Assembly (NCBI GenBank): GCA_902627615.1
Contig: CACOJW010000005.1
Location: 32,774 to 96,773 of the forward strand
Direction of reading: 5' to 3'
DNA: 64,000 nt
Source: an uncultured marine group III euryarchaeote
Lineage (GTDB): Archaea; Thermoplasmatota; Poseidoniia; MGIII; CG-Epi1
Under the pieces are notes generated by a model. It worked only from the letters and a program-made list of their open reading frames with translations, was not told the origin of the DNA and did not search any database. Shown in pieces: positions 1 through 64,000 of this stretch. Both the position numbers and the translations under genes were made by a program. Numbering within the stretch: position 1 is the first letter of the stretch; each line of letters opens with the position of its first letter.

Positions 1-2663
1 TGAATGAAGAACAACAAATCACCCTAATTGATAAAGATCATGTTTACTTGGGTATTACAGTAGATAGAAGTTTACTTCCAACGTCATCTATATCTGCCTC
101 CGAAAACTGGTTGGATGCAATATCAAATGATATGCAAAAACAAACCTACGACGACGGTAATGTGAAAATATTCTACGTAGACATTATTAGTGGAACAATA
201 CTTTGGCTTGAATTTGTACTAGGATTCGTACAAGTCTTTGATTATATTCTAATGATTCCAGTAGTAATTCTATCTATATACTTGCTTATCTATGGTCTAG
301 AACTTTCACTAGAACAGAGGCGAAGAGAAATAAGCATTCATAGATCAATTGGAGCAACTGCAGACAAATTGAAAGGTATGGTTTTGTTTGAACTATTTGT
401 TATCTCTTCTGTAGCTTGGATTGCAGGATACATTTTAGCCTTTTTTGCAGTTCCTGTAATACTTTCAAGTGTTGGATTTATGCAATTTGAAAGCTTAGAC
501 ATAGACATAAATCCAGTCCTGAGCTTTGGCGCAACATTTTTTACTATATTGGCTACACTTGGTTTAGCTCTATTATTTGGAAGGTCTAGAACTCAAAAGT
601 TCTTGGAAATGGAAATTGATGAGGGAGTAAAGAAAACAGCTCAATCCGGAAAACCAAGGACATGGCTTCATGTTATCATGCTTTTCATAGGTACTTTAGG
701 AGCAATAGATACTTATCAAGAATTAACTACAGGAGGAAGTGGAATAATTAGCAACTGGTTCTTAGGTGGTTTAATCAACATTTTCGGACCTTTTATGCTT
801 TGGATAGGAGGGGCATTACTACTTTCTAGACTTGGGGCTTACGGTCCAAAAATAATGCTTTTCTTCTTCAAGAAAACACCACTACTTTCAGATGTAAAGC
901 GAGGCCTGCAGAATACTGGTTCTAGCGAATCTACAACAAGGCTGTCCCTTATCATGCTTTTGACATTATCAATTGTCACTCTCGCAGCAGTACAAGGATA
1001 TACTGGATCTCTTGTTGATGAACGTACTGCAGATTTACAGATTGGAAGTGATATCAAAATTTACTCCACGGAGCCTATGACTTCAGACGAAGTCGAGCAA
1101 GCAGTTATCAATCTAAGCTCTAAAGATATAACAGCTAAGGCTTTGACAGTACCTATGATTTCTTTGGAATCTGAAGATGGTACTGACGCTAATGCCTATG
1201 TTTTGATGAACGGTAGTGAAAATGTACTGAGATGGTTCCCTCAAGCTATACCTGGAAAAGATATCTCAGAAGCTATAGCTGCGTATGAAGCTGGAGGGTT
1301 CTCAGCTGGACCTGACATGGCATTTTCCCTTGACTTAGAAGGCTCAGGCAGATTCGGAGACTCTGCAGATAAATTATACAGTGAGGACGATAAAGAATCT
1401 GAAATAATGAATTTCACTTGGGAAAAAACTGAAATTATTTTGAGAAATATAGATCCGAATTCTACTATTGATCCAAATGAAGCATTAGAAAAGTACATAG
1501 AGTTTATGGAAAGAAATTGGTCAAATTTAGATTTATCGGGACAAGATTTAACAAATCGTAATTTCACAAGAACTGACTTTTCAAACACTAACTTATCAGG
1601 TGCAAATCTTGCAAATGCGGACCTAAGTGAATCATTATTCTTCAATGTGGACCTAAGAGGGGCGAACCTTAGTGGAGCTAACTTAACAAACGTAGTGATA
1701 GGCATACCTCCTCAGAATATAGAAGATATTGATCTAACAAATGCAGTTTTGAGAGGAGCTTTCGAATATGGTGTCATAAATTTAGAAGATTTAAATCTTA
1801 ACGGCGCTATATGTCCTGATGGTACTACACAAAATGAAACTAATAATTGTATATCTGGATTTAGTGAGGAACCTACCCCTCTTCTAGCTCCCGTTTTCTT
1901 TCCAGCCTCTTTTGATATACAAATAACTCCTTACCAAACTTCGATAAGATATATTGGAATACACGAGTTCATACCTGGCGTAGCAACCAATGAAATGAAT
2001 AACTATTTGATAATTAACGAACAAGCATATCGAAATTTAGTCGGCAATCAAGAAGTTAATAATCTGCGAGCAACAACATGGATTGTGGACATAGACGGAT
2101 TAAATAACGATGAGATGCAAGTGTTAGCTTTGCTGATAGCTGCAGATTCTAGATTTGAAGGGGCTGATGATTGGGAAACTTCGCATGAAAATGTTGAGAG
2201 GAACGGAGGAATCATATTCGGTACGCAGGGACTATTTACACTGCAATATATCGTGGCAAGTGCTGCCGCAATTGCATCAGCATTTGTTTTCCTATCACTC
2301 GTCCTCAATCAAAAGAAGAAAGAATTAGCTATTTTACAAGCAATTGGAGCAAGTCCAAATCAAATAATTAGGTTAGTACTTTTTGAAATATTATCAATCG
2401 TTTTCTTTTCGATGATTTTAGGAATCGTCTTAGGTATGGGATTATCACTTGCTTTCAATGGATTTTTCAACATATTTGGTTTCTTGTTCCAGCTTTTCTC
2501 TGGAACTGGAGAAGAAGCTGTAATCAGCAGAATACTGCAATGGCCTTGGTGGGTCATCACGCAAGTTACGTTAGGAGTTATGACTGTAGTTGTCATAGCT
2601 TTGGTATTGACAACTCGGAGAGCCCTACGAGCTGATTTAGCCGTAGTGCTTAAGGGAGAATAA
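1..2663 (+). CDS. FtsX/MacB-type ABC transporter permease, probably 5'-truncated by the window edge, with a pentapeptide-repeat insert in the large loop
   Basis: The frame stays open from nt 3 upstream of the tracked TTG at 48. Two FtsX-like TM bundles ('RREISIHRSIGATADKLKGMVLFELF', 'KKELAILQAIGASPNQIIRLVLFEIL') are separated by a long soluble loop. The stop lies 1 nt before the ATPase gene. Confidence 0.7.
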   Translation, partial: NEEQQITLIDKDHVYLGITVDRSLLPTSSISASENWLDAISNDMQKQTYDDGNVKIFYVDIISGTILWLEFVLGFVQVFDYILMIPVVILSIYLLIYGLELSLEQRRREISIHRSIGATADKLKGMVLFELFVISSVAWIAGYILAFFAVPVILSSVGFMQFESLDIDINPVLSFGATFFTILATLGLALLFGRSRTQKFLEMEIDEGVKKTAQSGKPRTWLHVIMLFIGTLGAIDTYQELTTGGSGIISNWFLGGLINIFGPFMLWIGGALLLSRLGAYGPKIMLFFFKKTPLLSDVKRGLQNTGSSESTTRLSLIMLLTLSIVTLAAVQGYTGSLVDERTADLQIGSDIKIYSTEPMTSDEVEQAVINLSSKDITAKALTVPMISLESEDGTDANAYVLMNGSENVLRWFPQAIPGKDISEAIAAYEAGGFSAGPDMAFSLDLEGSGRFGDSADKLYSEDDKESEIMNFTWEKTEIILRNIDPNSTIDPNEALEKYIEFMERNWSNLDLSGQDLTNRNFTRTDFSNTNLSGANLANADLSESLFFNVDLRGANLSGANLTNVVIGIPPQNIEDIDLTNAVLRGAFEYGVINLEDLNLNGAICPDGTTQNETNNCISGFSEEPTPLLAPVFFPASFDIQITPYQTSIRYIGIHEFIPGVATNEMNNYLIINEQAYRNLVGNQEVNNLRATTWIVDIDGLNNDEMQVLALLIAADSRFEGADDWETSHENVERNGGIIFGTQGLFTLQYIVASAAAIASAFVFLSLVLNQKKKELAILQAIGASPNQIIRLVLFEILSIVFFSMILGIVLGMGLSLAFNGFFNIFGFLFQLFSGTGEEAVISRILQWPWWVITQVTLGVMTVVVIALVLTTRRALRADLAVVLKGE

Positions 2664-2664
2664 A

Positions 2665-3756
2665 ATGGCCGAAGAACTATTCGAACATACCACTGGCCAG
2701 GGAAAAGAGGAGAATGATTCCAATGAAGAAGTCGAGGCTCTAAAATTCTCAGAGGAAATGATTGACGATAAAATAGATAAGAATGCAATTCTTCAGGCTG
2801 TAGCATTGTATCATGTTTATTCATCTACTGCAGAAGACGGTAATGTTGTAGCATTAAGGGGATTGAATGTATCTGTCAAAAAAGGAGAAGCAGTCGCAAT
2901 TGTGGGACCTTCTGGATCAGGAAAATCTACTTTACTAAAATGTCTAGGAGTTCTGATGAAGCCTTCTGCGGGCGGAGTCATTCTAAATGGAATCTCAACA
3001 ACAAGAAGAACGGGTATTGAACTAGTTAAAATGCGTCAAGAAACTGTCTCATTTATCTTTCAAGAAGGTAATTTACTTCCTGATTTAAGTGCTATTGACA
3101 ATGTTGCTCAAGCTTTGCGGCACAAAGATGTAAGACCATCTGAAGCAAAGAGTAAAGCCAAAGAAATATTAGTTGAACTTGGCTTAGAAGATCGTATCAA
3201 CAGTATGCCTGAAACACTTTCTGGAGGCGAGCAACAGCGGGTTGCTATTGCACGTGCTTTAGTTACAGATCCCAAGTTAATTTTGGCCGATGAACCTACA
3301 GGAGCACTTGATCCAATTACTAGCAGAGAGGTTTTGGAGTTGTTTGGAAAACTTCACAAAGACAAAGGTGTTGCGTTCTTAATTGTAACACACAGTGATG
3401 AGGTTGCTGCATTCTGTGACCGTAGTCTTGAACTACGTGACGGAAGATTTGTAGCTGAACACGGTGCAAATCTTGATGTTGACGACTTAGAGGGTACAAG
3501 AGAGTTAATTGTTGATGAACTGGGCACAGTTTCTTTCCCACCAGAAGTATTAATGAAAATGGGAGGCTCTGGAAGATACGAAATTGCTAAAAATGAAAAA
3601 GGTGAAATTACTTTAGTGACTGCAGAAAAAAATAAATCTTTGATAAAAGGAAAGAAAAAACTAGCAGACGAATGTCCTGCTTGTAAATACAAATACGAAG
3701 ATGATAGTCAGTTATGCCCTGAATGTGGATCTAGCCGCCCAATGGTTAAAAAATAA
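2665..3756 (+). CDS. ABC transporter ATP-binding protein (MacB/LolD-like) with C-terminal zinc ribbon
   Basis: Walker A 'GPSGSGKST', signature '[15 protein letters not shown]', Walker B '[11 protein letters not shown]', H-loop 'IVTHS'. C-terminal '[19 protein letters not shown]'. Confidence 0.9.
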
Positions 3757-4309
3757 GCTCAATCCGAGGAGTATTACTATCAATTTCCGGAATTTTATCT
3801 TCATATATGGGATTAATAAATTCCTCATAAGCATCGATAAAAAGAGGTACATTTAGACCCATAAATTGCTCAACGCCTGCCCGATTTAATAGGTCAATAC
3901 CTGATTTGGACAAAGTCCTTGCACCTATCAAATCTTGAATTGCATATTTTGCCATTCTAACTTTCAAAAGAGCAGCTCCGCACTTAATGAGACCCTGTAA
4001 GAATCGATGCTCGCTACTATTTCTTATTGCTGAGGTCCACAATCCTTCCCAAGCTTCGTGAGCTTCCCAATAGTAATGATAATTGTAAAGATCTACACCA
4101 AATAAGTAATCTCCATTCTCTGACCAATCGTCAGAATCCCATGAGTCTGTTTCAGGTTCTTCTAAACCAAAACTATGACCTTCTGGGCTATTTATTGGAT
4201 GAGGATGAATACCTGGAACATAACGATAATTTGGAAATTTACTGAGAGAATATCTTACTTTTCCAACGTTCAATTCAGACTCTGAATCTGCTAAGGGATA
4301 GTCTATCAT
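3746..4309 (-). CDS. DUF309-like protein
   Basis: 'YNYHYYWEAHEAWEGLW' followed by 'FLQGLIKCGAALLKV' matches the DUF309 helical signature as I recall it. It lies 3 nt downstream of the cysteine desulfurase gene. Confidence 0.45.
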   Translation of the reverse strand: MIDYPLADSESELNVGKVRYSLSKFPNYRYVPGIHPHPINSPEGHSFGLEEPETDSWDSDDWSENGDYLFGVDLYNYHYYWEAHEAWEGLWTSAIRNSSEHRFLQGLIKCGAALLKVRMAKYAIQDLIGARTLSKSGIDLLNRAGVEQFMGLNVPLFIDAYEEFINPIYEDKIPEIDSNTPRIELIF

Positions 4310-4312
4310 TAA

Positions 4313-5512
4313 CTAACTGCCAATTGTATCTTCAATTGCTTCTGTGAATTTCTTAACGTCTGCTTCATTATTATACAAATAAACGCTAGCTCTTGCAGTT
4401 CCCTCGATATGCCTTGAGTTAAACCATGAGTGTACACAGTGCATACCGCTTCGTATAGCAATATTATACTCCTCATCAAGATGCATAGCTATTTCAGTTG
4501 GATCCCACCCCTCAATATTAAATGAAAATATCCCACCTCTCTGAGAAACATCCTCTGGTCCTAAAATGGAAATTGAATCTATATCCTTTAACTTATTGGA
4601 CATTAGTGTGTTTAATCTATTTTCATGGTCTCTAATATTATCACGACCAACTTTCATTACATAATCTGCGGCCACACCAGCTCCTATAGCTCCTGCATAA
4701 TCTTGCAATCCTGGCTCAAAACAAGAAGGAGGAGGTAGTAGTTTGTAGTCTTCATATGTAGAATTTACCACTGTAGATCCACCAACATATGTAGGAATCA
4801 ACTTTTCTAATTCTTCATACTTGCCATACAATGCACCCATACCACTAGGTCCGCAAAATTTGTGAGCACTAACGGCCGCAAAATCAACATCTAAGTCTAC
4901 TACATTTACTTCCTTATGTGGTGCAGACTGGGCTGCATCCATCATCACTCTAACGCCCTTGTCGTGGCAAATCTCTATTATCTCCTTAGCGGGATTAGTA
5001 TATCCATCTAAATTTGAGCTATGCACAAAACTGAAAACTTTGGTATCTGAAGTGATAGTTTCTTTTAGTGCTTCTATATCGAAAAAATAATTATCTTTAG
5101 CTGGCAACACATCATACTTAATTCCCTTGTATTTTGCCAAATGGTGCCAAGGTACAACGTTAGCATTATGTTCCTTATCTGAAGTTAAAACTTTATCTCC
5201 CTTCTTAAGATTTAAACCATTAGCAACTATGTTCATGCCTTCTGTTGCATTTTTTGTAAAAACAATTTCAGTTGGTTTTTCAGCACCCAAAAATCTACGA
5301 ATCTGGTCTCTGGCCATCTCAAAATTTTCAGTCACCTGCCAACTTAATTTGTGAACTGAACGGCCTCCACAAGCAGGATAATTAGTATAATAATCCGTAA
5401 TTGCATCTATTACTGCCTGAGGCCTGAGAGTCATACATGCACTATCAAGATAAGTAGGATTATCTTCTGAATTGAGTAATGGAAAATCCTTCCGAAATTT
5501 TGAAATGTCCAT
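4313..5512 (-). CDS. sufS: Cysteine desulfurase, class V aminotransferase (SufS/CsdA-like)
   Basis: PLP-lysine context 'SAHKFCGPSGMGALYG' and active-site Cys loop 'IRSGMHCVHSW'. Length 399 aa. Confidence 0.8.
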   Translation of the reverse strand: MDISKFRKDFPLLNSEDNPTYLDSACMTLRPQAVIDAITDYYTNYPACGGRSVHKLSWQVTENFEMARDQIRRFLGAEKPTEIVFTKNATEGMNIVANGLNLKKGDKVLTSDKEHNANVVPWHHLAKYKGIKYDVLPAKDNYFFDIEALKETITSDTKVFSFVHSSNLDGYTNPAKEIIEICHDKGVRVMMDAAQSAPHKEVNVVDLDVDFAAVSAHKFCGPSGMGALYGKYEELEKLIPTYVGGSTVVNSTYEDYKLLPPPSCFEPGLQDYAGAIGAGVAADYVMKVGRDNIRDHENRLNTLMSNKLKDIDSISILGPEDVSQRGGIFSFNIEGWDPTEIAMHLDEEYNIAIRSGMHCVHSWFNSRHIEGTARASVYLYNNEADVKKFTEAIEDTIGS

Positions 5513-5595
5513 AAGTTGATACCTCTAACAACCCGTATAATTTAAAGGCAATCTCAAACAGAAGTCGTTTTATACGGCATCAAATAGAATAAATT

Positions 5596-6486
5596 ATGGA
5601 AGCAATTGAAAGCTGTGTCGATGATTTACCAAATATTGGCTTAGATGACCTCAATTATGCATGCGCAACTGATATTGCTGGAATGGGACCTGTTTCAGCA
5701 TTACTTACTATATTAATTGGAATACCACTTGTAAGGCTCATACTAAGATATCTAAAACAATTATTCAATAAATATGATTACATAGATAAGGGAATAGAAA
5801 ATTTCCTATTTAGAGTTACCAGCGTAGGTCTTTGGGCAGTCATATTCTTGACTGCGGCAAGTGAACTAGGAATTAATGTTACCGGAATTGTAGCTGCTCT
5901 CGGTATTGTTGGTTTGGCAATGGCCTTTGCAGCTCAAGACACAATTGAGAATATTATTGCAGGTATTTTCCTAATGGTTGACAGACCCTTCCGTGAAGGT
6001 GATAGAATACTGTTGCCAAAAAAGATTGGTAGCTTATATTCAAGCTGGGGAGACGTAACAGAAGTAGGATTACGGACTACAAGAGTGAGATCTACAGATG
6101 GCGTTTTACTTACAATACCAAATAAGAACCTAACGAAAGATACGATCGCTAATTTTAATCATAAGGATGACAGAAACTTACGTGTAAGAATTCGATTAGG
6201 ATTAGTACCAACTTGGGAAAATGTAACAAAAGGTGAAGAAATTGTTACGGCCATTGCGAAAAATAATGAAAATATTTGTCAAGAAAAACCTAAACCTCCA
6301 CAAATTGTTTTAAGAGATTTTGGCGATCAGGAAGTTATAATGGAAATTAGATATTATGTTCCTAATGCTCCTTTAATGAGATCGACTAAATCATACTATG
6401 TTAAAGAAATCCTAAAACAATTTGAAGAACAAGATGTTAAATTAGCATATCCAACAAGATTGATAATGAAGGAAGATATAGAATAA
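5596..6486 (+). CDS. Small-conductance mechanosensitive channel (MscS family)
   Basis: TM helices followed by 'MVDRPFREGDRI...GDVTEVGLRTTRVRSTDGVLLTIPNKNL', the typical MscS beta-domain signature. Confidence 0.8.
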   Translation: MEAIESCVDDLPNIGLDDLNYACATDIAGMGPVSALLTILIGIPLVRLILRYLKQLFNKYDYIDKGIENFLFRVTSVGLWAVIFLTAASELGINVTGIVAALGIVGLAMAFAAQDTIENIIAGIFLMVDRPFREGDRILLPKKIGSLYSSWGDVTEVGLRTTRVRSTDGVLLTIPNKNLTKDTIANFNHKDDRNLRVRIRLGLVPTWENVTKGEEIVTAIAKNNENICQEKPKPPQIVLRDFGDQEVIMEIRYYVPNAPLMRSTKSYYVKEILKQFEEQDVKLAYPTRLIMKEDIE

Positions 6487-6519
6487 CTATAGAATCATTA
6501 TTAACACCTACTTACTGGC

Positions 6520-7127
6520 TTGGATATGTCATTCGAAGTACCAGATTTACCGTACGACTATAGCGCGCTTGAACCATACATAGACGAAGAAACTATGAGG
6601 ATTCATCACGACAAACATCATGCTGCATATGTAAACATGCTAAATGGAGCTGTTGAAGCTGCAGGGATAGAAGGAAAAACAGTTAAAGAATTGATTACAG
6701 ATTTAGACTCAGTGCCCGAAGCCCAAAGAGGAGCCGTTAGAAATCACGGCGGAGGTCATTTCAATCACTCATTATTCTGGGAAGTTATGGGTCCTGTAAA
6801 TGGCGAAATGAGTAGTGAACTTAACACAGCACTCTTAGAAGCTTTTGGATCTCTAGATGACTTTAAAGCAGAATTTCAAAAAGCAGGAATGACAAGATTT
6901 GGTTCCGGGTGGGCTTGGCTATGTTCGGATAATGGGAAATTAAGTATATGTTCTACTGCAAATCAAGACAATCCACTAATGGGTAATGAATATGGCGGAT
7001 GCGGAATGACTCCAATTCTCGGTTGCGACGTTTGGGAACATGCCTATTATCTAAACTATCAAAATTTAAGAGCTGATTACATGACGGCATTCTTTAACGT
7101 AGTTAATTGGGCTGAAGTCTCAAAACG

Positions 7128-7146
<19 letters not shown>
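6520..7146 (+). CDS. Fe/Mn superoxide dismutase
   Basis: '[12 protein letters not shown]', '[10 protein letters not shown]', 'FNHSLFWE', '[13 protein letters not shown]' metal-ligand motifs. Confidence 0.92.
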
Positions 7147-9424
<2,278 letters not shown>

Positions 9425-9460
9425 TCAATTTGCTTTAATCACTGATATTTTAAACTATTT

Positions 9461-10807
9461 TCACACTGCTAATGAACCCATAGGATCCCAAGGAGGAAGA
9501 CTTATTGGATCTTTATTATACAAATCAATTAATTTTTTTGTAAGATGCTTTTTGTGAACAACTACTTCATACATGAATTGGTCAAACCAGGGATCTGTCA
9601 TAATATCAAATCCTTTTTCACCATGATCTGCTCCCCAGCTATTTTCAACTCTCCACTTTACAGGTTTTTTATCTTTAAGGTCTACACCAGTAAAGAGCAT
9701 CGCATGCGTCATTACGCTATCCCCATAATCTAATCTCTCAGCCTTATTCATTCCGAATGAGGTACCAAAAAATTTATCAAACTCAAAAAGACTTGTGTCC
9801 ATAACTCCAAATTCCCGTGTAAAAAATTTACCTACATCACAACCAAACCAAACGGGATCATCAGCTTTAATGGACTTAATTGTATACTTCTTTAACTCTT
9901 CATTTTCCAAATTCAAATATCTGATTATGTTACCGCCATATACATTGCCTAGGTAATCTACAGTATATGTCTTGTTGTATTCTGTAAACTTCCTTGGATC
10001 ATTAATCAGACAAACAAAATCATTCAGGTTTACATCTACATGCTCTTTGAAAAAAGACTGAGGAGTTAAATCAGTAAATCTCTGAAACTTATTTTTTTTG
10101 TCTCGTATAGACCAGTCAAATTTTTCAGGAGGAGTACCCAAACTAATGCACAACATCTGATAAATTGTTGAAAGCATTTCTTCCTTCATCTTCGAAATAT
10201 CTGACTTAGATTTACCCGAACTAATCGCAGCCCTCAAATCTTTAGCAAACTCCCTTAACTTTCTTGTGATTAACTTATTCATCTGTGCAGAATTACTACT
10301 ATGAAAGCTTTCGGCCATAACTTTCTTCGGAACTGTTCCATATTTCATCAATAAATTAACAAACATATCCCACTGACCACCATCTTGTATTGGACTATCA
10401 AGAAGATGCATCACTAATCTTGAATCTGTAGCTTTATCGGCAGTGTCAATTATATTTTCAAAGAAATAGTTAGCTTTTTCCAGTTTATCATAAAACATAA
10501 AATAATTCTGCGAAAACTCGAAGTTCTTCAATTTATACTTTCTACCTAGATATATTCTGAGCAAATTGAGCCCTGCAAAACCCCAGCATCTTCCACTGCG
10601 CATCTGACTTGTAGCTTTCATTTCTCCAGTTACTTTGTCAGAAAAAGTATGATCAATTTCTCTGAATGATTCCCAGTTCATAGCTAGCTTACGGACACTA
10701 GTACGTGTTGCTGCGTTCATAGAAATCCTTGTCTGAGGATTTGACTTAAATTTCTTCAAATATTTGTTAACATTAGTTAAGCTAATGGCTTTGCCCATAA
10801 TACTCAA
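9461..10807 (-). CDS. pepC: Aminopeptidase C / bleomycin-hydrolase-type cysteine peptidase (C1B)
   Basis: 'QMRSGRCWGFAGLN' (Gln-Cys active site), 'VMTHAMLFTG' (His), 'RVENSWG' (Asn). Confidence 0.8.
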   Translation of the reverse strand: MSIMGKAISLTNVNKYLKKFKSNPQTRISMNAATRTSVRKLAMNWESFREIDHTFSDKVTGEMKATSQMRSGRCWGFAGLNLLRIYLGRKYKLKNFEFSQNYFMFYDKLEKANYFFENIIDTADKATDSRLVMHLLDSPIQDGGQWDMFVNLLMKYGTVPKKVMAESFHSSNSAQMNKLITRKLREFAKDLRAAISSGKSKSDISKMKEEMLSTIYQMLCISLGTPPEKFDWSIRDKKNKFQRFTDLTPQSFFKEHVDVNLNDFVCLINDPRKFTEYNKTYTVDYLGNVYGGNIIRYLNLENEELKKYTIKSIKADDPVWFGCDVGKFFTREFGVMDTSLFEFDKFFGTSFGMNKAERLDYGDSVMTHAMLFTGVDLKDKKPVKWRVENSWGADHGEKGFDIMTDPWFDQFMYEVVVHKKHLTKKLIDLYNKDPISLPPWDPMGSLAV

Positions 10808-10822
10808 TAGTGGCCGATATAA

Positions 10823-11869
10823 TTAATTACTTTCTTGTGAAGGTAGCCTTTTGGTCATGACTTTTCGCCAAATTGGCGTTATCACACAGGGCCACCAAGA
10901 CGCGTAATATCCCCATTTAAGAGTGGGTGTATCAACGAGAGGGCGTAATTTCCAGAATGGTACTCCTCCATCCAAATGATGATCTGAATGCCTCGTTAAT
11001 TCTAAAAGACTCCACCTTGACCACCTTGCCTCTGTATTCCAAGCATGCTCTGCCTTGAAACGTCCTTTACCTCGACGCAACCCCCAATGTCGAATATAAT
11101 TTACGTATTCAAGTGTAAGTATTGAGACTAAAGAAGAAATTAGCCAACCTACTGTTAATGGAATTCCATCAAAATAACCAAGGTATCCCGGTACAAAAGC
11201 TAGACCTAGTATCATTACAATCTGCAAAAAAAGGCCCCTGTAAGACGGATTATTAAATCCAGTTTTTCCTTTACTATTGTGTACTTCTACAGATGACTTA
11301 AACTGAGCAGGAATAGTTCTAATCCAAAAGTGCCATAAACTTTCGTCTTTGGTGGCACTTGCGGGGTCTTTATCTGTGGCAACCCACCTGTGATGATTGT
11401 AATTGTGCTCAGTTGTAAAATGGAGATAATTTACACTAAATAACAATACTCTAGAAAGCCACCAACTTGGGCTTCCCGGCCTGGTGTGGCCCAGTTCATG
11501 GGCTGTAACTATTGCAGAGGCTGCAGCACTAAGTCCTGTTGACAAAGCACCTACTACTAGCCAAATATTGAGACCTGTGTTAAAAGCGAACCAAAAAAAA
11601 GTTCCCATCACAACTAATTGCAAAATACCATGAACCCACAATAATATTTCAAAAGGTGTTCCAGAATCTCGAGGAGGACGAGGCACTTTAGTTTCACCTA
11701 AAAGAACATCTAGAATTGGACCAACTACCCAAATGAAAATAACTCCCATAGCTGCATAAATCGGCTCGTAGACACCAAGGAGATTTCCGGATATTACTAA
11801 TAAAGGTGAAATAAGTCCAAGAAGATGATAAAACCAAGGTTCTGGGTCCAATTTTTGCTCATTTTCCAT
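10823..11869 (-). CDS. AlkB-type integral-membrane di-iron hydroxylase (alkane 1-monooxygenase-like)
   Basis: The His boxes are collinear with AlkB: 'HELGHT', 'EHNYNHH', 'NYIRHWGL' (HYG-motif position), 'LTRHSDHH'. Multiple N-terminal TM helices. Confidence 0.7.
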   Translation of the reverse strand: MENEQKLDPEPWFYHLLGLISPLLVISGNLLGVYEPIYAAMGVIFIWVVGPILDVLLGETKVPRPPRDSGTPFEILLWVHGILQLVVMGTFFWFAFNTGLNIWLVVGALSTGLSAAASAIVTAHELGHTRPGSPSWWLSRVLLFSVNYLHFTTEHNYNHHRWVATDKDPASATKDESLWHFWIRTIPAQFKSSVEVHNSKGKTGFNNPSYRGLFLQIVMILGLAFVPGYLGYFDGIPLTVGWLISSLVSILTLEYVNYIRHWGLRRGKGRFKAEHAWNTEARWSRWSLLELTRHSDHHLDGGVPFWKLRPLVDTPTLKWGYYASWWPCVITPIWRKVMTKRLPSQESN

Positions 11870-11914
11870 AACTTTTTGATAAGTATCTATTTAATTAAAC
11901 TAACCCCTCAGAAA

Positions 11915-12637
11915 TCATTTAATTCTAAGACTGTATAATTTTCCATAAAGTAAGCAGCATTCTGAATATAATTCCTCGTATTTTGCAGGGATTTTCTCCG
12001 TTTTAGGCTTATAACTGTTAAAACCTGTAGAATTAACTACGTTTTTATACCAGTATTTCCCCCAATTTCCGTCTGTCTCTCTAGTACCTTTTGGCCAACT
12101 CAGCATTTCCTCTGAAAACATGACGCCAATTTTATCGCAAAATTTTCTAAGCAAATCACGTGGATTTGTTAGTACATCTCTAGCATCAATTACAGGTGGT
12201 ATTTCCCCAGTTAAATCCATTACATAGTCAAATATCTCATTCTGCTCCTTAATTCCTAAAAGATGCATATTCAAATCAGAATGTACTTTACTGTACGATA
12301 ATATCATATCTTTAGGGTCTCTAATCAAAAAACAATTTTTAACAGATTTCATCCAGCTTCGATCTATTGAATCCAATAGATGATGTGTTATGTGCTTCTG
12401 ATAATAAATTGAACAACCACTACTTTCTTCATTAGTTAATCCATGAGATATTTTTCCAACATCTAACTCTCCCTCACTAATTACTTTTTCTTTGCCTGGA
12501 TGGTCTAAATTCGTTTCACTCAAATAGTAAGCATAAAACGGTTCATCAATAACGAAAGTATCTGCTCGACTCTCCCATGCTCTCATCATTGCTGTAGAAA
12601 TATTGCGAGGGCCAGACCACATAGCGATTCTAATCAT
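11915..12637 (-). CDS. Sulfotransferase-fold-like protein (tentative)
   Basis: N-terminal 'MWSGPRNISTAMMR' resembles a PAPS-binding 5'-PSB loop. 4-nt overlap with the aminotransferase gene upstream. The family assignment is from memory only. Confidence 0.35.
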   Translation of the reverse strand: MIRIAMWSGPRNISTAMMRAWESRADTFVIDEPFYAYYLSETNLDHPGKEKVISEGELDVGKISHGLTNEESSGCSIYYQKHITHHLLDSIDRSWMKSVKNCFLIRDPKDMILSYSKVHSDLNMHLLGIKEQNEIFDYVMDLTGEIPPVIDARDVLTNPRDLLRKFCDKIGVMFSEEMLSWPKGTRETDGNWGKYWYKNVVNSTGFNSYKPKTEKIPAKYEELYSECCLLYGKLYSLRIK

Positions 12638-13554
12638 AATGAACTTTCAATGTCAACTAATTCAAAATAATAAGCTTGTAAATTAGAAACCAATGAATTG
12701 TCAGGCAAAACTGCCAACTCATGGTTGTCTACCTCTGAAACAGGGACAACCCCCCCAAAAGTTCCGGTAACAAAAGCCTCATCACATTCATAAACTTCTG
12801 AAAGTGTAAAATTTTTCTCGTATATTGAAATTGACTTATCTTTACAAATATCTATAATATTCTGTCTAGTAATTCCATGAAGGCAATAATCCCCAGTAGA
12901 AGTCCAAACTGAATTATCTTTTACCATGAAAAAATGTGTAGAATTACAAGTTGAAACATATCCGTGAGGGTCTAACATCAATCCCTCGTCGCCACCTTTT
13001 CTATGGGCATCGATGCAGGCTTGAATACAATTGAATTTGCTCAGGCTATTAATCCTGTGATCCTGGACATTTTGATTACCTCTGATTATATCTACTGAAA
13101 CTAATTTTATTCCTTTCTTTTGAGTTTCTAAAGAGGGTTTTTTGTACTCAGGAATTACAACAATGGTTGGACCAGTTATTGTGAAACTAGGATCTTGATA
13201 TGGTGTTGATTTAATACCTCTTGAAACTATGAGGCGGATATGTACACCAGTATCCATTTCATTTTTTTGAACTGTCTTGTACAGTATTGATTTAATTTCA
13301 TCAATTGTTTTTCCTACATCCATATCAATCTTTGATGCGCCCCAAAATAGTCTCTCTAGATGCTCATCAAGAAAAAGAAATTTACCATTATGAAATCTAA
13401 TTCCTTCCCATACACCATCTCCCAACAAGAATCCACTATCAAAAACAGATATTGTTGCATCTTGTCTCGGAAAAAAATCTCCATTAATGTAAATCAAAAC
13501 TTCGGAATTGCGTAAATCTTCAACGTAATCATGAGTACCTCTCTTACCTGTCAT
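12634..13554 (-). CDS. Class IV (D-amino-acid / branched-chain) aminotransferase
   Basis: 'FGDGVWEGIRF'-type N-terminus ('LLGDGVWEGIRFHNG'), lysine context 'SLSKFNC', 'LHGITRQNII', 'DEAFVTGTFGGVVPV'. Confidence 0.8.
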   Translation of the reverse strand: MTGKRGTHDYVEDLRNSEVLIYINGDFFPRQDATISVFDSGFLLGDGVWEGIRFHNGKFLFLDEHLERLFWGASKIDMDVGKTIDEIKSILYKTVQKNEMDTGVHIRLIVSRGIKSTPYQDPSFTITGPTIVVIPEYKKPSLETQKKGIKLVSVDIIRGNQNVQDHRINSLSKFNCIQACIDAHRKGGDEGLMLDPHGYVSTCNSTHFFMVKDNSVWTSTGDYCLHGITRQNIIDICKDKSISIYEKNFTLSEVYECDEAFVTGTFGGVVPVSEVDNHELAVLPDNSLVSNLQAYYFELVDIESSL

Positions 13555-14482
13555 TAACTAACTCCACAACATCTTCAGCACAACCCCATGAAAGAGTGAC
13601 ACCTGAACCTCCATGCCCATAATTATGAATCAAAGGCTTACCAGAAACCATTTCTTTCTCCAATCTAACAGATGATCTTCCAGGCCTTAAACCAACAAGT
13701 TCTTCAATAATATCTGCTTCCTTTAATTCAGGTATTAATTTGGAGCATTTTTCTAGGATAAAATCTCTATCTTCTTCAGAAATATCCAAATCCCAATTAT
13801 TTTGCTGGGCTACACCGCCTAAAATCATATCGTTACTCCTTGGAACAATGTAGGCAAGAGTAGGTATTTGCTGATCTAAGTGCATTTCTTCAATATTGGA
13901 TTTAATTCTTAATATTTGTCCCCTTATAGGATATACTTCTTCATCTTCAACAAGCTTACCTGCATCGAGCCCCGTGCAGTTAATTACTATTTCAAAATCT
14001 TCAGGAAGTTCTACAAAATCCGATATTGTTTTGTGCACCAAATTACCCCCAAGACTAACGTATTTATTTGACAACCACTCAAGATACATTGGCATTTCAA
14101 TTACTGAACTAATAAAGGAAAAACATTCCACATAATCTGAAGGTAAATTGTCGCTTAATCTTTGAAAATTATCCACTGAATTTCTCCAAGAAGGATCTGG
14201 TTGTTTTTCTCTAAAATATTCATATGTTTGAGTCATCACAATACCTGTATCTGGATTATGCGATAACTCTTTCAAAATATCATAAGTCCTAGATCCCCAT
14301 GCATCTGTTTTTTCTACGGGTGCTGAAAGGAAAGGATACCAAAGGGCTGCTGCAACATCTGATGTAGTATTTGGTGAAAACTTTGAAGACCAAATAGAAA
14401 CATCCCATCCGTCTTCCAATAACCTTATTCCTGTAGAGAGCCCAATAACTCCTGCACCAACTACTAGAACGTTTTTAGACAT
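13544..14482 (-). CDS. FAD-dependent D-amino-acid oxidase (DAAO family)
   Basis: Collinear with the eukaryotic DAO signature: 'VLVVGAGVIGLSTG', 'TSDVAAALWYPF', 'PDPSWRNSV', 'IVINCTGLDAG', 'GLRPGRSSVRLEKE', 'LIHNYGHGGSGVTLSWGCA'. Confidence 0.85.
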   Translation of the reverse strand: MSKNVLVVGAGVIGLSTGIRLLEDGWDVSIWSSKFSPNTTSDVAAALWYPFLSAPVEKTDAWGSRTYDILKELSHNPDTGIVMTQTYEYFREKQPDPSWRNSVDNFQRLSDNLPSDYVECFSFISSVIEMPMYLEWLSNKYVSLGGNLVHKTISDFVELPEDFEIVINCTGLDAGKLVEDEEVYPIRGQILRIKSNIEEMHLDQQIPTLAYIVPRSNDMILGGVAQQNNWDLDISEEDRDFILEKCSKLIPELKEADIIEELVGLRPGRSSVRLEKEMVSGKPLIHNYGHGGSGVTLSWGCAEDVVELVNDR

Positions 14483-14506
14483 AAAAAATCAAACTCTAAC
14501 CAATAA

Positions 14507-15199
14507 TTAATTCGTCACAGCACTATCTAATGAAGACGTGTGGTTAGGGCTCTCTTTGCCTGGCTCAAAATAAGAAATCATGCAACTATCATCAACTTTA
14601 AAAATTAAAGTATCTCTATCATTAAAATTTATTGATAGACTCAAAAGCAATTCATTAAAGCCCTCTAATTGATGCGAAACTATATCCTTACTCTTTAGGT
14701 TATTGTATTTTTTTCTAAGAGCTTCTATAGCCATTGGTATTTCGGTAGTTGACTCAATAATATCAACGATTTCAGTATAAGCTTTACCATAAGGATTATG
14801 CGTAGTTGATTTTCTTTTATCAAAAAAATATTCGGGAGGTTTCAAAAATATCTTTAAAGATAATAGTTTCTTATTGATATGCTTAAATCTATCCTCACAA
14901 AATTTATTTAAAAATGACATTTCTAATATTTTAATATTAGTTTCAGTGGCCTTGTACCATTTAACAAAATTCGAATGATTTTTCTGATTTTTATTAATAA
15001 AGGAATCTTTCATTTTCTTTTCTTTTTCCCACACCGGAGCATTAGCTGAATAATACCAAATTATTCCAATAAAAATTGAAAGAAAGAAAAATATAGCAAA
15101 ATACTCAATGATTATGGTTACAATCCAGTATAATATAGCTACTATGAAGATACCAAGCCAAAAAAAAGCAGTTACTGCGTCATCACTATTACTAGACAT
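14507..15199 (-). CDS. Hypothetical membrane protein (2 N-terminal TM helices plus a soluble domain)
   Basis: Hydrophobic 'FFWLGIFIVAILYWIVTIIIEYFAIFFFLSIFIGIIWYY'. It lies 9 nt downstream of the preceding gene. No recognisable motif. Confidence 0.5.
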   Translation of the reverse strand: MSSNSDDAVTAFFWLGIFIVAILYWIVTIIIEYFAIFFFLSIFIGIIWYYSANAPVWEKEKKMKDSFINKNQKNHSNFVKWYKATETNIKILEMSFLNKFCEDRFKHINKKLLSLKIFLKPPEYFFDKRKSTTHNPYGKAYTEIVDIIESTTEIPMAIEALRKKYNNLKSKDIVSHQLEGFNELLLSLSINFNDRDTLIFKVDDSCMISYFEPGKESPNHTSSLDSAVTN

Positions 15200-15208
15200 A
15201 ACTCGTAT

Positions 15209-15979
15209 CTATGATAACAGCTCCTTTTTTAAATTTTCGAATTCTGCTCCATTTATTTCTCCATTATTTCGCATCTTAATCAGCCTTTCTAACTGTTCAA
15301 CTTTCGAATATGGTCCGCTCTCTAGATCTAAGGATATTTTGGAATCACTTTCGGTCGATATACCTACCTGAAGTTTTTTTTGCTTCTCATCTTCTACTCT
15401 TTTTTTTAACTGAGCTTCCGCAAATTGATTTTCTATACCTTCCTTTGATTGGAGATAGGCTATTTTTTCACAATATGCCCTTAACCCTTTAGTGGCATTT
15501 TTAGAATATTGTCTTTTTGTATATTCTTTTATATCTTTTTCTGTTACTAATCTATTTTTCAAAAACCAAGTTTTTTGGTTATGAGACCAACGGAAACCGA
15601 ATTTTTTTAGATGATTTCTAACGCTAGCCATATCTCCAGGGTATGCACACCTGATATAGGTGTCATTACCAACGTGCTTTATCTCCAATTCAACTTGCCG
15701 AGGCATACCGCCTTGATCGTAAACACCAAACAACCAGCGCCATCTTACAGCATCCGCTGAATCATCTAGTTGTTCCGTCCAATAGTTTTCTTCATCTTTC
15801 AACAACCTAAGCAACTTATCTTGAAGTGTAGTATCATTAAGATACATTTCTCCTATCTCAGATTCAACATAGGAACGTATCTCTGAGTAACGGGATGGAT
15901 TACCAAAATCAATTCCGTCACCGCGTATGCTATTGCTGTTTCCCCAGAAGCCCATAGTAAATGAGGGGTGCCGAACCAC
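15209..15979 (-). CDS. Hypothetical protein with C-terminal SHOCT-like tail
   Basis: C-terminus 'VEQLERLIKMRNNGEINGAEFENLKKELLS' fits the SHOCT short C-terminal domain pattern. The start is GTG at 15979 or ATG at 15955. Confidence 0.5.
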   Translation of the reverse strand: MVRHPSFTMGFWGNSNSIRGDGIDFGNPSRYSEIRSYVESEIGEMYLNDTTLQDKLLRLLKDEENYWTEQLDDSADAVRWRWLFGVYDQGGMPRQVELEIKHVGNDTYIRCAYPGDMASVRNHLKKFGFRWSHNQKTWFLKNRLVTEKDIKEYTKRQYSKNATKGLRAYCEKIAYLQSKEGIENQFAEAQLKKRVEDEKQKKLQVGISTESDSKISLDLESGPYSKVEQLERLIKMRNNGEINGAEFENLKKELLS

Positions 15980-16092
15980 TCCCGTTCAGACACCCTTTGT
16001 TATAGTTTTGGTAATGCTTTACCACCATCATTTTCCCGAAGGAATCATTTGGAGTGCATCATTGCCATACTGTAGCACTTATAAAAGAATAT

Positions 16093-17385
16093 TTACACCC
16101 TTATTTCTGCATGAATTATTTTGAATTGGGCAGAACCATGAATCAGCGGATATTTAACTAAAGGCACCTCATGTCTTATCAAAAATAAAATATGCCCTGC
16201 GCTAACATAATTTTTTACTCTTTCATCAGGTGATTTAATCAATTTGACAAAGTCTGCTGGTTTCTGGATTTCTTTCATTTCACTATTAACTAAAGGACCC
16301 ATTCTAAGAGAAACTCTGCCGAATTTTCCTAATTGCGTAGCTGAATTACTGCCAGTATAATCCAAAATTTTTTGATATCTGTTCCTCTGCACTGTCTTCA
16401 AACTTATTGCTTGTATTTCATTTCCCGAACTAAAAAGATAGATGTCTGTAAGACGATATTTTGCGATTGCTTTTTCAAGCTTTCTAACTACCTTACTAAA
16501 TTTTTGATTCTTAAAAGATAGCAAAATTGCATGTCGCCCCTTAGTCCCTAAGACCGAACTTATTACATATGTTGAATACACAACTCGTTTTACTGGTTTA
16601 ATCTCAATTTTTTTAGAAAATATGGAAGGTAATGTTAAAAATTTAGGCCATGTAAACCTTGGAATGTTTACTGAATTTGGTAAACGAGGTATATCTGATA
16701 TCCAATTAATTACAGGTTGATTTATCTGGGACCGAGTCAGCAGAGTACAAGTATATCCTGTTTTTGAATTTATAGTACCAGGTAATCGTATTATTCTTCT
16801 AGTATCGACAGTTACAGATGAATCGATTGTTATCCCTTGTTCCTTTATTTTATCTACCAACTCTCTTCTGACCTTAATTATTTCCATTTCTCTCTCAAAT
16901 GGATCTGCAATTGAAACACTTTTCTCATCTTCATATATTACATGAAATCCCTTACTGCCGCTGAAAGCTATATACTTCAATGAATAGCCAGTTTTATCCA
17001 TAAAATCAATTAATCTTTTACAATCCTTACGAGTCTTTTCTAGATTTCTAATAGATAGAGGCTCTCTATCTAAATCAAAAGCAATATCATTATTCAAAAC
17101 AATACCTGATTTTGTAAAAATAGTTCTTTCTTTGCCACGGGGCCCTAATGTTGTAGGATTTAGATAGGTTGATGTAGAGTAATACACGTCTCTAGGACTT
17201 AGATTAACTAACTTCTTTTTCATATCCTCTGTATCATATATACGATCTTTAATTTTTAAGAATTTATTTGATGATGAAATAATTCGAAAATGCCTTTTAG
17301 AGCAGTCTGTTAAAAACGATAAATCAATTGTGTTATTAGAATAAAACCTACTGAAAATATTTTCTTCACTATTTCTATTAACCAT
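16093..17385 (-). CDS. Archaeo-eukaryotic primase catalytic subunit-like protein (PriS-like) with about 170-aa C-terminal extension
   Basis: AEP motifs I 'IAFDLDRE', II 'IAFSGSKGFHVIYED' and III 'SVTVDTRRIIRLPGTINSKTGY', plus the PriS-like N-terminus 'SPRDVYYSTSTYLNP'. Confidence 0.65.
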   Translation of the reverse strand: MVNRNSEENIFSRFYSNNTIDLSFLTDCSKRHFRIISSSNKFLKIKDRIYDTEDMKKKLVNLSPRDVYYSTSTYLNPTTLGPRGKERTIFTKSGIVLNNDIAFDLDREPLSIRNLEKTRKDCKRLIDFMDKTGYSLKYIAFSGSKGFHVIYEDEKSVSIADPFEREMEIIKVRRELVDKIKEQGITIDSSVTVDTRRIIRLPGTINSKTGYTCTLLTRSQINQPVINWISDIPRLPNSVNIPRFTWPKFLTLPSIFSKKIEIKPVKRVVYSTYVISSVLGTKGRHAILLSFKNQKFSKVVRKLEKAIAKYRLTDIYLFSSGNEIQAISLKTVQRNRYQKILDYTGSNSATQLGKFGRVSLRMGPLVNSEMKEIQKPADFVKLIKSPDERVKNYVSAGHILFLIRHEVPLVKYPLIHGSAQFKIIHAEIRV

Positions 17386-18220
17386 TTTTAATATTAAAAT
17401 AGGAACTCAATTCTTCATTAAGCTCCTCTGTCATAATTTCTAAACCTGTGCAATCTACTTTCTTTCTTTTCAGTTCAGATAAGCGTAAGACAAATATATC
17501 TTTTACAGCTTTTATATGATTCATCTGAACACGAACTACATCGCCTTTTCTCTTAAGATTATTGTAAATAGCAATTGCTTGGACAAAGCCATTTTCAGCC
17601 TCCCATTTAGATGCAGTCCTCATTTCTCTTGATTCAAAATCCCATATTTCTCCAAAATTAGCTATTGGTGCCCTATCAAAGGAGCTCGCGGATCGAGACA
17701 TTGCTCCATCGTAACTAGGCTCGCCACGTTGCCCTAATGTTCGCGTCATATCATATAGATAAATTAGTATTCCTAAACCCCATAAAATACAACAAATAAC
17801 ACAAACCAAAAGACGATTACTATTGTAGCCTATATCATGATGCCTCTTTAGAGATACTACACAAAAAGGGTAAAGTAATAAAATCCAAACAAGAAGAAAT
17901 TGGTGAAGGATTGGGTTTGTATACTCAATATAATCTGCATCACAATTTATAACGGCACTATTGCTCTCCCAGTTACTTTGCCAATAATCTGAAGTACCTG
18001 TACATCTTTCCATAAAATCGTCATAGTATGAAGATGATGAGACTGTATACAATTTCCAAAAATAATAATACCAGATAAGAGTTATGTATAACCAAAACCA
18101 AAACCAAGTTCGAACATTAATTCTCCCATTTGGTGAAAAATAAATATATAGAACATAAGATCTTGGATTTGTTACTGAACGAGGATCCCACCAACTAGAT
18201 AGTTGCCACCACTTGCTCAA
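17378..18220 (-). CDS. DUF805-like membrane protein with C-terminal helical extension
   Basis: 'NGRINVRTWFWFWL', 'LKRHHDIGYNSN' and 'GQRGEPSYDG' fit the DUF805 pattern (GRIxR...RRLHDxG...G.N.YG). 8-nt overlap with the primase-like gene. Confidence 0.55.
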   Translation of the reverse strand: MSKWWQLSSWWDPRSVTNPRSYVLYIYFSPNGRINVRTWFWFWLYITLIWYYYFWKLYTVSSSSYYDDFMERCTGTSDYWQSNWESNSAVINCDADYIEYTNPILHQFLLVWILLLYPFCVVSLKRHHDIGYNSNRLLVCVICCILWGLGILIYLYDMTRTLGQRGEPSYDGAMSRSASSFDRAPIANFGEIWDFESREMRTASKWEAENGFVQAIAIYNNLKRKGDVVRVQMNHIKAVKDIFVLRLSELKRKKVDCTGLEIMTEELNEELSSYFNIKNG

Positions 18221-18244
18221 AATAAACCCCCCCTAAAAAGTAAT

Positions 18245-18961
18245 TCAAACATTAAAACTATTAAGCTCCAACCTCAAAACTTCTAGATTAGAATAAAGAT
18301 CCTCACAAGTAATACCTTTGTCAGCCATTCTTTCAGATTGCTTTTCTAAACTATTTAAAAGAAAAATTAAATGATTTCTCTTAGCTAACTTAGCTCTTTT
18401 TTTATCTTTTAATATTTCGTATTTTTTAATTGCTGTAAAATAATCATTTCTCTCTAAACTGAATATTGCTTCCCTCTGTAGTTTTTCCCTTCTATCTTTA
18501 AAGTTGTAAATATTAGGAACTGGACCATGCTCATTAGTATGTGGCTCACCTTTTTTGAAACTACAATATAATCCTAAAGCTAAAAATCCTATAAAATAAA
18601 GTATGCTACTTACAAAACTAAAAAATATTATTACTCCAGAAGAATCTTGATCATGACCTATATCTTTCAATCTTTTATAAGAAAGGGCAAAAAAAGGGAA
18701 AAAAGATAAAAAAACCGTTAAATAAAAGAATGAATAAAAAATAAAATAGTAAAAATTAAACCCTAATAAAATATAAAACACTAAATCGAGAAATAAAATG
18801 GCAAATAAATTAATTAAAGAAATTGCTACTATTGATAAAGCATGCGAAACCACCCCTCTGCGAAAATCTGAAGGTCCTATTCTCCCTTTCCAAGAATAAA
18901 GCAAATAGTTATTGTAACTCCATGCTGAATCAACATTCCTAGGTTCAATAAATTCAAACAT
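18245..18961 (-). CDS. DUF805-like membrane protein with C-terminal helical extension (paralogue of 17378..18220)
   Basis: 'KGRIGPSDFRRGV', 'YKRLKDIGHDQDSSG', 'KKGEPHTNEHGP'. The C-terminal tail is alignable with that of its neighbour ('AI..Y..LK.K....NH'). Confidence 0.55.
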   Translation of the reverse strand: MFEFIEPRNVDSAWSYNNYLLYSWKGRIGPSDFRRGVVSHALSIVAISLINLFAILFLDLVFYILLGFNFYYFIFYSFFYLTVFLSFFPFFALSYKRLKDIGHDQDSSGVIIFFSFVSSILYFIGFLALGLYCSFKKGEPHTNEHGPVPNIYNFKDRREKLQREAIFSLERNDYFTAIKKYEILKDKKRAKLAKRNHLIFLLNSLEKQSERMADKGITCEDLYSNLEVLRLELNSFNV

Positions 18962-18970
18962 AAAGACTAC

Positions 18971-21496
18971 TTATTTGCCTGTCTGACTTTTATGAATTAT
19001 ACTGTCTTCGACGTTTGCGCTACCATCACTACCAATATTAGATTTACTAATAACTGAATCCTGTATATTGATCACATTATGAGTAGGCTCGGCACCTTCC
19101 AACCTAGACAATATTGAAGCTGCAACAGGTGCATCTCTGTGTTTAGAGGCCACCTCTCTAACCATTTCTATATCAACCTCCATATCTTTCAAATCGCTTA
19201 ATCTAAAGTTAGAAGTTAAGGTATCACACAGCTCAAGGAAAGAATTCTTTTCCCTCACAGGACTTTTGTTATATCTTTTCTTAATAGCTTCCCATGCATC
19301 ATCAATAGCATCTTTTTTCAATGTTTCAAACAAACCAGTATCTTCGAATTCCTTACGAATTTCCTGAATGTCTGACCTAAATGGATTGGCTGCACCCTGT
19401 CCCTGAAGTATATCTACCCAAGTATCGTGCGGAAATCTAACCAAACTTCCTTGACCTGATAAATAATCAACAGAACGATTGAACGTTCTCCTATCGTAAA
19501 CATCATCAAATTTTTCTTCCATTGGTTCATCAATTTCATCGGCAAATGCTCTCAGTAACTGCTCGTGACATCTCCTCTCTTCAACGTGATTTGCTAAGAA
19601 AATCAAACAACTCAATGTGTGCAAGCCTCCCGTTCTATATTCATTGCCAACCTTTAAGAGTCTTTGAAGAATCATAGTTACATATCCTGCCATTCCCTTC
19701 TGAGCATTTTCCTTCAGATAAGTTTGACTTAAACGTCGTACATCACTGTACACCATCTCTTTAATCAATGAACCCACATATATTGGACTTCCCTGCGCAT
19801 ATGAAACCAAGGTTTTAACTGCTTTAGTGTCAAACAATATTGTGTTCACATCTAAAGTTTTTAAAATTAAAGATTCCATTTCGTCATCGCTGAATCTTGG
19901 AACAGTTAAGCGTGTAAATTTCTTCCTAAAATCAACTGGCAATTCTGACCATTCAGCCTCTCTAGATGACAAAATTAAGCCACTCATTTTTTCTTTAGAT
20001 GCGATTACATTATACAAATCTGGTTTTTCGGAAATATCATCATAAAATAATCTAATCTTAAATTGCTCGTGAGCATTACCGATATTTTCATTAGTTATTA
20101 TTCCAACTGGTTCTCTCTCCATTAATTTATCAAAAATCTCGAACAAAAGAACAGTCTTACCAACACCTGGTTCTCCAATTATAACAAAATTATCTTCAAA
20201 GGAAGATTCAACAATATCTCTTACTATTTCCTTCCTTTTTGAATCCAGGTGTACATTTCCTCTAAGGTTTTTAGGAAGTGCCCAATCTTCCATGATAATT
20301 TTTGGATCTGTTGGAACTTCGAAGTATGACGAAATGGCATACTTATCTCTATTATTGTGTAAAAAATCTAAAATTACTTTGTTATTAGGATAGGCCATAT
20401 AAGATTCCCACCTTTTTGAAAAGAATTCTCCAACAATTGATTCTTCTTCAGATAAGTCTGTTGGAATTTCCCATTCCGGTTTTAGCTTAATGGCTTCTTC
20501 CTTAGGAATTTCTTCCTTAACCTTCTTTTGAGATTTAGATGGTGTATTAACAACGCCTGGCCGTTGAATCTCAACCCATATTTGTTCGTCTACACTTGTT
20601 TCCGCACTATCATATGATCTAACGGCATCAACTGTGACCTTTACCGGTATATTTCCTGGAGTCGAAGGTATAAGTCCTACTACTATTTCCTCAGAATTAC
20701 CTGGCGCTATCTCCCCAGTAGATAAAGAACCTCCTGAACCTGCAGAATTGATGCCATCAATAATTAAACCAACTGATTTTGCCTTAGCCTTACCTTTATT
20801 TTGTAGTAAAACAATAGCTCTATTAGATTCTCCAGAAACTAAATCATCGGGTAATGTCACCTTGATATCTGGCCTCCAACTATTAAGTGAATTTTTAACA
20901 GACTTTATAGCAGATTCCGAAACTTCAATACAACTTTTTAATTTGCGTTTCTCTAACAATTGCTCTGCAGATTCTTCCTCTGGTACAAATTTTTCTATTA
21001 GTATGTGGTCTTTAGCTTCTATTATCAATTCATTCAACTGAGAAACTAACCCCTGTGCTTGCTCGTAATCCCCTAACTGTGAACGCATCGCTTCATTATC
21101 TGATGAAATTAAGTTGTTTGCTTTCTTAAATTTACCAGCCATCATCATCTCATTTATTTCCGATTTCAAGTCTTCAAAACTAGTATCGTGAACTAACTCA
21201 AATGTATCCATCATTTCGTATAAATTCTTCGTATCCATATAGGCAGTTTTACAATTTTCAAGCTCATTGCCAAGACTTGAACCCAGTTTACCTGCAGAAA
21301 TATAATCACCTGAATTGAATGCATCCTTTACTTCTGTAATTTGATTATCCGATAATTCAAAGCCAAAATCTATTAATTCATCTGACAAAACTCGAACCCT
21401 ATCGAGCTTCTCTTTCGAATCATCAAATTCGTTTTCTAATTTATCGGCCTCTGCAATGGCCTCATTTAATTTTGAAAGCAATGATTCGTAAGTCAT
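18971..21496 (-). CDS. STAND/NACHT-like P-loop NTPase with N-terminal coiled coil and a tentative CARDB-like beta-sandwich
   Basis: Walker A 'VIIGEPGVGKTVLLFE', Walker B 'IRLFYDDI', 'LILSSREAEW' (STAND 'TSR'-like position), helical C-terminal region. The tail carries two 'DS[VI]IxKSxxG' copies. Confidence 0.6.
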   Translation of the reverse strand: MTYESLLSKLNEAIAEADKLENEFDDSKEKLDRVRVLSDELIDFGFELSDNQITEVKDAFNSGDYISAGKLGSSLGNELENCKTAYMDTKNLYEMMDTFELVHDTSFEDLKSEINEMMMAGKFKKANNLISSDNEAMRSQLGDYEQAQGLVSQLNELIIEAKDHILIEKFVPEEESAEQLLEKRKLKSCIEVSESAIKSVKNSLNSWRPDIKVTLPDDLVSGESNRAIVLLQNKGKAKAKSVGLIIDGINSAGSGGSLSTGEIAPGNSEEIVVGLIPSTPGNIPVKVTVDAVRSYDSAETSVDEQIWVEIQRPGVVNTPSKSQKKVKEEIPKEEAIKLKPEWEIPTDLSEEESIVGEFFSKRWESYMAYPNNKVILDFLHNNRDKYAISSYFEVPTDPKIIMEDWALPKNLRGNVHLDSKRKEIVRDIVESSFEDNFVIIGEPGVGKTVLLFEIFDKLMEREPVGIITNENIGNAHEQFKIRLFYDDISEKPDLYNVIASKEKMSGLILSSREAEWSELPVDFRKKFTRLTVPRFSDDEMESLILKTLDVNTILFDTKAVKTLVSYAQGSPIYVGSLIKEMVYSDVRRLSQTYLKENAQKGMAGYVTMILQRLLKVGNEYRTGGLHTLSCLIFLANHVEERRCHEQLLRAFADEIDEPMEEKFDDVYDRRTFNRSVDYLSGQGSLVRFPHDTWVDILQGQGAANPFRSDIQEIRKEFEDTGLFETLKKDAIDDAWEAIKKRYNKSPVREKNSFLELCDTLTSNFRLSDLKDMEVDIEMVREVASKHRDAPVAASILSRLEGAEPTHNVINIQDSVISKSNIGSDGSANVEDSIIHKSQTGK

Positions 21497-21588
21497 AAAC
21501 TTAAATATTTAAACGGAATATAATATTTTGCCTTTGCTGTGCACTAAGCAACAATATAAAGACCAAGAGAAATTGGCTACTAAGATAA

Positions 21589-23811
21589 ATGTTAATCGGA
21601 ACTAATAGGGAAAATGAAGAATTAATAGAAATCGATAGCGGTATTTTGTCTAGACATGCTGCAATGCTGGGATCTACAGGGTCTGGCAAAACTGTGATGG
21701 CAAAAACTTTGATTGAAGAATGCACAATAGATGAAATACCAAGTTTAATCATAGACCCACAGGGAGATTTAGCACGACTATGCATCTATGCCTCCAATGA
21801 AGAAATTGATGAAAAAGGGGGAGACTCTGAAAGGGCTAAATTATTCCGAGAAAAGGCTGAAGTAAGATTGTGGACACCACTGCGTAAAAAGGGTATACCT
21901 TTATGCATTGATCCTTTCCAAATACCCTCTACTGAGTTAGATCAAGAGGAGGCTATAACTGCATGGGATATGGTCGCTGCTGGTTTTACTTCTTTAGCTG
22001 ACTACGATATGGAAAAACCTGCTGGAAAACAGGTTAGGACCTACCTTTATGAAATTTTAATTCATATGACTAAATTGGGTATTCAAGTAAATGATTTCGA
22101 ATCACTAGCAAAGGCTGTAAAGTCTCCTGAGAAAATTCTAGCTGAAAAATTATACCCAAACGAAAAAGAAAAACCAGGCTGGAACAAAATCTGTAAAGAT
22201 TACCAGATACCGGATTTGACAAGTATGCTTCCAAAGGCAACTTATGATGAATTAGCTAGAAGACTATCTGCATATTCATCGGGAATAAATCAACTGCTAT
22301 TCAATAATGGCGTACCTATTAACATAGAGACATTGTTGCAGCCCACTGAAAAAGGAAAAATACCAATTAATGTAGTATATCTAAATACAATTCAAAACGA
22401 ACCCCAAAAGCATTATTTCGTGCAAGAAATTTCGAGAGCACTCTACAGCTGGATGCTTGAACAAGAAAGCTCAAACAAGGAATTAAAGTTGCTTTTTTTT
22501 ATGGATGAAGTTGCACCTTATCTTCCCCCAGCTCCAAGAAATCCTCCTGCCAAAGATTTGATTAAATTAATTTTTAAGCAGGCTAGAAAATACGGTATTG
22601 CTGCAGTACTAGCAACACAAAATGCATCGGATGTCGATTACAAAATAATGGCACAGGCGAACACCAAATTTATTGGCCGTTTTTCTCAACCGCAAGACAT
22701 CGATAAAGTTAAACATCTGCTAAAAGAAAGTGGAGGAGATTTGGATATGATTAAAGAATTACCCAACTTAGGGCCGGGTCAATTCCAAATGGTTTCCCCC
22801 GACGTCTCTAAGGAAGCACTTCCTATACAATGCAGATGGTTATACACTGAGCATGGAGCTCCTTTAACAGAAGAACAAGTTGAAAGGAACACCAGTAATG
22901 AAATCCGAGAATGGGCGAGCTTAAAGGGTTCAAAAAATACAATAAAAAGAGATTCATATAAGGTTGCTAAAAAAGCTCTAGGATTTACTAAAAATCAAGA
23001 TACCAGTACACTTACTTCTTCACTAAACAAGGATAGTAATGAGGCTTTCGAAATCCGTCTAATGGGCGGATTATCTGTAATCAGAGACGGAAAAGACCCT
23101 CTCTACGTTATGCAAGGAATAACAAATGCCATGGCTACACTTGTCCTTTTATGGTCTATGATTGTTTTAGGTACACAGTGGAGAGATGGAATTCTTGAAT
23201 GGACATGGGCTCTATTAGGGTTACTTATCACCTCATCAGTTTTTCTGATAATAGTGCTAGAAACATTTCTTGGCCATGACATACAACTTCAGCAAAAAAT
23301 TTCCAAATTTGCTAGATTTAGCCAATATGGTTTATTCATATGGCTCTGGACTTTACTCTCTTGGGAATATTTCTACTCCGACTACACACTAGGTGATAAT
23401 CTTTCTATGATTTTAGAAATTTCAGTCGTTTGGACGACGATTTTCATTATGCTGGAAACAGTACATCGGCTCAAACTCGGTAGACTAAAATTAAATTTTG
23501 AAGGTGAAGGTATAGTTTCTAAATTAAAAGATGGAGTTGGTTCTTTAACTGCCATTTTAACAAAATCTGAAATAAGAAAAATGGAAACATCAAGTAGAGA
23601 GGCTATGACTGGATTGAGATGGCTACTTGATTTCTGCACCCTACTTGTCTTTTCTATAATCGTAATAGGAGATTTATTTGGAAAAAGATTAGATGAACTT
23701 TTTGGAGGAAGTGAAACACCATACTTGATTAAAATCGCTTTATGGATAGGATCTATTTATCTTTTAATTTTCATTTCACAAAGTATAGTACTAAGAAATA
23801 CCAGAGGATAA
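21589..23811 (+). CDS. HerA/VirB4/FtsK-superfamily (DUF87-like) ATPase fused to a C-terminal polytopic membrane domain
   Basis: Walker A 'MLGSTGSGKT' (21670-21693), 'LIIDPQGDL', Walker B 'LLFFMDEVAPYL', 'AAVLATQNASDVDYKI'. The last ~240 aa contain about 6 hydrophobic helices. Confidence 0.7.
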   Translation: MLIGTNRENEELIEIDSGILSRHAAMLGSTGSGKTVMAKTLIEECTIDEIPSLIIDPQGDLARLCIYASNEEIDEKGGDSERAKLFREKAEVRLWTPLRKKGIPLCIDPFQIPSTELDQEEAITAWDMVAAGFTSLADYDMEKPAGKQVRTYLYEILIHMTKLGIQVNDFESLAKAVKSPEKILAEKLYPNEKEKPGWNKICKDYQIPDLTSMLPKATYDELARRLSAYSSGINQLLFNNGVPINIETLLQPTEKGKIPINVVYLNTIQNEPQKHYFVQEISRALYSWMLEQESSNKELKLLFFMDEVAPYLPPAPRNPPAKDLIKLIFKQARKYGIAAVLATQNASDVDYKIMAQANTKFIGRFSQPQDIDKVKHLLKESGGDLDMIKELPNLGPGQFQMVSPDVSKEALPIQCRWLYTEHGAPLTEEQVERNTSNEIREWASLKGSKNTIKRDSYKVAKKALGFTKNQDTSTLTSSLNKDSNEAFEIRLMGGLSVIRDGKDPLYVMQGITNAMATLVLLWSMIVLGTQWRDGILEWTWALLGLLITSSVFLIIVLETFLGHDIQLQQKISKFARFSQYGLFIWLWTLLSWEYFYSDYTLGDNLSMILEISVVWTTIFIMLETVHRLKLGRLKLNFEGEGIVSKLKDGVGSLTAILTKSEIRKMETSSREAMTGLRWLLDFCTLLVFSIIVIGDLFGKRLDELFGGSETPYLIKIALWIGSIYLLIFISQSIVLRNTRG

Positions 23812-24112
23812 GTGTGTTCCACCTTTACTCCAATTTAATGTATAGTAGAACATTAGATAATATATTCTCTATAAATTAAAAATATAATATAATATATTTA
23901 CCATTAACTTTATATATAACGTGTAATAGTTTGTACTATGTTCGGATATCTCAAACTTGCGGTAATTTTCCTTCCTTGGGAACTTTGTGTCTTACCGCTT
24001 TTGGCTTATCTGTTCTAAAAATAAAGGAAAATAAAAATGATTATATTCACTATATTGAAAGGTACGGTATCTGTAGCGGAAAAAATAATTAAAGGCCTTA
24101 TGTTCTAGTAAC

Positions 24113-24415
24113 GTGCTAATTCAAGGCTATCAAACACTCGCCATCGGACTTACACTTGGCTTAAGCTTTTTGATATTTGGAATTGTATTTTGGGATAGTG
24201 CTACAGAAGACTACTACAACAAATTAAATGGAGAAACTTATGAGATTGACAGTTGCATACAATACATGGAACCTCCCTTAGGGTCAATAGGAGATCGAGA
24301 CAGCTGTGTACAAAAAAGACAGATTGGTGCTTCTTTTTTAATTCTTGGAACTATCAGTCTGTGGGTAACAATCTATTTTAATAAAAAATATCTCTATAAT
24401 TTGATGAAGAAATAA
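24113..24415 (+). CDS. Small 2-TM membrane protein
   Basis: GTG start. Two hydrophobic helices flank a ~45-aa loop with 2 Cys. No recognised motif. Confidence 0.4.
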   Translation: MLIQGYQTLAIGLTLGLSFLIFGIVFWDSATEDYYNKLNGETYEIDSCIQYMEPPLGSIGDRDSCVQKRQIGASFLILGTISLWVTIYFNKKYLYNLMKK

Positions 24416-24450
24416 TATATACAACATATATATTACAAATTTTATAGTAT

Positions 24451-24960
24451 ATGGTTGAATTAGTCACTGGAGTAACATTAGCCGCACGTGTGGCATTTTT
24501 TATAGCTAGCTACAGAGGGCATAAAGCTGAGAGTCATAAGGAAGATGATAGGGCAGTCAGAACCTGGATTATGGAGAGCCTGAATAATATAAGAGAGAAC
24601 GTAACTAACATTATGACAAGCGCATATAGAAATAATAAACCAAATTTAGAGCGTGACGCAAAAGATATAATAAGTGCAATTGATAATTTCAAAAATGAAG
24701 TAAACGTGGCCGTTACTGGAAATATTCAACCAAGATTATCTAAAAAGAGTTCTGCAGACTTAGAGAGCTTAGTTGAGTTCGATTTAAAAATTATAGAGGA
24801 ATTAAACAGTATTTCAAAAGAAAGCTTAATATCTTCTGAAAATAGCGATAGTAAACATTTATCTCCCCGAAATCTTTCTGGCATAAGAAAAGAATTAACT
24901 TCTTGTAGAAACTATTTCAGGGAAAGAACTAAATTCATTGGAGGAATAAAAAATGTCTAA
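24451..24960 (+). CDS. Hypothetical protein (N-terminal hydrophobic helix)
   Basis: ORF with AT-rich TATA-like elements just upstream. 8-nt overlap with the next gene suggests translational coupling. Confidence 0.5.
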   Translation: MVELVTGVTLAARVAFFIASYRGHKAESHKEDDRAVRTWIMESLNNIRENVTNIMTSAYRNNKPNLERDAKDIISAIDNFKNEVNVAVTGNIQPRLSKKSSADLESLVEFDLKIIEELNSISKESLISSENSDSKHLSPRNLSGIRKELTSCRNYFRERTKFIGGIKNV

Positions 24961-26236
24961 AATGGAACATTGGCGAGAAGACCCTGAGGAAGAACTAGCA
25001 TGCGTTGTTGAAAGAGGCGAATTATCTACTTTCTGGAATAACAGTATAGATTTAGTAATAGGGCCTGGAGAAAGTCTTGTTTGGATAAAAGATGGAAAAA
25101 TAGAAGACGTTGTAACTCAATCAAGACTTAACAACATTGGAGGAGGATTCAAGAACTGGCTAGCCACTAAAGTTATTAGTGGGCAAGATGTGAAAATGCT
25201 TATTGTTGATAATAAGCCATTTAAAATAAAAATAGGTGCTGAAGGAAATACTTCAGACAATGTAAAACAGGCAGGAACTGCTACATTAACACTGAGATTA
25301 AACCATGAACAGGCAAATCGAATAGCTGGAGTATTAAAAGAGAAAGCAATCAAAGTTACAAAAGGATTTTTCAGAAAAAGAGAGGTAATTAAAGGATATG
25401 AAACAAAATTACTTAGAAGTGACATTGAGCAAATGTTTGCTGAAGAGGCAAATGCAAAAGTTTTCGGACCTACAATCAAGGGATTTAGTGCTGCCGAATT
25501 TGGAAGCAGTGATGTCAGTTCACGTATAGAAAGTTCCGCACAAATAGAATTACGAAATACTCTAGACTTATGGGGTATGTCTTTAGAAAATATTTATGTT
25601 ACGTGGGGATCCAATGAATATCAAAACTGGATGGCAACGCGAGCTCCTACCCTATGGGGAAAATTCGCAAAAAGAGAAGATAAAATCCAAGATGAAAAAT
25701 GGAAAGATGAAGATTGGGAAAGAGAAAGGGAAAGAAAAAGACGTAGAAGACGTGCAGACTTTGAAGATGACATGGATGATGAAGACTATGAATTCGAACT
25801 TGAAGCACGTAGACGTAAAAGAGAAAAACGTAGAAAAGAGTGGGATAAAGAAGATAGGAAAGATGAGAGAGACGATGAAATTGACGAAACAGTACACTCT
25901 GAGGATATTACAGACTTAAAAAGCACTAGAAAAAGAGACAGAGATAAGAAAGATGAAGAGCAAAGGCTTCAGCTAGAGAAAAAGGAATGGGAGCAAGATA
26001 AAGAAGAATTGTCTGATTTAATGGACTTGAAAGACCGTATGCATGAAAAGAAGATGGAAGAAAAGCGTCTCAATCAAGAAGGTGAACAAAAACTGGCCCA
26101 AATAAAAGCTGATGCAGATAAAAGAAAATATGACATGGATGCCTATGAAAAAGGCGCAGATAAATCCGATAAAAGAACAAAAGATATTCTGAATGCAAGT
26201 TCTGGAAAAAATAGTTCCACAAAAGAAAATGACTAA
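24953..26236 (+). CDS. SPFH/Band-7-like protein (tentative) with long K/E/R/D-rich tail
   Basis: The N-terminal ~230 aa ('LVIGPGESLVWIKDGKIEDVV...MLIVDNKPFKIKIG...') resemble the Band_7_1-type SPFH layout. The C-terminal ~190 aa are almost entirely charged ('ERERERKRRRRRADFEDDMDDEDYE'). Confidence 0.4.
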   Translation: MSKMEHWREDPEEELACVVERGELSTFWNNSIDLVIGPGESLVWIKDGKIEDVVTQSRLNNIGGGFKNWLATKVISGQDVKMLIVDNKPFKIKIGAEGNTSDNVKQAGTATLTLRLNHEQANRIAGVLKEKAIKVTKGFFRKREVIKGYETKLLRSDIEQMFAEEANAKVFGPTIKGFSAAEFGSSDVSSRIESSAQIELRNTLDLWGMSLENIYVTWGSNEYQNWMATRAPTLWGKFAKREDKIQDEKWKDEDWERERERKRRRRRADFEDDMDDEDYEFELEARRRKREKRRKEWDKEDRKDERDDEIDETVHSEDITDLKSTRKRDRDKKDEEQRLQLEKKEWEQDKEELSDLMDLKDRMHEKKMEEKRLNQEGEQKLAQIKADADKRKYDMDAYEKGADKSDKRTKDILNASSGKNSSTKEND

Positions 26237-26280
26237 ATTATTATAGAAATGCCTTAATATTGTGACATATTTAGATTACT

Positions 26281-26835
26281 ATGTTTGGAAGGAGATTTGG
26301 TGCCAGATTTAACAATCGCGGTTTTAGGCCAAATTTTTCAGGTAATGAATATGAATCTAAATTTTCACCTTCAAATTGGAAACCATACCACCACTTTATG
26401 TTTGTTTATGTAGCTTTTAGAGATTTAAAGTATATGGAAAAAGGAAATGTACGTCATGGGCAAATTATGGAGTCCGATGAATTTAAGATAGAAACAAGCA
26501 AGGTCACTAACGCGGCCATGGGTTGGTTTCCAGAAATAGTACTTGGAATGAATGAAGAGATATCTGTAGAAGAATTTTCGGAACAATATCAGAAAGTTAT
26601 AGAATATTCCATGAATACCTTTCATAACGGAGAAAATACTGATGATTTTTTCTCTCAATTCGAATACTCATTGAAAAATATCAAGACCTATCTAAAAGGA
26701 TTAAAGGATAAACTTGAGCTAGTGTTAGAGGATTTGTGGGATATAGCTACTGTTGATAATGAACTAGAAAATAGAGAGAGAGAGATGTTTATTTTATGCT
26801 CTAATATATTTGAGATTCCAATTAATTTGGAATAG
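26281..26835 (+). CDS. Hypothetical protein with TerB-like C-terminal helix pair (tentative)
   Basis: 'LEDLWDIATVDNELENREREMFILCSNIFEIP' resembles the TerB 'aDG/D..l...E...l' repeat. Weak, motif-level only. Confidence 0.35.
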   Translation: MFGRRFGARFNNRGFRPNFSGNEYESKFSPSNWKPYHHFMFVYVAFRDLKYMEKGNVRHGQIMESDEFKIETSKVTNAAMGWFPEIVLGMNEEISVEEFSEQYQKVIEYSMNTFHNGENTDDFFSQFEYSLKNIKTYLKGLKDKLELVLEDLWDIATVDNELENREREMFILCSNIFEIPINLE

Positions 26836-27804
26836 TTAAATTTCACTTCTGTTTATTACTGAATCTCTTATCTCTACCTTTTTCGCAACGTAGTCTCCAC
26901 TTACATTAATATTTGTAGTTGGTTTTTGACGAATTCTCTTGAATTCAGTTTTATGCTGTTTTGTTGCTCTGAAAGTTCTGACATTTATTAATTCAGGCCT
27001 TATAAGGTCAATAACCGAATAACTACTACTATGCATAATAATAGAATCATCAGATATTTGTTGAATAGCCAGCCCTTCTTTTTGTTCAAGAATCATTGTA
27101 TAACAATCTTTTTCAGGTGAGGAAGGTATAACTCCCAGATAATCTTTTACTCCTATTTTCAAGTTTAAATGATCCTCATTAGCAGGAACATAAAAACCGT
27201 TCACTTGGTGCAGCAAGCATTCCTCTCCCGCATGCTCAGTTCCCTGTAATCTTCTATCAATTTCTTCCTGTTTTTCTAATGATTCATTTTGGAATCTATT
27301 CATAACTTTGTGATTCTTTTCATATTTTGAATAAAAATTATCAATATTTAGATTTTTGAAATGTACTCTGCTGTTAAGTTTTAACTCTGCTCCGTTGACT
27401 TCCTCAATTTCCAGACTGTGCTCGTATACATTCGAACTGTCAAAGGCAATGATGCATTTATTACCAAACCAATCCCATTTTTTCAAAGTTCTAGAAGAAA
27501 TAACATCGTAATCATTGCCCATGCCTTCATAACCAAAAGATGAGAACAAGTCTCCATAATTTATCTCTGGATTATAAGGGACAAAAGTTTTCTCTTCATA
27601 AGTGCATTCATGCACTACAGACGTTCCTACCCATTTTCCCTCAATGCTTTTAGAAATTATTCCTAGCTCTGCCTGTTTAATAGGGTTTGAGTATGAAAAA
27701 TTTGGATGCCTTATTCTTAAATTGTCAGCACCATATTCCCTGTATTCGCCCTTGCCACTTTTTGGTTTTTTAGGGGATTTAGGTGGCATTTTGAATGTTT
27801 TCAT
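26836..27804 (-). CDS. Hypothetical protein ending in the 'DSVINRSEI' tail
   Basis: Basic N-terminus 'MPPKSPKKPKSGKG', no TM. C-terminus 'KKVEIRDSVINRSEI*'. It lies 9 nt downstream of the channel gene. Confidence 0.55.
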   Translation of the reverse strand: MKTFKMPPKSPKKPKSGKGEYREYGADNLRIRHPNFSYSNPIKQAELGIISKSIEGKWVGTSVVHECTYEEKTFVPYNPEINYGDLFSSFGYEGMGNDYDVISSRTLKKWDWFGNKCIIAFDSSNVYEHSLEIEEVNGAELKLNSRVHFKNLNIDNFYSKYEKNHKVMNRFQNESLEKQEEIDRRLQGTEHAGEECLLHQVNGFYVPANEDHLNLKIGVKDYLGVIPSSPEKDCYTMILEQKEGLAIQQISDDSIIMHSSSYSVIDLIRPELINVRTFRATKQHKTEFKRIRQKPTTNINVSGDYVAKKVEIRDSVINRSEI

Positions 27805-27813
27805 TTTTCCAAC

Positions 27814-29007
27814 TTATTTCCTCAGTTCATCCAATATTTCTCTTTGATTTTTCTCCAACTCATGTAACCTATTTTCTAAATTCTGCTGCATTATATTAAG
27901 CTCTTCATTTTCTTCCCCAGTCATGACTGTTGTTAGTGTTGCTGTAAATACACCTGCAAGAATCATGCCAGTAATTACTAAGAATACTGTCAAAATTCTC
28001 CCTAACTCCGTTTGAGGATTATAAATATCTCCAAAACCACCAGTTACTACTGTAGTAAAACTCCACCACATACTTTCAGCAAGAGTACCAACACTGGGAT
28101 CGCTATCGCCTTCCTTATATGTTATGACGAACGCTCCGAGAACTATGACTAATATAACACCTTTGAAAGACTTCTTCATCAATTTGACGTCCATTATATC
28201 TGCAAATTTATCAAACCCTTTCCAGAAAAAGAATACAATCCTTACAACACGAAGCAGTCTCACAAGGCGGAAAAGTCTAGCTAACCTCAATGTACGGCCG
28301 TATCGTAAAGCCCCTCCATCTGGTATCGGTATTGAAGTTAGTAAATCAATCCAATTGTTTCTGATAAACCACCTTTTATTTTCTGCAAAGGTATATCTAA
28401 GATAAAATTCCATCAAAAATATTATACAAAAACAAAAGTCAATCCAAAAAATATCTTGTTTTAATTCAGCGTCAGCGATTGGATCTAGATATAACATATC
28501 GTAAGAAATAACTGATATTATCAAGACAATCATGACCATAATTGTCCCTTCTAATATATTTGCAGATTTTTGGCTACCTAAATATTTGGAAACACCTTCC
28601 CGCACGATTTTTTCTTGTCTAGCATCATAAATTTTAACTCGATATTCTTCTAAATCTTCATGTATTTTAGAATATTTACGACATTCTTTCCTTGCCTCAT
28701 CATAAAATGAAGCATTTCCCTTGACGAGATTTTTATGAAGTTTAACTTCCAATTTTACCAGTTCTTTTTTTATCTTTTTTTGCTCTTTTGTAATATCATC
28801 GTGCATGTTCTGCAACATGTCAGATGGCAGATTTACTATCCTCACATTTTCAACTCTGTTTAGTAAACTCTGAAAATCTAAATGTTCTGCATCGGGCTCA
28901 CTAGGATTAACTAGTCTATCATCTAACTTATTTTCATCTGCATCTTTTAAAGCCACGTAATTTACTATGCAATCAGTTATATTAATTAATTTCTTTTTGC
29001 ACTGCAC
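27814..29007 (-). CDS. Voltage-gated (6TM, Kv-like) potassium channel with N- and C-terminal coiled coils
   Basis: S4 voltage sensor 'RTLRLARLFRLVRLLRVVRIV'. Pore/selectivity filter 'WWSFTTVVTGGFGDI' fits TxxTxG[YF]GD. Confidence 0.8.
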   Translation of the reverse strand: MQCKKKLINITDCIVNYVALKDADENKLDDRLVNPSEPDAEHLDFQSLLNRVENVRIVNLPSDMLQNMHDDITKEQKKIKKELVKLEVKLHKNLVKGNASFYDEARKECRKYSKIHEDLEEYRVKIYDARQEKIVREGVSKYLGSQKSANILEGTIMVMIVLIISVISYDMLYLDPIADAELKQDIFWIDFCFCIIFLMEFYLRYTFAENKRWFIRNNWIDLLTSIPIPDGGALRYGRTLRLARLFRLVRLLRVVRIVFFFWKGFDKFADIMDVKLMKKSFKGVILVIVLGAFVITYKEGDSDPSVGTLAESMWWSFTTVVTGGFGDIYNPQTELGRILTVFLVITGMILAGVFTATLTTVMTGEENEELNIMQQNLENRLHELEKNQREILDELRK

Positions 29008-29053
29008 TGAAAAATTATATATACTCCTAAAATATATAGCAAGTAGTGATAAA

Positions 29054-29515
29054 ATGGCATGGAATCAATTTTGTGATATGAACTATATGTTTGTTTTTCT
29101 TTCAAATTATGGAGATGAAGAAACAACTAATGATGAAATCTATGAGATGAGCTCTAAATTATTAGATCTCACTTATGAAAAAGATAGGGATGGCGACGGA
29201 ATAGTGGACAGCTCATTAACCGATGACGAGCGCGATTCAGTAATTGAACAGTCTTGGCAAAAATATGGAGGTCTCGATCAAGATGGAAGAGCTTCTCAAT
29301 TTTTCACTTCAGCCAGGAAAGTAGCCGAATACTTCCAATACAGTCACAATAAAATGCAATCATTTGTTAATGGCATGGTTGATATAGCATCTGCAGATGG
29401 ATACATAGACGGAACTGAAGAAGAAATAATAAACTCATTAGCCGATGCTTGGGGATGCAATGGTGTTCAAATTTCGTACAATGCTGGAATTCCCGTATTC
29501 CTTTTCGTCTGGTAA
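29054..29515 (+). CDS. TerB-like protein (tentative)
   Basis: 'NGMVDIASADGYIDGTEEEIINSLADAWG' fits the TerB 'A.aDG.i...E...l' motif. I use ATG 29054 rather than the tracked 28967 start, which would overlap the divergent channel gene. Confidence 0.45.
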   Translation: MAWNQFCDMNYMFVFLSNYGDEETTNDEIYEMSSKLLDLTYEKDRDGDGIVDSSLTDDERDSVIEQSWQKYGGLDQDGRASQFFTSARKVAEYFQYSHNKMQSFVNGMVDIASADGYIDGTEEEIINSLADAWGCNGVQISYNAGIPVFLFVW

Positions 29516-29540
29516 AAAAGACTGAAAATTAAGGTGAATT

Positions 29541-30410
29541 ATGAGTAACAGTACTTTTGCAGGTAAATCTACTGAAGACACTATTCGCAACTATGCTGAG
29601 ATGCTCATTGATGATTTGAATGCTAACCTTCCTGAAAATGCTGGAAAACACTGGGATAAAGCTAGAGAGCTTGATAATCAAACCGCCAAGGAGATTTTTG
29701 GTACTGAATACAGCGATAGGATAGGTCAAGCATATCACAATTGTTTAATTAATTACAAATTTGATGAAATGGCTACGGCTTGGAAAGTATTAGAGGGAGT
29801 TCCCGTAGTTCTAGGCGGAATTGGTACGGGGGCACAACCAACAGTCAATCCTCAATACGTTACACTAGTAGATCAAATAGATTCTAAATATAATGAAATT
29901 AAGGGACTTGTGTTTGCAGCAACTAGTATATGTCCACAGAGTGCTGATTTGCATGGTGCTGCAGCTTGGATTGGAGTTTTGCATTTAGCAGCCGGAACTT
30001 TACCACCTGAAATTAATAGGATAAAGGATGAGAAATACAATAGATTAAAACCTGATATTGATAATCATATCAGGCAAGCCCTTGCACAGAATCCAAGCCA
30101 CAAACAGGCTTTGGAAGCAAAGGAAAGACTAAAAGAAGTAGACGAACACGAATTTAAAATTCCTGGTGGAGATTGCTTCATAGCAACAGCTGCTTATGGC
30201 ACTCCATTTGCCGATGAGATAGATATTCTTAGAAACTGGAGAGATAATTTCTTACAAGCATCTTATGCAGGACGTGCATTCATTAAAACTTATTATTCAT
30301 TAAGTCCTCCCGTAGCTGATAATATCCGACAATCTGGAGGAAAAAGAAAAATTGTTAGAACAACTTTAGGGCCAATTGTCAAAATCTTAAAAGATAAATA
30401 TTCTAACTAA
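29541..30410 (+). CDS. Protein with C-terminal 'CFIATAAYG' box domain
   Basis: 'GGDCFIATAAYGTPFADEIDILRNWRDNFL...YYSLSPPVADNI' matches a recurrent C-terminal module of archaeal and bacterial proteins. I recall it being named a CFI-box; the name is uncertain. Confidence 0.5.
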   Translation: MSNSTFAGKSTEDTIRNYAEMLIDDLNANLPENAGKHWDKARELDNQTAKEIFGTEYSDRIGQAYHNCLINYKFDEMATAWKVLEGVPVVLGGIGTGAQPTVNPQYVTLVDQIDSKYNEIKGLVFAATSICPQSADLHGAAAWIGVLHLAAGTLPPEINRIKDEKYNRLKPDIDNHIRQALAQNPSHKQALEAKERLKEVDEHEFKIPGGDCFIATAAYGTPFADEIDILRNWRDNFLQASYAGRAFIKTYYSLSPPVADNIRQSGGKRKIVRTTLGPIVKILKDKYSN

Positions 30411-30457
30411 TTGTTTATTACCAAAATATCTTAAATAACACAGGGCAGTAGATAATC

Positions 30458-31336
30458 ATGAATACTGGTGCTAAGATTGTAATTGGTTTAGGAATTCTAA
30501 TTATAATTATAGGAATTATACTTTTGACAACAACGGGAGATGATTTTGATGAAGATGTTGAAGAAGGGATAGTTTACGAAGGAGCAGATGGAAAAACTAA
30601 AGTTGAAAATGTAGAACCAAATACTGGATCTAAGTACTGGGTTCATCTTGTTGACGCAGAATTTGAAGGTGGTGGTGGTGGTGGATACAATGAGGCTCAC
30701 GGCAATAGTACATGGAACTTAACTCAATCTGATTGTAATCTTGTTAAGTCATTTACACTGAAAGATAGTGATGATAATCAAATTTTCTACCCACAATGTA
30801 ATTACATTGAAGATAGTACCGAAGACAAATATATCGTCATTGGCCGCCTGTGCAATACTCCAGTCTACGACCGCTATGGGTGGGAAGTAGCAAATGAAGG
30901 TGAAGGCTGTAGAGAAGGTACATACACTTGGGACACTGATGGAAACAAAGTCATGGTCTATGATGTAGAGGCAATTTTTGGCGCTATAATTGACATAATA
31001 ATGCAAGCATTGGGGTCTTTCGGAGCTTGTTGCTGTGGTTCAGTTATTTTAATCATCGGAATAATAATGGCTGCAACAATGGAAGATAACAATGCTAATC
31101 CATATGCTCAACAAACAACTACTAACACCGGACAAACTCCACAAGCTTCTAGTGGTTGGGACGAAAAAGAGGACTATATTAGAAAAGAAGTAAACCAAAC
31201 TATCAACATAAATGACAGTGTGATAAACAAAAGTAATCTTGGAAGTGATGAAGAAATACCTGACAAAAGTGAAATGGCTGTTACTGAAGAAGAAGACGGC
31301 AAAAGTGAACACAAGGGATTCGCCCCACCACCTTGA
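30458..31336 (+). CDS. Cys-rich bitopic/2-TM membrane protein with 'DSVINKSNLG' in the C-terminal tail
   Basis: N-terminal TM 'IVIGLGILIIIIGIILL', Cys-containing ectodomain, second TM 'GACCCGSVILIIGIIMAA', tail 'TININDSVINKSNLGSDEE'. Confidence 0.55.
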   Translation: MNTGAKIVIGLGILIIIIGIILLTTTGDDFDEDVEEGIVYEGADGKTKVENVEPNTGSKYWVHLVDAEFEGGGGGGYNEAHGNSTWNLTQSDCNLVKSFTLKDSDDNQIFYPQCNYIEDSTEDKYIVIGRLCNTPVYDRYGWEVANEGEGCREGTYTWDTDGNKVMVYDVEAIFGAIIDIIMQALGSFGACCCGSVILIIGIIMAATMEDNNANPYAQQTTTNTGQTPQASSGWDEKEDYIRKEVNQTININDSVINKSNLGSDEEIPDKSEMAVTEEEDGKSEHKGFAPPP

Positions 31337-31376
31337 TAGTATTCAAGTTTTAAATAAATGAGCCAGGTAAGAGGAT

Positions 31377-31760
31377 ATGAAATTTTTCATTAAAATTGCA
31401 ACAGATCCAAATGTAGATCCTGTAAAATGTTTAGTTGGAATGGCTTGCGCTGCCCAAGCTGTAGGAGATGGCCACGATGTTGATGTTTTCTTTGCAGCAG
31501 GAGGAGTTAGAAATCTTAATCCCGGGCAATTTGAAAAAATGGCTGAAAATGGTGATGTAGATGTTAATCTGATGAATGGAATGATGGATAAACTTGTAGC
31601 AGGTGCTAAATTACATTGCTCATTTGGCTCTGTAGCCTCAATATTGGGTAAGAAAGAAGGAGAAGCGGCTCTTTGTATACCTGATGAAAAGCTATCTTGG
31701 GGTGGACCTCCACAGGTAATAGAATTGTCTGCTGCTGCTGACACTGTTTTAATTTACTGA
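31377..31760 (+). CDS. DsrE/DsrF-like family protein
   Basis: 'MKFFIKIATDPNVDPVKCLVGMACAAQAVGDGHDVDVFFAAGGV' fits the typical DsrE-fold N-terminus. Preferred over the antisense ORF 31343..31744. Confidence 0.5.
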   Translation: MKFFIKIATDPNVDPVKCLVGMACAAQAVGDGHDVDVFFAAGGVRNLNPGQFEKMAENGDVDVNLMNGMMDKLVAGAKLHCSFGSVASILGKKEGEAALCIPDEKLSWGGPPQVIELSAAADTVLIY

Positions 31761-32014
31761 TTTTGTATTCGGTAGGCGCCGATTGCTACACTAGCGATCA
31801 TAATTAACGCGCAAACATTTGCCACAATAATTGCAACCGAATTTTTCAAAATACCATAAGTTAACCATAGTAGTAGAGAAATACAAATAACTACAAAAGT
31901 TGGAACACTAATTCCATCTGCTTTGCCTTCTATCCAGACACGTTTTACCTGAGGATACCATCCTGAAACTCCTAAAAAACCTGCAAATAAACCTATACCT
32001 TCTACCCAATCCAT
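31754..32014 (-). CDS. SemiSWEET / PQ-loop 3-TM transporter
   Basis: 86 aa, three TM helices, PQ motif 'GWYPQVKRVW' in TM1. Confidence 0.6.
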   Translation of the reverse strand: MDWVEGIGLFAGFLGVSGWYPQVKRVWIEGKADGISVPTFVVICISLLLWLTYGILKNSVAIIVANVCALIMIASVAIGAYRIQNQ

Positions 32015-32062
32015 TATGCTCTATGAGCTATCATTTAAATATCTGACATAGAAATATTTGGT

Positions 32063-33595
32063 GTGAAAATTGATATTGTATGGTTTAAGAAAGATTTTAG
32101 ATTAGAAGATCACGCTCCAATAAATGCAGTAGCAAAAAGTAACAATGATTTTCTTGGAGTTTTTGTGATTGAACCCTCGAGACTAAATGAAGAAGATGTC
32201 GATCCTATACACATAGATTGGGAAATTAAGTGTGCAGCTGAACTACAATCAAGAATTAGAAAAATAGGTGGTGAAATGCTAATACTCCACGATGAATTAA
32301 TTAACGCTTTTGAAAAGTTAAAAGCTAAATATGAAATTTCAAATGTTTACAGTCACGAAGAGATTGGAACTGAATGGTCATACCAAAGAGACATAGAATT
32401 TGGCAAATGGTGCAAAACAAATAATTTAAATTGGAAAGAATTTCCTACAAACGCAGTTGTCAGAAGATTAAATAATAGAGACAATTGGTATAAGCTAAGA
32501 ACGGAAAGATTAAGTCAAGAAATTATACCCGCTCCTATAAAACTTAAATTTGACAATGAATTGAAAATGGATTCGATATCATCCATAAGTGAAATCGGAC
32601 TCATTCCAAGAGAACTTAGAGATGAATATAAACCTGGAGAATTTGAAGCAAAAAATAATCTGGATACCTTTCTCAATCAAAGAGGTATGAACTACAGATA
32701 TGAGATGTCCAGTCCAATCACTGGGGAAAATAGTTGCTCTAGGCTATCGCATTACATTAGCGCGGGATGTATAACAATTAAACAGATAACCAAAATAGCA
32801 AACAAAAGGGTCGCTTATCTGAAAACTTTAGAGAAAACAGATTCACGGAAAAAGTGGATTGCTAGTATTAATTCTTTCAAAAGTAGACTAGCATGGCATT
32901 GCCATTTTATACAAAAACTAGAGCTACAACCAACGTTAGGATCCAAAGCAATGAACCGCTTGTTGGATAAAAAATTGAATAGAGAATTGGATTCTGAAAG
33001 ATTTGATAGATGGAGCAAAGGAAATACTGGTTGGCCTTTTTTTGACGCCTGTATGCGGCAGCTTACAGCTACAGGATGGATTAATTTTAGAATGAGAGCT
33101 ATGCTGATGTCTGTTGCAAGTTACACACTATGGTTACCTTGGAAGGAAACAGGAAACTATCTCGCTAGGCAATTCATTGATTATGAACCAGGAATCCACT
33201 GGTCACAAGTATCCATGCAAAGTGGAACCACTGGCATAAATACAGTTAGAGCTTATTCGATTCTTAAACAGTCTACAGATCATGATACTGATGGAAAATA
33301 TATTAGAACATGGGTGCCAGAACTAAGTATGGTTCCCACACACTACATACATGAACCTTGGAAAATGAGTAAAACTATGCAAAAGCAGATAAATTGTATC
33401 ATAGGGAAAAATTATCCAAGACCTATTGTTGATGAAAAAGAGGCAAGATTAGAAGGAGTAAAAAATTCTTACAAAGCCAGAGGCAGCCCGGAGGTCAGGA
33501 AAATTTCACAAGAAGTAAACAAGAAACACGGAAGTAGAAAAAAGCCTAATAAATTGAAAAAAAGGACTAAAGGCAGACAAACAAAGCTTACTTGA
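32063..33595 (+). CDS. Cryptochrome/photolyase-family FAD protein (class not assigned)
   Basis: 'TGWPFFDACMRQLTATGWINFRMRAM', 'FIDYEPGIHWSQVSMQSGTTGIN', 'DGKYIRTWVPEL...IHEPWKM'. GTG start, basic C-terminal tail. Confidence 0.8.
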   Translation: MKIDIVWFKKDFRLEDHAPINAVAKSNNDFLGVFVIEPSRLNEEDVDPIHIDWEIKCAAELQSRIRKIGGEMLILHDELINAFEKLKAKYEISNVYSHEEIGTEWSYQRDIEFGKWCKTNNLNWKEFPTNAVVRRLNNRDNWYKLRTERLSQEIIPAPIKLKFDNELKMDSISSISEIGLIPRELRDEYKPGEFEAKNNLDTFLNQRGMNYRYEMSSPITGENSCSRLSHYISAGCITIKQITKIANKRVAYLKTLEKTDSRKKWIASINSFKSRLAWHCHFIQKLELQPTLGSKAMNRLLDKKLNRELDSERFDRWSKGNTGWPFFDACMRQLTATGWINFRMRAMLMSVASYTLWLPWKETGNYLARQFIDYEPGIHWSQVSMQSGTTGINTVRAYSILKQSTDHDTDGKYIRTWVPELSMVPTHYIHEPWKMSKTMQKQINCIIGKNYPRPIVDEKEARLEGVKNSYKARGSPEVRKISQEVNKKHGSRKKPNKLKKRTKGRQTKLT

Positions 33596-33640
33596 TATTG
33601 CAATGCACTAAATATTAATAGACGTACGCTATTCAATAAT

Positions 33641-34228
33641 ATGGCCGAATTCAATTTCGCTAGACCGCTTAGCACAATGAAATATGGACTTTACATTGGA
33701 CTTGCATCTATTCCTGCAATTATACTAATAGCAATTGTAGCTCTCATTTTTGGTGGAATGATGGCTGCAGCCTTCGATGGAGGTAATTTTGAAGAAGGAA
33801 TTGCTGTCTTATTGATCGCACCCATTGTAATCACAGTTGTAGTTACTATTGCATCAATACAAATAATCACTTTAGCGTTGAATTCCGCGTTCAACGATGC
33901 AATGCCGGCCTATGAATCTCTAGGTTATTTTGCTACATGGAGTAAAGCAATTTCTATATTTGTGGAACTATTATACTTATTTTTAATTATTATCATAGTA
34001 TTTGTAGTTGGTACACTTATAGCTGAATCAAGCCCTGGATTATTTTTAATTCTGTTTTTAGTAGGAATTACAATGCTCATTTTGGCCTATATGGGCCTAA
34101 TCCCATACGTATGCCGTAGAGTTCTGGAAAAGGAAGCAGTTGAGGCTGGAAGTAAAACGAATAATTTAGAAAAGGATCCATTAGAAGGATTACATACTCC
34201 CGTTTCTGAAAATGGGCCTGAAAACTGA
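33641..34228 (+). CDS. Hypothetical 4-TM membrane protein
   Basis: Four long hydrophobic segments. No recognised motif. Confidence 0.45.
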   Translation: MAEFNFARPLSTMKYGLYIGLASIPAIILIAIVALIFGGMMAAAFDGGNFEEGIAVLLIAPIVITVVVTIASIQIITLALNSAFNDAMPAYESLGYFATWSKAISIFVELLYLFLIIIIVFVVGTLIAESSPGLFLILFLVGITMLILAYMGLIPYVCRRVLEKEAVEAGSKTNNLEKDPLEGLHTPVSENGPEN

Positions 34229-34381
34229 TATAAAGAATTAAGCATAATATAATCAAATATAGAAAAACATATAATATTAACTATAATGCTAAAATAAGCT
34301 ATTTTACTTTTATTTAGCTATTTATATTATTTAATCAATTATATTAAAACAGATTATATTAACAATTTTACTAATAATTAT

Positions 34382-34415
34382 AAACCCCTATAATTTTACG
34401 AAACTCTAGGGGTTT
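34382..34415 (+). other. Hairpin (9-bp stem AAACCCCTA/TAGGGGTTT, 16-nt loop) followed by a T5 run
   Basis: Read directly: aaaccccta (34382-34390) pairs with taggggttt (34407-34415), and ttttt lies at 34421-34425. It sits in a ~250-nt AT-rich spacer upstream of the recombinase. Confidence 0.35.
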
Positions 34416-34479
34416 CTGTGTTTTTCAGAGATCTATTGCTTATGCTAAAAAACGATTCCTTTATATATTACTTTTTATA

Positions 34480-35418
34480 ATGTATATTATCGAAAGTAAA
34501 ATGGACATTATCACAGAAAACAGCCCAGACCTCCAAAAAATGGTGATGTCTGTAGTAAATCAGCGCCAAAACCAAAATAGTAGACAAACATACTATACTG
34601 CCTTAACTCAATTTTTCAATTGGTATAGAGCAGGTGACAACCAAGGTATTACTGCAGAAATAATTCGCGAGTATCTATTATACCTAGAAAACCGTGGAAA
34701 ATCAAAATCTACGATTTCTACCACATTATCAGTGCTAAGACAACTTTTCAAAGATTTACGTAGATTGGAAGTAATTAATGAAAAAATATACAATAATCTT
34801 TTAGAAATAAAATTTAAGAGACAAATCGGACAAAGATACAAAACTTGGTTAGAGCAAGAAGAAGTACAAAAATTATTGAATAATTTAAATTCCGAAAAAA
34901 TGAGTATTGTAAGAGATAAGGCTCTAATTGCTGTAATGACTGGATGTGGATTAAGACGTTTTGAAATATCTGATTTGAAAATTACTCAAATGAAACAAGT
35001 ACAAGGAAGATGGGCTTTTACAGATATTAAGGGAAAAGGTGAAAGATACAGAACTGTTGCAATTCCTGAATATGCTGTTAAATGTTTGGAGGAATGGCTT
35101 GTGACATCCAAAACTGTGGGTAAAACAGACCGAATTTTCTTTTCAATACGGAAAAATGGTGAAATTGGAAATACAATGATAACTCCCCAAGGAATTAGAG
35201 ATATCGTAGCAAAACATTCCCAAAATATTCTTGATAAACAAATTCTCCCTCATGATCTTAGGAGAACATACGCTCAATTATCATACAAAGCAGGAGCTCC
35301 ACTGAGGCAAATCCAACTAAGTTTAGGGCACAGCAGCATAAGAACAACTGAAATATATCTAGGATTAGACCAAGATTTGACTAATGCCCCTGGCGATTAT
35401 TTAGATATTAATGTTTAA
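34480..35418 (+). CDS. Tyrosine recombinase (XerA/XerC/D or integrase family)
   Basis: Catalytic residues in 'GCGLRRFEISDL' (R), 'HDLRRTYA' (HxxR) and 'LGHSSIRTTEIYL' (H...Y). SAM-like N-terminal domain. ATG 34501 is an alternative start given the TATA-like 'tttatatatt' at 34460-34469. Confidence 0.85.
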   Translation: MYIIESKMDIITENSPDLQKMVMSVVNQRQNQNSRQTYYTALTQFFNWYRAGDNQGITAEIIREYLLYLENRGKSKSTISTTLSVLRQLFKDLRRLEVINEKIYNNLLEIKFKRQIGQRYKTWLEQEEVQKLLNNLNSEKMSIVRDKALIAVMTGCGLRRFEISDLKITQMKQVQGRWAFTDIKGKGERYRTVAIPEYAVKCLEEWLVTSKTVGKTDRIFFSIRKNGEIGNTMITPQGIRDIVAKHSQNILDKQILPHDLRRTYAQLSYKAGAPLRQIQLSLGHSSIRTTEIYLGLDQDLTNAPGDYLDINV

Positions 35419-35424
35419 ATTTAA

Positions 35425-37314
35425 TTAAACAGTAATATACCAAATCTCTCCGCCATAAGCTGATGAGTAGGCTGAGAAGTAAAGTTTGCCATTATTATAG
35501 GTAAAACTATCACCAATACCTGAATGATTTGAACCTGGATTTACATCGTGCAACATTCCAACGTATTCTGAATCGATGTCAATCTTCCAAAGTTCATTAC
35601 CTGTCTGATAATGGCCAGCCTCGGCGTATATATCACCACCCACGAGATATGAATTAAATAGTCTCAAATCTCCTCCGAAATTATTTTCAGTTTCGTTAAA
35701 TAAAAAGTCAAAGGAAAGACTGTTCTCATCAAAAACATAGAAGTGGAAATCGTCTCCATAATCGCTGTTTTTCTCTGCCACGAAATAAACACTATTGTCG
35801 AACTCATCTTGATAAAATCTGTAACCGTGATTGCTGCTAGTACTTTCTATTGCTGAATATGTACCTTCTACTGTACCATCAGAAATATAGAGATTATTAG
35901 TTCTAGAGCCATCATCATTGACAATGATAGATCTAAAATAAATCAAATCTCTAGCAGAATCTGAATACACCTCAGCTATAACGACAGAATCACTTAAATT
36001 ATTATGTAACCTTTTGAACTGGAATGTACCTTCTTCAGTACCATCTGACTTCCACAAGGTTTCATTACTTAATTCACCAAAACCGTAGTAAATTGTACCA
36101 CCGATAGAGCCAAAAGTTCCGAATCTTAAGTCATCAGAATACTCAGCAACAGTAGTAATATTTCTTGGTCCTGCGACATGCAGTGATATTTCGTCGTAGT
36201 CGTAATCACGTGCAGTAAAGAAAAATTTACCATCCGAGGTAATATGGTAGTTACTTAATCCTTTGTAAGTTCTATCATCTAAAGATTCTAATTCATTTAC
36301 TTCGACTTCACCATTGGGAAGAACTATGGCAGAATACACTTTAGTCCCTTCATAAGTACCACCGCAGCCATTTGAATACATGGGACGGCCAAAAAATAAA
36401 GTATTTCCTACACCTCCATAAATAGAATAAATTTGATATGTACAATTATGCCCATCATCTGTGACTCTTGAAGTTCCATCAGAAGTACCATCACTAAAAG
36501 CTAGCTCATGCCCAAAGTCGCCATCAAAGGCAAGGAAAAATACGCCCATGTCAACAGGCGTAAAATCTTCTGGATCAGATAAATCAGATAGTTTATATGT
36601 GCCGAAAGGAGTTCCGTCTGAAATCCAAACGGTTTCCCTTAAATTATTAAAATAAGTAAGTCCAGTTGAAGATGCGCCGAAAAATACGTGCTCACCGTAT
36701 GCTGCCATGTGTGAGTCTGTAGTGTAATAACCTGAATCAAACATATTATATGTAGCTACAGAACATCCGGAGGTGCACAAAGATTCAAACCCATCATCGT
36801 CGAACACAATTTCCCCTGGATTTATATCCTTAAGTAAGTGCAATTTATTGTAAAGTAAACTTTTATCCAACATCAATTCTTCAACGTCTTCTTCCAAATC
36901 TGCTATATTTTGTTCCAATAAAGCAATTCTTTCTAATAATTCAGAATCATCAGTACCGCTATTTTCTAATTCTTCTAGTTGTTGATTTAAAGAAATAATT
37001 TCGGTAGTTAAGTTATCTAAGTAACTAAGTAACTCTTCATAAGAATCCATAAGTTCCGAATTTTCGACTTCTAGTTCGACAATTCTATTACCAAGTTTAT
37101 CATTATCACGAGTTAACTCTTCTGTTTCGTTTTCTAGGTCATTAATTCTTTTCTCTAAACTATCAAGGTCAGCTGCGCCTGTAGGTTCAATTGTAGGCTC
37201 AACGTTAGATTCTGGTTGTAAGTCATTTTGACCATCATCAATACACCCCGTTAAGGAAAATGCTAGCAACAACATCACTGAGAAAATTGCTTTATTCATG
37301 CCTTTACTATGCAA
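35425..37314 (-). CDS. Secreted lipoprotein with N-terminal coiled coil and ELWxxDGT-type repeats
   Basis: Lipobox 'FSLTGC'. Heptad-rich acidic region. Repeats 'VWISDGTPFGT', 'TLWKSDGTEEGT', 'LYISDGTVEGT', 'ELWKIDID'. Confidence 0.6.
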   Translation of the reverse strand: MHSKGMNKAIFSVMLLLAFSLTGCIDDGQNDLQPESNVEPTIEPTGAADLDSLEKRINDLENETEELTRDNDKLGNRIVELEVENSELMDSYEELLSYLDNLTTEIISLNQQLEELENSGTDDSELLERIALLEQNIADLEEDVEELMLDKSLLYNKLHLLKDINPGEIVFDDDGFESLCTSGCSVATYNMFDSGYYTTDSHMAAYGEHVFFGASSTGLTYFNNLRETVWISDGTPFGTYKLSDLSDPEDFTPVDMGVFFLAFDGDFGHELAFSDGTSDGTSRVTDDGHNCTYQIYSIYGGVGNTLFFGRPMYSNGCGGTYEGTKVYSAIVLPNGEVEVNELESLDDRTYKGLSNYHITSDGKFFFTARDYDYDEISLHVAGPRNITTVAEYSDDLRFGTFGSIGGTIYYGFGELSNETLWKSDGTEEGTFQFKRLHNNLSDSVVIAEVYSDSARDLIYFRSIIVNDDGSRTNNLYISDGTVEGTYSAIESTSSNHGYRFYQDEFDNSVYFVAEKNSDYGDDFHFYVFDENSLSFDFLFNETENNFGGDLRLFNSYLVGGDIYAEAGHYQTGNELWKIDIDSEYVGMLHDVNPGSNHSGIGDSFTYNNGKLYFSAYSSAYGGEIWYITV

Positions 37315-37363
37315 TACAGTATTTAATTTTTATACTAGAATTAATATTCTACTATGATAAAGT

Positions 37364-37600
37364 ATGGAAATTACAATGATTGGAGCATACGCAGGTATGT
37401 TAATGGTACTAGTTGCTTTTGCCGCTGAAACAAGAGGTATTATCTCAAGTAGATCGTTGAATTATTTATTCCTGATGGCAATCGGTGAAATACTACTAAC
37501 TTTACGGGCTTACGTAACCGGTGAATGGCCATTTGCAGTACTTGGAGCTGTATGGGCTGCATTCGCAATTTATTCAATAATGAATCCAGCTCCAAAATAA
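37364..37600 (+). CDS. Small 3-TM membrane protein
   Basis: 78 aa and hydrophobic throughout. It resembles small CBU_0592-like membrane proteins, from memory only. Confidence 0.35.
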   Translation: MEITMIGAYAGMLMVLVAFAAETRGIISSRSLNYLFLMAIGEILLTLRAYVTGEWPFAVLGAVWAAFAIYSIMNPAPK

Positions 37601-37627
37601 TATTATATGAATAGTTAATGAAGATAA

Positions 37628-38215
37628 CTAGCCAACGCTTAATGCTTGTAACACGCTCAAAGCTAAGGCCACAACTGAAGACCCCATGAATGTGAATTTT
37701 AATCTGGTTGAACTAATGACTGAAGCCCAGCCTGTTAAAGAAAGACCTACTGCCGAGAATAAAACTGCTAATTGATACTCATCTGCAGCATCATTTTGAT
37801 TTGCTGCAATACTTGCTAATTCTTGACCCTCAGCTTCTCTGAGAGATGCATATGAATACATTTCCTCAAAGTACTGATCATCAAATGGTCCTGTAGAACG
37901 ATTATCACTGTCTACAGCTGATTGCGAAAGACCTGAAAAATAAAACATGGCGAGAGATTCATTGCCATCATTTGAAGCTATTACATATGAATCATAAGAA
38001 TTCATATCATACATTATAGCCTGATTAGCCTCTAAATACAATGAATTAGCTTCTACAATAATTGACTGTGAAGAAAAGTAATTGTGCGTGGAATTAGAAT
38101 CTTCCATGTGAGAATAGTATGCTGTCGAAGCTGTCAGTATTGAAAGTAAAGCTATTAGCCCAGCAATAGACCACTCGGTTTTGTTTTCAACATTAGACAC
38201 AGGTTCATCACTCAT
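37628..38215 (-). CDS. Hypothetical membrane protein (1 N-terminal and 2 C-terminal TM helices)
   Basis: ORF with TM segments 'WSIAGLIALLSILTAS' and 'LAVLFSAVGLSLTGWASV...SSVVALALSVLQAL'. Confidence 0.4.
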   Translation of the reverse strand: MSDEPVSNVENKTEWSIAGLIALLSILTASTAYYSHMEDSNSTHNYFSSQSIIVEANSLYLEANQAIMYDMNSYDSYVIASNDGNESLAMFYFSGLSQSAVDSDNRSTGPFDDQYFEEMYSYASLREAEGQELASIAANQNDAADEYQLAVLFSAVGLSLTGWASVISSTRLKFTFMGSSVVALALSVLQALSVG

Positions 38216-38263
38216 AGTAGACGATCGAACTACCTTTGAAATAATTTGCGATAAATTAGAACT

Positions 38264-39589
38264 CTATCTTGTTCCCCAAGATCTCTCTCTTAGAGTCAAT
38301 AGGGCCCAAGGCAACATGAACAATGTTGCAAAAATCCACAATGGCATCATAGGCATGAATGAAAAGAACCCAACCCTATCTGCAGGCGGCATTTGAAATG
38401 CCCAATAGAATGTCTGGTGTAACATTACAATCATAGTAAGTCCACTAGCATAAGTCAAAGGATTAGTGACTCCGGTAATTGGACCATAGATTAAGAAATA
38501 CCCGACGACAAAAGGTGCCATTAAAGTTACGAATAAAACTCCGTAAAATGCTAAAGCCGCAGGTCTAGGCCTTCTCCACATATGGCTTACTGCACTAATG
38601 GATTCCATCAAAAATGATCTACGCCATCGAATCTGCTGACGTATCCACTGCATAAGTGTGTATGGCACTGCAGTTCGAGCTACTGCATTTGGAACATATA
38701 TAGTATCATAGCCATCTCTCAAAAGTAAATTTGTAAGGCCTCTATCATCTCCGTAAGTTCTCTTAAGTCCTAAAAATGTTTGATTTAACCATTCTTTCAT
38801 TCTAGGCTTAATGATATTTGTACGATAAATACTGAAAGCTCCTGAGCAACAAATAACACTGCCAAAATAGGATTCCAAAGATTTAAAGGATCTGAATGCA
38901 ATAAAATACTGTTGTGTTTGCATCCTAGTTAGCCAATTAACTTTCGCATTTTTTACATCTGTATGTCCACAAACTGCACCGATTTTTGGTGAATAAAAAC
39001 CCCTAACACCTTCTTTAATGGCATCTGCTTCAATAACCGAATCACTATCTACTAAGATAGTCAACTCTGATTTGTGGTGTTTCATACCTACTGCTATGGC
39101 TTCTCTTTTGCCTACATTATCAGCTAAATGAATAACTTCACATCCAAATTCCTTACCACATTTATCCATCCATTCTGCTGTATCATCATCACTACCGTCA
39201 TTAATCAGAATTACTTTCAGTTTACTTTTTGGATAATCTGCTCTATACAAAGCTTCAGCAGTATCATATATTGCATCTGATTCATTCTTAGCAGGAACAA
39301 TTACAGTTACTGTTGGCTCATACTCACCAAGCCCAAGCAACGGAGGATTATACAATGCAAAGAAAACGTAACGTGATAATATTAGAACTGCAACTAACCA
39401 CATGTAAATGATAAACATGGGATGAAACTCCAGGTTAAGCCCGAGGCGAATAGCAAATACTATACAAACTAATCCAACAAAGAACATCCAAAATGCTAAT
39501 TGTTGCCTAGTCTTTATTTTAAGAAACTTCCGCAAACTAAACATAGACTCTGTCGGCCCGTCATCTGTAATTTTGTGCGTAGAAACCAT
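38264..39589 (-). CDS. Processive family-2 glycosyltransferase, hyaluronan/chitin-synthase (HasA/NodC)-like
   Basis: 'VIVPAKNES', 'LINDGSDDDT', 'VDSDS', 'YGDDRGLTN', 'QQIRWRRS' (Q-x-x-RW), flanked by TM helices. Confidence 0.8.
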   Translation of the reverse strand: MVSTHKITDDGPTESMFSLRKFLKIKTRQQLAFWMFFVGLVCIVFAIRLGLNLEFHPMFIIYMWLVAVLILSRYVFFALYNPPLLGLGEYEPTVTVIVPAKNESDAIYDTAEALYRADYPKSKLKVILINDGSDDDTAEWMDKCGKEFGCEVIHLADNVGKREAIAVGMKHHKSELTILVDSDSVIEADAIKEGVRGFYSPKIGAVCGHTDVKNAKVNWLTRMQTQQYFIAFRSFKSLESYFGSVICCSGAFSIYRTNIIKPRMKEWLNQTFLGLKRTYGDDRGLTNLLLRDGYDTIYVPNAVARTAVPYTLMQWIRQQIRWRRSFLMESISAVSHMWRRPRPAALAFYGVLFVTLMAPFVVGYFLIYGPITGVTNPLTYASGLTMIVMLHQTFYWAFQMPPADRVGFFSFMPMMPLWIFATLFMLPWALLTLRERSWGTR

Positions 39590-39799
39590 AGTTTAGAGCA
39601 AACACCAACATGTACTTTTCGATACAGTATATAATACTAGTTACTTCGTCAAATACTGAATTTTAGAGGTGTTAAAATTTGAAATATTCACTTTTTCACG
39701 AAGAACTGACGAAAAATCGATTTACCATTATACGACAATCTACGTATTTCTATTCGCTAATCTATAATAAGATATGAATTTCTACTTCAACAGAACAAA

Positions 39800-40618
39800 T
39801 TAGGAATAATGTGTCCAGCCTTCTGGAATATAGGCATGACTTAATGCCATAACATAGAGGAAACAAAGTCCTAGAAATATGATCCTAAGAGGTCTAAATG
39901 TTGGTGTAAAAATATTAAGCCAAAAGTAAGAATAGAGGAACAGTAGCAAAAATCCCTCTATTGAAGGCAAGTAGCCAGCTACAACGCCGTCACCAAAACC
40001 CCACCAATCTCCCCAAACTGTAGGCTCCATTCTTTGCTCAGCCCCTCCGGAACCAAATACCCAAATATCAAATTGAATGTTTGGAGCCGTGGCCTGTCCC
40101 CCGATTAATAGCCTGGCTAATCCCTCTAATATTCTCAGTGGTCCAAAAAATACTATCCAAACTGGAAAGCTAACATATGGTACCATTCCCCATATTGGCA
40201 TTATTACTCCGAAGATTGCCTTTCTTTTCCAGTTCTGAAGAAATACTGGAGTAGATACTACAACTCCTGAGGTTTCGTACAATGGATTAGTATCAGACGT
40301 TGTAGATGACTTATCTCCTTCTTTCCATATCCTATAAGCCTCACTTTCTTGTGAAATGTCTCCGTTTGATTTCGATTCATATGATGAGGAGGGCAAATTC
40401 TTTGGTGATGCTGAGCCCGGCCAACTACCTAATTGACTAGGATTTTTCTCACTAGATGAAGCTGGACGTAATCTATCCAATGGCACATTTCCTTCAAAAT
40501 CTCCATCATCAAATTTAATATCAAATGTATTTCCATTAATCGATGCAACAGTTCCTCTGAAGCTGATGCCCCGGTTTTGCCAATTACATTCAACTCTATC
40601 ACCAATTCTAAAAGGCAT
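39800..40618 (-). CDS. Membrane protein with N-terminal Tudor/SH3-like barrel (tentative)
   Basis: 'FRIGDRVECNWQNRGISFRGTVASINGNTFDIKFDDGD', then an S/P-rich linker and a multi-TM C-terminal half. Confidence 0.4.
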   Translation of the reverse strand: MPFRIGDRVECNWQNRGISFRGTVASINGNTFDIKFDDGDFEGNVPLDRLRPASSSEKNPSQLGSWPGSASPKNLPSSSYESKSNGDISQESEAYRIWKEGDKSSTTSDTNPLYETSGVVVSTPVFLQNWKRKAIFGVIMPIWGMVPYVSFPVWIVFFGPLRILEGLARLLIGGQATAPNIQFDIWVFGSGGAEQRMEPTVWGDWWGFGDGVVAGYLPSIEGFLLLFLYSYFWLNIFTPTFRPLRIIFLGLCFLYVMALSHAYIPEGWTHYS

Positions 40619-40705
40619 AAATATTCAATAAAATACACTATTAATACTTGCATTGCATAAATATATATAATCTCAAAAAGGAAGCTAATTAGGGCGCACT
40701 AATAA

Positions 40706-41335
40706 ATGGAAAATATTTCAGACTATATTATCATTTTTAGCTATATGGTTTTTTTGAGCTATTCTCCAGGTCCAAACAACATTTTATGCTCAATAAATGG
40801 AACAAAGTATGGATGGCAAAAGACAATACCCTTAATCACAGGGATGGTTTTTGGATTTTTCCTTGTGGGATTTATTACTAGCCTAAGTATTGAGTTCATT
40901 AAAGGACAAGAAGATTTACTAGATTCAATGAAGTACCTTTGCTGCGCTTACCTTTTATATTTATCATATATGATAATAAATGATGATCCAAACCAATACA
41001 AAGAAGACGTTGAAGCACTGGAAAGTCCAATGCAATTTAAAAATGGATTTGTATTACAATTTATTAATGGAAAAGTAATTTTTTACTATATAATTTTAAT
41101 GACAGTTTATGCTGCAAGATTAGGTAGCGCTTATTCGATAAAGTTTGGATTGTTATTGGGAGCTTCATTTGTTGGATTAACTGCAATTTCTGCTTGGACT
41201 GTAGCTGGCGTCTTTCTGAGAAAATTTCTATCTGATTCCGACCGGGCTAAAAATACTAATTATGTATTGGGATTTTTACTAGGAATAGTGGCTCTCGATT
41301 TAGCTTTTCACGACCTAATTTTTACTATTTTGTAA
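40706..41335 (+). CDS. LysE/RhtB-family amino-acid exporter
   Basis: 'FLSYSPGPNNILCSINGTKYG' N-terminal signature, about 6 TM helices, 209 aa. Confidence 0.7.
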   Translation: MENISDYIIIFSYMVFLSYSPGPNNILCSINGTKYGWQKTIPLITGMVFGFFLVGFITSLSIEFIKGQEDLLDSMKYLCCAYLLYLSYMIINDDPNQYKEDVEALESPMQFKNGFVLQFINGKVIFYYIILMTVYAARLGSAYSIKFGLLLGASFVGLTAISAWTVAGVFLRKFLSDSDRAKNTNYVLGFLLGIVALDLAFHDLIFTIL

Positions 41336-41381
41336 GCTGCATAAACTGCGTGCATCAGTGCACAGCAGTAGGCCATTATTC

Positions 41382-41390
41382 TTATATATA
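41382..41390 (+). promoter_or_regulatory. TATA-box-like element upstream of the rhodopsin gene
   Basis: 'ttatatata' lies 21-29 nt upstream of ATG 41411. That spacing is compatible with a leaderless or very short-leader archaeal transcript. Confidence 0.4.
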
Positions 41391-41410
41391 CATCCATAAA
41401 ATGTTTCAGT

Positions 41411-42208
41411 ATGTTAAACAATCGAACTCTTGGTTTGACCGTTTTAGTTGGCTTGCTTTTCGCAGGAAGTGCTAGTGCTGAAACAACACCATTGTCAGAG
41501 AACGACATGGTTGCAGTAAGTTTCTGGATTGCAACCGCAATGATGTTTGCTTCAACCATATTCTTCCTCGTCGAAAGAAATAATGTAGCTCCAAAATGGA
41601 GAACATCAATGACTGTAGCAGCATTGGTAACTGGTGTCGCATGGTATCACTATACTTACATGAGAGACCACTGGGTTATGACAAAAGCAATAGATGGTAC
41701 TGGTGAAAGTCCTTTAGTCCTAAGATACATTGACTGGTTAATTACCGTTCCACTTCAAGTTGCTGAATTTTATCTTATTCTAGCAGCAATAGGTGTTGCA
41801 TCTGCCGCACTTTTCTGGAGATTATTTGGAGCATCTATCATAATGCTAGTATTCGGATTCCTCGGAGAATCTGGAGAGATGAATGCAATGCTTGCCTGGG
41901 GTATCGGAGTTGTAGCATGGGCATACATCGTCTATGAAGTCTGGGTTGGAGATGCAAAGAAAGCTTCTGAAAAAGCAAGTGAAGGAACACAACTTGCTTT
42001 CACTTACATGACATACATACTTACCTTTGGATGGGCTATCTATCCTCTTGGTTACCTCTACGGAGAGGGAGTCTTTGGAGACGAAGACTTAGATATGCTA
42101 AACATTGTTTACAACATCGCAGATGTAGTTAACAAAACAGCATTTGGTATGATGATCTGGTATGCTGCAACAGTAGACACTGCTGCTGCTGCTGAATCAG
42201 AAGATTAA
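41411..42208 (+). CDS. Proteorhodopsin (light-driven proton pump, DTE motif, Gln at the spectral-tuning position)
   Basis: Signal peptide 'LVGLLFAGSASA'. 'RYIDWLITVPLQVAEFY' gives D108/T112/E119 (PR D97/T101/E108 equivalents) and Q116 (codon 41756-41758, PR position-105 equivalent). Schiff-base Lys in 'IADVVNKTAFG'. Confidence 0.92.
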   Translation: MLNNRTLGLTVLVGLLFAGSASAETTPLSENDMVAVSFWIATAMMFASTIFFLVERNNVAPKWRTSMTVAALVTGVAWYHYTYMRDHWVMTKAIDGTGESPLVLRYIDWLITVPLQVAEFYLILAAIGVASAALFWRLFGASIIMLVFGFLGESGEMNAMLAWGIGVVAWAYIVYEVWVGDAKKASEKASEGTQLAFTYMTYILTFGWAIYPLGYLYGEGVFGDEDLDMLNIVYNIADVVNKTAFGMMIWYAATVDTAAAAESED

Positions 42209-42219
42209 GTCGTCACGGT

Positions 42220-42243
42220 GTCGCCCCTTAACTAAGGGGCGAC
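42220..42243 (+). terminator. GC-rich hairpin immediately downstream of the rhodopsin gene
   Basis: GTCGCCCC (42220-42227) pairs with GGGGCGAC (42236-42243), starting 12 nt after the stop codon. No T-run follows, so terminator function is inferred only. Confidence 0.4.
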
Positions 42244-42294
42244 TCCAAAACGCATAAGTGTTAATCCTAATTTAATCCCCTCTATTCTCATCCT

Positions 42295-42615
42295 ATGAAA
42301 GTAGGACTTGTTATCAGTCAAACAGACCCTGAAACTGTATGGAATGCTTTTAGGTTTGCTAATTTTTCAATAGATAAAGGCCACAACGTTAGAATATTTT
42401 TAATTGGAAAAGGCGTAGAATCTGTCGATATTGATCACGAAGAATTTAATGTTATAGAAGAAGTCAATAAATACGTAGATAATAAGGGTGAAATATTTGC
42501 TTGCGGAACATGCCTTGTATCACGCAATAAGCAAGGAAGTCCAATATGTCCTATGTCCACTATGAATGATCTTATGGAATTAGTAGAAGAATCTGACAAA
42601 GTAATTTCATTCTGA
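42295..42615 (+). CDS. DsrE-family protein
   Basis: 'MKVGLVISQTDPETVWNAFRFANFSIDKGHNVRIFLIGKGVE' and 'ACGTCL'. 106 aa. Confidence 0.6.
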   Translation: MKVGLVISQTDPETVWNAFRFANFSIDKGHNVRIFLIGKGVESVDIDHEEFNVIEEVNKYVDNKGEIFACGTCLVSRNKQGSPICPMSTMNDLMELVEESDKVISF

Positions 42616-42849
42616 TTTTTTACCAACCCACTTTGAAGCCTGGCGCCTGTAATACTTCTTAAATTTACGATTAAGATGCTTCATATCTACCCATAGACTA
42701 AAGTCTCATCTAAAAATATTACTGTAATAAAATGGATTTTAATAAAGATTATTAAATTAAATAATAAATTTAACGTTAAACGATAATTTAATCTGAAAAT
42801 TAATAATTTATTTATGCTACCGAATAACAAGACAATTAGTAAGTATTAG

Positions 42850-44211
42850 TTAATCTTTTTCCTCTTCTATTGTCTCTGCAACAACTGCTTCAGCTTCTAC
42901 TACATCTCCAGATTTTTCTGTTTCTTCTTCAACCACTTCAGCGACAACAGCTTCAGATTTGGTCACATCTTTGGAATCGCCTACCGTTTCTTCTACAACT
43001 TCGACAGCTACAGCCTCACCTTCAACAATTACCTCAGAAGAATCTGATTCAACCGATTCTACGCTAACTATTGCTTCATTCTTTACTTCAAAATCTGATT
43101 CTTTATCTTTGTCTACAGTTTTGTCCTTGCCATCTACAACATTTGGCTCTTTAGAATCATCTGACACTTCATTGTCTACAGTTTGCTTAACAGATTGGAA
43201 AGACTCACCCCCTTCATCGTCTACAGTTTCTGCCAGAGCTTCCTCTTCACTTCCATCCTCTATAGAATTAAGGTCTTTACTCTCTAAGGCTTCATATAAA
43301 TCTGAAGCTGCATACAGTATCTCTCCAGTTCCTTCATCAAACAAAGTCATCGCATCTTCATCATAAAATAATTCTTTGTCATTATCTACATGAGAACTAA
43401 CTACTTCGCCAGTATTAACATCAAAAAGTATACGGCCTTCTGAATCAAAAAATAATTCGGGTTCACTTTCCATTCTCTCTACTACTTCCTCAAACCTTTG
43501 ATAAACCGTAGAAAGAAGATAAACGGAAGGACCTAAGACACCTATTACGAATATTATGAAGGCTGGCCCAACAGTCCACACAGACTGAAGTATTGCACGT
43601 TCACCACCAACCTTACCTTCACAGCCATCAACACTTCCAACTACCGTTATATCTTCTTGATATAAGCAGGCTTTTTCTGTTTCATAATGATCTTCATACA
43701 TGGCATTTGGTATTCCTGAAACTGCGTAGAGTGCTAAAAATAAAACAAATACAATAACTGCCATATATCCTCCAAATATAACTGCAAGAATATCATTTTT
43801 ACCGATACCTGGCAAAAGTTTTCTCTTAATTATATCATGCCAGAAGTAGTCCAAAACAAAAATAAAAATTGAGCAAAGTAATGCGATGAACATAGTTGCA
43901 TAGAGCACTAATCCCAAGTTGTAGAATACTGTCGATCTCTGCTCATAACCATCAGAAGAATAAGGTAAATTAGATTCTAAAGGCGTTTGTCTATCGGGGT
44001 CTGTATAATCAACTACTTTGACCTCATTCAAATAATAATCATAATCTGAATAATCGATTAATTTAGTAGCATCTTCGTCTGTGGCTGAATATTGATAAAA
44101 TTCTTCAACAATAAACCATGTTCCAAAACTTCCTCCCATGTATAGCACTATGACTGCTACAATTACAGGAACTACAGATACTGCCTGTGATATCTTCTGA
44201 GATGTGTTCAC
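42850..44211 (-). CDS. Multi-TM membrane protein with acidic repetitive C-terminal tail
   Basis: About 5 TM helices. Internal duplication 'ELFFDSEGRILFDVNTGEVV' / 'ELFYDEDAMTLFDEGTGEIL'. Tail of E/V/A-rich ~21-aa units. Confidence 0.55.
   Translation of the reverse strand: MNTSQKISQAVSVVPVIVAVIVLYMGGSFGTWFIVEEFYQYSATDEDATKLIDYSDYDYYLNEVKVVDYTDPDRQTPLESNLPYSSDGYEQRSTVFYNLGLVLYATMFIALLCSIFIFVLDYFWHDIIKRKLLPGIGKNDILAVIFGGYMAVIVFVLFLALYAVSGIPNAMYEDHYETEKACLYQEDITVVGSVDGCEGKVGGERAILQSVWTVGPAFIIFVIGVLGPSVYLLSTVYQRFEEVVERMESEPELFFDSEGRILFDVNTGEVVSSHVDNDKELFYDEDAMTLFDEGTGEILYAASDLYEALESKDLNSIEDGSEEEALAETVDDEGGESFQSVKQTVDNEVSDDSKEPNVVDGKDKTVDKDKESDFEVKNEAIVSVESVESDSSEVIVEGEAVAVEVVEETVGDSKDVTKSEAVVAEVVEEETEKSGDVVEAEAVVAETIEEEKD
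42878..43035 (-). repeat. About three imperfect ~63-nt tandem units encoding the 'EAVVAEVVEE' acidic repeats
   Basis: 'gcaacaactgcttcagc' at 42878 and 'gcgacaacagcttcaga' at 42941 are 63 nt apart. A related unit lies near 43001. Confidence 0.55.
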
Positions 44212-44376
44212 AATGATACCTTATTAGTCCATTATTTAATATTTTATGATGGCTTTGATAAAGGACTATGCTTTATATTATAACTTTTGCTTAAATAATA
44301 ATCAAAATTAAATCACATAATTGTCAAAAAAATGTCATATAGTTATTAATACTCTCACTTTTTGTGAATTAATCTG

Positions 44377-47010
44377 ATGGGTGCAAAATTACGACTATTG
44401 TTTCTCTTGGTTGCGTCATTAATAGGGATTAGTTTTGCACTCATTCCAGCAACTGAAGCTGAAACGCCTCACCAGATTGAAGGAATCGCTCATCAAGATG
44501 CGAAAATTGAAAATATAATCTCGATAATTGTCAATAATGAAGTAGAAAAAGAAATTCCTTATAGTTTAACATTGGACATTTTTAGTGAAGATCTACAAGA
44601 AAGCATCGATATAGAATCATCAAACCATGTCTTTTCTATTGATGGAATACAGACATACCGTGCTAATTTTACCTTCACTATACCTAGCTCGGGGAATTAC
44701 TTATTCAATATCACCTTACTATCCAATGACGATGGACAAATTAGCTCTTACAGCATTGGTAACGAATACTTATTCTATGAGAGTACACTCACTAATTTAG
44801 AAAACACTATAACCGACTATTACCTTGATGAAAATGACCATGCAAATTGGATTTATAACGATAATGAAAATCTAATTTCTCTAATTAATATAGAAGACGA
44901 ATATAATACTGGAATCGTATTAGGTCCTTACGATACTCTAGGAAAGGAAAAAAATAAACTAAATATCAACACTTTCTTTGAAAAAGCTGAAAGTACACAA
45001 TATTCCATTTCATATTGCAAAGATTTCAACTCTGAGCAACTTTACAGTACTGTTTGGAATCAGATATATTCTTTCAATAATGACAGCCCGAATAATCTTG
45101 AGATAGACCTCGAGGAAGGGTCCAACATTTACCTTAGAATTTTGGCAATTGACTATGAAAATAATCCTTCTAGCTATTGGAACATTGTTAGTATTGAGCA
45201 CAAATACGTTACAATAAAGCATCAGGTAAATGTATATCATGATGAACATTATTTTTTCAATATAGATGAACTTCCCGAAATTGCAATTAATTTAGAAAAT
45301 ACGGGCAAATTTAATCAACAAATTGGAAACATATCTATCGCTATCAATCTATATTCAAATGGCGAACTAATAGAAACATACACTAGCAGCCCTAACCTTC
45401 TCTCGAACGAAATACAAGATATTAATTTTAGATTACCTAATTTAGATGCTGGAAATCATTATTGCAGTATTCAAGTATTACTAATTGATGAAAATGTATA
45501 CTATTTAGAAGACATAATCCTAATCTCAGTATCGAGCACAAACTTAGGTAATGTTTTACCGTTAGTTTCTAGCTTTGAAAAACTAAATTTATTAATTGAA
45601 GCCGATGACATTTCTACACTTGAATATGAAACTATTAATTTAGTAAACAATTTCTACATAATACCAATAGTAAGCGAAAATGAAATCACTATCTCACAAG
45701 AAAATTTTAGGTTAATATCTGCTATAAGCATGGATCAGAACAAATTTAAGATAGTAGCTGATGAAGAGAGCCAGGATACCGTAGAAGGAATTTTAGCCCC
45801 ATTAGTAATTTTCGAAGACTTTACTAATTACAATGTTAAAATAAATTTAGAGAATGAAGGATTTTATTCTGAAAATTATCAAATTTCTTACTTCTTTGCT
45901 TCAGCCTTCATTCAATCTGTTGAAGGACCCGAATCAATAACACTTGATGCTGGGAAAAGTACAGGCCTTGAAATCAATTTGATGCCGCATTACAAAATTC
46001 CACGTGAGGGAGGAAGCCAATTACGCGTAGAAATTTCTGACAAATACGAAACAAAAGCTATCACTTACATTCTTAGTTATTCTGCAACTACTATTGAAAT
46101 CACTGAGCAAAAATGTAACAAGCACTCATTACTATTAGGACAGGAAATCACCTGCAATTCTTCTATTTTAAATAGTGGATATACTAGTAATTCACTCTCG
46201 GTTGATATAATTGTTACAAGCGATAATGAAGAAAAACAAATAATTGATCAAGTGAGCATTGATGAGTTGCGTAACGGTGAATCTGTAGTAATACAAACAA
46301 CCTATTTTCCAAAAAATGATGCTAACTTCAGAATAGGGATAGAAATCAACAGTGAAGGAAATTTACTAAGCTCAAAGCAGATCCTTGAAAATATTAATGT
46401 AGTTTCAGCCACAGATGAGCAAGAAACTTCAGTCAATGTAATCTCTACTCCTAAAATCAAACTAACTCATTCTGTCTTAGCAATTTCTTTTGCTGGAATG
46501 GTATTTCAATTCCGTAGATCTGAAAATTTCCGATATTTAACATTTAAATTTTTCATACCCTTGTACTCAAGACTACAAAAAGATACTTTGGCCGATGAAC
46601 CTACTCGTCAAAAATTATTGAATACTATCTATACTGAACCCGGTACTAATTTTACACTATTAAAAGAGAAGTTAGGCTTGCATAATGGAACTTTGTCTCA
46701 CCATATTAATATTCTCGAGAATAACAATATGATAACCTCTCATAGAAGTGGCAGACAACGTTTATTCTTTCCCTTTGGAGGGGTTCTGAATAATAAACTA
46801 AGGACCTCATTAATTACAAATAAAACCCAAAAGGACATAATAACAATTGTAAAAGACAATCCTGGTATAACACAATCCATGGTTTCAAGGAATTTGAACG
46901 TAAGCAGACAAAAAGTGAACTACCATGTTAATTGCTTATCAAATGAATCAATAATAAAAGTTGAAAAGCAGGGAAGAATAACGCGACTCTACCCGATGCA
47001 CTTCACTTAG
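44377..47010 (+). CDS. Large secreted/membrane-anchored protein with two cytoplasmic winged-helix (ArsR-like) domains at the C-terminus
   Basis: Signal peptide 'LLFLLVASLIGISFALIPATEA', ~680-aa Asn/Ile-rich ectodomain, TM 'VLAISFAGMVFQF'. Then 'PTRQKLLNTIYTEPGTNFTLLKEKLGLHNGTLSHHINILENNNMITSHRSGRQRLFFP' and 'QKDIITIVKDNPGITQSMVSRNLNVSRQKVNYHVNCLSNESIIKVEKQGRITRLY'. Confidence 0.6.
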   Translation: MGAKLRLLFLLVASLIGISFALIPATEAETPHQIEGIAHQDAKIENIISIIVNNEVEKEIPYSLTLDIFSEDLQESIDIESSNHVFSIDGIQTYRANFTFTIPSSGNYLFNITLLSNDDGQISSYSIGNEYLFYESTLTNLENTITDYYLDENDHANWIYNDNENLISLINIEDEYNTGIVLGPYDTLGKEKNKLNINTFFEKAESTQYSISYCKDFNSEQLYSTVWNQIYSFNNDSPNNLEIDLEEGSNIYLRILAIDYENNPSSYWNIVSIEHKYVTIKHQVNVYHDEHYFFNIDELPEIAINLENTGKFNQQIGNISIAINLYSNGELIETYTSSPNLLSNEIQDINFRLPNLDAGNHYCSIQVLLIDENVYYLEDIILISVSSTNLGNVLPLVSSFEKLNLLIEADDISTLEYETINLVNNFYIIPIVSENEITISQENFRLISAISMDQNKFKIVADEESQDTVEGILAPLVIFEDFTNYNVKINLENEGFYSENYQISYFFASAFIQSVEGPESITLDAGKSTGLEINLMPHYKIPREGGSQLRVEISDKYETKAITYILSYSATTIEITEQKCNKHSLLLGQEITCNSSILNSGYTSNSLSVDIIVTSDNEEKQIIDQVSIDELRNGESVVIQTTYFPKNDANFRIGIEINSEGNLLSSKQILENINVVSATDEQETSVNVISTPKIKLTHSVLAISFAGMVFQFRRSENFRYLTFKFFIPLYSRLQKDTLADEPTRQKLLNTIYTEPGTNFTLLKEKLGLHNGTLSHHINILENNNMITSHRSGRQRLFFPFGGVLNNKLRTSLITNKTQKDIITIVKDNPGITQSMVSRNLNVSRQKVNYHVNCLSNESIIKVEKQGRITRLYPMHFT

Positions 47011-47087
47011 TGGTGGGCCAGACGGGATTCGAACCCGCGGTCGATCGGTTAAGAGCCGATCGCTTTACCTAGCTAAGCTACTGGCCC
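47011..47087 (-). tRNA. tRNA-Lys (anticodon CUU) with genomically encoded CCA
   Basis: The reverse complement folds as a cloverleaf: acceptor GGGCCAG/CTGGCCC, D-stem GCTT/AAGC, anticodon stem ATCGG/CCGAT with loop CTCTTAA, 5-nt variable loop, T-arm GCGGG-TTCGAAT-CCCGT, discriminator A plus CCA. 77 nt. Confidence 0.9.
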
Positions 47088-47126
47088 TGCAATCTCATCA
47101 GAAAAAAGTGCTTAAAATAATTATAT

Positions 47127-48230
47127 CTAGAATATAATATCGCTAAGAATGAAAAATAGAAAAATAACGAACCCTATAGCACTGCGCCAATCATAATTTA
47201 CTGCCCATTCTGTTGTTGAATCTGCTAATTCTTGGGGTGTTTTAGTACTTGATTGATATAATGCATCTGCGGTTTGCCCTGAATTACTAGAATTAAATTC
47301 TCCACTATCTACACTAGAAGATCTCAACTTCTTTTGTTCCCATCCGCTTTTTTGTTCTATGTTGCTTGTTGACCATTGACCATCATCACCTGCCCTAATA
47401 CTGTTTCCATAAATATTTGAACCTGCAACATCCAATTCTCTAATTCTCCTCTTTGCCAGCTCAAGACCTGACACTGCTAAAAGAATACTAAAGGCAAGAA
47501 GCAGAACGGCACCAACGTCACTATCAAACACCAAACTACTAACTGCTGCCGCATTCCAAGCCGCATGAACTAAAACTGCTAAAAAATAATATTTTACTAC
47601 AACACCAAATGATTCACCCTCAACTTGATATTTAGCTATACCATATCCTGTAAAAGAGCTAGCAACTAAATGTAAAAGAATAGATGAAAATGTTCTTAAA
47701 ACTACTATCAAGAACACTCCGCCTATGCCTCCTGCTGTAGCACCTGCTGTCAAACCATAGAAAACGTTCTCTGTAGCTCCAAAACCCAAACCACATGCTG
47801 CACCATAGACTATCCCATCTTCTACTTCATCAATTTCGCCTCTGACTTGTGGATTTCTAAACATTACTATTGGCTTTATGAATTCCTCAACGAATGGAGC
47901 AACAATGACGGCTCCTATGAAAACTGCAAGAACTTCAATATCAGCTTCACTTGAAGTACCGTATAATATACCTATAATTGAAACCGTAAACAATGAATTC
48001 AAAATTCCTGCCAAAAATATACCTGTAACACCACCCCAAATAAATGACGTCCAAAGAGTCTCCCAAGGTTCTACATCTTCTACTTCAGCATTTCTGATAG
48101 ATCTTAGATAATAATACGCAGGAATGAAAGCCAAAACGGTAGCAAACAAAAATGGTAAAATTCCTTGATATCCTATAAAACTTGCAATTAAAATTATTAA
48201 AATAATCCATTGTCCTCTAGATAGTCTCAC
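47127..48230 (-). CDS. PrsW-family intramembrane metalloprotease
   Basis: 'APFVEEFIKPI' (EExxK), 'LLHLVASSF' and 'VHAAWNAAA' within a multi-TM core. Ser-rich C-terminal tail with a final TM helix. Confidence 0.65.
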   Translation of the reverse strand: MRLSRGQWIILIILIASFIGYQGILPFLFATVLAFIPAYYYLRSIRNAEVEDVEPWETLWTSFIWGGVTGIFLAGILNSLFTVSIIGILYGTSSEADIEVLAVFIGAVIVAPFVEEFIKPIVMFRNPQVRGEIDEVEDGIVYGAACGLGFGATENVFYGLTAGATAGGIGGVFLIVVLRTFSSILLHLVASSFTGYGIAKYQVEGESFGVVVKYYFLAVLVHAAWNAAAVSSLVFDSDVGAVLLLAFSILLAVSGLELAKRRIRELDVAGSNIYGNSIRAGDDGQWSTSNIEQKSGWEQKKLRSSSVDSGEFNSSNSGQTADALYQSSTKTPQELADSTTEWAVNYDWRSAIGFVIFLFFILSDIIF

Positions 48231-48245
48231 TAAATTTCAGCTCCC

Positions 48246-48809
48246 TTAGGTAACATGCACTCGGTCAAGGTGTACATATAAGATACCCCGACGAATCATT
48301 TTATTCATTTGAAGACGAGGTCGAGGTATACCCTCTTTTTCAGCCTCTATAACCAATTTTTCTGGATTAATGCCATCCTCTACATCCAATTTTCTGACCA
48401 GTTCGAGTAAACGAAACTTAGGAGTATTTTGTATAGTTACAGACTCCTCCGTGTCTGAGTCTTCTCTTTTACGAGTAACTGTAGCCTTTTTTGCCAAGAA
48501 AGATTTCTTTTTTGCCTTAACTGCTTTCCTAATTTTTACTTTTTTAGGAATAGGGACTGGTTTCTCTTCCTCCTCTATGCTAGAACTTCCAGTTAACTTA
48601 GCTAACATTGCACTTTCATCAAAGTCTTCGTCAAAATTAGTTTCTTCTTCATTATCTGTAACATAATCTTTCATATATTCCTTAACAAAATTTTCTATGA
48701 GAACTGCAGGATCAACACCCTCTTCATCAGCTCTACTTTTGAATGATTCCCAAACATCAGAAAACTCAGAGGAAATGCTCATTCTAAAATCTGAATCTTT
48801 TGGGGCCAC
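48246..48809 (-). CDS. Hypothetical protein (possible RHH-like N-terminus, acidic/basic linker, possible wHTH-like C-terminus)
   Basis: ORF 15 nt upstream of the PrsW gene on the same strand. 'FRMSISSEFSDVWESFKSRADEEG' has a strand-helix pattern. Weak. Confidence 0.4.
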   Translation of the reverse strand: MAPKDSDFRMSISSEFSDVWESFKSRADEEGVDPAVLIENFVKEYMKDYVTDNEEETNFDEDFDESAMLAKLTGSSSIEEEEKPVPIPKKVKIRKAVKAKKKSFLAKKATVTRKREDSDTEESVTIQNTPKFRLLELVRKLDVEDGINPEKLVIEAEKEGIPRPRLQMNKMIRRGILYVHLDRVHVT

Positions 48810-48839
48810 GCATTAGCAGAAGATATTTCCTTTAAATGT

Positions 48840-50012
48840 TTACGCTAACAATAAATTGTACTCTTTTTCTATTAAATCAACTATATTTGACCAAGAAAAA
48901 CCCTTAGCAAATTCTCTACCAAACGAGCCTAGATTCTTAGATAATTTGTCGTCATCTAAGATAGTAAAGATTGCTTTTGAAAGAGATATTGGATCACTAT
49001 AGTCTACCAATAAACCATTCTTGCCTTCGCACATTGCTTCAGGAGTACCTCCAACTCTAGCTGCAACCACTGCCGTTTGTGCTGCTGCTGCTTCCAACAA
49101 AACTATACCGAATGCTTCATACTCTGAAGGCAAGACTAATACTTCTGCAGCTGAAAGAGCCGAACGATAAGTTTCATCATCAACATGTCCTATTCTGTGC
49201 ATCCTTACGTTCTTAGACAGTGCTAATTTGTCTAAATCATCACCTAACCCCATATCTGCGCCCATGACAACTAAATCAAATCTCTTTGAGCTCTCCAAAG
49301 AAACGGCCTCAATCAGATCAGGAATTCCCTTGTTTGTGGCTAATCTCCCTGCAAAAATTATGAACTTATCAGAAACTTTTGGGAAATGTTTCCTAAAAAT
49401 ATTTGGATCGGGAATATTCTTCCAATCATCCCAGTAGATTCCGTTGTAAATTATTTTAATATTATCTTCCTTTAAACCTATCTCCTTCACTAGCATCTCT
49501 CTTTCATGCCTACTTACACAAGTAATCAAATCTGCCGCTTCTAGAGTAGGTTTTCCCACTCTCGAATCGTAGAAATCTCTTAGAGTACGTCTTTTTGATC
49601 CTCCCCACATAGACCAAGATGGATGAAAATGCGGCGTTATTACCCATGGAGTTGATTGAAATTTCTCCCTTAACCAAGCTGCATGGTTTTGGAAATAACC
49701 ATAAGAATGTGTATGAATAATATCTGCCTCTTTACTAAGAAATGAAGTAATCATACCTGGAGCTAATACGTAATGAGCCTCTCCAGATATTGAAAATGCA
49801 CTATGTCTTGATACTGGGACATTAGAAACTTTAGTAGGCATATTTTTTTTGACGAAAGGCGTTTCAGTATACAAATCTGTTGTAACAACTTCTACACTAT
49901 GGCCTTTTGAATGAAGTCCTTCAGAATAAGCTCTAACCACTGTCTCTGCACCTCCGGGAGCTGGAGGATATCTAACACATCCTTGAATGATATTCACTAT
50001 AATGCCATACAA
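48840..50012 (-). CDS. GT4-family (GT-B fold) glycosyltransferase
   Basis: 'PSEYEAFGIVLLEAAAAQTAVVAARVGGTPE' E-x7-E region and N-terminal 'GGAETVV'. Confidence 0.8.
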   Translation of the reverse strand: MYGIIVNIIQGCVRYPPAPGGAETVVRAYSEGLHSKGHSVEVVTTDLYTETPFVKKNMPTKVSNVPVSRHSAFSISGEAHYVLAPGMITSFLSKEADIIHTHSYGYFQNHAAWLREKFQSTPWVITPHFHPSWSMWGGSKRRTLRDFYDSRVGKPTLEAADLITCVSRHEREMLVKEIGLKEDNIKIIYNGIYWDDWKNIPDPNIFRKHFPKVSDKFIIFAGRLATNKGIPDLIEAVSLESSKRFDLVVMGADMGLGDDLDKLALSKNVRMHRIGHVDDETYRSALSAAEVLVLPSEYEAFGIVLLEAAAAQTAVVAARVGGTPEAMCEGKNGLLVDYSDPISLSKAIFTILDDDKLSKNLGSFGREFAKGFSWSNIVDLIEKEYNLLLA

Positions 50013-50045
50013 GGCGCCTTTTAAGCCCCCGACCTTACCCCTTTA

Positions 50046-50750
50046 TTGCCTGAAACCAACGACGTAAGCAGTCCCTTATCCGAGCATCTCGAAGAACTAC
50101 GTCAACATCTATTATTACCCTTCACAATTTCCATACTCTTTATAGTTCTTTTTTTTCCTTTTACAACAGATGTAATCAATCAGTTAGTTAACCTAGCAAA
50201 TCTAAAAATCGAAGACATGGCAGTTTTTAATCCCACTGAGTTTCTTAGACTTAAGTTATATTTGAGTTTATTTTCTTCAATTTTAGTTACACATCCTTTA
50301 TGGTACAGAGGATTTTACAATTTTTCAAAACCTGGCTTAAATGATAAAGAGAAAAAGATAATCGTGTACAGTTTATCCTTAGGATCTATACTATTCATTG
50401 TAGGTGCAAGTGTAGGACTTTTATACTTATCTCCATTCTTAATTGAATTCCTGTTAGAGGAAAATAATCAGATTTCTACTAGTCTTTCAATCTATCAAAC
50501 AATAAAAGCACTCATTGCAGTCTCCATTTTTTCAGGCTTCTTGGCTAGTTTACCTGTTTTGATTTTAACTGTTAATAAGCACACGACAAATACGAAAACA
50601 CTAAAAAATTATACTTATATCCTAATAATTATAGTAATAACACTTGGAACACCTGAACCGTCTATGATAATTAACCTAATCTTTCTAGTATTTTTTGCTG
50701 CAATTATGGAGATAACTCTACTATTTACGGAGTCGAATAATGCGAATTAA
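50046..50750 (+). CDS. tatC: Sec-independent (twin-arginine) translocase subunit TatC
   Basis: 'PLSEHLEELRQHLL' N-terminal signature, about 6 TM helices, 234 aa, TTG start. Confidence 0.7.
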   Translation: MPETNDVSSPLSEHLEELRQHLLLPFTISILFIVLFFPFTTDVINQLVNLANLKIEDMAVFNPTEFLRLKLYLSLFSSILVTHPLWYRGFYNFSKPGLNDKEKKIIVYSLSLGSILFIVGASVGLLYLSPFLIEFLLEENNQISTSLSIYQTIKALIAVSIFSGFLASLPVLILTVNKHTTNTKTLKNYTYILIIIVITLGTPEPSMIINLIFLVFFAAIMEITLLFTESNNAN

Positions 50751-52455
50751 AAACTATCAAAAATATTTGCTTTATTCTTTACTTCCCTTTACTGCCCTGA
50801 TAAGGATTTACCATAACTACAACTGGAAGATATGGGGCAGCGATTCTGGAGAATATCTATACCTTACTCGAAGCTTGTTGGAAAATGGTCAAATGCTACA
50901 AGATAATTATATTGGTTGGGGAAGAGCATACCCCGATTTCCAAGGCATGCAAATTTTAACAGGAACAGTATCTTTACTGTCAACAATAGAATATCATTAT
51001 GTACTAATGTGGATAATTCCTCTACTTTCTTCGCTTGCAATACCTATGTTGTTCATTATAGGAAAAGAAATTACAGGATTTATTCCGGCTCTATTTGGTT
51101 CTGCATTTTATGGAGTAACATTTGGTGTTGTATATGCTAATTCCCACCCCATGCCTGGCGGTTTAGCTGAAACTTTGGGATTCGTTCTAATATTAAACTG
51201 GATAAAAATCCTGAAAGATGAAAAAATATGGGTTATTAATCCCTTGAACAGAAATCCGTGGGGAAATATGGCGAAATTCTCCTTCTTTGCGCTATTAATT
51301 ACGCACCATTTCACATTGCTCTTGTTGATGGCTGCTATATTAGGAATATTGGTGATAGAAATTGCTGCAGGCAACAGAAAAATTGCCAAAGAGGGTATTA
51401 TGGCGGTAGGACTAATGTCGTTACCAATTTCAGCCTACTGGCTAATATACGCTAAATCTTTCAGAAAAATGTTAGATGATAGTGCATTCGATTTCTTGCC
51501 CGAAAGCATTCCTACGACTATAGTTTTGACCTCAATTCCTCTTGTTTCATTAGTTGTTTTATGGTCACTAAAAGATAAATTAAAATTGCCTAAATGGACT
51601 GAAAATATTAGTCATGAGGATTACCTAAAAAGAACAACTGTATCTTTCATGGGGATTTTCATATTGATTATGCTAGTGCTTTGGAAGGGAGTACCTGGAA
51701 CTGATATTCCTGTTGATTTTGAGGCTACGCCCTATCTTGTTGTAAATCTAGCTATTATGTCACTTGCTTGCGTTCCTAGTTTTGTAATTTCTAAGAAAAA
51801 TGGATGGCTGTTATGGGGGTGGCTACTGCCAATACTTGGATTTGCAACAATAGGTGCAATAACTGGATCTCATCTACTAATTGCTTACAGACATGCACCA
51901 TACCTTCTAGCGCCCATTGCCCTTATGATTGGTATAAGTTTTCAATATTTCATCACAGGTTTTGAAATTAAGAAAAGGAGATACGTTGCTACTGGATTTA
52001 CAATTCTTTTGCTTGGTTGTGCATGGGGTGCATACCCTCCACCTTCTGTAATGGGAGGATTTCAAGAAGGTACAAGCCAAGAAGAGATTGATGCAATATT
52101 ATGGATTACTTTTGTGGAAAAAGACACTTTAGTTGTAAGTGACCATAGATTAAGTAGTCTAACATTTGGACTTACGAAAACTAACGCTAGCTGGGAAAAT
52201 GGAGCCGAAGTAATTACTGGGAATACACAAGAGGCAAAAGAAGCAGGCAAATCACTGTCAACACCTCAAGCAGGTGTAAAAGAGGTTTCATACGTCATAC
52301 TTTCAAAGGAGATGCAAAAAGGAGTAGCACTTCTGCAATGGGATCCTGCTGAAGAATTGACTGGTGAAGCAAAAACTAAATTTACCGATAACAACCACTT
52401 TCCAGTCTGGTTTGACAATGGCGATACTACTATAATGAGAATGAATCCTAACTAA
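50740..52455 (+). CDS. Polytopic membrane protein, GT-C-like putative glycosyltransferase (tentative)
   Basis: More than 10 TM helices, a first-loop acidic motif 'WGSDSGEYLYLTRSLLENG' and a soluble C-terminal domain. No WWDYG motif, so it is not a clear AglB. Confidence 0.35.
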   Translation: MRIKNYQKYLLYSLLPFTALIRIYHNYNWKIWGSDSGEYLYLTRSLLENGQMLQDNYIGWGRAYPDFQGMQILTGTVSLLSTIEYHYVLMWIIPLLSSLAIPMLFIIGKEITGFIPALFGSAFYGVTFGVVYANSHPMPGGLAETLGFVLILNWIKILKDEKIWVINPLNRNPWGNMAKFSFFALLITHHFTLLLLMAAILGILVIEIAAGNRKIAKEGIMAVGLMSLPISAYWLIYAKSFRKMLDDSAFDFLPESIPTTIVLTSIPLVSLVVLWSLKDKLKLPKWTENISHEDYLKRTTVSFMGIFILIMLVLWKGVPGTDIPVDFEATPYLVVNLAIMSLACVPSFVISKKNGWLLWGWLLPILGFATIGAITGSHLLIAYRHAPYLLAPIALMIGISFQYFITGFEIKKRRYVATGFTILLLGCAWGAYPPPSVMGGFQEGTSQEEIDAILWITFVEKDTLVVSDHRLSSLTFGLTKTNASWENGAEVITGNTQEAKEAGKSLSTPQAGVKEVSYVILSKEMQKGVALLQWDPAEELTGEAKTKFTDNNHFPVWFDNGDTTIMRMNPN

Positions 52456-52457
52456 TT

Positions 52458-53648
52458 ATGCAGCCAGAAGATGCTAAAAATGAAGCTAAGAAAATATCTG
52501 ATTGGATTATTGATATACGTCGTGAATTGCACAAGTACCCTGAATTAATGTATGAAGAAGTAAAAACTAGCGCATTAGTTAGAAGGGAATTAGATAAATT
52601 AGGAATTCAATATCATTCTCCAATCGCTGAGACTGGAGTTTTGGCATCGATAGGAAATGGAAAGGGTCCTTGTGTGGCTCTTAGAGCTGATATGGATGCT
52701 TTGCCTATACATGAAGAAACTGACGTTCCGTTTAGAAGTAAAGTAGATGGTAAAATGCATGCATGTGGTCATGATTGCCACACAGCCATGCTCCTAGGCG
52801 CTGCAAGAATATTAAAATCAAAAGAAAACGACTTCAATGGAACAATAAAATTCTTGTTCCAACCAGCAGAGGAAGGTGGGGCCGGTGGAAAATTAATGAG
52901 AGATGAAGGGGCTTTAGAAAACCCAGATGTAGAAAGAATATTTGGACTTCATGTATGGCCTCAAATGCCTACGGGACAAATAGGCTCTCGAGAAGGGACA
53001 TTCCTTGCTGCCACTAGTTTCTTAGATTTAACAATAAAAGGGGTGGGAGGGCACGCTGCAGTCCCGCATCTGACAAAGGATCCTGTGCTGACCTCTGCAC
53101 AAATAATAACGAATCTTCAATCAATTATATCTCGTGAATTAGACCCTTTAGACTCTGGTGTTGTAAGTATTAGTGCAATACATGCAGGACAGGCTGCAAA
53201 TGTTATACCTTCGGAAGTAAAAATATTGGGAACTATTCGATCTCTTACAATGGAAGGATTAAAAAAGCTTCAAAGGAGAGTCAAGGAAATTTGTGAAAGT
53301 GTAGCCAAGGCACATGGATGTAAAGCAATTATTGATTATCCTGGCAATGATTATCCACCAACAGTTAACGATGGAGAAATGTGGCAATTCGCAAAAAACA
53401 TAGGAAGTGAAATGCTCGGAAAAGAAAATGTCAGTGAACTTGATGCAGTCATGGGGGGAGAAGATTTTGCATACTATACTGAAAAAGTTAAAGGATGCTT
53501 CGTTGTTCTAGGGATGAATAACCCTGACATTGATGCAACATACAGTGTACATCATCCAATGTTCAAAGCAGATGAAGACGCTCTACACATAGGTACTGCA
53601 CTCCACACCATGTTCGCACTACAAAGTTTAAAAGAACTAAGTACTTAA
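52458..53648 (+). CDS. M20D-family amidohydrolase (N-acyl-amino-acid / hippurate hydrolase-like)
   Basis: 'MHACGHDCHTAMLLGAA', 'FQPAEEGGAGG', 'GVGGHAAVPH'. Confidence 0.85.
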   Translation: MQPEDAKNEAKKISDWIIDIRRELHKYPELMYEEVKTSALVRRELDKLGIQYHSPIAETGVLASIGNGKGPCVALRADMDALPIHEETDVPFRSKVDGKMHACGHDCHTAMLLGAARILKSKENDFNGTIKFLFQPAEEGGAGGKLMRDEGALENPDVERIFGLHVWPQMPTGQIGSREGTFLAATSFLDLTIKGVGGHAAVPHLTKDPVLTSAQIITNLQSIISRELDPLDSGVVSISAIHAGQAANVIPSEVKILGTIRSLTMEGLKKLQRRVKEICESVAKAHGCKAIIDYPGNDYPPTVNDGEMWQFAKNIGSEMLGKENVSELDAVMGGEDFAYYTEKVKGCFVVLGMNNPDIDATYSVHHPMFKADEDALHIGTALHTMFALQSLKELST

Positions 53649-53662
53649 AAACTACAAAATTT

Positions 53663-55477
53663 CTATTCAACCGTAACTGATTTTGCCAAATTTCTTGGTT
53701 TATCTATTTCGGTTCCTAACTCATGTGCAATGTAATATGATAACAATTGTAAGAATACTGCAACAGGGAATGGAGACAATACAGGATCTATCTCTGGAAT
53801 TTCAAAATAATTATCTGATATTTTAGGAACGTGCTGATCTCCCTTCTGACAAAGTGTAATCACTGGAGCTTTTCTAGCGGACATCTCTTCGATATTTGAT
53901 AATAACTTTGAGTAGGTATGGTCCTGCATCGCAATAGCAATTATTGGAGTCTCCTCGCTCAATAAAGCCAAAGGCCCATGCTTTAACTCGCCTGCAGGAT
54001 ATCCTTCTGCATGAATGTAGGATATTTCTTTCAACTTAAGAGCACCTTCCAGTGCTAACGGATAATTTATATTTCTACCTACGAAGAAAACAGATCTAGC
54101 CTTCACAAAATTAGGAACTAAATTTTTGATTCCCTCGCTAGAATTCAACACTTGCGTTATTTTACTAGGTAGTTTCCTAATCTCAGATTCCCAAAGTTTG
54201 AGCTGGGGATGATCTAAAGCTCCGGAATTAAAAGCCAAATGAGTACCTAGCGCATAAAGTGCTTGCATTTGGGTTAAGAATGTTTTAGTAGCTGCCACAC
54301 CTACTTCTTGCCCAGATTTTGTAATTATTACACCGTCGACTTCTCTTGTAATTCTGCTTCCGGGGACGTTACAAATAGCAATTGTATAACAACCCTGCTG
54401 TTTTGCAGCCCTAGCTGCTGCTAACGTATCTGCAGTTTCCCCGCTTTGAGAAATCAAAACGACAAGTGGCCTTGAGGAAAGAATACCTCCTACCCCTTGA
54501 ACTGGAGCTGCATACCTAAATTCCGAAGAGTATTCTACTGATACTGGAATCGCAGTGAGCTGTTCAATTACATATTTCCCAACTAAACCTGCATGATATG
54601 AAGTACCACAAGCCACAATTGAAATACTACCTATTTTCCAATTTAATCCTAAACCTTCCAAAGGATTGTCAACAAATAATTCAGTTTGAGAATCTTGTAG
54701 AGCTTTAGGTTGTTCAAAAATTTCTTTGAGCATAAAATGCTCATATCCTCCCTTCTCAGCTACTTCCGTATATTTTTCAACTGTTTCAACAACATATTCC
54801 TGAGGATTTAGGTCCGTATCAAATAATTCCACTGATTCTGAAGTTACTTTTACAATTTGATTATCATCGGGATAAATTATTTGTTGAGTATATTTTAAAA
54901 CCGCATAAATATCGCTGGCCACAAAATTTTCGGAATTACCTAATCCAATAATTAAAGGAGTTTCATGCCTAACTGCAACAATCTCATCTGGATGATTTTC
55001 ATGAATAACAGCTATAGTAAATATGCCTTGAATGTCGGATAATGACTTATTTAATGCTTCAACCAAATCTCCTGCGTAATGCTTAGAGATCAAAATTGGT
55101 AAAATTTCTGAATCTGATTCACTTCTAAATTTGTGTCCCTCTTTCTCCAAACTTTCTCGAATTTGCAAGTAATTATCAATTGTCCCATTGTGAACAACCG
55201 CTACCGTATTATCTGAATCTGTATGGGGATGTGCATTTGCATCAGAAGGAACTCCGTGGGTAGCCCACCTTGTATGAGCAATCGCTAAATTAGAATCGGA
55301 CTTTTTCAATATCTCTTCCATGTTAGATATAGGCCCTTTCTTCTTACAAATGATTAATTTTTCCTCTCTAAGAGCTATACCTGATGAATCATAGCCTCTA
55401 TATTCTAATTTTTTCAATGAATCTAAGACAACACCTTGAGCCTGCTTATGGCCAGTGTAACCTACTATGCCGCACAT
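53663..55477 (-). CDS. glmS: Glutamine--fructose-6-phosphate aminotransferase
   Basis: N-terminal 'MCGIVGY' nucleophile, two SIS domains, C-terminal 'KPRNLAKSVTVE'. Confidence 0.95.
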   Translation of the reverse strand: MCGIVGYTGHKQAQGVVLDSLKKLEYRGYDSSGIALREEKLIICKKKGPISNMEEILKKSDSNLAIAHTRWATHGVPSDANAHPHTDSDNTVAVVHNGTIDNYLQIRESLEKEGHKFRSESDSEILPILISKHYAGDLVEALNKSLSDIQGIFTIAVIHENHPDEIVAVRHETPLIIGLGNSENFVASDIYAVLKYTQQIIYPDDNQIVKVTSESVELFDTDLNPQEYVVETVEKYTEVAEKGGYEHFMLKEIFEQPKALQDSQTELFVDNPLEGLGLNWKIGSISIVACGTSYHAGLVGKYVIEQLTAIPVSVEYSSEFRYAAPVQGVGGILSSRPLVVLISQSGETADTLAAARAAKQQGCYTIAICNVPGSRITREVDGVIITKSGQEVGVAATKTFLTQMQALYALGTHLAFNSGALDHPQLKLWESEIRKLPSKITQVLNSSEGIKNLVPNFVKARSVFFVGRNINYPLALEGALKLKEISYIHAEGYPAGELKHGPLALLSEETPIIAIAMQDHTYSKLLSNIEEMSARKAPVITLCQKGDQHVPKISDNYFEIPEIDPVLSPFPVAVFLQLLSYYIAHELGTEIDKPRNLAKSVTVE

Positions 55478-56643
55478 CAGATACTATCTCCCTGAAAGTC
55501 TGCATTATAAAGCTCTCCGTCACCAATTGCAGCTTCATTCATTAGAATTGAACCACCTTGTAATATTGCACGATTACCTATCTTGCTATTATCTCCAATC
55601 ATTGCCCCACGATCACTTACTGAAAATGTTTGATTGAAATACATGATATCGCGTGAACTTGGTATTGCAACAACATGAGAGCCTAAACTTGAATTCTCTC
55701 CAACAACCGTTCCCTTTAAGCTGCAATAGCTCCCAATTTCACAATTTTTCATAACAATACTGTCTAATATTTCTGAGAAAGAACCTATCTGCACGTTATC
55801 ACCTAGAGAAACTGAAGGACCAATTACAGAATTCGGCCCTATATCACAACTGTCACCGATAGAAATTGGACCTACTAAATAGGTTCCAGATCTAATAATT
55901 GTACCCTTACCAATTGATACTTCACCTTTTATCGTAACATTTCTTTCTATCTTACCACTTCTATACAATTGGTTGTCAATGAAAGCCACTCTATTTCCTG
56001 AGATTAAATCCCAAGGGTAAACTATGTTGTGCCAGTGCTTAGATTCTACAACTTCGAAGTCACTATTCGGAAGTATTAACTCAAGAGCCTCGCCTATATG
56101 CTTGCCTGAACAATTAATCAATTCATCTGCAGTTTCTGAATTAAGTTTTGCAATCCCTGTGAAATGTATGCGCTGGTAAGCTTCAGGATTATCAAAAGTA
56201 ATTTTTGGCTTACCTTTTTCAAGTTCAATTTCACCCCACTTAGACCATCTATCTGCCTTTCCAGAAAGTAAAGCCAAACCATTAGCAGCCCTTAGTTTAG
56301 AAAAAGAATCACTAGATACATAATTATCTCCAGGTACCAAAATAAAGTCACTAATATCATCACTCATGCCTATTCGCATGGCCTCTAAAGTACCAGTTCG
56401 CTTTTCTTGAAAGAAGTAGGAAATTTTAGCCCCAAAACTAGAACCGTCTCCAAAATATGACATTACACTATTCTTACTATAACCTACAACCATGTGAATT
56501 TTTTTGACTCCTGATTTAACGATTCCTCTAACTAAATAGTCTAGTATTGGCCTATTTCCTATTGGAACCATCCCTTTGGGTCTATTACTTGTCCAACTGC
56601 CTAAACGAGCGCCCTCACCTGCTGTCAAAATGATTGCATGCAC
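55477..56643 (-). CDS. Bifunctional sugar-1-phosphate nucleotidylyltransferase/acetyltransferase (archaeal GlmU-like)
   Basis: 'AIILTAGEGARLG...RPKGMVPIGNRPIL' and a C-terminal left-handed beta-helix with hexapeptide repeats ('IGDSCDIGPNSVIGPSVSLGDNVQIG'). 1-nt overlap with glmS. Confidence 0.8.
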   Translation of the reverse strand: MHAIILTAGEGARLGSWTSNRPKGMVPIGNRPILDYLVRGIVKSGVKKIHMVVGYSKNSVMSYFGDGSSFGAKISYFFQEKRTGTLEAMRIGMSDDISDFILVPGDNYVSSDSFSKLRAANGLALLSGKADRWSKWGEIELEKGKPKITFDNPEAYQRIHFTGIAKLNSETADELINCSGKHIGEALELILPNSDFEVVESKHWHNIVYPWDLISGNRVAFIDNQLYRSGKIERNVTIKGEVSIGKGTIIRSGTYLVGPISIGDSCDIGPNSVIGPSVSLGDNVQIGSFSEILDSIVMKNCEIGSYCSLKGTVVGENSSLGSHVVAIPSSRDIMYFNQTFSVSDRGAMIGDNSKIGNRAILQGGSILMNEAAIGDGELYNADFQGDSI

Positions 56644-56680
56644 TAATTATTGCAAAGCCGTGTGTTTATGATACTTATTA

Positions 56681-57814
56681 TTGCAACCAAACTCTATTTT
56701 AGCAAAGCTATTAGGAATTGTGGATTCTGACTGGGATGCTATAGTAATAGGGGGAGGACCTGCCGGCAGTACCGTCGCAAGATATGCTGCTCAAGGTGGT
56801 GCGAAAGTTTTAGTCATAGACAGCCGTAAAGAAATAGGAACTCCACTACAGTGTGGTGAATTGGTCCCAACTAATGAAGAGCTCAAACGATTATGTCCTG
56901 ATGTTCCAGACATTGATGACTTATTTCAGAGAACTGAGGAAATCGTTTCAAAACGAACTTCGAAAATGGGGCTTGTAGCTCCGTCTGGCAAAAAATTAAC
57001 CTATCCCTTTGAAGGTGAGATACTTTACCGTCCACTGCATGATCAACATCTTGTTAAAATGGCTAAAACTTCAGGTGCTGAATATGTAACAAAATCTAAG
57101 GTTGATGATGTAGTTGATAATACCGTTTTACTTAGAAATGGAGAAAAATACACCGGTAAAATCATAGTCGGATGCGGTGGCCCTAAAGATCCGCTTCGCA
57201 AAAAGTTCTGGAATGAAAAATCTCTAAACATTAATATTACATTTGTACTAATGGAAGGAAATTTCGATGACCAAGTAGATTTGTATTTTGGATCTACAGC
57301 CCCGGGAGGATATGCTTGGATGATTCCAAAAAAAGGCGGAGCTAACATAGGGATTGGAATACAAAAAAGATTTGCAGGTGGAAAAAGTTTGCAAACTCTA
57401 TCTAAAGAATTCTTTTCAAAATTCGAAGGAAATATAACATACAAAGGTGCAGGAGTATTACCCATGTCTGGCACGATTAAGCAATTTACAAAAGGTAATT
57501 ACATGCTAGTAGGGGACGCTGCAGGCATGGTTCTTCCGTCTAATGGTGCTGGAATTACTACTGCAATTATTGGCGGGAGAATTGCAGGTCAAAAAATAGC
57601 TGAGAATATCAAGAACGGAGAAGCATTGGATAATTATCAAAAGGAATGGAACTTGCAAATGGGTAAAGTAATGAAATATTCTAAAAGAGGTATACAATGG
57701 GGAGGTATTATGTTCAGATCACCTGACCTTCTAGTTAATGCAGCATTTAATCCCCTTACAAAACCAATTATTTGGAGGGCGGTTACTTGCAAGCCGATGT
57801 TTGGAATATACTAG
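56681..57814 (+). CDS. Geranylgeranyl reductase family flavoprotein
   Basis: 'AIVIGGGPAGSTVARYAA' FAD fold and 'LVGDAAGMVLPSNGAGI'. 377 aa. Confidence 0.8.
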   Translation: MQPNSILAKLLGIVDSDWDAIVIGGGPAGSTVARYAAQGGAKVLVIDSRKEIGTPLQCGELVPTNEELKRLCPDVPDIDDLFQRTEEIVSKRTSKMGLVAPSGKKLTYPFEGEILYRPLHDQHLVKMAKTSGAEYVTKSKVDDVVDNTVLLRNGEKYTGKIIVGCGGPKDPLRKKFWNEKSLNINITFVLMEGNFDDQVDLYFGSTAPGGYAWMIPKKGGANIGIGIQKRFAGGKSLQTLSKEFFSKFEGNITYKGAGVLPMSGTIKQFTKGNYMLVGDAAGMVLPSNGAGITTAIIGGRIAGQKIAENIKNGEALDNYQKEWNLQMGKVMKYSKRGIQWGGIMFRSPDLLVNAAFNPLTKPIIWRAVTCKPMFGIY

Positions 57815-58266
57815 ATACCTGTGCATTTTTCACTCAAATCCATCCTGATGGAAAAATTGCAACCACAAAAGGAATTGATGAAGAAATCTTGAACAAGCAG
57901 AGCAAACAGTATTACTCTAACCTTAAGACTAAAGGATTAAAGATAATTGAACCAAATAAAAATTCAATAGATTATATTAAAGAAAAAGCTAAGGAAACGG
58001 GAGATTTAGACGTTCTATCGTTAACAGATATCAAAATACTAGCCTTAGGCTACGAACTTCAAGGTACTATAATCTCAGATGATTTCGCGATACAAAATGT
58101 CTCATTGTACGATGGTCTAGAGATAATATCATGCAGTGGAAAGAAAATAAAAGAAATTAGAAAATGGAAATATAGATGCTCGGCATGCAAATTAGTGACA
58201 GACGAAAAAAGTGAAACCTGTAATATTTGTGGAAGTGTCGATATTTTTAGAGTTAAAGCAAAATAA
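57772..58266 (+). CDS. PIN-domain endonuclease with C-terminal zinc ribbon (Nob1-like)
   Basis: 'ILDTCAFF', 'LSLTDIKILALGYEL', 'IISDDFAIQNV' and 'CSACKLVTDEKSETCNICG'. The exact non-ATG start is uncertain, since the ORF overlaps the end of the preceding gene. Confidence 0.6.
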   Translation: MEGGYLQADVWNILDTCAFFTQIHPDGKIATTKGIDEEILNKQSKQYYSNLKTKGLKIIEPNKNSIDYIKEKAKETGDLDVLSLTDIKILALGYELQGTIISDDFAIQNVSLYDGLEIISCSGKKIKEIRKWKYRCSACKLVTDEKSETCNICGSVDIFRVKAK

Positions 58267-58924
58267 ATCCATCACCGTCCAAAACCGGAACGATAGAGTG
58301 TGAATCAATTCTCATACAGAATCTAAAATCATTCTCTAAACCTGCACTCTCTAACATTTGGTAACTAGGAGAAGACATACACTCGCTAGTTATCTCATCG
58401 AAACTTAAGCGGAAATCTGAATCACTACTAAATTTGTGCTGAAGATACTCGGCACACAGCGTATCTTCAACCACTTTCTCTCCCAATCTACCGGAACAAA
58501 CAATAGATATATTCATAGATTTACTCTTCATAAAATCAACAACTGCATTTGAATTACAAAAACTACCCATTACAACTAGAGGTGACTTTGAAGATGCTAC
58601 AACCATTCTGGACCCGTTAGTTGTACTCGATAAGATAATCTTACCATTTAGAGTAGCCTTTGACATCTCTTCAGGTGAAGAACCTAGATCATAGCCTGCT
58701 ATTTTCTTACATAATCTTTCCCCTGATTTCAAAGCATCTGGATAAATTCTCATCTTTTCATCCAAATGATCTCTGCTAGAACAAGGAACAATTCTTGTAG
58801 CTCCACTCGCAAAGGCATTCACATATGTTGTTGAAGCTCTAATTGTGTCTACTATTATTATTGCATCATTACGCGAAACAGCTAGTTTTGCACCATCAAT
58901 GCCATGCTCAATCTTTACTTCCAT
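58253..58924 (-). CDS. comB: 2-phosphosulfolactate phosphatase
   Basis: 'AIIIVDTIRASTTYVNAFASGATRIVPC' fits the ComB N-terminal signature. It lies 5 nt downstream of comA. Confidence 0.75.
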   Translation of the reverse strand: MEVKIEHGIDGAKLAVSRNDAIIIVDTIRASTTYVNAFASGATRIVPCSSRDHLDEKMRIYPDALKSGERLCKKIAGYDLGSSPEEMSKATLNGKIILSSTTNGSRMVVASSKSPLVVMGSFCNSNAVVDFMKSKSMNISIVCSGRLGEKVVEDTLCAEYLQHKFSSDSDFRLSFDEITSECMSSPSYQMLESAGLENDFRFCMRIDSHSIVPVLDGDGFILL

Positions 58925-58929
58925 CGATT

Positions 58930-59745
58930 TTACTTACGGCCCTGCTTTTTCAAGTGTCTATCAACTATGACAAAGAAATCATCCATTGTATCTCCTCTCA
59001 AACCCCTTCTAAGCGTTTCGACAGAAATTACATCAGTTGGATGTATATTACCCAGATTAGTTTCAGGACCGAATTTCTTTAAGAAAAAGACCTGCTGTGA
59101 CTTTCTTGGAGACTCAAATATTACTTTAGAAGGATCTATCTCATCTAAAATCTCTTTGAGTTTTAATTCTTGTGGTTTACCCTCATCGTCCATTACACCT
59201 ACACTAACTCCAGATTCCCTAGCCTCTAGAATAACTTTTTCAGCGCCAGCATCCAAATATTTTTTCATCAACCTGTTATATTCTTGTGAACTGAAGTCTT
59301 TCTCTGGTAGTTTCTTACCAACCTCACAAAAGACACGAAGATTACGAGACTTGGCACTCTGAATTAAATCAACAACTCTATCTGAATCTATGTTCAAACT
59401 TCCACTTGATATCTCTGTTGAGTCACAGCCCAGATTTACTAATTCGTCAAATAAAGTCTCTGCCTTATCTTGGTGCTCAGACAATTCCAATAAAGTACCT
59501 CCATTACAAACTGAAATATCATACGATCTTAACAATTCAATTTTTGTCTTGACCAAATCAGATGATTGTAATTGTGTTGTTGCCCATCCCAGTTTCCATA
59601 GATCCACATATTCTGAGCATAAAGAAAGCAAATCCTTGGTGTAATCTAGACCCATACCCTGATCCAAACACATAGTCATTCCATTGACTCTAGGTTTACC
59701 AGATCTCTCGGGCATATCCAAAAATGAAAAAGCTTTTTCAGGCAT
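58930..59745 (-). CDS. comA: (2R)-phospho-3-sulfolactate synthase
   Basis: Collinear with ComA/YitD: 'RSGKPRVNGMTMCLDQG', 'AGAEKVILEARESG', 'IFESPRKSQQVFF', 'VETLRRGLRGDTM'. Confidence 0.85.
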   Translation of the reverse strand: MPEKAFSFLDMPERSGKPRVNGMTMCLDQGMGLDYTKDLLSLCSEYVDLWKLGWATTQLQSSDLVKTKIELLRSYDISVCNGGTLLELSEHQDKAETLFDELVNLGCDSTEISSGSLNIDSDRVVDLIQSAKSRNLRVFCEVGKKLPEKDFSSQEYNRLMKKYLDAGAEKVILEARESGVSVGVMDDEGKPQELKLKEILDEIDPSKVIFESPRKSQQVFFLKKFGPETNLGNIHPTDVISVETLRRGLRGDTMDDFFVIVDRHLKKQGRK

Positions 59746-60323
59746 TATATCTCTAACTCCGGTGCATCTACTAACATTGCACTCAAGCCACCAATAATAT
59801 CTTTCACGTTAATTCCTTTATTCTTCAGAAAGGATGCTGCAGCCATTGATTTATGACCATTACCACAATAAAGAACATCATTTTCATTAATACTCGTGTA
59901 ATCTGTAATTATACCTACTAAAGGAAAACTTTTCACACCTTTGACATGTAAAACTTCCCAATCTTCAGCATTACTCACATCCTTCATTGTACCAACAAAA
60001 TTATGGGCCTCCTTGGCCTTGACTCTAGTAATTGAATGCATGTTTCCATTCCATAAATCAAAATTAAAGGTAGAAATATCTTTGAATCCTTCAGACTCTA
60101 ACCTCAATATAGATTCTCCCTCTCTTCCTACCTCACAAATAACTATCAAATGCTTTTCTTTATCAAATATACAACTAGCCATGTATTCGTAAGAACCATT
60201 CAAACTAGCGTTTACTGAATTAGGTACAAACGAAGATGCAAAATCGTTTGTTGGTCTACTATCTATCAATTGAGAATCTTCGGTCTGAAGAACTTTGAAC
60301 TTTTCTAGAGATAAGCTAGCCAT
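59745..60323 (-). CDS. Tandem rhodanese-domain sulfurtransferase
   Basis: Active-site loop 'YCGNGHKSMAAASFL' in the second domain and a 'ICEVGRE' loop in the first. 1-nt overlap with comA. Confidence 0.6.
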   Translation of the reverse strand: MASLSLEKFKVLQTEDSQLIDSRPTNDFASSFVPNSVNASLNGSYEYMASCIFDKEKHLIVICEVGREGESILRLESEGFKDISTFNFDLWNGNMHSITRVKAKEAHNFVGTMKDVSNAEDWEVLHVKGVKSFPLVGIITDYTSINENDVLYCGNGHKSMAAASFLKNKGINVKDIIGGLSAMLVDAPELEI

Positions 60324-60358
60324 TGAACTAGGTTCAGAGTTTGTATATTTAAAATATA

Positions 60359-61372
60359 CTAAAAATCACCCAAAGTAAATTGTCTGGCTTTGGGCTTTGC
60401 TTCTAAATAAAGATCTAAAGCAGTCTTAACTCTTGCTCTGTTAAATGCAAAATCATCGCAAAGGAAAGATATTACTGACTCTGCATCAGGAGGATTCCAT
60501 TCTGGTGTAAAATCAACAAAAGGATGATCTAAAAATAATGACCGTATTTCATCTAAATTCTCAATCTTTTTACCAAGTTTCTCAAGAGCACCTTCTGCTT
60601 TGCCAAATTCTTGTATCAATTTTAAACCTCTTTTTGGGCCGATACCATCAATTCCTGGATTGAAATCAGTACCCATTAATATTGCAACATCAATCAATTG
60701 TTCTCTGTTAAGCTTCAAAAGCTGAAAAGACCTTTCTAAATCAATAATCTCTGGAGAAACTTCGACCCATTTTTGCTGCTTAGGCAATTTACGTCTCCCT
60801 GAAAGTGTCAAATTACGCACGAATTTTGAGGCACCGAATAATACAGTATCAAAATCTTGCGAAGCCCCGTAATCTACCATTCCTTGATTCAAAAGTGATG
60901 CTACTTGCGCCTCCCCTTCGCTAGGGGCCTCTACCCATGGTACACCTAATAAATCAAGTAATTTCTTTGACTCATCAATCATATGAGGCTCTAATCTAGT
61001 CGTTTGCTGAGCCTTAGTTCTAGCAGTTTCAGTATCTCCAGCTTCAATTGCAGCTTCCCATTCAATCTGAGCCTTTAATTTCCTTTGTTTTCTTTCCTCT
61101 AAAATGCTCATTTTTAATGCTGGAGGCTTCCCATCAAAAACAATACAAAGCCTCAAACCATTCTCAACTAATTTTGAGAATCTAAAGAGAATTCCACTGA
61201 GATGGCTAGTAACACGACCTTCCGTATCTGTAAGTAAACTTCCATCTGCCTGTCTAATACTTGTCAAGAATTGATATAAAACATTAAATCCATCAATAGC
61301 TATTCTTTGACCACTTAATTCTTCAATTTTTATCCTTCGAGTTTCAAGAAGTGGACCTAATTGTATTCCCAT
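60359..61372 (-). CDS. fen: Flap endonuclease 1
   Basis: 'MGIQLGPLL...IAIDGFNVLYQFL', 'APSEGEAQ', an H3TH region and a C-terminal PIP-like 'QFTLGDF'. Confidence 0.92.
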   Translation of the reverse strand: MGIQLGPLLETRRIKIEELSGQRIAIDGFNVLYQFLTSIRQADGSLLTDTEGRVTSHLSGILFRFSKLVENGLRLCIVFDGKPPALKMSILEERKQRKLKAQIEWEAAIEAGDTETARTKAQQTTRLEPHMIDESKKLLDLLGVPWVEAPSEGEAQVASLLNQGMVDYGASQDFDTVLFGASKFVRNLTLSGRRKLPKQQKWVEVSPEIIDLERSFQLLKLNREQLIDVAILMGTDFNPGIDGIGPKRGLKLIQEFGKAEGALEKLGKKIENLDEIRSLFLDHPFVDFTPEWNPPDAESVISFLCDDFAFNRARVKTALDLYLEAKPKARQFTLGDF

Positions 61373-62817
61373 TAACCCTTCACAACTCCCATCGGTTTCA
61401 ATTTGACAACTTTATTTGCAATTCCTGTAGCGTGACAAACATCAACGACCTCTGAAACATCTTTGTAAGCGCCTGGAGCTTCCTCTGAAGCTACTCTCGG
61501 AGATCTAGCCCGAACATATACTCGGTTCTTTTTCCAAAGCTGCTTAACTAAATTAGTTGAATTATATTTCTTCAAAGCAGCCTTTCTTCCTAATGCCCTA
61601 CCTGCGCCATGACATGTAGAACCAAATGTCTGCTCCATAGCTCCAGAAGTTCCCGATAAAACATAACTCGAAGTTCCCATATCTCCCGGAACAATCACTG
61701 GCTGCCCGAAAGACCTGTACTTTTGAGGAATGTCTGGTGACTCTGGACCAAATGCTCTAGTTGCTCCTTTGCGATGAACACATAATTCCTCACTTCCATG
61801 CTTTTCAATTTTAGCTATATTATGAGAAACATCATACACCGTATCCATCCCTAAACTTTTGCCATCTCCCCCAAAAACGTGGGAAAATGCCTTTCTAGTA
61901 GCATAGGATATTAATGATCTGTTAGTCCAAGCAAAATTTGCAGCTGCTGACATAGCACCTAAATATTCTTGAGCTTCTTTAGTATGCAAAGGGGCCGATG
62001 CTAATTGCTTGTCAGGCAAATCAAGACCTTCCCTCTTACTTGCTTTCAAAACACATTCTAAATGATCTTGACATACTTGGTGACCACATCCTCTAGATCC
62101 GGTGTGCATCATAACTACTGCTTGACCTTCGAAAAGACCAAAGGCCTTTGCAGCTTCTTCATCGAACACTTCATCAACTTTTTGCACCTCAAGAAAATGA
62201 TTCCCACTACCCAGAGAGCCTACCTGCTTACGCCCCCTCGTTCTTGCATAGTGAGAAACGTGCTCAGGGACTGCACTATCGATACAACCATTTTCCTCAA
62301 GAACCTCTAAATCACTCTCCCACAGATATCCATTTTCTTCTGCCCATTTAGAACCAATTGAAAGCACAGATTCTAATTCTCGATCTGAAAGAGTAATTTT
62401 ACCTTTAGATCCTAAGCCGGCTGGAACTTGCTTATACAACTCATCAATTATTTCTTTTTGCTTAGAACGAATATCTGTCTCTAATAAATCAGTTCTAAGA
62501 AGTCTAACTCCGCAATTGATGTCAAAGCCTACACCGCCTGGAGATATTACGCCAACATCTTCTTTGCTGGAAGTAGTTCTAAAAGCTGCCACTCCTCCTA
62601 TGGGAAAACCATAACCCCAATGAATGTCAGGCATTGCCATACTTGCATCAACTATGCCTGGTAACTCCGCAACATTTGCAACTTGCTTCACTGCGGATTC
62701 CATGCCTGGATGGGACAAAAGAGATTCCGAGGAATATATTCTCCCCGGCACATTCATTTTGCCTTTTTTAGGCAATTCATAGATGTTTTCTCTTTTTGGA
62801 ATTAACTCGTCAATCAT
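61372..62817 (-). CDS. rtcB: RNA-splicing ligase RtcB
   Basis: 'DIHWGYGFPIGG', 'GVGFDINCG', 'GSGNHFLE', 'HTGSRG', 'CHGAGR'. 481 aa, no intein. Confidence 0.95.
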   Translation of the reverse strand: MIDELIPKRENIYELPKKGKMNVPGRIYSSESLLSHPGMESAVKQVANVAELPGIVDASMAMPDIHWGYGFPIGGVAAFRTTSSKEDVGVISPGGVGFDINCGVRLLRTDLLETDIRSKQKEIIDELYKQVPAGLGSKGKITLSDRELESVLSIGSKWAEENGYLWESDLEVLEENGCIDSAVPEHVSHYARTRGRKQVGSLGSGNHFLEVQKVDEVFDEEAAKAFGLFEGQAVVMMHTGSRGCGHQVCQDHLECVLKASKREGLDLPDKQLASAPLHTKEAQEYLGAMSAAANFAWTNRSLISYATRKAFSHVFGGDGKSLGMDTVYDVSHNIAKIEKHGSEELCVHRKGATRAFGPESPDIPQKYRSFGQPVIVPGDMGTSSYVLSGTSGAMEQTFGSTCHGAGRALGRKAALKKYNSTNLVKQLWKKNRVYVRARSPRVASEEAPGAYKDVSEVVDVCHATGIANKVVKLKPMGVVKG

Positions 62818-63224
62818 GAAATCGGCTCTTCAACTGGTTCATACTTAGAGGGACAGCCCATTTGTACTTTGTCTGCCTTAAGAACCATTTCACCGTCAAC
62901 TAATTGAATTACACCTGTAAAAGTTGCCCCTTTATCTTCTGCAAAAGTATCTGGAAGCATCAATGAGGATATATCTACTTTTATTGAATGATTACCGTCT
63001 ACTAGCAAACAATCATTAATCTTTAACTCTGAAATAGTTCCATGAATTTGTAAATTTGAGCCCTCACCATATTTACCAGATATGGCCTCCTCCACTGAAA
63101 CATAAGTTGATTGTTCCGTAACTGTCAATGAAACTACTATCCCTGTAATTACTAGAACTGAAAATGCCAATAGACCCTTTGCCCATGATGACCAAGGTGC
63201 TCTAGTTCTCCTTTCCATGTCCAT
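62814..63224 (-). CDS. ccmE: Cytochrome c maturation heme chaperone CcmE, CxxxY variant
   Basis: N-terminal anchor 'LLAFSVLVITGIVVSL', OB-fold-like core 'LPDTFAEDKGATFTGVI' and 'GCPSKY' (62841-62855) in place of the bacterial HxxxY heme-binding motif. Confidence 0.7.
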   Translation of the reverse strand: MDMERRTRAPWSSWAKGLLAFSVLVITGIVVSLTVTEQSTYVSVEEAISGKYGEGSNLQIHGTISELKINDCLLVDGNHSIKVDISSLMLPDTFAEDKGATFTGVIQLVDGEMVLKADKVQMGCPSKYEPVEEPIS

Positions 63225-63758
63225 TTATGCTCCTTCTCTACCATTCACTTTTTGAAATTTATTTGATAAATATATAACGTATGAACCTAGACCAATCCAA
63301 AATACTGTCATACCACCCCAAAGGTAAATCATATCTTCTGCTGGAGCTTTATTGATGTGAATTTTTAGAACAAATGAACTAGTTAAATTACCATTTTCAT
63401 CTGTAACATTCACAAACAAGGATTTGTGAAACTCCTCTTCTGAAAATGTAGAACCGGGAAAGCTGATTGAATTATTCTTTTGTTGACTTTCTGGATATTC
63501 ATCTCTATCCTCTAAATGTGCCTCTCTTTTCAAACCCTTCTCAAACTCAAAAATAAAATTCCAATACCCTTCCATATTATTCCCTTCCAGGATTAAAAAC
63601 CAATTTGTCCCTGTTTCAAAGACCGAATCATAGTAAAACGTAAATTGTCCACCATTATCAAACTCGTAGGATTCAGGCATACAATTTTTATCCCTACACT
63701 CTGCTGAAACTGAACCTACCAGCAATGAAATTGTAACTAATATACAAATAAGCCTCAT
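63225..63758 (-). CDS. Signal-peptide protein with C-terminal TM helix, in the ccmD position
   Basis: Located between ccmC and ccmE with 0-nt and 4-nt junctions. The C-terminal 'MIYLWGGMTVFWIGLGSYVIYL' resembles a CcmD helix. The ~140-aa N-terminal domain is unrecognised. Confidence 0.4.
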   Translation of the reverse strand: MRLICILVTISLLVGSVSAECRDKNCMPESYEFDNGGQFTFYYDSVFETGTNWFLILEGNNMEGYWNFIFEFEKGLKREAHLEDRDEYPESQQKNNSISFPGSTFSEEEFHKSLFVNVTDENGNLTSSFVLKIHINKAPAEDMIYLWGGMTVFWIGLGSYVIYLSNKFQKVNGREGA

Positions 63759-64000
63759 GCATTCTCCATCTTATTTTTTAATATTAATTTTTCAAGGTTT
63801 TCAATTTTCATACGTAACTGAAATAAAAATATATAAATCAATAGAAAAGAGAACAATCCTGCATACAAACCTATTCTAAGTGAAGGGTCCAAGCTGCCTT
63901 GATCCTCAGTTCCTACTATAACGGGATGATGTGATCGCAAAAATCTTGAAGATAGATACGATAAAGGAACCATAATCATTCCTGATAATCCTAAAATTGC
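63755..64000 (-). CDS. ccmC: Heme exporter/cytochrome c assembly protein CcmC, C-terminal fragment (runs off the window)
   Basis: The frame is open to nt 64000. 'SRFLRSHHPV...SLDPSLRIGL...FLLIYIFLFQLRM' parallels the CcmC C-terminus ('WWNTLHQG...IDPAMR...LLMRMR'). Confidence 0.6.
   Translation of the reverse strand, partial: AILGLSGMIMVPLSYLSSRFLRSHHPVIVGTEDQGSLDPSLRIGLYAGLFSFLLIYIFLFQLRMKIENLEKLILKNKMENA

Follow-up and report, generated by a model that had tools for sequence, protein, structure and literature searches.

Within the 64-kb stretch of DNA analysed here (referred to as the window), 16 mostly uncharacterised open reading frames (ORFs) are tightly packed over about 17 kb (positions 14507-31336). 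They form four strand units, namely g1 to g6 on the minus strand, g7 to g11 on the plus strand, g12 and g13 on the minus strand and g14 to g16 on the plus strand, which agrees with the ORF coordinates and units given in a preliminary description of this DNA. The 9-nt gaps and overlaps mentioned there were likewise found, with gaps of 9 nt between g1 and g2, g5 and g6 as well as g12 and g13, and overlaps of 8 nt between g3 and g4 and between g9 and g10; g11 and g12 directly abut each other with 0 nt in between. As had been described, the block lies between a D-amino-acid side and a SemiSWEET/photolyase side: an Aminotran_4 gene and, only 24 nt from g1, a DAO-family (FAD oxidoreductase) gene form the left flank, genes for a SemiSWEET protein and a photolyase the right one. 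The plus-strand stretch from 21589 to 26835 had been regarded as one tight unit. While its ORFs were recovered, g7 is parted from g8 by an AT-rich intergenic gap of 301 nt (23812-24112, plus strand) harbouring two micro-ORFs of 26 and 23 codons, because of which this unit probably gives rise to two transcripts, the gap being the likely promoter region for g8 to g11. An Rfam search yielded no match in this gap and no Rfam element in the block.

Gene content

The domain vocabulary previously read from the block (STAND-like NTPase, HerA-like ATPase with membrane domain, two DUF805 proteins, PriS, SHOCT, SPFH, two TerB-like proteins, Kv channel, CFI-box and Cys-rich TM protein) turned out to be essentially right. 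With the Pfam or NCBIfam cut-offs as pass criterion, DUF87/HerA_C, DUF805 (twice), DNA_primase_S, Ion_trans, TerB (g14) and CFI_box_CTERM are above threshold, while SHOCT, TerB (g11), nSTAND3/NACHT (P-loop only) and CARDB are below it yet correctly placed. Hence, the HerA call and one of the two TerB calls pass in profile searches, whereas SPFH is recognised via homologues and STAND by motifs.

The product of g1 (14507..15199, minus strand, 230 aa) bears a hydrophobic hairpin at its N-terminus (residues 5-54, TM-like) and belongs to no family, searches of Pfam, NCBIfam, PADLOC and PHROG returning no match. It evolves fast, its identity to the positional orthologue in locus L003 amounting to 33% compared to 70-85% for the neighbouring genes there. 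The soluble g2 protein (15209..15979, minus strand, 256 aa), for which no PDB relative was found, carries a SHOCT-like C-terminal tail (20.3 bits, E=4.5e-4, under the Pfam cut-off of 27); its L003 orthologue (35% identity) shows a weak SHOCT match as well. Both g4 (17378..18220, minus strand) and g5 (18245..18961, minus strand) code for DUF805 membrane proteins (Pfam 28.3 bits and 35.7 bits, respectively, with a cut-off of 25.7 for g4, whose assignment also rests on TM segments). They are paralogues of about 24% identity, g4 possessing a cytoplasmic helical tail and sharing 23-39% identity with its positional orthologues. One copy of such a DUF805 gene is present in L003 and two are present in L007. 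Together with g11 and g12, these four genes evolve much faster than their neighbours (23-39% vs 68-85% identity), as expected of conflict-related or surface-exposed proteins.

Located between g2 and g4, g3 (16093..17385, minus strand) encodes an archaeo-eukaryotic primase small subunit of the PriS family with a family-specific C-terminal half (Pfam DNA_primase_S, 28.9 bits). The catalytic motifs FDLD, SGSKGFH and DxxVTxDxxRxxRLPGTxNSKTG can be read in its sequence, and the closest PDB chains are the archaeal PriS structures 1g71, 1zt2 and 1v33. Full-length homologues share 50% identity in Thermoplasmata and Methanomassiliicoccus and 39% in Methanoregula, the family occurring in unrelated chromosomal contexts in Thermoplasmata and Methanoregula. 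None of the best 120 hits belongs to MGII.

According to its motifs and an AF2 model (mean pLDDT 82), g6 (18971..21496, minus strand, 841 aa) is a STAND-like P-loop NTPase. A coiled coil (residues 1-206) is followed by an Ig-like domain (209-311), where a sub-threshold CARDB match (20.7 bits) is accompanied by a beta sandwich in the model, by a core of NTPase, helical and winged-helix domains (~346-802) and by a disordered tail (pLDDT below 50 for residues 806-841). The motifs GEPGVGKT (Walker A, 441-448), hhhhDD (482-487), GSP (569-571) and FPHD (688-691) are invariant in 65 homologues. Foldseek returned AAA+ proteins mixed with the STAND proteins SAMD9, EfAvs5 and Dark (E ~1e-5, TM ~0.2). 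At genus level the core is conserved to 81-93% identity compared to 39-41% for the coiled coil, and in MGII the NTPase core is found with other N-terminal domains and other neighbours. Divergent transcription of g6 and g7 is observed in the window, in L003-L005, L007 and L089-L090.

From Pfam and PDB matches and TM segments, the g7 product (21589..23811, plus strand) is a HerA/FtsK-superfamily ATPase (residues 1 to ~430) joined to a polytopic membrane domain with about 5-6 C-terminal TM segments (510-736). Pfam reports DUF87 (44.7 bits), HerA_C (39.7 bits) and TrwB_AAD_bind (34.3 bits), and HerA and YjgR are its PDB relatives. The gene is near-universal in MGII and MGIII, with full-length homologues of 50-54% identity across MGII; in 78 MGII species loci, in complete MGII contigs and in the MGIII locus L006 the homologue stands alone, having no other block gene within 10 kb.

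Downstream of the 301-nt gap follow g8 (24113..24415, plus strand, 100 aa), an ORF with two predicted TM segments and no family, whose L003 homologue (51% identity) is located elsewhere in that locus, and g9 (24451..24960, plus strand, 169 aa), which has an N-terminal TM anchor and is a distant LIMLP_15305 relative (NCBIfam NF047596, 33.6 bits, E=3e-8, near end-to-end but far under cut-off). The stop of g9 overlaps the start of g10 (24953..26236, plus strand), and in L003 and L007 g9 (76-78% identity) is always directly upstream of g10 (85% identity). The g10 protein is assigned via homologues as a divergent SPFH (Band 7) domain (~1-240) with a highly charged tail rich in K, E, R and D. It has no direct Pfam match, and an exhaustive HMMER search retrieved only 117 representative clusters; among 56 aligned homologues, Pfam Band_7 is present in 31 (best E=1.9e-10) and zinc ribbons, which g10 itself does not contain, in 29.

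The remaining genes surround g13 (27814..29007, minus strand), a voltage-gated-type K+ channel (6TM) with an N-terminal coiled coil (Ion_trans 62.9 bits, Ion_trans_2 41.3 bits), whose sequence displays an S4 arginine ladder together with the TGGFGD filter and which is 70-72% identical in relatives. Divergent from it runs g14 (29054..29515, plus strand), a TerB-domain protein (27.1 bits vs a cut-off of 24.4), and the Kv and TerB genes retain this divergent arrangement in L003, L102, L109-L111 and L113. Next to g14, in relatives as well, comes g15 (29541..30410, plus strand) with a CFI-box C-terminal domain (NCBIfam NF041770, 85.5 bits vs a cut-off of 40). The g11 protein (26281..26835, plus strand) is TerB-like (16.5 bits, sub-threshold; pairwise with g14 E=8e-5), and in relatives its gene is flanked by the Kv gene and g12, all on one strand. 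The soluble orphan g12 (26836..27804, minus strand, 322 aa) has no Pfam or PDB match even when its family profile is included, its single-sequence AF2 model reaches a pLDDT of only 31, and a Kv gene is situated upstream of it in each of 10 metagenome loci. Its body retains about 30% identity in relatives, whereas the final 25 residues hardly vary. The Cys-rich membrane protein g16 (30458..31336, plus strand), recognised by its TM segments, has no family or PDB match; its L003 homologue shares 49% identity. Six further metagenome loci preserve the succession CFI-box, TerB, Kv, TerB-like, g12, second Kv, five of them completely (L102, L109, L110, L111 and L113) and L105 from the first Kv gene on.

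A new lead is the peptide INIQDSVI(N/S)(R/K)SxIG, which is shared by the termini of g6, g12 and g16 as well as of several other proteins in relatives and occurs nowhere else in the window. The C-terminal tail of g6, disordered in the AF2 model, contains two copies, VINIQDSVISKSNIG and NVEDSIIHKSQTG (18974..19075, minus strand); a further copy, KVEIRDSVINRSEI (26839-26874, minus strand), constitutes the last 12 residues of g12, and TININDSVINKSNLG (31208-31252, plus strand) is situated in the C-terminal tail of g16. In all clades of the g6 family, members of 38-50% identity included, the motif persists as 1-3 copies spaced by about 18 residues. A motif HMM derived from 57 g6-family tails scores g16 with 21.5 bits, g12 and its homologues with 12-15 bits and a SAP protein of L003 with 13 bits, the next best score among 16,182 ORF fragments (1.45 Mb) being 7.7 bits.

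Synteny and composition

MAGs carrying the label Marine Group III or Poseidoniia are nearer to the organism than the Poseidoniales (MGII) proposed for comparison in the preliminary description. Contigs of the same species from Tara and JGI (L089-L092, L112) show an identical arrangement including the DAO flank. In relatives of about 75% identity (L003, L007) g1 to g7, g9, g10 and g13 to g15 are kept, with a different left flank and some inversions in L003, while at greater depth the anchor genes separate from each other. The presence of nearly the same gene set in L003 despite these changes could reflect selection for clustering. Core genes are conserved to the same degree as ordinary genes of the chromosome, with 68-85% identity compared to 74% for the flanking SemiSWEET gene, and within the population all block genes are under purifying selection (dN/dS 0-0.66). 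The tetranucleotide and GC profiles of the block do not leave the range seen in the window other than at 16-19 kb, a stretch that is AT-richer than its surroundings. We found no tRNA within 15 kb of the block, no boundary or att-like repeats and no integrase, and a PHROGs search of the block gave generic primase and ATPase matches only. The variable conflict or stress island with a single function implied by the preliminary description is not borne out, given that the block is syntenic in close relatives, not compositionally foreign and devoid of mobile-element hallmarks, that its main genes are unlinked in distant relatives and that g3 is most simply taken as the replicative primase. Its statement that the gene combination corresponds to no named system holds, PADLOC reporting no system in the block but generic HerA and P-loop matches.

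Probable separate modules and alternative readings

On balance, we favour the view that the block is a lineage-specific, vertically inherited chromosomal stretch of a Marine Group III-type archaeon (class Poseidoniia) in which separate modules lie side by side, rather than one system or a mobile island. The first module would comprise the primase g3 in a minus-strand operon with the putative signalling NTPase g6, the DUF805 proteins g4 and g5 and the small fast-evolving g1 and g2. The second would be the membrane-anchored ATPase g7, presumably a translocase driving the movement of a polymer (DNA or peptide) at the membrane by means of ATP. A third may be formed by the TM-anchored g9 and the SPFH protein g10 as a membrane-scaffold pair, with the small TM protein g8, and a fourth, a conserved ion-channel module, by the Kv channel g13, the TerB-like g11 and g14, the orphan g12 and the CFI-box protein g15, followed by g16; for both of these a role in membrane homeostasis is conceivable.

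STAND, HerA, SPFH and TerB modules recur in defence and stress systems, which counts against separate modules. The reading implied earlier, according to which most or all of the block acts as a single membrane-linked stress or anti-virus system, with g6 sensing a signal and acting via the membrane HerA, SPFH, TerB and DUF805 proteins and the K+ channel, nevertheless appears rather unlikely to us. It would be in line with the tight packing, the confirmed domain vocabulary and the repeatedly divergent g6/g7 pair; the retention of the gene set in L003, the tail motif common to g6, g12 and g16 and the fast evolution of the small proteins fit it too and equally weigh against separate modules. Yet, PADLOC recognises no system, g7 is solitary and near-universal in MGII and unlinked in L006, the g6 core and g3 are unlinked elsewhere, the operon holds an apparent replicative primase, the core genes are highly conserved under purifying selection and the composition is not island-like.

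Unlikely as well is a peptide-linked network confined to a subset of the block. Here g6, g12 and g16, joined in relatives by a SAP/TM protein, would use their common motif at disordered termini to dock onto one another or a shared partner, or to template beta structure in the manner of NLR amyloids, and might thereby relay NTPase activation to the K+ channel module and membrane proteins. The separation of HMM scores, the disorder of the modelled g6 tail, the near-invariant end of the otherwise variable g12 and the retention of the motif in all g6-family clades are consistent with it, and a motif common to an NLR and the product of a neighbouring gene is the hallmark of amyloid signalling (Dyrka et al., bioRxiv 10.1101/2020.01.06.895854). 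In BASS pairs, however, the two genes are adjacent and collinear in 91% of cases (Dyrka et al., bioRxiv 10.1101/2020.01.06.895854), whereas the partners of g6 are 5-10 kb away on either strand. Furthermore, the motif is C-terminal in g6, the g16 orthologue of L003 does not carry it, and g6 homologues in L094-L098 have no motif-bearing neighbour. It is also present N-terminally on a protein resembling, as judged by eye, a CDF (cation-diffusion-facilitator) transporter and on other TM proteins of unrelated contigs, which points to a general lineage-wide linear motif rather than to a block-specific link.

An integrated mobile element or provirus remnant that supplied both the primase and an ATPase of packaging or conjugation type is highly improbable: an AEP primase and a HerA/VirB4/FtsK-class ATPase do lie within 5 kb of one another, with weak PHROG matches to a primase and a terminase-like family and the AT-rich stretch at 16-19 kb, but integrase, tRNA target and flanking repeat are missing, 2.9 million viral contigs contain no g7 relative, both g3 and g7 are conserved across orders as single genes of the chromosome, and population synteny is stable.

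Comparison with known systems

The short motif at the terminus of g6 and at those of proteins encoded nearby, as well as its 1-3 pseudo-repeats, resemble NLR amyloid pairs (HET-s/NWD2; bacterial BASS/Bell). In contrast to these, the g6 motif is not N-terminal, comprises about 15 residues compared to about 25 in BASS, belongs to non-adjacent genes and occurs on unrelated transporters, and no Bell or HeLo effector is present here.

STAND NTPases reportedly include the NACHT, NB-ARC and Avs-like classes in the 2004 classification of Leipe et al. With them g6 shares Walker A, Walker B in the form hhhhDD, a GxP motif, a conserved His-Asp within a winged-helix region that precedes helical domains, Foldseek alignments of about 480-550 columns to EfAvs5, SAMD9 and Dark, and homologues in which the terminal domain is swapped for WD40, PKD or LamG. 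It differs in that every Pfam STAND model is under cut-off and covers the P-loop only, structural scores are weak with AAA+ proteins (Clp, RuvB, RFC) matching equally well, the variable domain is N-terminal in place of a C-terminal repeat array, and a unique peptide motif is appended. Unlike typical immune sensors, the family has a highly conserved core.

The N-terminal 430 residues of g7 agree with HerA, YjgR (DUF853) and FtsK-HerA ATPases, to which the anti-phage HerA partners and the Ced DNA-import ATPases belong, in passing DUF87 and HerA_C, in matching the solved HerA and YjgR chains and in possessing Walker A (GSTGSGKT) and Walker B (FFMDE). Since the P-loop starts as early as residue 28, there is no room for the N-terminal HAS-barrel of HerA, and the fusion to a C-terminal polytopic membrane domain sets g7 apart from these ATPases. 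It scores far under the NCBIfam equivalog cut-offs for HerA, CedB, CedD and VirB4. No NurA, SIR2 or DUF4297 partner is encoded nearby, and the gene is near-universal and solitary in Poseidoniia.

SPFH (Band 7) operons include those of the stomatin/NfeD or B. subtilis YdjI type. The membership of g10 relatives in Pfam Band_7 and the translational coupling of g10 to a small TM-anchored protein correspond to them, although this partner is not NfeD but the distantly LIMLP_15305-like g9, and g10 differs from most of its relatives by a long charged tail in place of zinc ribbons.

Finally, g3 deviates from archaeal replicative PriS by an additional, conserved C-terminal half (about 200 residues) and by scores of 39-58 bits against the NCBIfam PriS equivalogs, far under the cut-offs (58 vs 326 bits). 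Yet, catalytic motifs I-III are intact, the top PDB and NCBIfam matches are archaeal PriS, and JGI labels its homologues as DNA primase catalytic subunit; in the simplest reading, g3 is probably the replicative primase, with a housekeeping role.

Layout of the block and the question of an island

The ORF list confirms the 16 genes in four strand blocks which the preliminary description had given for the block at 14507-31336, together with the 9-nt gaps, the 8-nt overlaps and the spacing of 24 nt to the DAO-family gene. The block is flanked by Aminotran_4 and DAO genes on the left and by SemiSWEET and photolyase genes on the right. While the ORFs of the proposed plus-strand unit 21589->26835 are all present, an AT-rich gap of 301 nt between g7 (21589-23811, +) and g8 (24113-24415, +) splits this unit. 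The gap probably holds a promoter, so that g7 is likely transcribed separately from g8 onwards, on a transcript of its own. Two micro-ORFs are found within it, the hydrophobic MFGYLKLAVIFLPWELCVLPLLAYLF of 26 codons (23939-24019, +) and MIIFTILKGTVSVAEKIIKGLMF of 23 codons (24038-24109, +). Relatives are uninformative with regard to these micro-ORFs, the close ones being 99% identical and the more distant locus L003 (about 75% identical to the window) harbouring a different gene there.

The domain vocabulary of conflict and stress systems ascribed to the block in the preliminary description is right, but its interpretation as a single system or island is supported neither by PADLOC nor by borders, composition or synteny. 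PADLOC yields no system-level set for the block, in agreement with the earlier statement that it maps to no named system; g7 is matched as a generic HerA, g6 by its P-loop (Nhi, AbiO, MkoA) and g11 by one weak NsnC model, and no named anti-phage system is represented by its models in the required combination. NCBIfam likewise gives no system-level assignment for the block, and PHROGs returns generic primase and ATPase matches only, none of them with a viral assignment. In none of the features expected of an integrated mobile element, i.e. an integrase or recombinase, tRNA or att repeats and foreign composition, does the block resemble one: a recombinase domain is absent from its 16 proteins, no tRNA gene lies within 15 kb of it, the search for border repeats revealed short AT-rich chance matches and no att-like borders, and Rfam finds no element in it. 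Windowed GC and tetranucleotide profiles of the block are inside the spread of the window except at 16-19 kb, where the DUF805 genes form a compositional outlier (z about +3) similar to one at 44-47 kb outside the block. This second outlier of the window (44377-47010, +; GC 0.316, z=+2.5) encodes a protein of 877 amino acids whose N-terminus resembles a signal peptide. It also has a long body rich in Asn, Ser and Ile, a TM segment and a C-terminal region which appears HTH-like by eye. The stop of its ORF abuts a tRNA-Lys gene (47011-47087, -), the only tRNA gene of the window.

The closest MAGs to the window are labelled Marine Group III (MGIII) or Poseidoniia. Among the loci compared, neither variable occupancy nor patchy distribution is observed. 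Five same-species metagenome contigs (L089-L092 and L112) show the same arrangement, with exactly the same order from the DAO gene through g15 (29541-30410, +). In the loci L003-L005 and L007, which are about 75% identical, g1 (14507-15199, -) to g7, g9 and g10 are kept in order, and L003 additionally contains g13-g15 plus genes similar to g11, g12, g8 and g16. Compared to the window, L003 shows a different left flank (SemiSWEET/GGACT), one inverted segment, extra genes and a second Kv paralogue. The L003/L007 orthologues of g3, g6, g7, g9, g10, g13 and g14 are 68-85% identical, no protein of the block being better conserved than g10 (85%), and those of g1, g2, g4, g5, g11 and g12 just 23-39%. 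At greater depth the recognisable anchors g3, g6 and g7 separate into other contexts. Comparison with relatives reveals a block which is syntenic within the species but whose anchors are unlinked in more distant archaea, g6 and g7 in Marine Group II (MGII).

The block is most simply accounted for as a chromosomal neighbourhood specific to the lineage and made up of separate modules, which the comparative data lead us to read as ordinary chromosomal ones. The first module would be the operon of the primase g3 with a STAND-like NTPase, a DUF805 pair and two small proteins, the second the membrane HerA-family ATPase g7 and the third a TM anchor with an SPFH scaffold (g9/g10). The fourth, on the right-hand side, would comprise the Kv, TerB, g12 and CFI-box genes, after which the Cys-rich membrane protein g16 is encoded. 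A dense “conflict vocabulary” (STAND, HerA, SPFH, TerB, SHOCT) by itself does not make a defence island, which calls for caution in an uncultured archaeon. The genes extend known families by new members from an uncharacterised lineage, and the main points of note are the ubiquitous membrane-anchored HerA-type ATPase and a terminal motif common to several of the proteins.

The primase operon and its STAND-like NTPase

Several of the domain calls of the preliminary description pass curated cut-offs, namely primase, both DUF805 proteins, Kv channel, CFI-box and one of the two TerB proteins. The primase g3 (16093-17385, -) scores 28.9 bits against Pfam DNA_primase_S (cut-off 26.8). As read in the sequence, its AEP catalytic motifs I-III are intact, and its best PDB matches are the archaeal PriS structures 1g71, 1zt2 and 1v33, which together identify it as a PriS. 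A second PriS copy is absent from the 64-kb window, and g3 is most likely the replicative primase. Its operon companions are the STAND-like NTPase g6 (18971-21496, -), the DUF805 membrane proteins g4 (17378-18220, -) and g5 (18245-18961, -) and two fast-evolving small proteins. The SHOCT match of g2 (15209-15979, -) is sub-threshold, though plausible. Full-length members of the g3 family occur in ordinary, unrelated contexts in Thermoplasmata and Methanomassiliicoccus (50%) and in Methanoregula (39%). The best 120 homologues beyond MGIII (P0121-P0240) come from Thermoplasmata, Methanomassiliicoccus and Methanomicrobiales, with 50-37% identity over the full length, and none of the source-named matches among them is labelled Poseidoniales or MGII. 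In contrast, MGII sequences dominate the match lists of g7. This would mean either that MGII has a PriS of unusual divergence or that g3 was not inherited in a simply vertical way.

A tract which diverges within the population covers g2-g5, including the PriS gene and both DUF805 genes. Between 15.1 and 18.9 kb the window shares 88-97% nucleotide identity with the same-species contigs, compared to 99-100% on both sides. Within the tract dS amounts to 0.06-0.20, compared to 0.008-0.04 in the adjacent genes g1, g6 and g7, and dN/dS ranges from 0.14 to 0.66. With dN/dS below 1 and an increase in dS too, we reject positive selection in favour of a recombination tract or old allele, probably an import by homologous recombination. 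Both the lowest GC content (0.30-0.31) and the sole tetranucleotide outlier inside the block coincide with this tract.

The motifs by which STAND proteins are recognised (Walker A, Walker B of the form hhhhD(D/E), GxP and a winged-helix His) are all present in g6. Its Walker A GEPGVGKT (441-448), the hhhhDD sequence LFYDD (483-487), GSP (569-571) and FPHD (688-691) are invariant in an alignment of 65 homologues; on the basis of the AF2 secondary structure we infer that FPHD belongs to the winged-helix domain. The Pfam STAND models, however, remain below threshold and cover the P-loop only (nSTAND3 20.5 bits, threshold 27.2; NACHT 17.7, threshold 26.7; NB-ARC 15.2, threshold 23.5). In the AF2 model (pLDDT 82) helical and winged-helix-like domains come after the NTPase, and a beta sandwich at 209-311 corresponds to a sub-threshold but plausible CARDB match. 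Foldseek against the PDB returns a weak mixture of Clp, RuvB and RFC with SAMD9, EfAvs5 and Dark (E 1e-5 to 1e-4, TM ~0.2), the alignments to the STAND proteins being longer. We accept the designation “STAND-like”.

At genus level the NTPase/winged-helix core of the g6 family is 81-93% identical, its N-terminal coiled coil 39-41%. In MGII a core of about 50% identity is found in other contexts and carries WD40, PKD or LamG-type domains at its N-terminal side, which indicates modular swapping of the N-terminus. As a by-product for the biology of Poseidoniia, we thus obtain a STAND-like NTPase family with swappable N-terminal domains. In one clade, with homologues 38-40% identical to g6, the NTPase gene is preceded by that of a giant protein (at least 2,386 residues) and followed by ThiF. 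In L095 (2-7162; also in L096 and L097) the giant ORF overlaps the start of the g6 homologue, which is followed by ThiF/rhodanese and TPD genes. In the MGIII locus L006 the ThiF/TPD pair directly abuts the g7 homologue. This suggests that the giant gene and the NTPase were gained or lost at the ThiF/TPD site.

The membrane ATPase, the SPFH pair and the right-hand module

The protein described earlier as a HerA-like ATPase with a membrane domain, g7, scores 44.7 bits with Pfam DUF87 and 39.7 bits with HerA_C, above the respective cut-offs of 23.2 and 22. With its DUF87/HerA core and its Walker A and B motifs it belongs to the HerA/FtsK superfamily; solved HerA and YjgR chains match it with E 5e-12 to 6e-7, and about 5-6 TM segments are located at its C-terminal side. 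Judged from its sequence, g7 is not a canonical HerA. In contrast to the latter, its P-loop resides at 28-35, which leaves neither an N-terminal domain nor a HAS-barrel, and it scores 25-45 bits against the NCBIfam HerA equivalogs with their cut-offs of 800-970. Unlike in HerA-NurA and anti-phage HerA systems, the partners NurA, SIR2 and DUF4297 are absent from the block and from 86 related loci. Probably, g7 would act as a membrane-anchored polymer translocase, a candidate for the translocation of DNA or peptides at the membrane.

Full-length homologues of g7 (50-54% identical) occur throughout MGII. Searching GTDB representatives (205 tblastn-confirmed stretches) revealed one in essentially every MGII species locus retrieved, with varying neighbours, and in 78 MGII species loci and complete MGII contigs no other block gene is present within 10 kb of g7. 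In the MGIII genome L006, g7 (72% identical) adjoins ThiF and LPG-synthase genes. Relatives in genome contigs were found by an alignment-based scan, while a single-sequence query with g7 gave none; the scan of viral contigs returned no relative. A membrane-anchored HerA-family ATPase is hence present in essentially all sampled genomes of MGII and MGIII, a group of which, to our knowledge, no member has been cultured.

The SPFH call for g10 (24953-26236, +) is supported by way of its homologues. The protein itself shows no direct match to the Band_7 model, but an exhaustive HMMER search retrieved a small family (117 representative clusters) in which 31 of 56 aligned homologues match Band_7 (best E=1.9e-10), which supports a place of g10 in SPFH by shared homology. 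Together with g9 (24451-24960, +) it is most simply explained as a translationally coupled pair of TM anchor and SPFH scaffold.

In the right-hand part, g13 (27814-29007, -) passes the curated cut-off of Ion_trans, g14 (29054-29515, +) reaches 27.1 bits against Pfam TerB (gathering score 24.4) and g15 matches NF041770 (CFI-box) with 85.5 bits (cut-off 40) over profile positions 1-69 of 69. The second TerB call, g11 (26281-26835, +), is plausible; its 16.5 bits alone are below threshold, and its pairwise match to g14 (E=8e-5) weakly suggests paralogy. PDB sequence searches with g2, g9, g10, g12 (26836-27804, -; as profile) and g16 (30458-31336, +) gave no significant match. A match of g16 to CyanoTRADDas_TM (19.4 bits, residues 7-39) was rejected as compositional, as it covers a single hydrophobic helix.

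A DNA-pattern scan of metagenomes for the tail motif of g12 returned 15 loci. One of them, L112, repeats the window's own arrangement, while L102, L105 (cut at the first Kv gene), L109, L110, L111 and L113 contain, in this order, CFI-box, TerB, Kv, TerB-like, g12 in one or two copies and a second Kv. Part of this order is present in the shorter loci L099, L104 and L110. As the CFI-box/TerB/Kv/g12 order is kept in these loci, the right-hand part of the block is a genuinely conserved module. The g12 family is duplicated in tandem in L102 (3176-5143), L109 (2495-4444) and L104, and the second Kv which follows the tandem in relatives is divergent, being 38-40% identical to g13. The window harbours one g12 without a second Kv, and g11 is inverted onto the other strand.

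A terminal peptide common to the NTPase and membrane proteins

The tail of g6 contains VINIQDSVISKSNIG and a second copy of the same motif (18974-19075, -), INIQDSVI(N/S)(R/K)SxIG. The tail of g12 reads KVEIRDSVINRSEI (26839-26874, -) and that of g16 TININDSVINKSNLG (31208-31252, +). In the looser form (V/I)xIxDSVI(N/S)(R/K)Sx(I/L)(G) the motif is located at disordered termini of all three proteins, the tail of g6 being predicted as disordered in the AF2 model. A six-frame search of the window with a loose pattern gives five matches, four of which are the copies in these proteins. With an HMM derived from 57 tails of the g6 family, true instances score 12-26 bits and everything else among 16,182 ORF fragments (1.45 Mb) at most 7.7 bits.

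Every clade of the g6 family retains the motif in one to three copies. Members of the g12 family keep it almost unchanged, although they have diverged to about 30% identity elsewhere. In relatives it is also found at the N-terminus of a SAP/TM protein next to the second Kv (L003, 20166-20204) and, on unrelated contigs, at the N-termini of a CDF-like and another TM protein (L100, 1837-1869; L107, 1670-1702). By eye, the motif-bearing transporter, in which a His-rich stretch follows the motif, appears to be a CDF (cation-diffusion-facilitator) protein. The g16 orthologue of L003 lacks the motif. It is absent from the g3, g7 and g10 families, from about 1.3 Mb of MGII loci with the exception of the g6 homologues themselves and from the neighbours of the g6 homologues in L094-L098, and a full-text literature search including variant spellings gave no match. 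We regard it as a short linear motif of the lineage as a whole. This lineage-specific terminal peptide is common to an NTPase and several membrane proteins.

A motif common to an NTPase and other proteins is reminiscent of NLR amyloid-signalling pairs, in which it is located at the N-terminus of the NLR and at the C-terminus of the effector, encoded by adjacent collinear genes (10.1101/2020.01.06.895854). The motif genes of the block do not show this layout: in g6 the motif is C-terminal instead of N-terminal, and g12 and g16 reside 5-10 kb from g6 on either strand instead of adjacent to it. By analogy, the invariant C-terminal peptide of the g6 family, which is conserved across MGII and MGIII, might serve as a docking or templating signal within a peptide-linked archaeal network of NTPase and membrane proteins, a reading which we consider improbable. 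The peptide also occurs at the ends of membrane proteins that are associated with the K+ channel, rich in Cys or of the transporter type. This reading, if true, would define an archaeal signalling network not described before, functionally comparable to NLR amyloid signalosomes though of reversed polarity and directed at membrane transport.

Follow-up and report, generated by a model that had tools for sequence, protein, structure and literature searches.

A portable peptide module of about 14 residues on unrelated proteins of marine Group II/III Thermoplasmatota, possibly a beta-strand association tag

A short peptide recurs in the tails of three unrelated proteins encoded in the window (the whole 64-kb stretch of DNA that was analysed). 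Judged from sequence comparisons, this tail is one copy of a portable module of ~14 residues that is not private to the gene island in which it was noticed. The core of the module reads [TIV]x[IV]xDSV[IVL][NS][RK]Sx[IVL]G (positions are counted from the Asp of DSV, D0). A Gly/Ser-rich linker usually comes next, GDYVxxxD often stands upstream, and the module ranges over marine Group II/III (MGII/MGIII) Thermoplasmatota; acidic zinc-ribbon variants occur outside this group. Pfam and NCBIfam have no model for the module, and no description of it was found in the literature, where searches for DSVVNRS-type strings gave nothing. Our tentative reading, to which we give a little less than an even chance, is that the module acts in the cytoplasm as a beta-strand association tag, its pairing partners being further copies or a hub, for which the products of the p169/p427 gene pair are the best candidate.

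Six-frame translation of the window yielded exactly four matches to the pattern DS[VI][IV].[KR]S.[ILVT], all in the C-terminal regions of proteins of 841 aa (two copies), 322 aa and 292 aa, and none elsewhere in the window. This confirms the three proteins and four copies listed in an earlier note on this DNA. Within the window, the frequency is above background: 2,000 within-ORF shuffles gave an expectation of 0.005 against the four observed, and no shuffle gave two or more. Codon choice varies between the copies (Ser, for example, is TCA or AGT), so conservation acts at the peptide level and a DNA repeat is excluded, in agreement with the original observation. Pairwise BLASTP comparisons of the three proteins found credible similarity only in the tails (13 out of 19 residues identical between the 841-aa and 292-aa proteins), as expected of a short peptide conserved on otherwise dissimilar proteins.

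The 841-aa ORF (18971-21496, minus strand) ends in NVINIQDSVISKSNIGSDGSANVEDSIIHKSQTGK followed by the stop codon. Translation and orthologue alignment place motif copy 1, INIQDSVISKSNIG, at 19031-19072 (minus strand), and copy 2, ANVEDSIIHKSQTG, stands 18 residues downstream (18977-19018, minus strand). The protein comprises an N-terminal helical region, a CARDB-like beta-sandwich (~residues 209-291), a P-loop NTPase with the Walker-type sequence GEPGVGKT (residues 441-448), a second helical region and the double motif tail; it has no hydrophobic segment. Its earlier designation as an NTPase holds, but membership of the STAND clade does not follow, as every Pfam match falls under its gathering cut-off (NACHT 17.7 bits against 26.7, NB-ARC 15.2 against 23.5, nSTAND3 20.5 against 27.2), no STAND-clade domain exceeds its curated cut-off, and the STAND-type matches span merely ~25-60 residues around Walker A. 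PADLOC and PDB profile matches are likewise restricted to the P-loop region, which left the PDB search uninformative, and neither Pfam nor the PDB profile search detected a repeat or sensor domain (TPR/WD/LRR). The motif is the best-conserved block of this family. In copy 1, VINIQDSVI and IG are invariant in nine out of nine metagenomic orthologues (64-99% identity), variation being confined to +4 to +7, and pairwise codon differences number 316 synonymous versus 98 nonsynonymous. Copy 2 varies more freely: it is present in five of the loci compared (L001, L002, L003, L008 and L009), DG-altered in L004, degenerate in L006 and absent from L005 and L007.

The beta-rich 322-aa protein (26836-27804, minus strand) ends in KKVEIRDSVINRSEI and the stop codon. 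Translation and homologues delimit an extended motif, GDYVAKKVEIRDSVINRSEI, at its extreme C-terminus (26839-26898, minus strand); the tail had been located correctly, but the range first quoted, 26839-26877, takes in only the last 13 residues. Across homologues down to 28% identity, the motif block is the best-conserved part of the protein. In one member of the family (P0007), the block runs on as GSDGKSK and then SHOCT, and the family exists both with and without that domain. The 322-aa protein matches nothing in Pfam, NCBIfam, PADLOC or PHROG, Foldseek comparison of its model with the PDB gave TM-scores <0.3, and it lacks a hydrophobic segment; it is probably cytoplasmic. In relatives' loci, the gene of its homologue is without exception arranged tail-to-tail with that of a p184 homologue, and a p289 homologue and/or a tyrosine integrase is encoded nearby.

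The third carrier is a Cys-rich membrane protein of 292 aa (30458-31336, plus strand) with two hydrophobic segments (~residues 1-31 and 170-210), the second of which includes an ACCCG block. The sequence TININDSVINKSNLGSDEE lies at 31199-31255, and the motif D stands 40 residues ahead of the stop. An 18-residue insertion, VNQTININDSVINKSNLG (31190-31243, plus strand), brings the motif into the tail that follows the second hydrophobic segment of this CCC-motif membrane protein. The insertion is missing from three closer orthologues (L003, L008 and L018) and from a distant homologue in L010; in these alignments, the motif on the 292-aa protein is lineage-specific. The gene itself is not a fixed island component, neighbouring the DAO, tm100 and MtN3 genes on the chromosome in L018 and L003. 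The affiliation of the window's source is deduced from its similarity to L018 (Thalassarchaeaceae) and to MGIII loci. Conservation in orthologues, which the earlier note made a test of its proposal, therefore holds for the 841-aa and 322-aa families and fails for the 292-aa protein. The motif is non-random, is under purifying selection at the peptide level, and is modular, being gained and lost.

The earlier note mentioned strings of this kind in other archaeal proteins, and they were indeed found in MGII/MGIII carriers. In 125 distinct instances, I or V occupies -2 in 100% and G occupies +9 in 85%, followed by the G/S-rich linker, both positions lying outside the search pattern. Asn is present at +4 in only 67% of instances; given this figure and the cytoplasmic appearance of the carriers, an N-glycosylation sequon (NxS, +4 to +6) was rejected. 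S, V, D, I, G and N account for 68% of the residues in the motif region; L (1.6%), P (1%) and A are depleted, and K+R amount to 12%, conserved at +5. No motif carrier was confirmed among IMG/VR viral contigs, and a viral origin was set aside on that ground. The sampling is biased, in that the word-indexed search yielded only proteins under 80 aa. The same type of search with a concatemer of four copies returned a single orthologue fragment, a consequence of too strict a prefilter. An exhaustive search with a short 22-position profile, of little statistical power, gave 18 matches at E<1e-3, 11 of them repeat proteins that include beta-helix and LRR look-alikes.

In its commonest setting, the motif stands between a helical hairpin and SHOCT in a constant C-terminal cassette, found in MGIII and Thalassarchaeaceae genomes. 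The N-terminal domains attached to it vary, being transmembrane, PH/GRAM-like (from weak Pfam matches below cut-off) or of no known family, and cassette genes form tandem arrays in MGIII genomes (four genes in L015, five in L019). In 18 out of 41 distinct carrier ORFs, the motif stands 46-48 residues ahead of the stop, directly before SHOCT; elsewhere it accompanies zinc ribbons, a TerB-like region or a protein named by its source as stomatin/prohibitin family. It also occurs at the N-terminus (L008, 4727-5980, and L014) and in two to three tandem copies, including some without SHOCT, and the idea of a strictly C-terminal tag has to be given up. The fixed spacing ahead of SHOCT, together with a 322-aa family that exists in both forms, could mean that the motif has no role of its own: domain shuffling would have spread it as a conserved linker or structural remnant of the SHOCT cassette, and the three window copies would be pieces of that cassette. 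We regard this as very unlikely, given that two families keep the motif without SHOCT under purifying selection, that it is better conserved than the proteins carrying it, and that it entered the 292-aa tail by itself and is found in tandem without SHOCT.

AlphaFold models agree on the state of the motif in the monomer. In small SHOCT proteins (41-sequence model), pLDDT is <50 over the motif and 79-89 over the SHOCT helices; in the 322-aa protein, it is <50 at residues 294-322 against 70-90 in the beta-rich core. The motif is thus predicted to be disordered in monomers. An exposed, disordered and often terminal peptide might serve as a degradation or processing tag, that is, a degron or a cleavage site for a protease or unfoldase. 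This is extremely unlikely, as the carriers have no recurrent protease or unfoldase gene next to them, and an internal site ahead of a folded SHOCT domain, or tandem copies, would be unusual for a degron.

We suggest instead that the motif, unstructured on its own and carried by presumably cytoplasmic proteins or by membrane-protein tails, would form beta-sheets with further copies of itself and/or with a hub common to the carriers. Such pairing would gather the carriers in a single assembly beneath the membrane, on its inner face; in the window, this would comprise the P-loop NTPase with its two copies, the beta-rich 322-aa protein and the Cys-rich membrane protein. We infer the binding mode, the identity of the partner, the cytoplasmic topology and the sub-membrane location. 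The linkage of the motif to SHOCT, zinc-ribbon and transmembrane contexts is observed. The composition of the motif, rich in S/V/D/I/G/N and poor in L/P/A, may favour beta pairing, and beta-helical/amyloid-signalling motifs were reported to be enriched in N, V, G and I and depleted in P and L (Dyrka et al.). The look-alikes retrieved with the profile, beta-helix and LRR repeat units, were counted on the same side, as was the nearness of the core to a fibril-forming SOD1 peptide (see below). SHOCT-like domains were suggested to bring dissimilar domains to the membrane's inner leaflet (PMC11237479). Against an association tag, this anchoring role is itself only a prediction, and the original SHOCT paper did not find SHOCT to oligomerise. 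Further, some carriers stand alone, and the variant DSLPSKSNIG (L003/L008) places a proline within the putative strand.

Carriers do cluster in places, with three in the window, three in L008, two in L010 and three in L012. The motif-bearing partner differs between island variants, and the NTPase carries the motif in all of them. In L013, L024-27 and L028, a carrier was found alone within the flanks examined, so clustering is not obligatory.

The candidate hub or partner is encoded by the p169/p427 gene pair (24451-26236, plus strand; p169 24451-24960, p427 24953-26236), the genes of which overlap by 8 nt, an arrangement that suggests co-translation. p169 has a hydrophobic segment at its N-terminus, and p427 a conserved 240-aa N-domain followed by a K/E/R/D-rich tail. 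Searches of Pfam and other collections assigned neither to a family, and a PDB sequence search with p427 was uninformative. As in the window, homologues of both adjoin motif-bearing genes in L003, L008, L012 and L015 (the MGIII array), while in L011 a p427 homologue does so without p169. This neighbourhood and the overlap would also suit a different arrangement, with the motif as a ligand peptide for one dedicated receptor, for which p169/p427 is again the best candidate. The peptide would add to the p427 N-domain by beta-augmentation, the charged p427 tail would scaffold the carriers, and p169 would anchor them in the membrane. The strictly conserved D0, [RK]5 and S6, and the free carboxyl end just after +8 in the 322-aa family, would also fit a receptor pocket and to that extent weigh against an association tag. 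A dedicated receptor is nonetheless unlikely, if still worth weighing: no p169/p427 pair was found in the flanks examined of the L019 five-gene array, L013, L024-27 or L028, p427 matches no known peptide-binding family, and the islands of the window, L003 and L008 are orthologous to one another, which leaves only ~3-4 independent contexts.

Divergent from the 841-aa gene lies that of a HerA/FtsK-type ATPase (21589-23811, plus strand; Pfam DUF87/HerA_C, PADLOC HerA) with a C-terminal multi-pass membrane domain, its hydrophobic segments falling between residues 510 and 736. The motif could signal docking, sorting or translocation to this ATPase or to the NTPase, much as type IV coupling proteins read C-terminal signals. 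Weak TrwB/coupling-protein matches and the membrane domain speak for such a reader, as do three carriers within 12 kb and the constant pairing of the HerA-like gene with the motif-bearing NTPase (L001-L004 and L008). We hold it to be decidedly unlikely, since the motif often stands inside the protein, before SHOCT, or at the N-terminus, the 292-aa tag is lineage-specific, and no HerA or NTPase homologue occurs in the flanks examined of the loci retrieved via the motif or the 322-aa family (L010-L029). HerA homologues are absent from every locus not retrieved via the NTPase, and most carriers found are MGII/MGIII proteins whose examined flanks contain neither gene. Co-localisation with HerA-like or STAND genes, which the earlier note proposed as a check, does not hold for most carriers found; a shared interaction or tagging function is still the most reasonable class, but it is not specific to the island or its ATPases. 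A HerA query against GTDB genomes returned no close relative. In PADLOC, the island gave generic HerA matches and P-loop-local ones to Nhi, AbiO and MkoA, and no defence system; the 322-aa, 292-aa, p169 and p427 proteins matched nothing.

The abundant MGII/MGIII archaea have not been cultured, and annotation is lacking for most of their proteins. A module common to many unrelated proteins, whole tandem arrays included, offers a handle on which of them act together, and it can be converted into a profile for domain databases.

Among known systems, amyloid signalling motifs (HET-s/HRAM, BASS1-10, RHIM) are also short, G/N/V/I-rich, beta-prone and common to an NTPase and its locus partners, and pseudo-repeats split by a flexible loop can occur in both. 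By analogy, the activated NTPase would oligomerise and stack its two pseudo-repeats, spaced by 18 residues and connected by a G/S/D loop, into a beta-arch template, which would convert the single-copy motif on the effectors of the same island (the 292-aa and 322-aa proteins) and switch them on. The composition bias, the modelled disorder in monomers, the nearness of the core to a proven steric-zipper peptide and the sharing of the rarer Lys at +5 between the NTPase and two partners (292 aa in the window, 255 aa in L003/L008) are in line with this. The Lys sharing, however, is expected by chance ~8% of the time; it was the only sign of greater motif likeness within than between islands and is not significant. 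By definition, BASS/HRAM motifs stand N-terminally in an NLR and C-terminally in an effector from an adjacent gene, whereas here the motif is at the NTPase C-terminus and the partners lie 5.3 and 9 kb off, with genes between. The NTPase is not demonstrably a NACHT/NB-ARC protein and has no detected TPR/WD/LRR repeats, so the NLR layout cannot be recognised. At 14 residues (~28 if the GDYV extension is counted), the core differs in length from the ~20-25 of amyloid motifs, which show Q/N/G/V/I up and K/P/L down; here, Lys/Arg is conserved. Most carriers are small SHOCT proteins without a nearby NTPase, and amyloid-like signalling is on balance quite unlikely. Its widest form has similarly poor prospects: in planktonic unicellular marine archaea, signalling or templated co-assembly would rely on a prion-like beta-arch motif in a layout other than the canonical NLR one, an NTPase with a C-terminal double repeat templating single-copy motifs on membrane and soluble effectors and dozens of SHOCT-cassette proteins per genome being wired into one cross-beta network. 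If association did prove to be cross-beta templating, amyloid signalling would reach unicellular archaea and non-NLR NTPases, which would challenge the reported tie between such motifs and multicellularity.

The steric-zipper peptide is SOD1 101-DSVISLS-107, which forms fibrils (PMC8675042) and is identical in six out of seven residues to DSVISKS of motif copy 1. The likeness to this unrelated eukaryotic enzyme is due to chance (E ~0.1-1) and informs only on the physical propensity of the sequence. The left-handed beta-helix of hexapeptide repeats (Hexapep) is resembled by the NTPase tail, which we read in hexads (INIQDS/VISKSN/IGSDGS/ANVEDS/IIHKSQ) with an aliphatic residue every six positions, and the window's own hexapeptide-type protein contains ILDSIVMKNCEIG. 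Four tail constructs gave no Pfam match to Hexapep at E up to 10, and the motif differs in forming one to three units instead of a long solenoid and in its predicted disorder.

In encapsulin cargo-loading peptides and C-terminal type IV secretion signals, one short terminal peptide addresses differently folded proteins. The motif differs from these in not being confined to termini and in its spread across a lineage beyond one operon; Pfam and PHROGs searches of the island proteins, apart from some small ORFs, found no shell, encapsulin, capsid or secretion-channel family. SHOCT (PF09851) is distinct from the motif: the Pfam model matches only the downstream region of a cassette construct (residues 38-65), and none of the three window proteins has a SHOCT match. 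A Gly-rich linker separates the motif from SHOCT downstream; the motif is beta-prone, with predicted disorder, where SHOCT is a two-helix unit, and also occurs without it. In other respects, the two are alike, both being short, portable, present on many unrelated domains, mostly near the C-terminus and with no assigned function, and they are physically linked in the motif's commonest architecture.

The DSV motif, a peptide of about 14 residues around 'DSVIxKSxIG' (position 0 is the D of DSV), occurs in the window on three ORFs whose sequences and tails are exactly as the earlier note described: an 841-aa P-loop NTPase with two copies, a 322-aa beta-rich protein and a 292-aa Cys-rich membrane protein (CCC292). 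The pattern DS[VI][IV].[KR]S.[ILVT] had four matches in a six-frame translation of the entire 64-kb window, all inside these carriers and 9 to 40 residues before the stop codon, while 2000 shuffles of each long ORF gave a mean of 0.005 matches and a maximum of one. Because the four coding stretches differ in codon usage (the first Ser, for example, is TCA vs AGT), the copies do not constitute a DNA repeat, which supports the proposal of conservation at the peptide level without recent DNA duplication. Credible pairwise BLASTP similarity among the three carriers was confined to their tails, confirming that otherwise dissimilar proteins share the same short tail. Hydrophobic segments were found in neither the 841-aa nor the 322-aa protein; the 292-aa protein has two, and its motif sits in the tail beyond the second, a topology from which a cytoplasmic location is inferred. 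The sole near-match outside the island is ILDSIVMKNCEIG, around 55738-55764 in a hexapeptide-repeat type protein (55477-56643, minus strand).

Motif conservation in orthologues held for the 841-aa and 322-aa families and failed for the 292-aa family. In all nine metagenomic orthologues of the NTPase (64-99% identity), copy 1 retains VINIQDSVI and IG; only positions +4 to +7 change, with Ser replaced by Ala at +6 in one case. Copy 2 is variable or absent. Pairwise comparison of these orthologues over the 16 codons of copy 1 gives 316 synonymous vs 98 nonsynonymous differences. In the 322-aa family, TTNINVSGDY[VI]xKKVxI[RK]DSVINRSxI is the best-conserved block, down to 28% identity, and in the most distant member it runs on as GSDGKSK and then a SHOCT domain. 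The motif is a real feature, under selection. In the 292-aa family it is an 18-residue insertion, which the L003 and L008 orthologues lack by alignment and the L018 orthologue by sequence (L001-L029 are loci retrieved from other genomes and metagenomes), and a motif scan found none in the distant L010 homologue. Other island variants tag different proteins: a 417-aa membrane protein of L008 begins with the motif (MAKGKKVIITDSVVNRSNL), and a 255-aa protein of L003 and L008 bears NIRDSLPSKSNIG, its window orthologue being without it. In every variant, therefore, the NTPase is tagged, and it is the other tagged proteins that vary. SAP-like 'LKxILxxxGLS' segments were also seen on membrane proteins adjoining motif-bearing genes (L008 4727-5980 and L019 393-950), one of these proteins being itself the carrier of an N-terminal motif.

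Although so short a motif gives an exhaustive profile search little power, genuine carriers were recovered. These were acidic proteins in which two to three DDSVVNRSxVG units stand in tandem and zinc ribbons lie at the C-terminus (the source of one calls it stomatin/prohibitin family), proteins in which a TerB-like region comes after two motif units, and small proteins with a C-terminal motif. A profile built from 21 instances retrieved 83 further proteins, most of them of 60-77 residues and reading VDQTVVHGDYVDDRDTIVKDSV[VI]x[RK]SN[IV]GxGG and then SHOCT; their source names, where given, were MGIII euryarchaeote, Euryarchaeota or Thermoplasmatota. When a strict back-translated pattern was scanned across 185,579 species, with one genome per species, only nine loci were returned, against about two chance hits predicted by a rough calculation with uniform base frequencies. 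Seven of them belong to MGIII, Thermoplasmata or Thalassarchaeaceae, and the eighth, from an unclassified uncultured archaeon, has the same cassette of helical hairpin, motif and SHOCT domain found in MGIII. The 125 distinct instances define the core [TIV]x[IV]xDSV[IVL][NS][RK]Sx[IVL]G, in which positions outside the search pattern are conserved too (I/V at -2 in 100%, G at +9 in 85%). Neither Pfam nor NCBIfam has a model for the motif, literature searches with its sequence strings found no description, and no carrier was confirmed among IMG/VR viral contigs. Far from being private to this island, the tag spans the lineage, and it is both more widespread and more modular than the earlier note supposed. 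A degenerate motif, NISDNVISNSNV, continues an N-terminal zinc-ribbon protein at L010 8066-8794, recalling P0017 and P0023, two of the acidic proteins, which also combine a zinc ribbon with the motif.

The loci hit by the genome scan include tandem arrays of motif genes, four in L015 and five in L019. The N-terminal parts of their products vary (transmembrane, PH/GRAM-like by weak Pfam hits below the cut-off, or unknown), but all end in one constant cassette, in which a helical hairpin (AIxIWExLGxxEEAxRVRK) leads into the motif and a Gly-rich linker then connects the motif to SHOCT. In 41 distinct carrier ORFs surveyed from the retrieved loci, the motif precedes SHOCT in 18, lying 46-48 residues ahead of the stop (63 in one partial ORF). 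In another 18, including 10 NTPase orthologues, it forms a C-terminal tail without SHOCT; it is N-terminal in two and internal or otherwise placed in three, of which two actually precede a SHOCT-type end missed by the search pattern. A second module, a terminal 'AIxxY/WxxL...' helix followed by 'L..L[KR]xKG[IV]xCxxL..L', is shared by both DUF805 proteins and other membrane proteins of the island (window 17378-18220, 18245-18961 and 14507-15199, all minus strand; L003 221-1003; L008 241-1443, 1534-2307 and 4727-5980), and the hairpin directly preceding the DSV motif and SHOCT in the MGIII arrays is related to it. In the AlphaFold model of the 322-aa protein, the beta-rich core has a pLDDT of 70-90 and tail residues 294-322 fall below 50. 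Likewise, in a small motif-SHOCT protein modelled from a 41-sequence alignment, the SHOCT helices score 79-89 and the motif region, below about 50, has no secondary structure. Conservation of a segment that lacks structure in the predicted monomer is typically seen in elements that fold upon binding.

Carrier genes often occur together (three each in the window, L008 and L012; two in L010), frequently in islands adjoining a tyrosine integrase, and lone carriers amid housekeeping genes also occur. The earlier note had suggested that a neighbouring ATPase reads the tag. HerA and NTPase homologues, however, are restricted to loci retrieved via the NTPase itself, and the motif occurs widely across loci that yielded no gene for such an ATPase, which weakens the idea and leaves it very unlikely; the motif is not bound to the ATPases of this island. 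A neighbour that does recur is the p169/p427 gene pair (window 24451-26236, plus strand; 8-nt overlap), homologues of which adjoin carriers in L003, L008 and L012 and also in the MGIII array L015, p427 alone doing so in L011. The p169 product has an N-terminal hydrophobic helix; in the p427 product, about 190 K/E/R/D-rich residues come after a conserved N-domain of 240 aa. Neither was assigned to a family. The island copy at L012 11860-14310, on a 141-kb contig, looks decayed: its p427 homologue is split among three ORFs, and two cassette genes have suffered frameshifts or truncation. The 322-aa gene is always tail-to-tail with a homologue of p184 (window 26281-26835, plus strand), and homologues of p289 (29541-30410, plus strand), with a C-terminal 'CFIATAAYGTP...' block, lie near it in L010, L011 and L024-27. 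Together, the three genes are a small conserved module within integrase-linked islands.

The island is bounded by a DAO-like gene and the CCC292/DsrE/MtN3 genes (region 14507-31336 of the window). DAO, tm100, CCC292 and MtN3 are contiguous in the Thalassarchaeaceae genome L018 (5272-7999), an arrangement that looks like an empty site. Related islands encode a tyrosine integrase (L010 3757-4695, L012 8428-9366, L024 4219-5157), which was not seen in the window copy. The window and L003 do not share one gene order. The backbone, comprising a primase-polymerase-like gene (16093-17385, minus strand), the P-loop NTPase and a divergent membrane-anchored HerA/FtsK-type ATPase (18971-23811; the ATPase at 21589-23811, plus strand), keeps its layout in both L003 and L008 and, up to the contig ends, in L001 and L004. 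It matched no known defence system, and its conservation suggests a plasmid-like or integrated element.

As to function, we tentatively infer, with slightly less than even confidence, that the motif is a beta-strand association tag that would bring its carriers into a common sub-membrane assembly, pairing with other motif copies or with a hub such as p427. This reading is favoured because the sequence features given below and the contexts of the motif (SHOCT, zinc-ribbon, transmembrane, weakly PH-like, stomatin-named) point the same way, as does a published prediction in which SHOCT-like domains bring disparate domains to the inner face of the membrane (PMC11237479). S, V, D, I, G and N make up 68% of the motif, and L, P and A are depleted; Dyrka et al. 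described a similar bias in beta-helical proteins and amyloid signalling motifs. Look-alikes from the profile search include beta-helix and LRR repeat units, and we read the NTPase tail as hexads, with an aliphatic residue at each sixth position across two 18-residue turns. An amyloid-like signalling role would fit the double repeat on the NTPase, but it departs from the known systems in three of the features that define them, namely the position of the motif, the NLR architecture and the pairing of adjacent genes, and we consider it unlikely. A single residue separates the DSVISKS core from the SOD1 segment 101-DSVISLS-107, which as a peptide has been shown to assemble into steric-zipper fibrils (PMC8675042); the resemblance is by chance and bears on the physical propensity of the motif sequence. 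As a module, the motif belongs to a familiar kind, the small promiscuous protein modules such as SHOCT.
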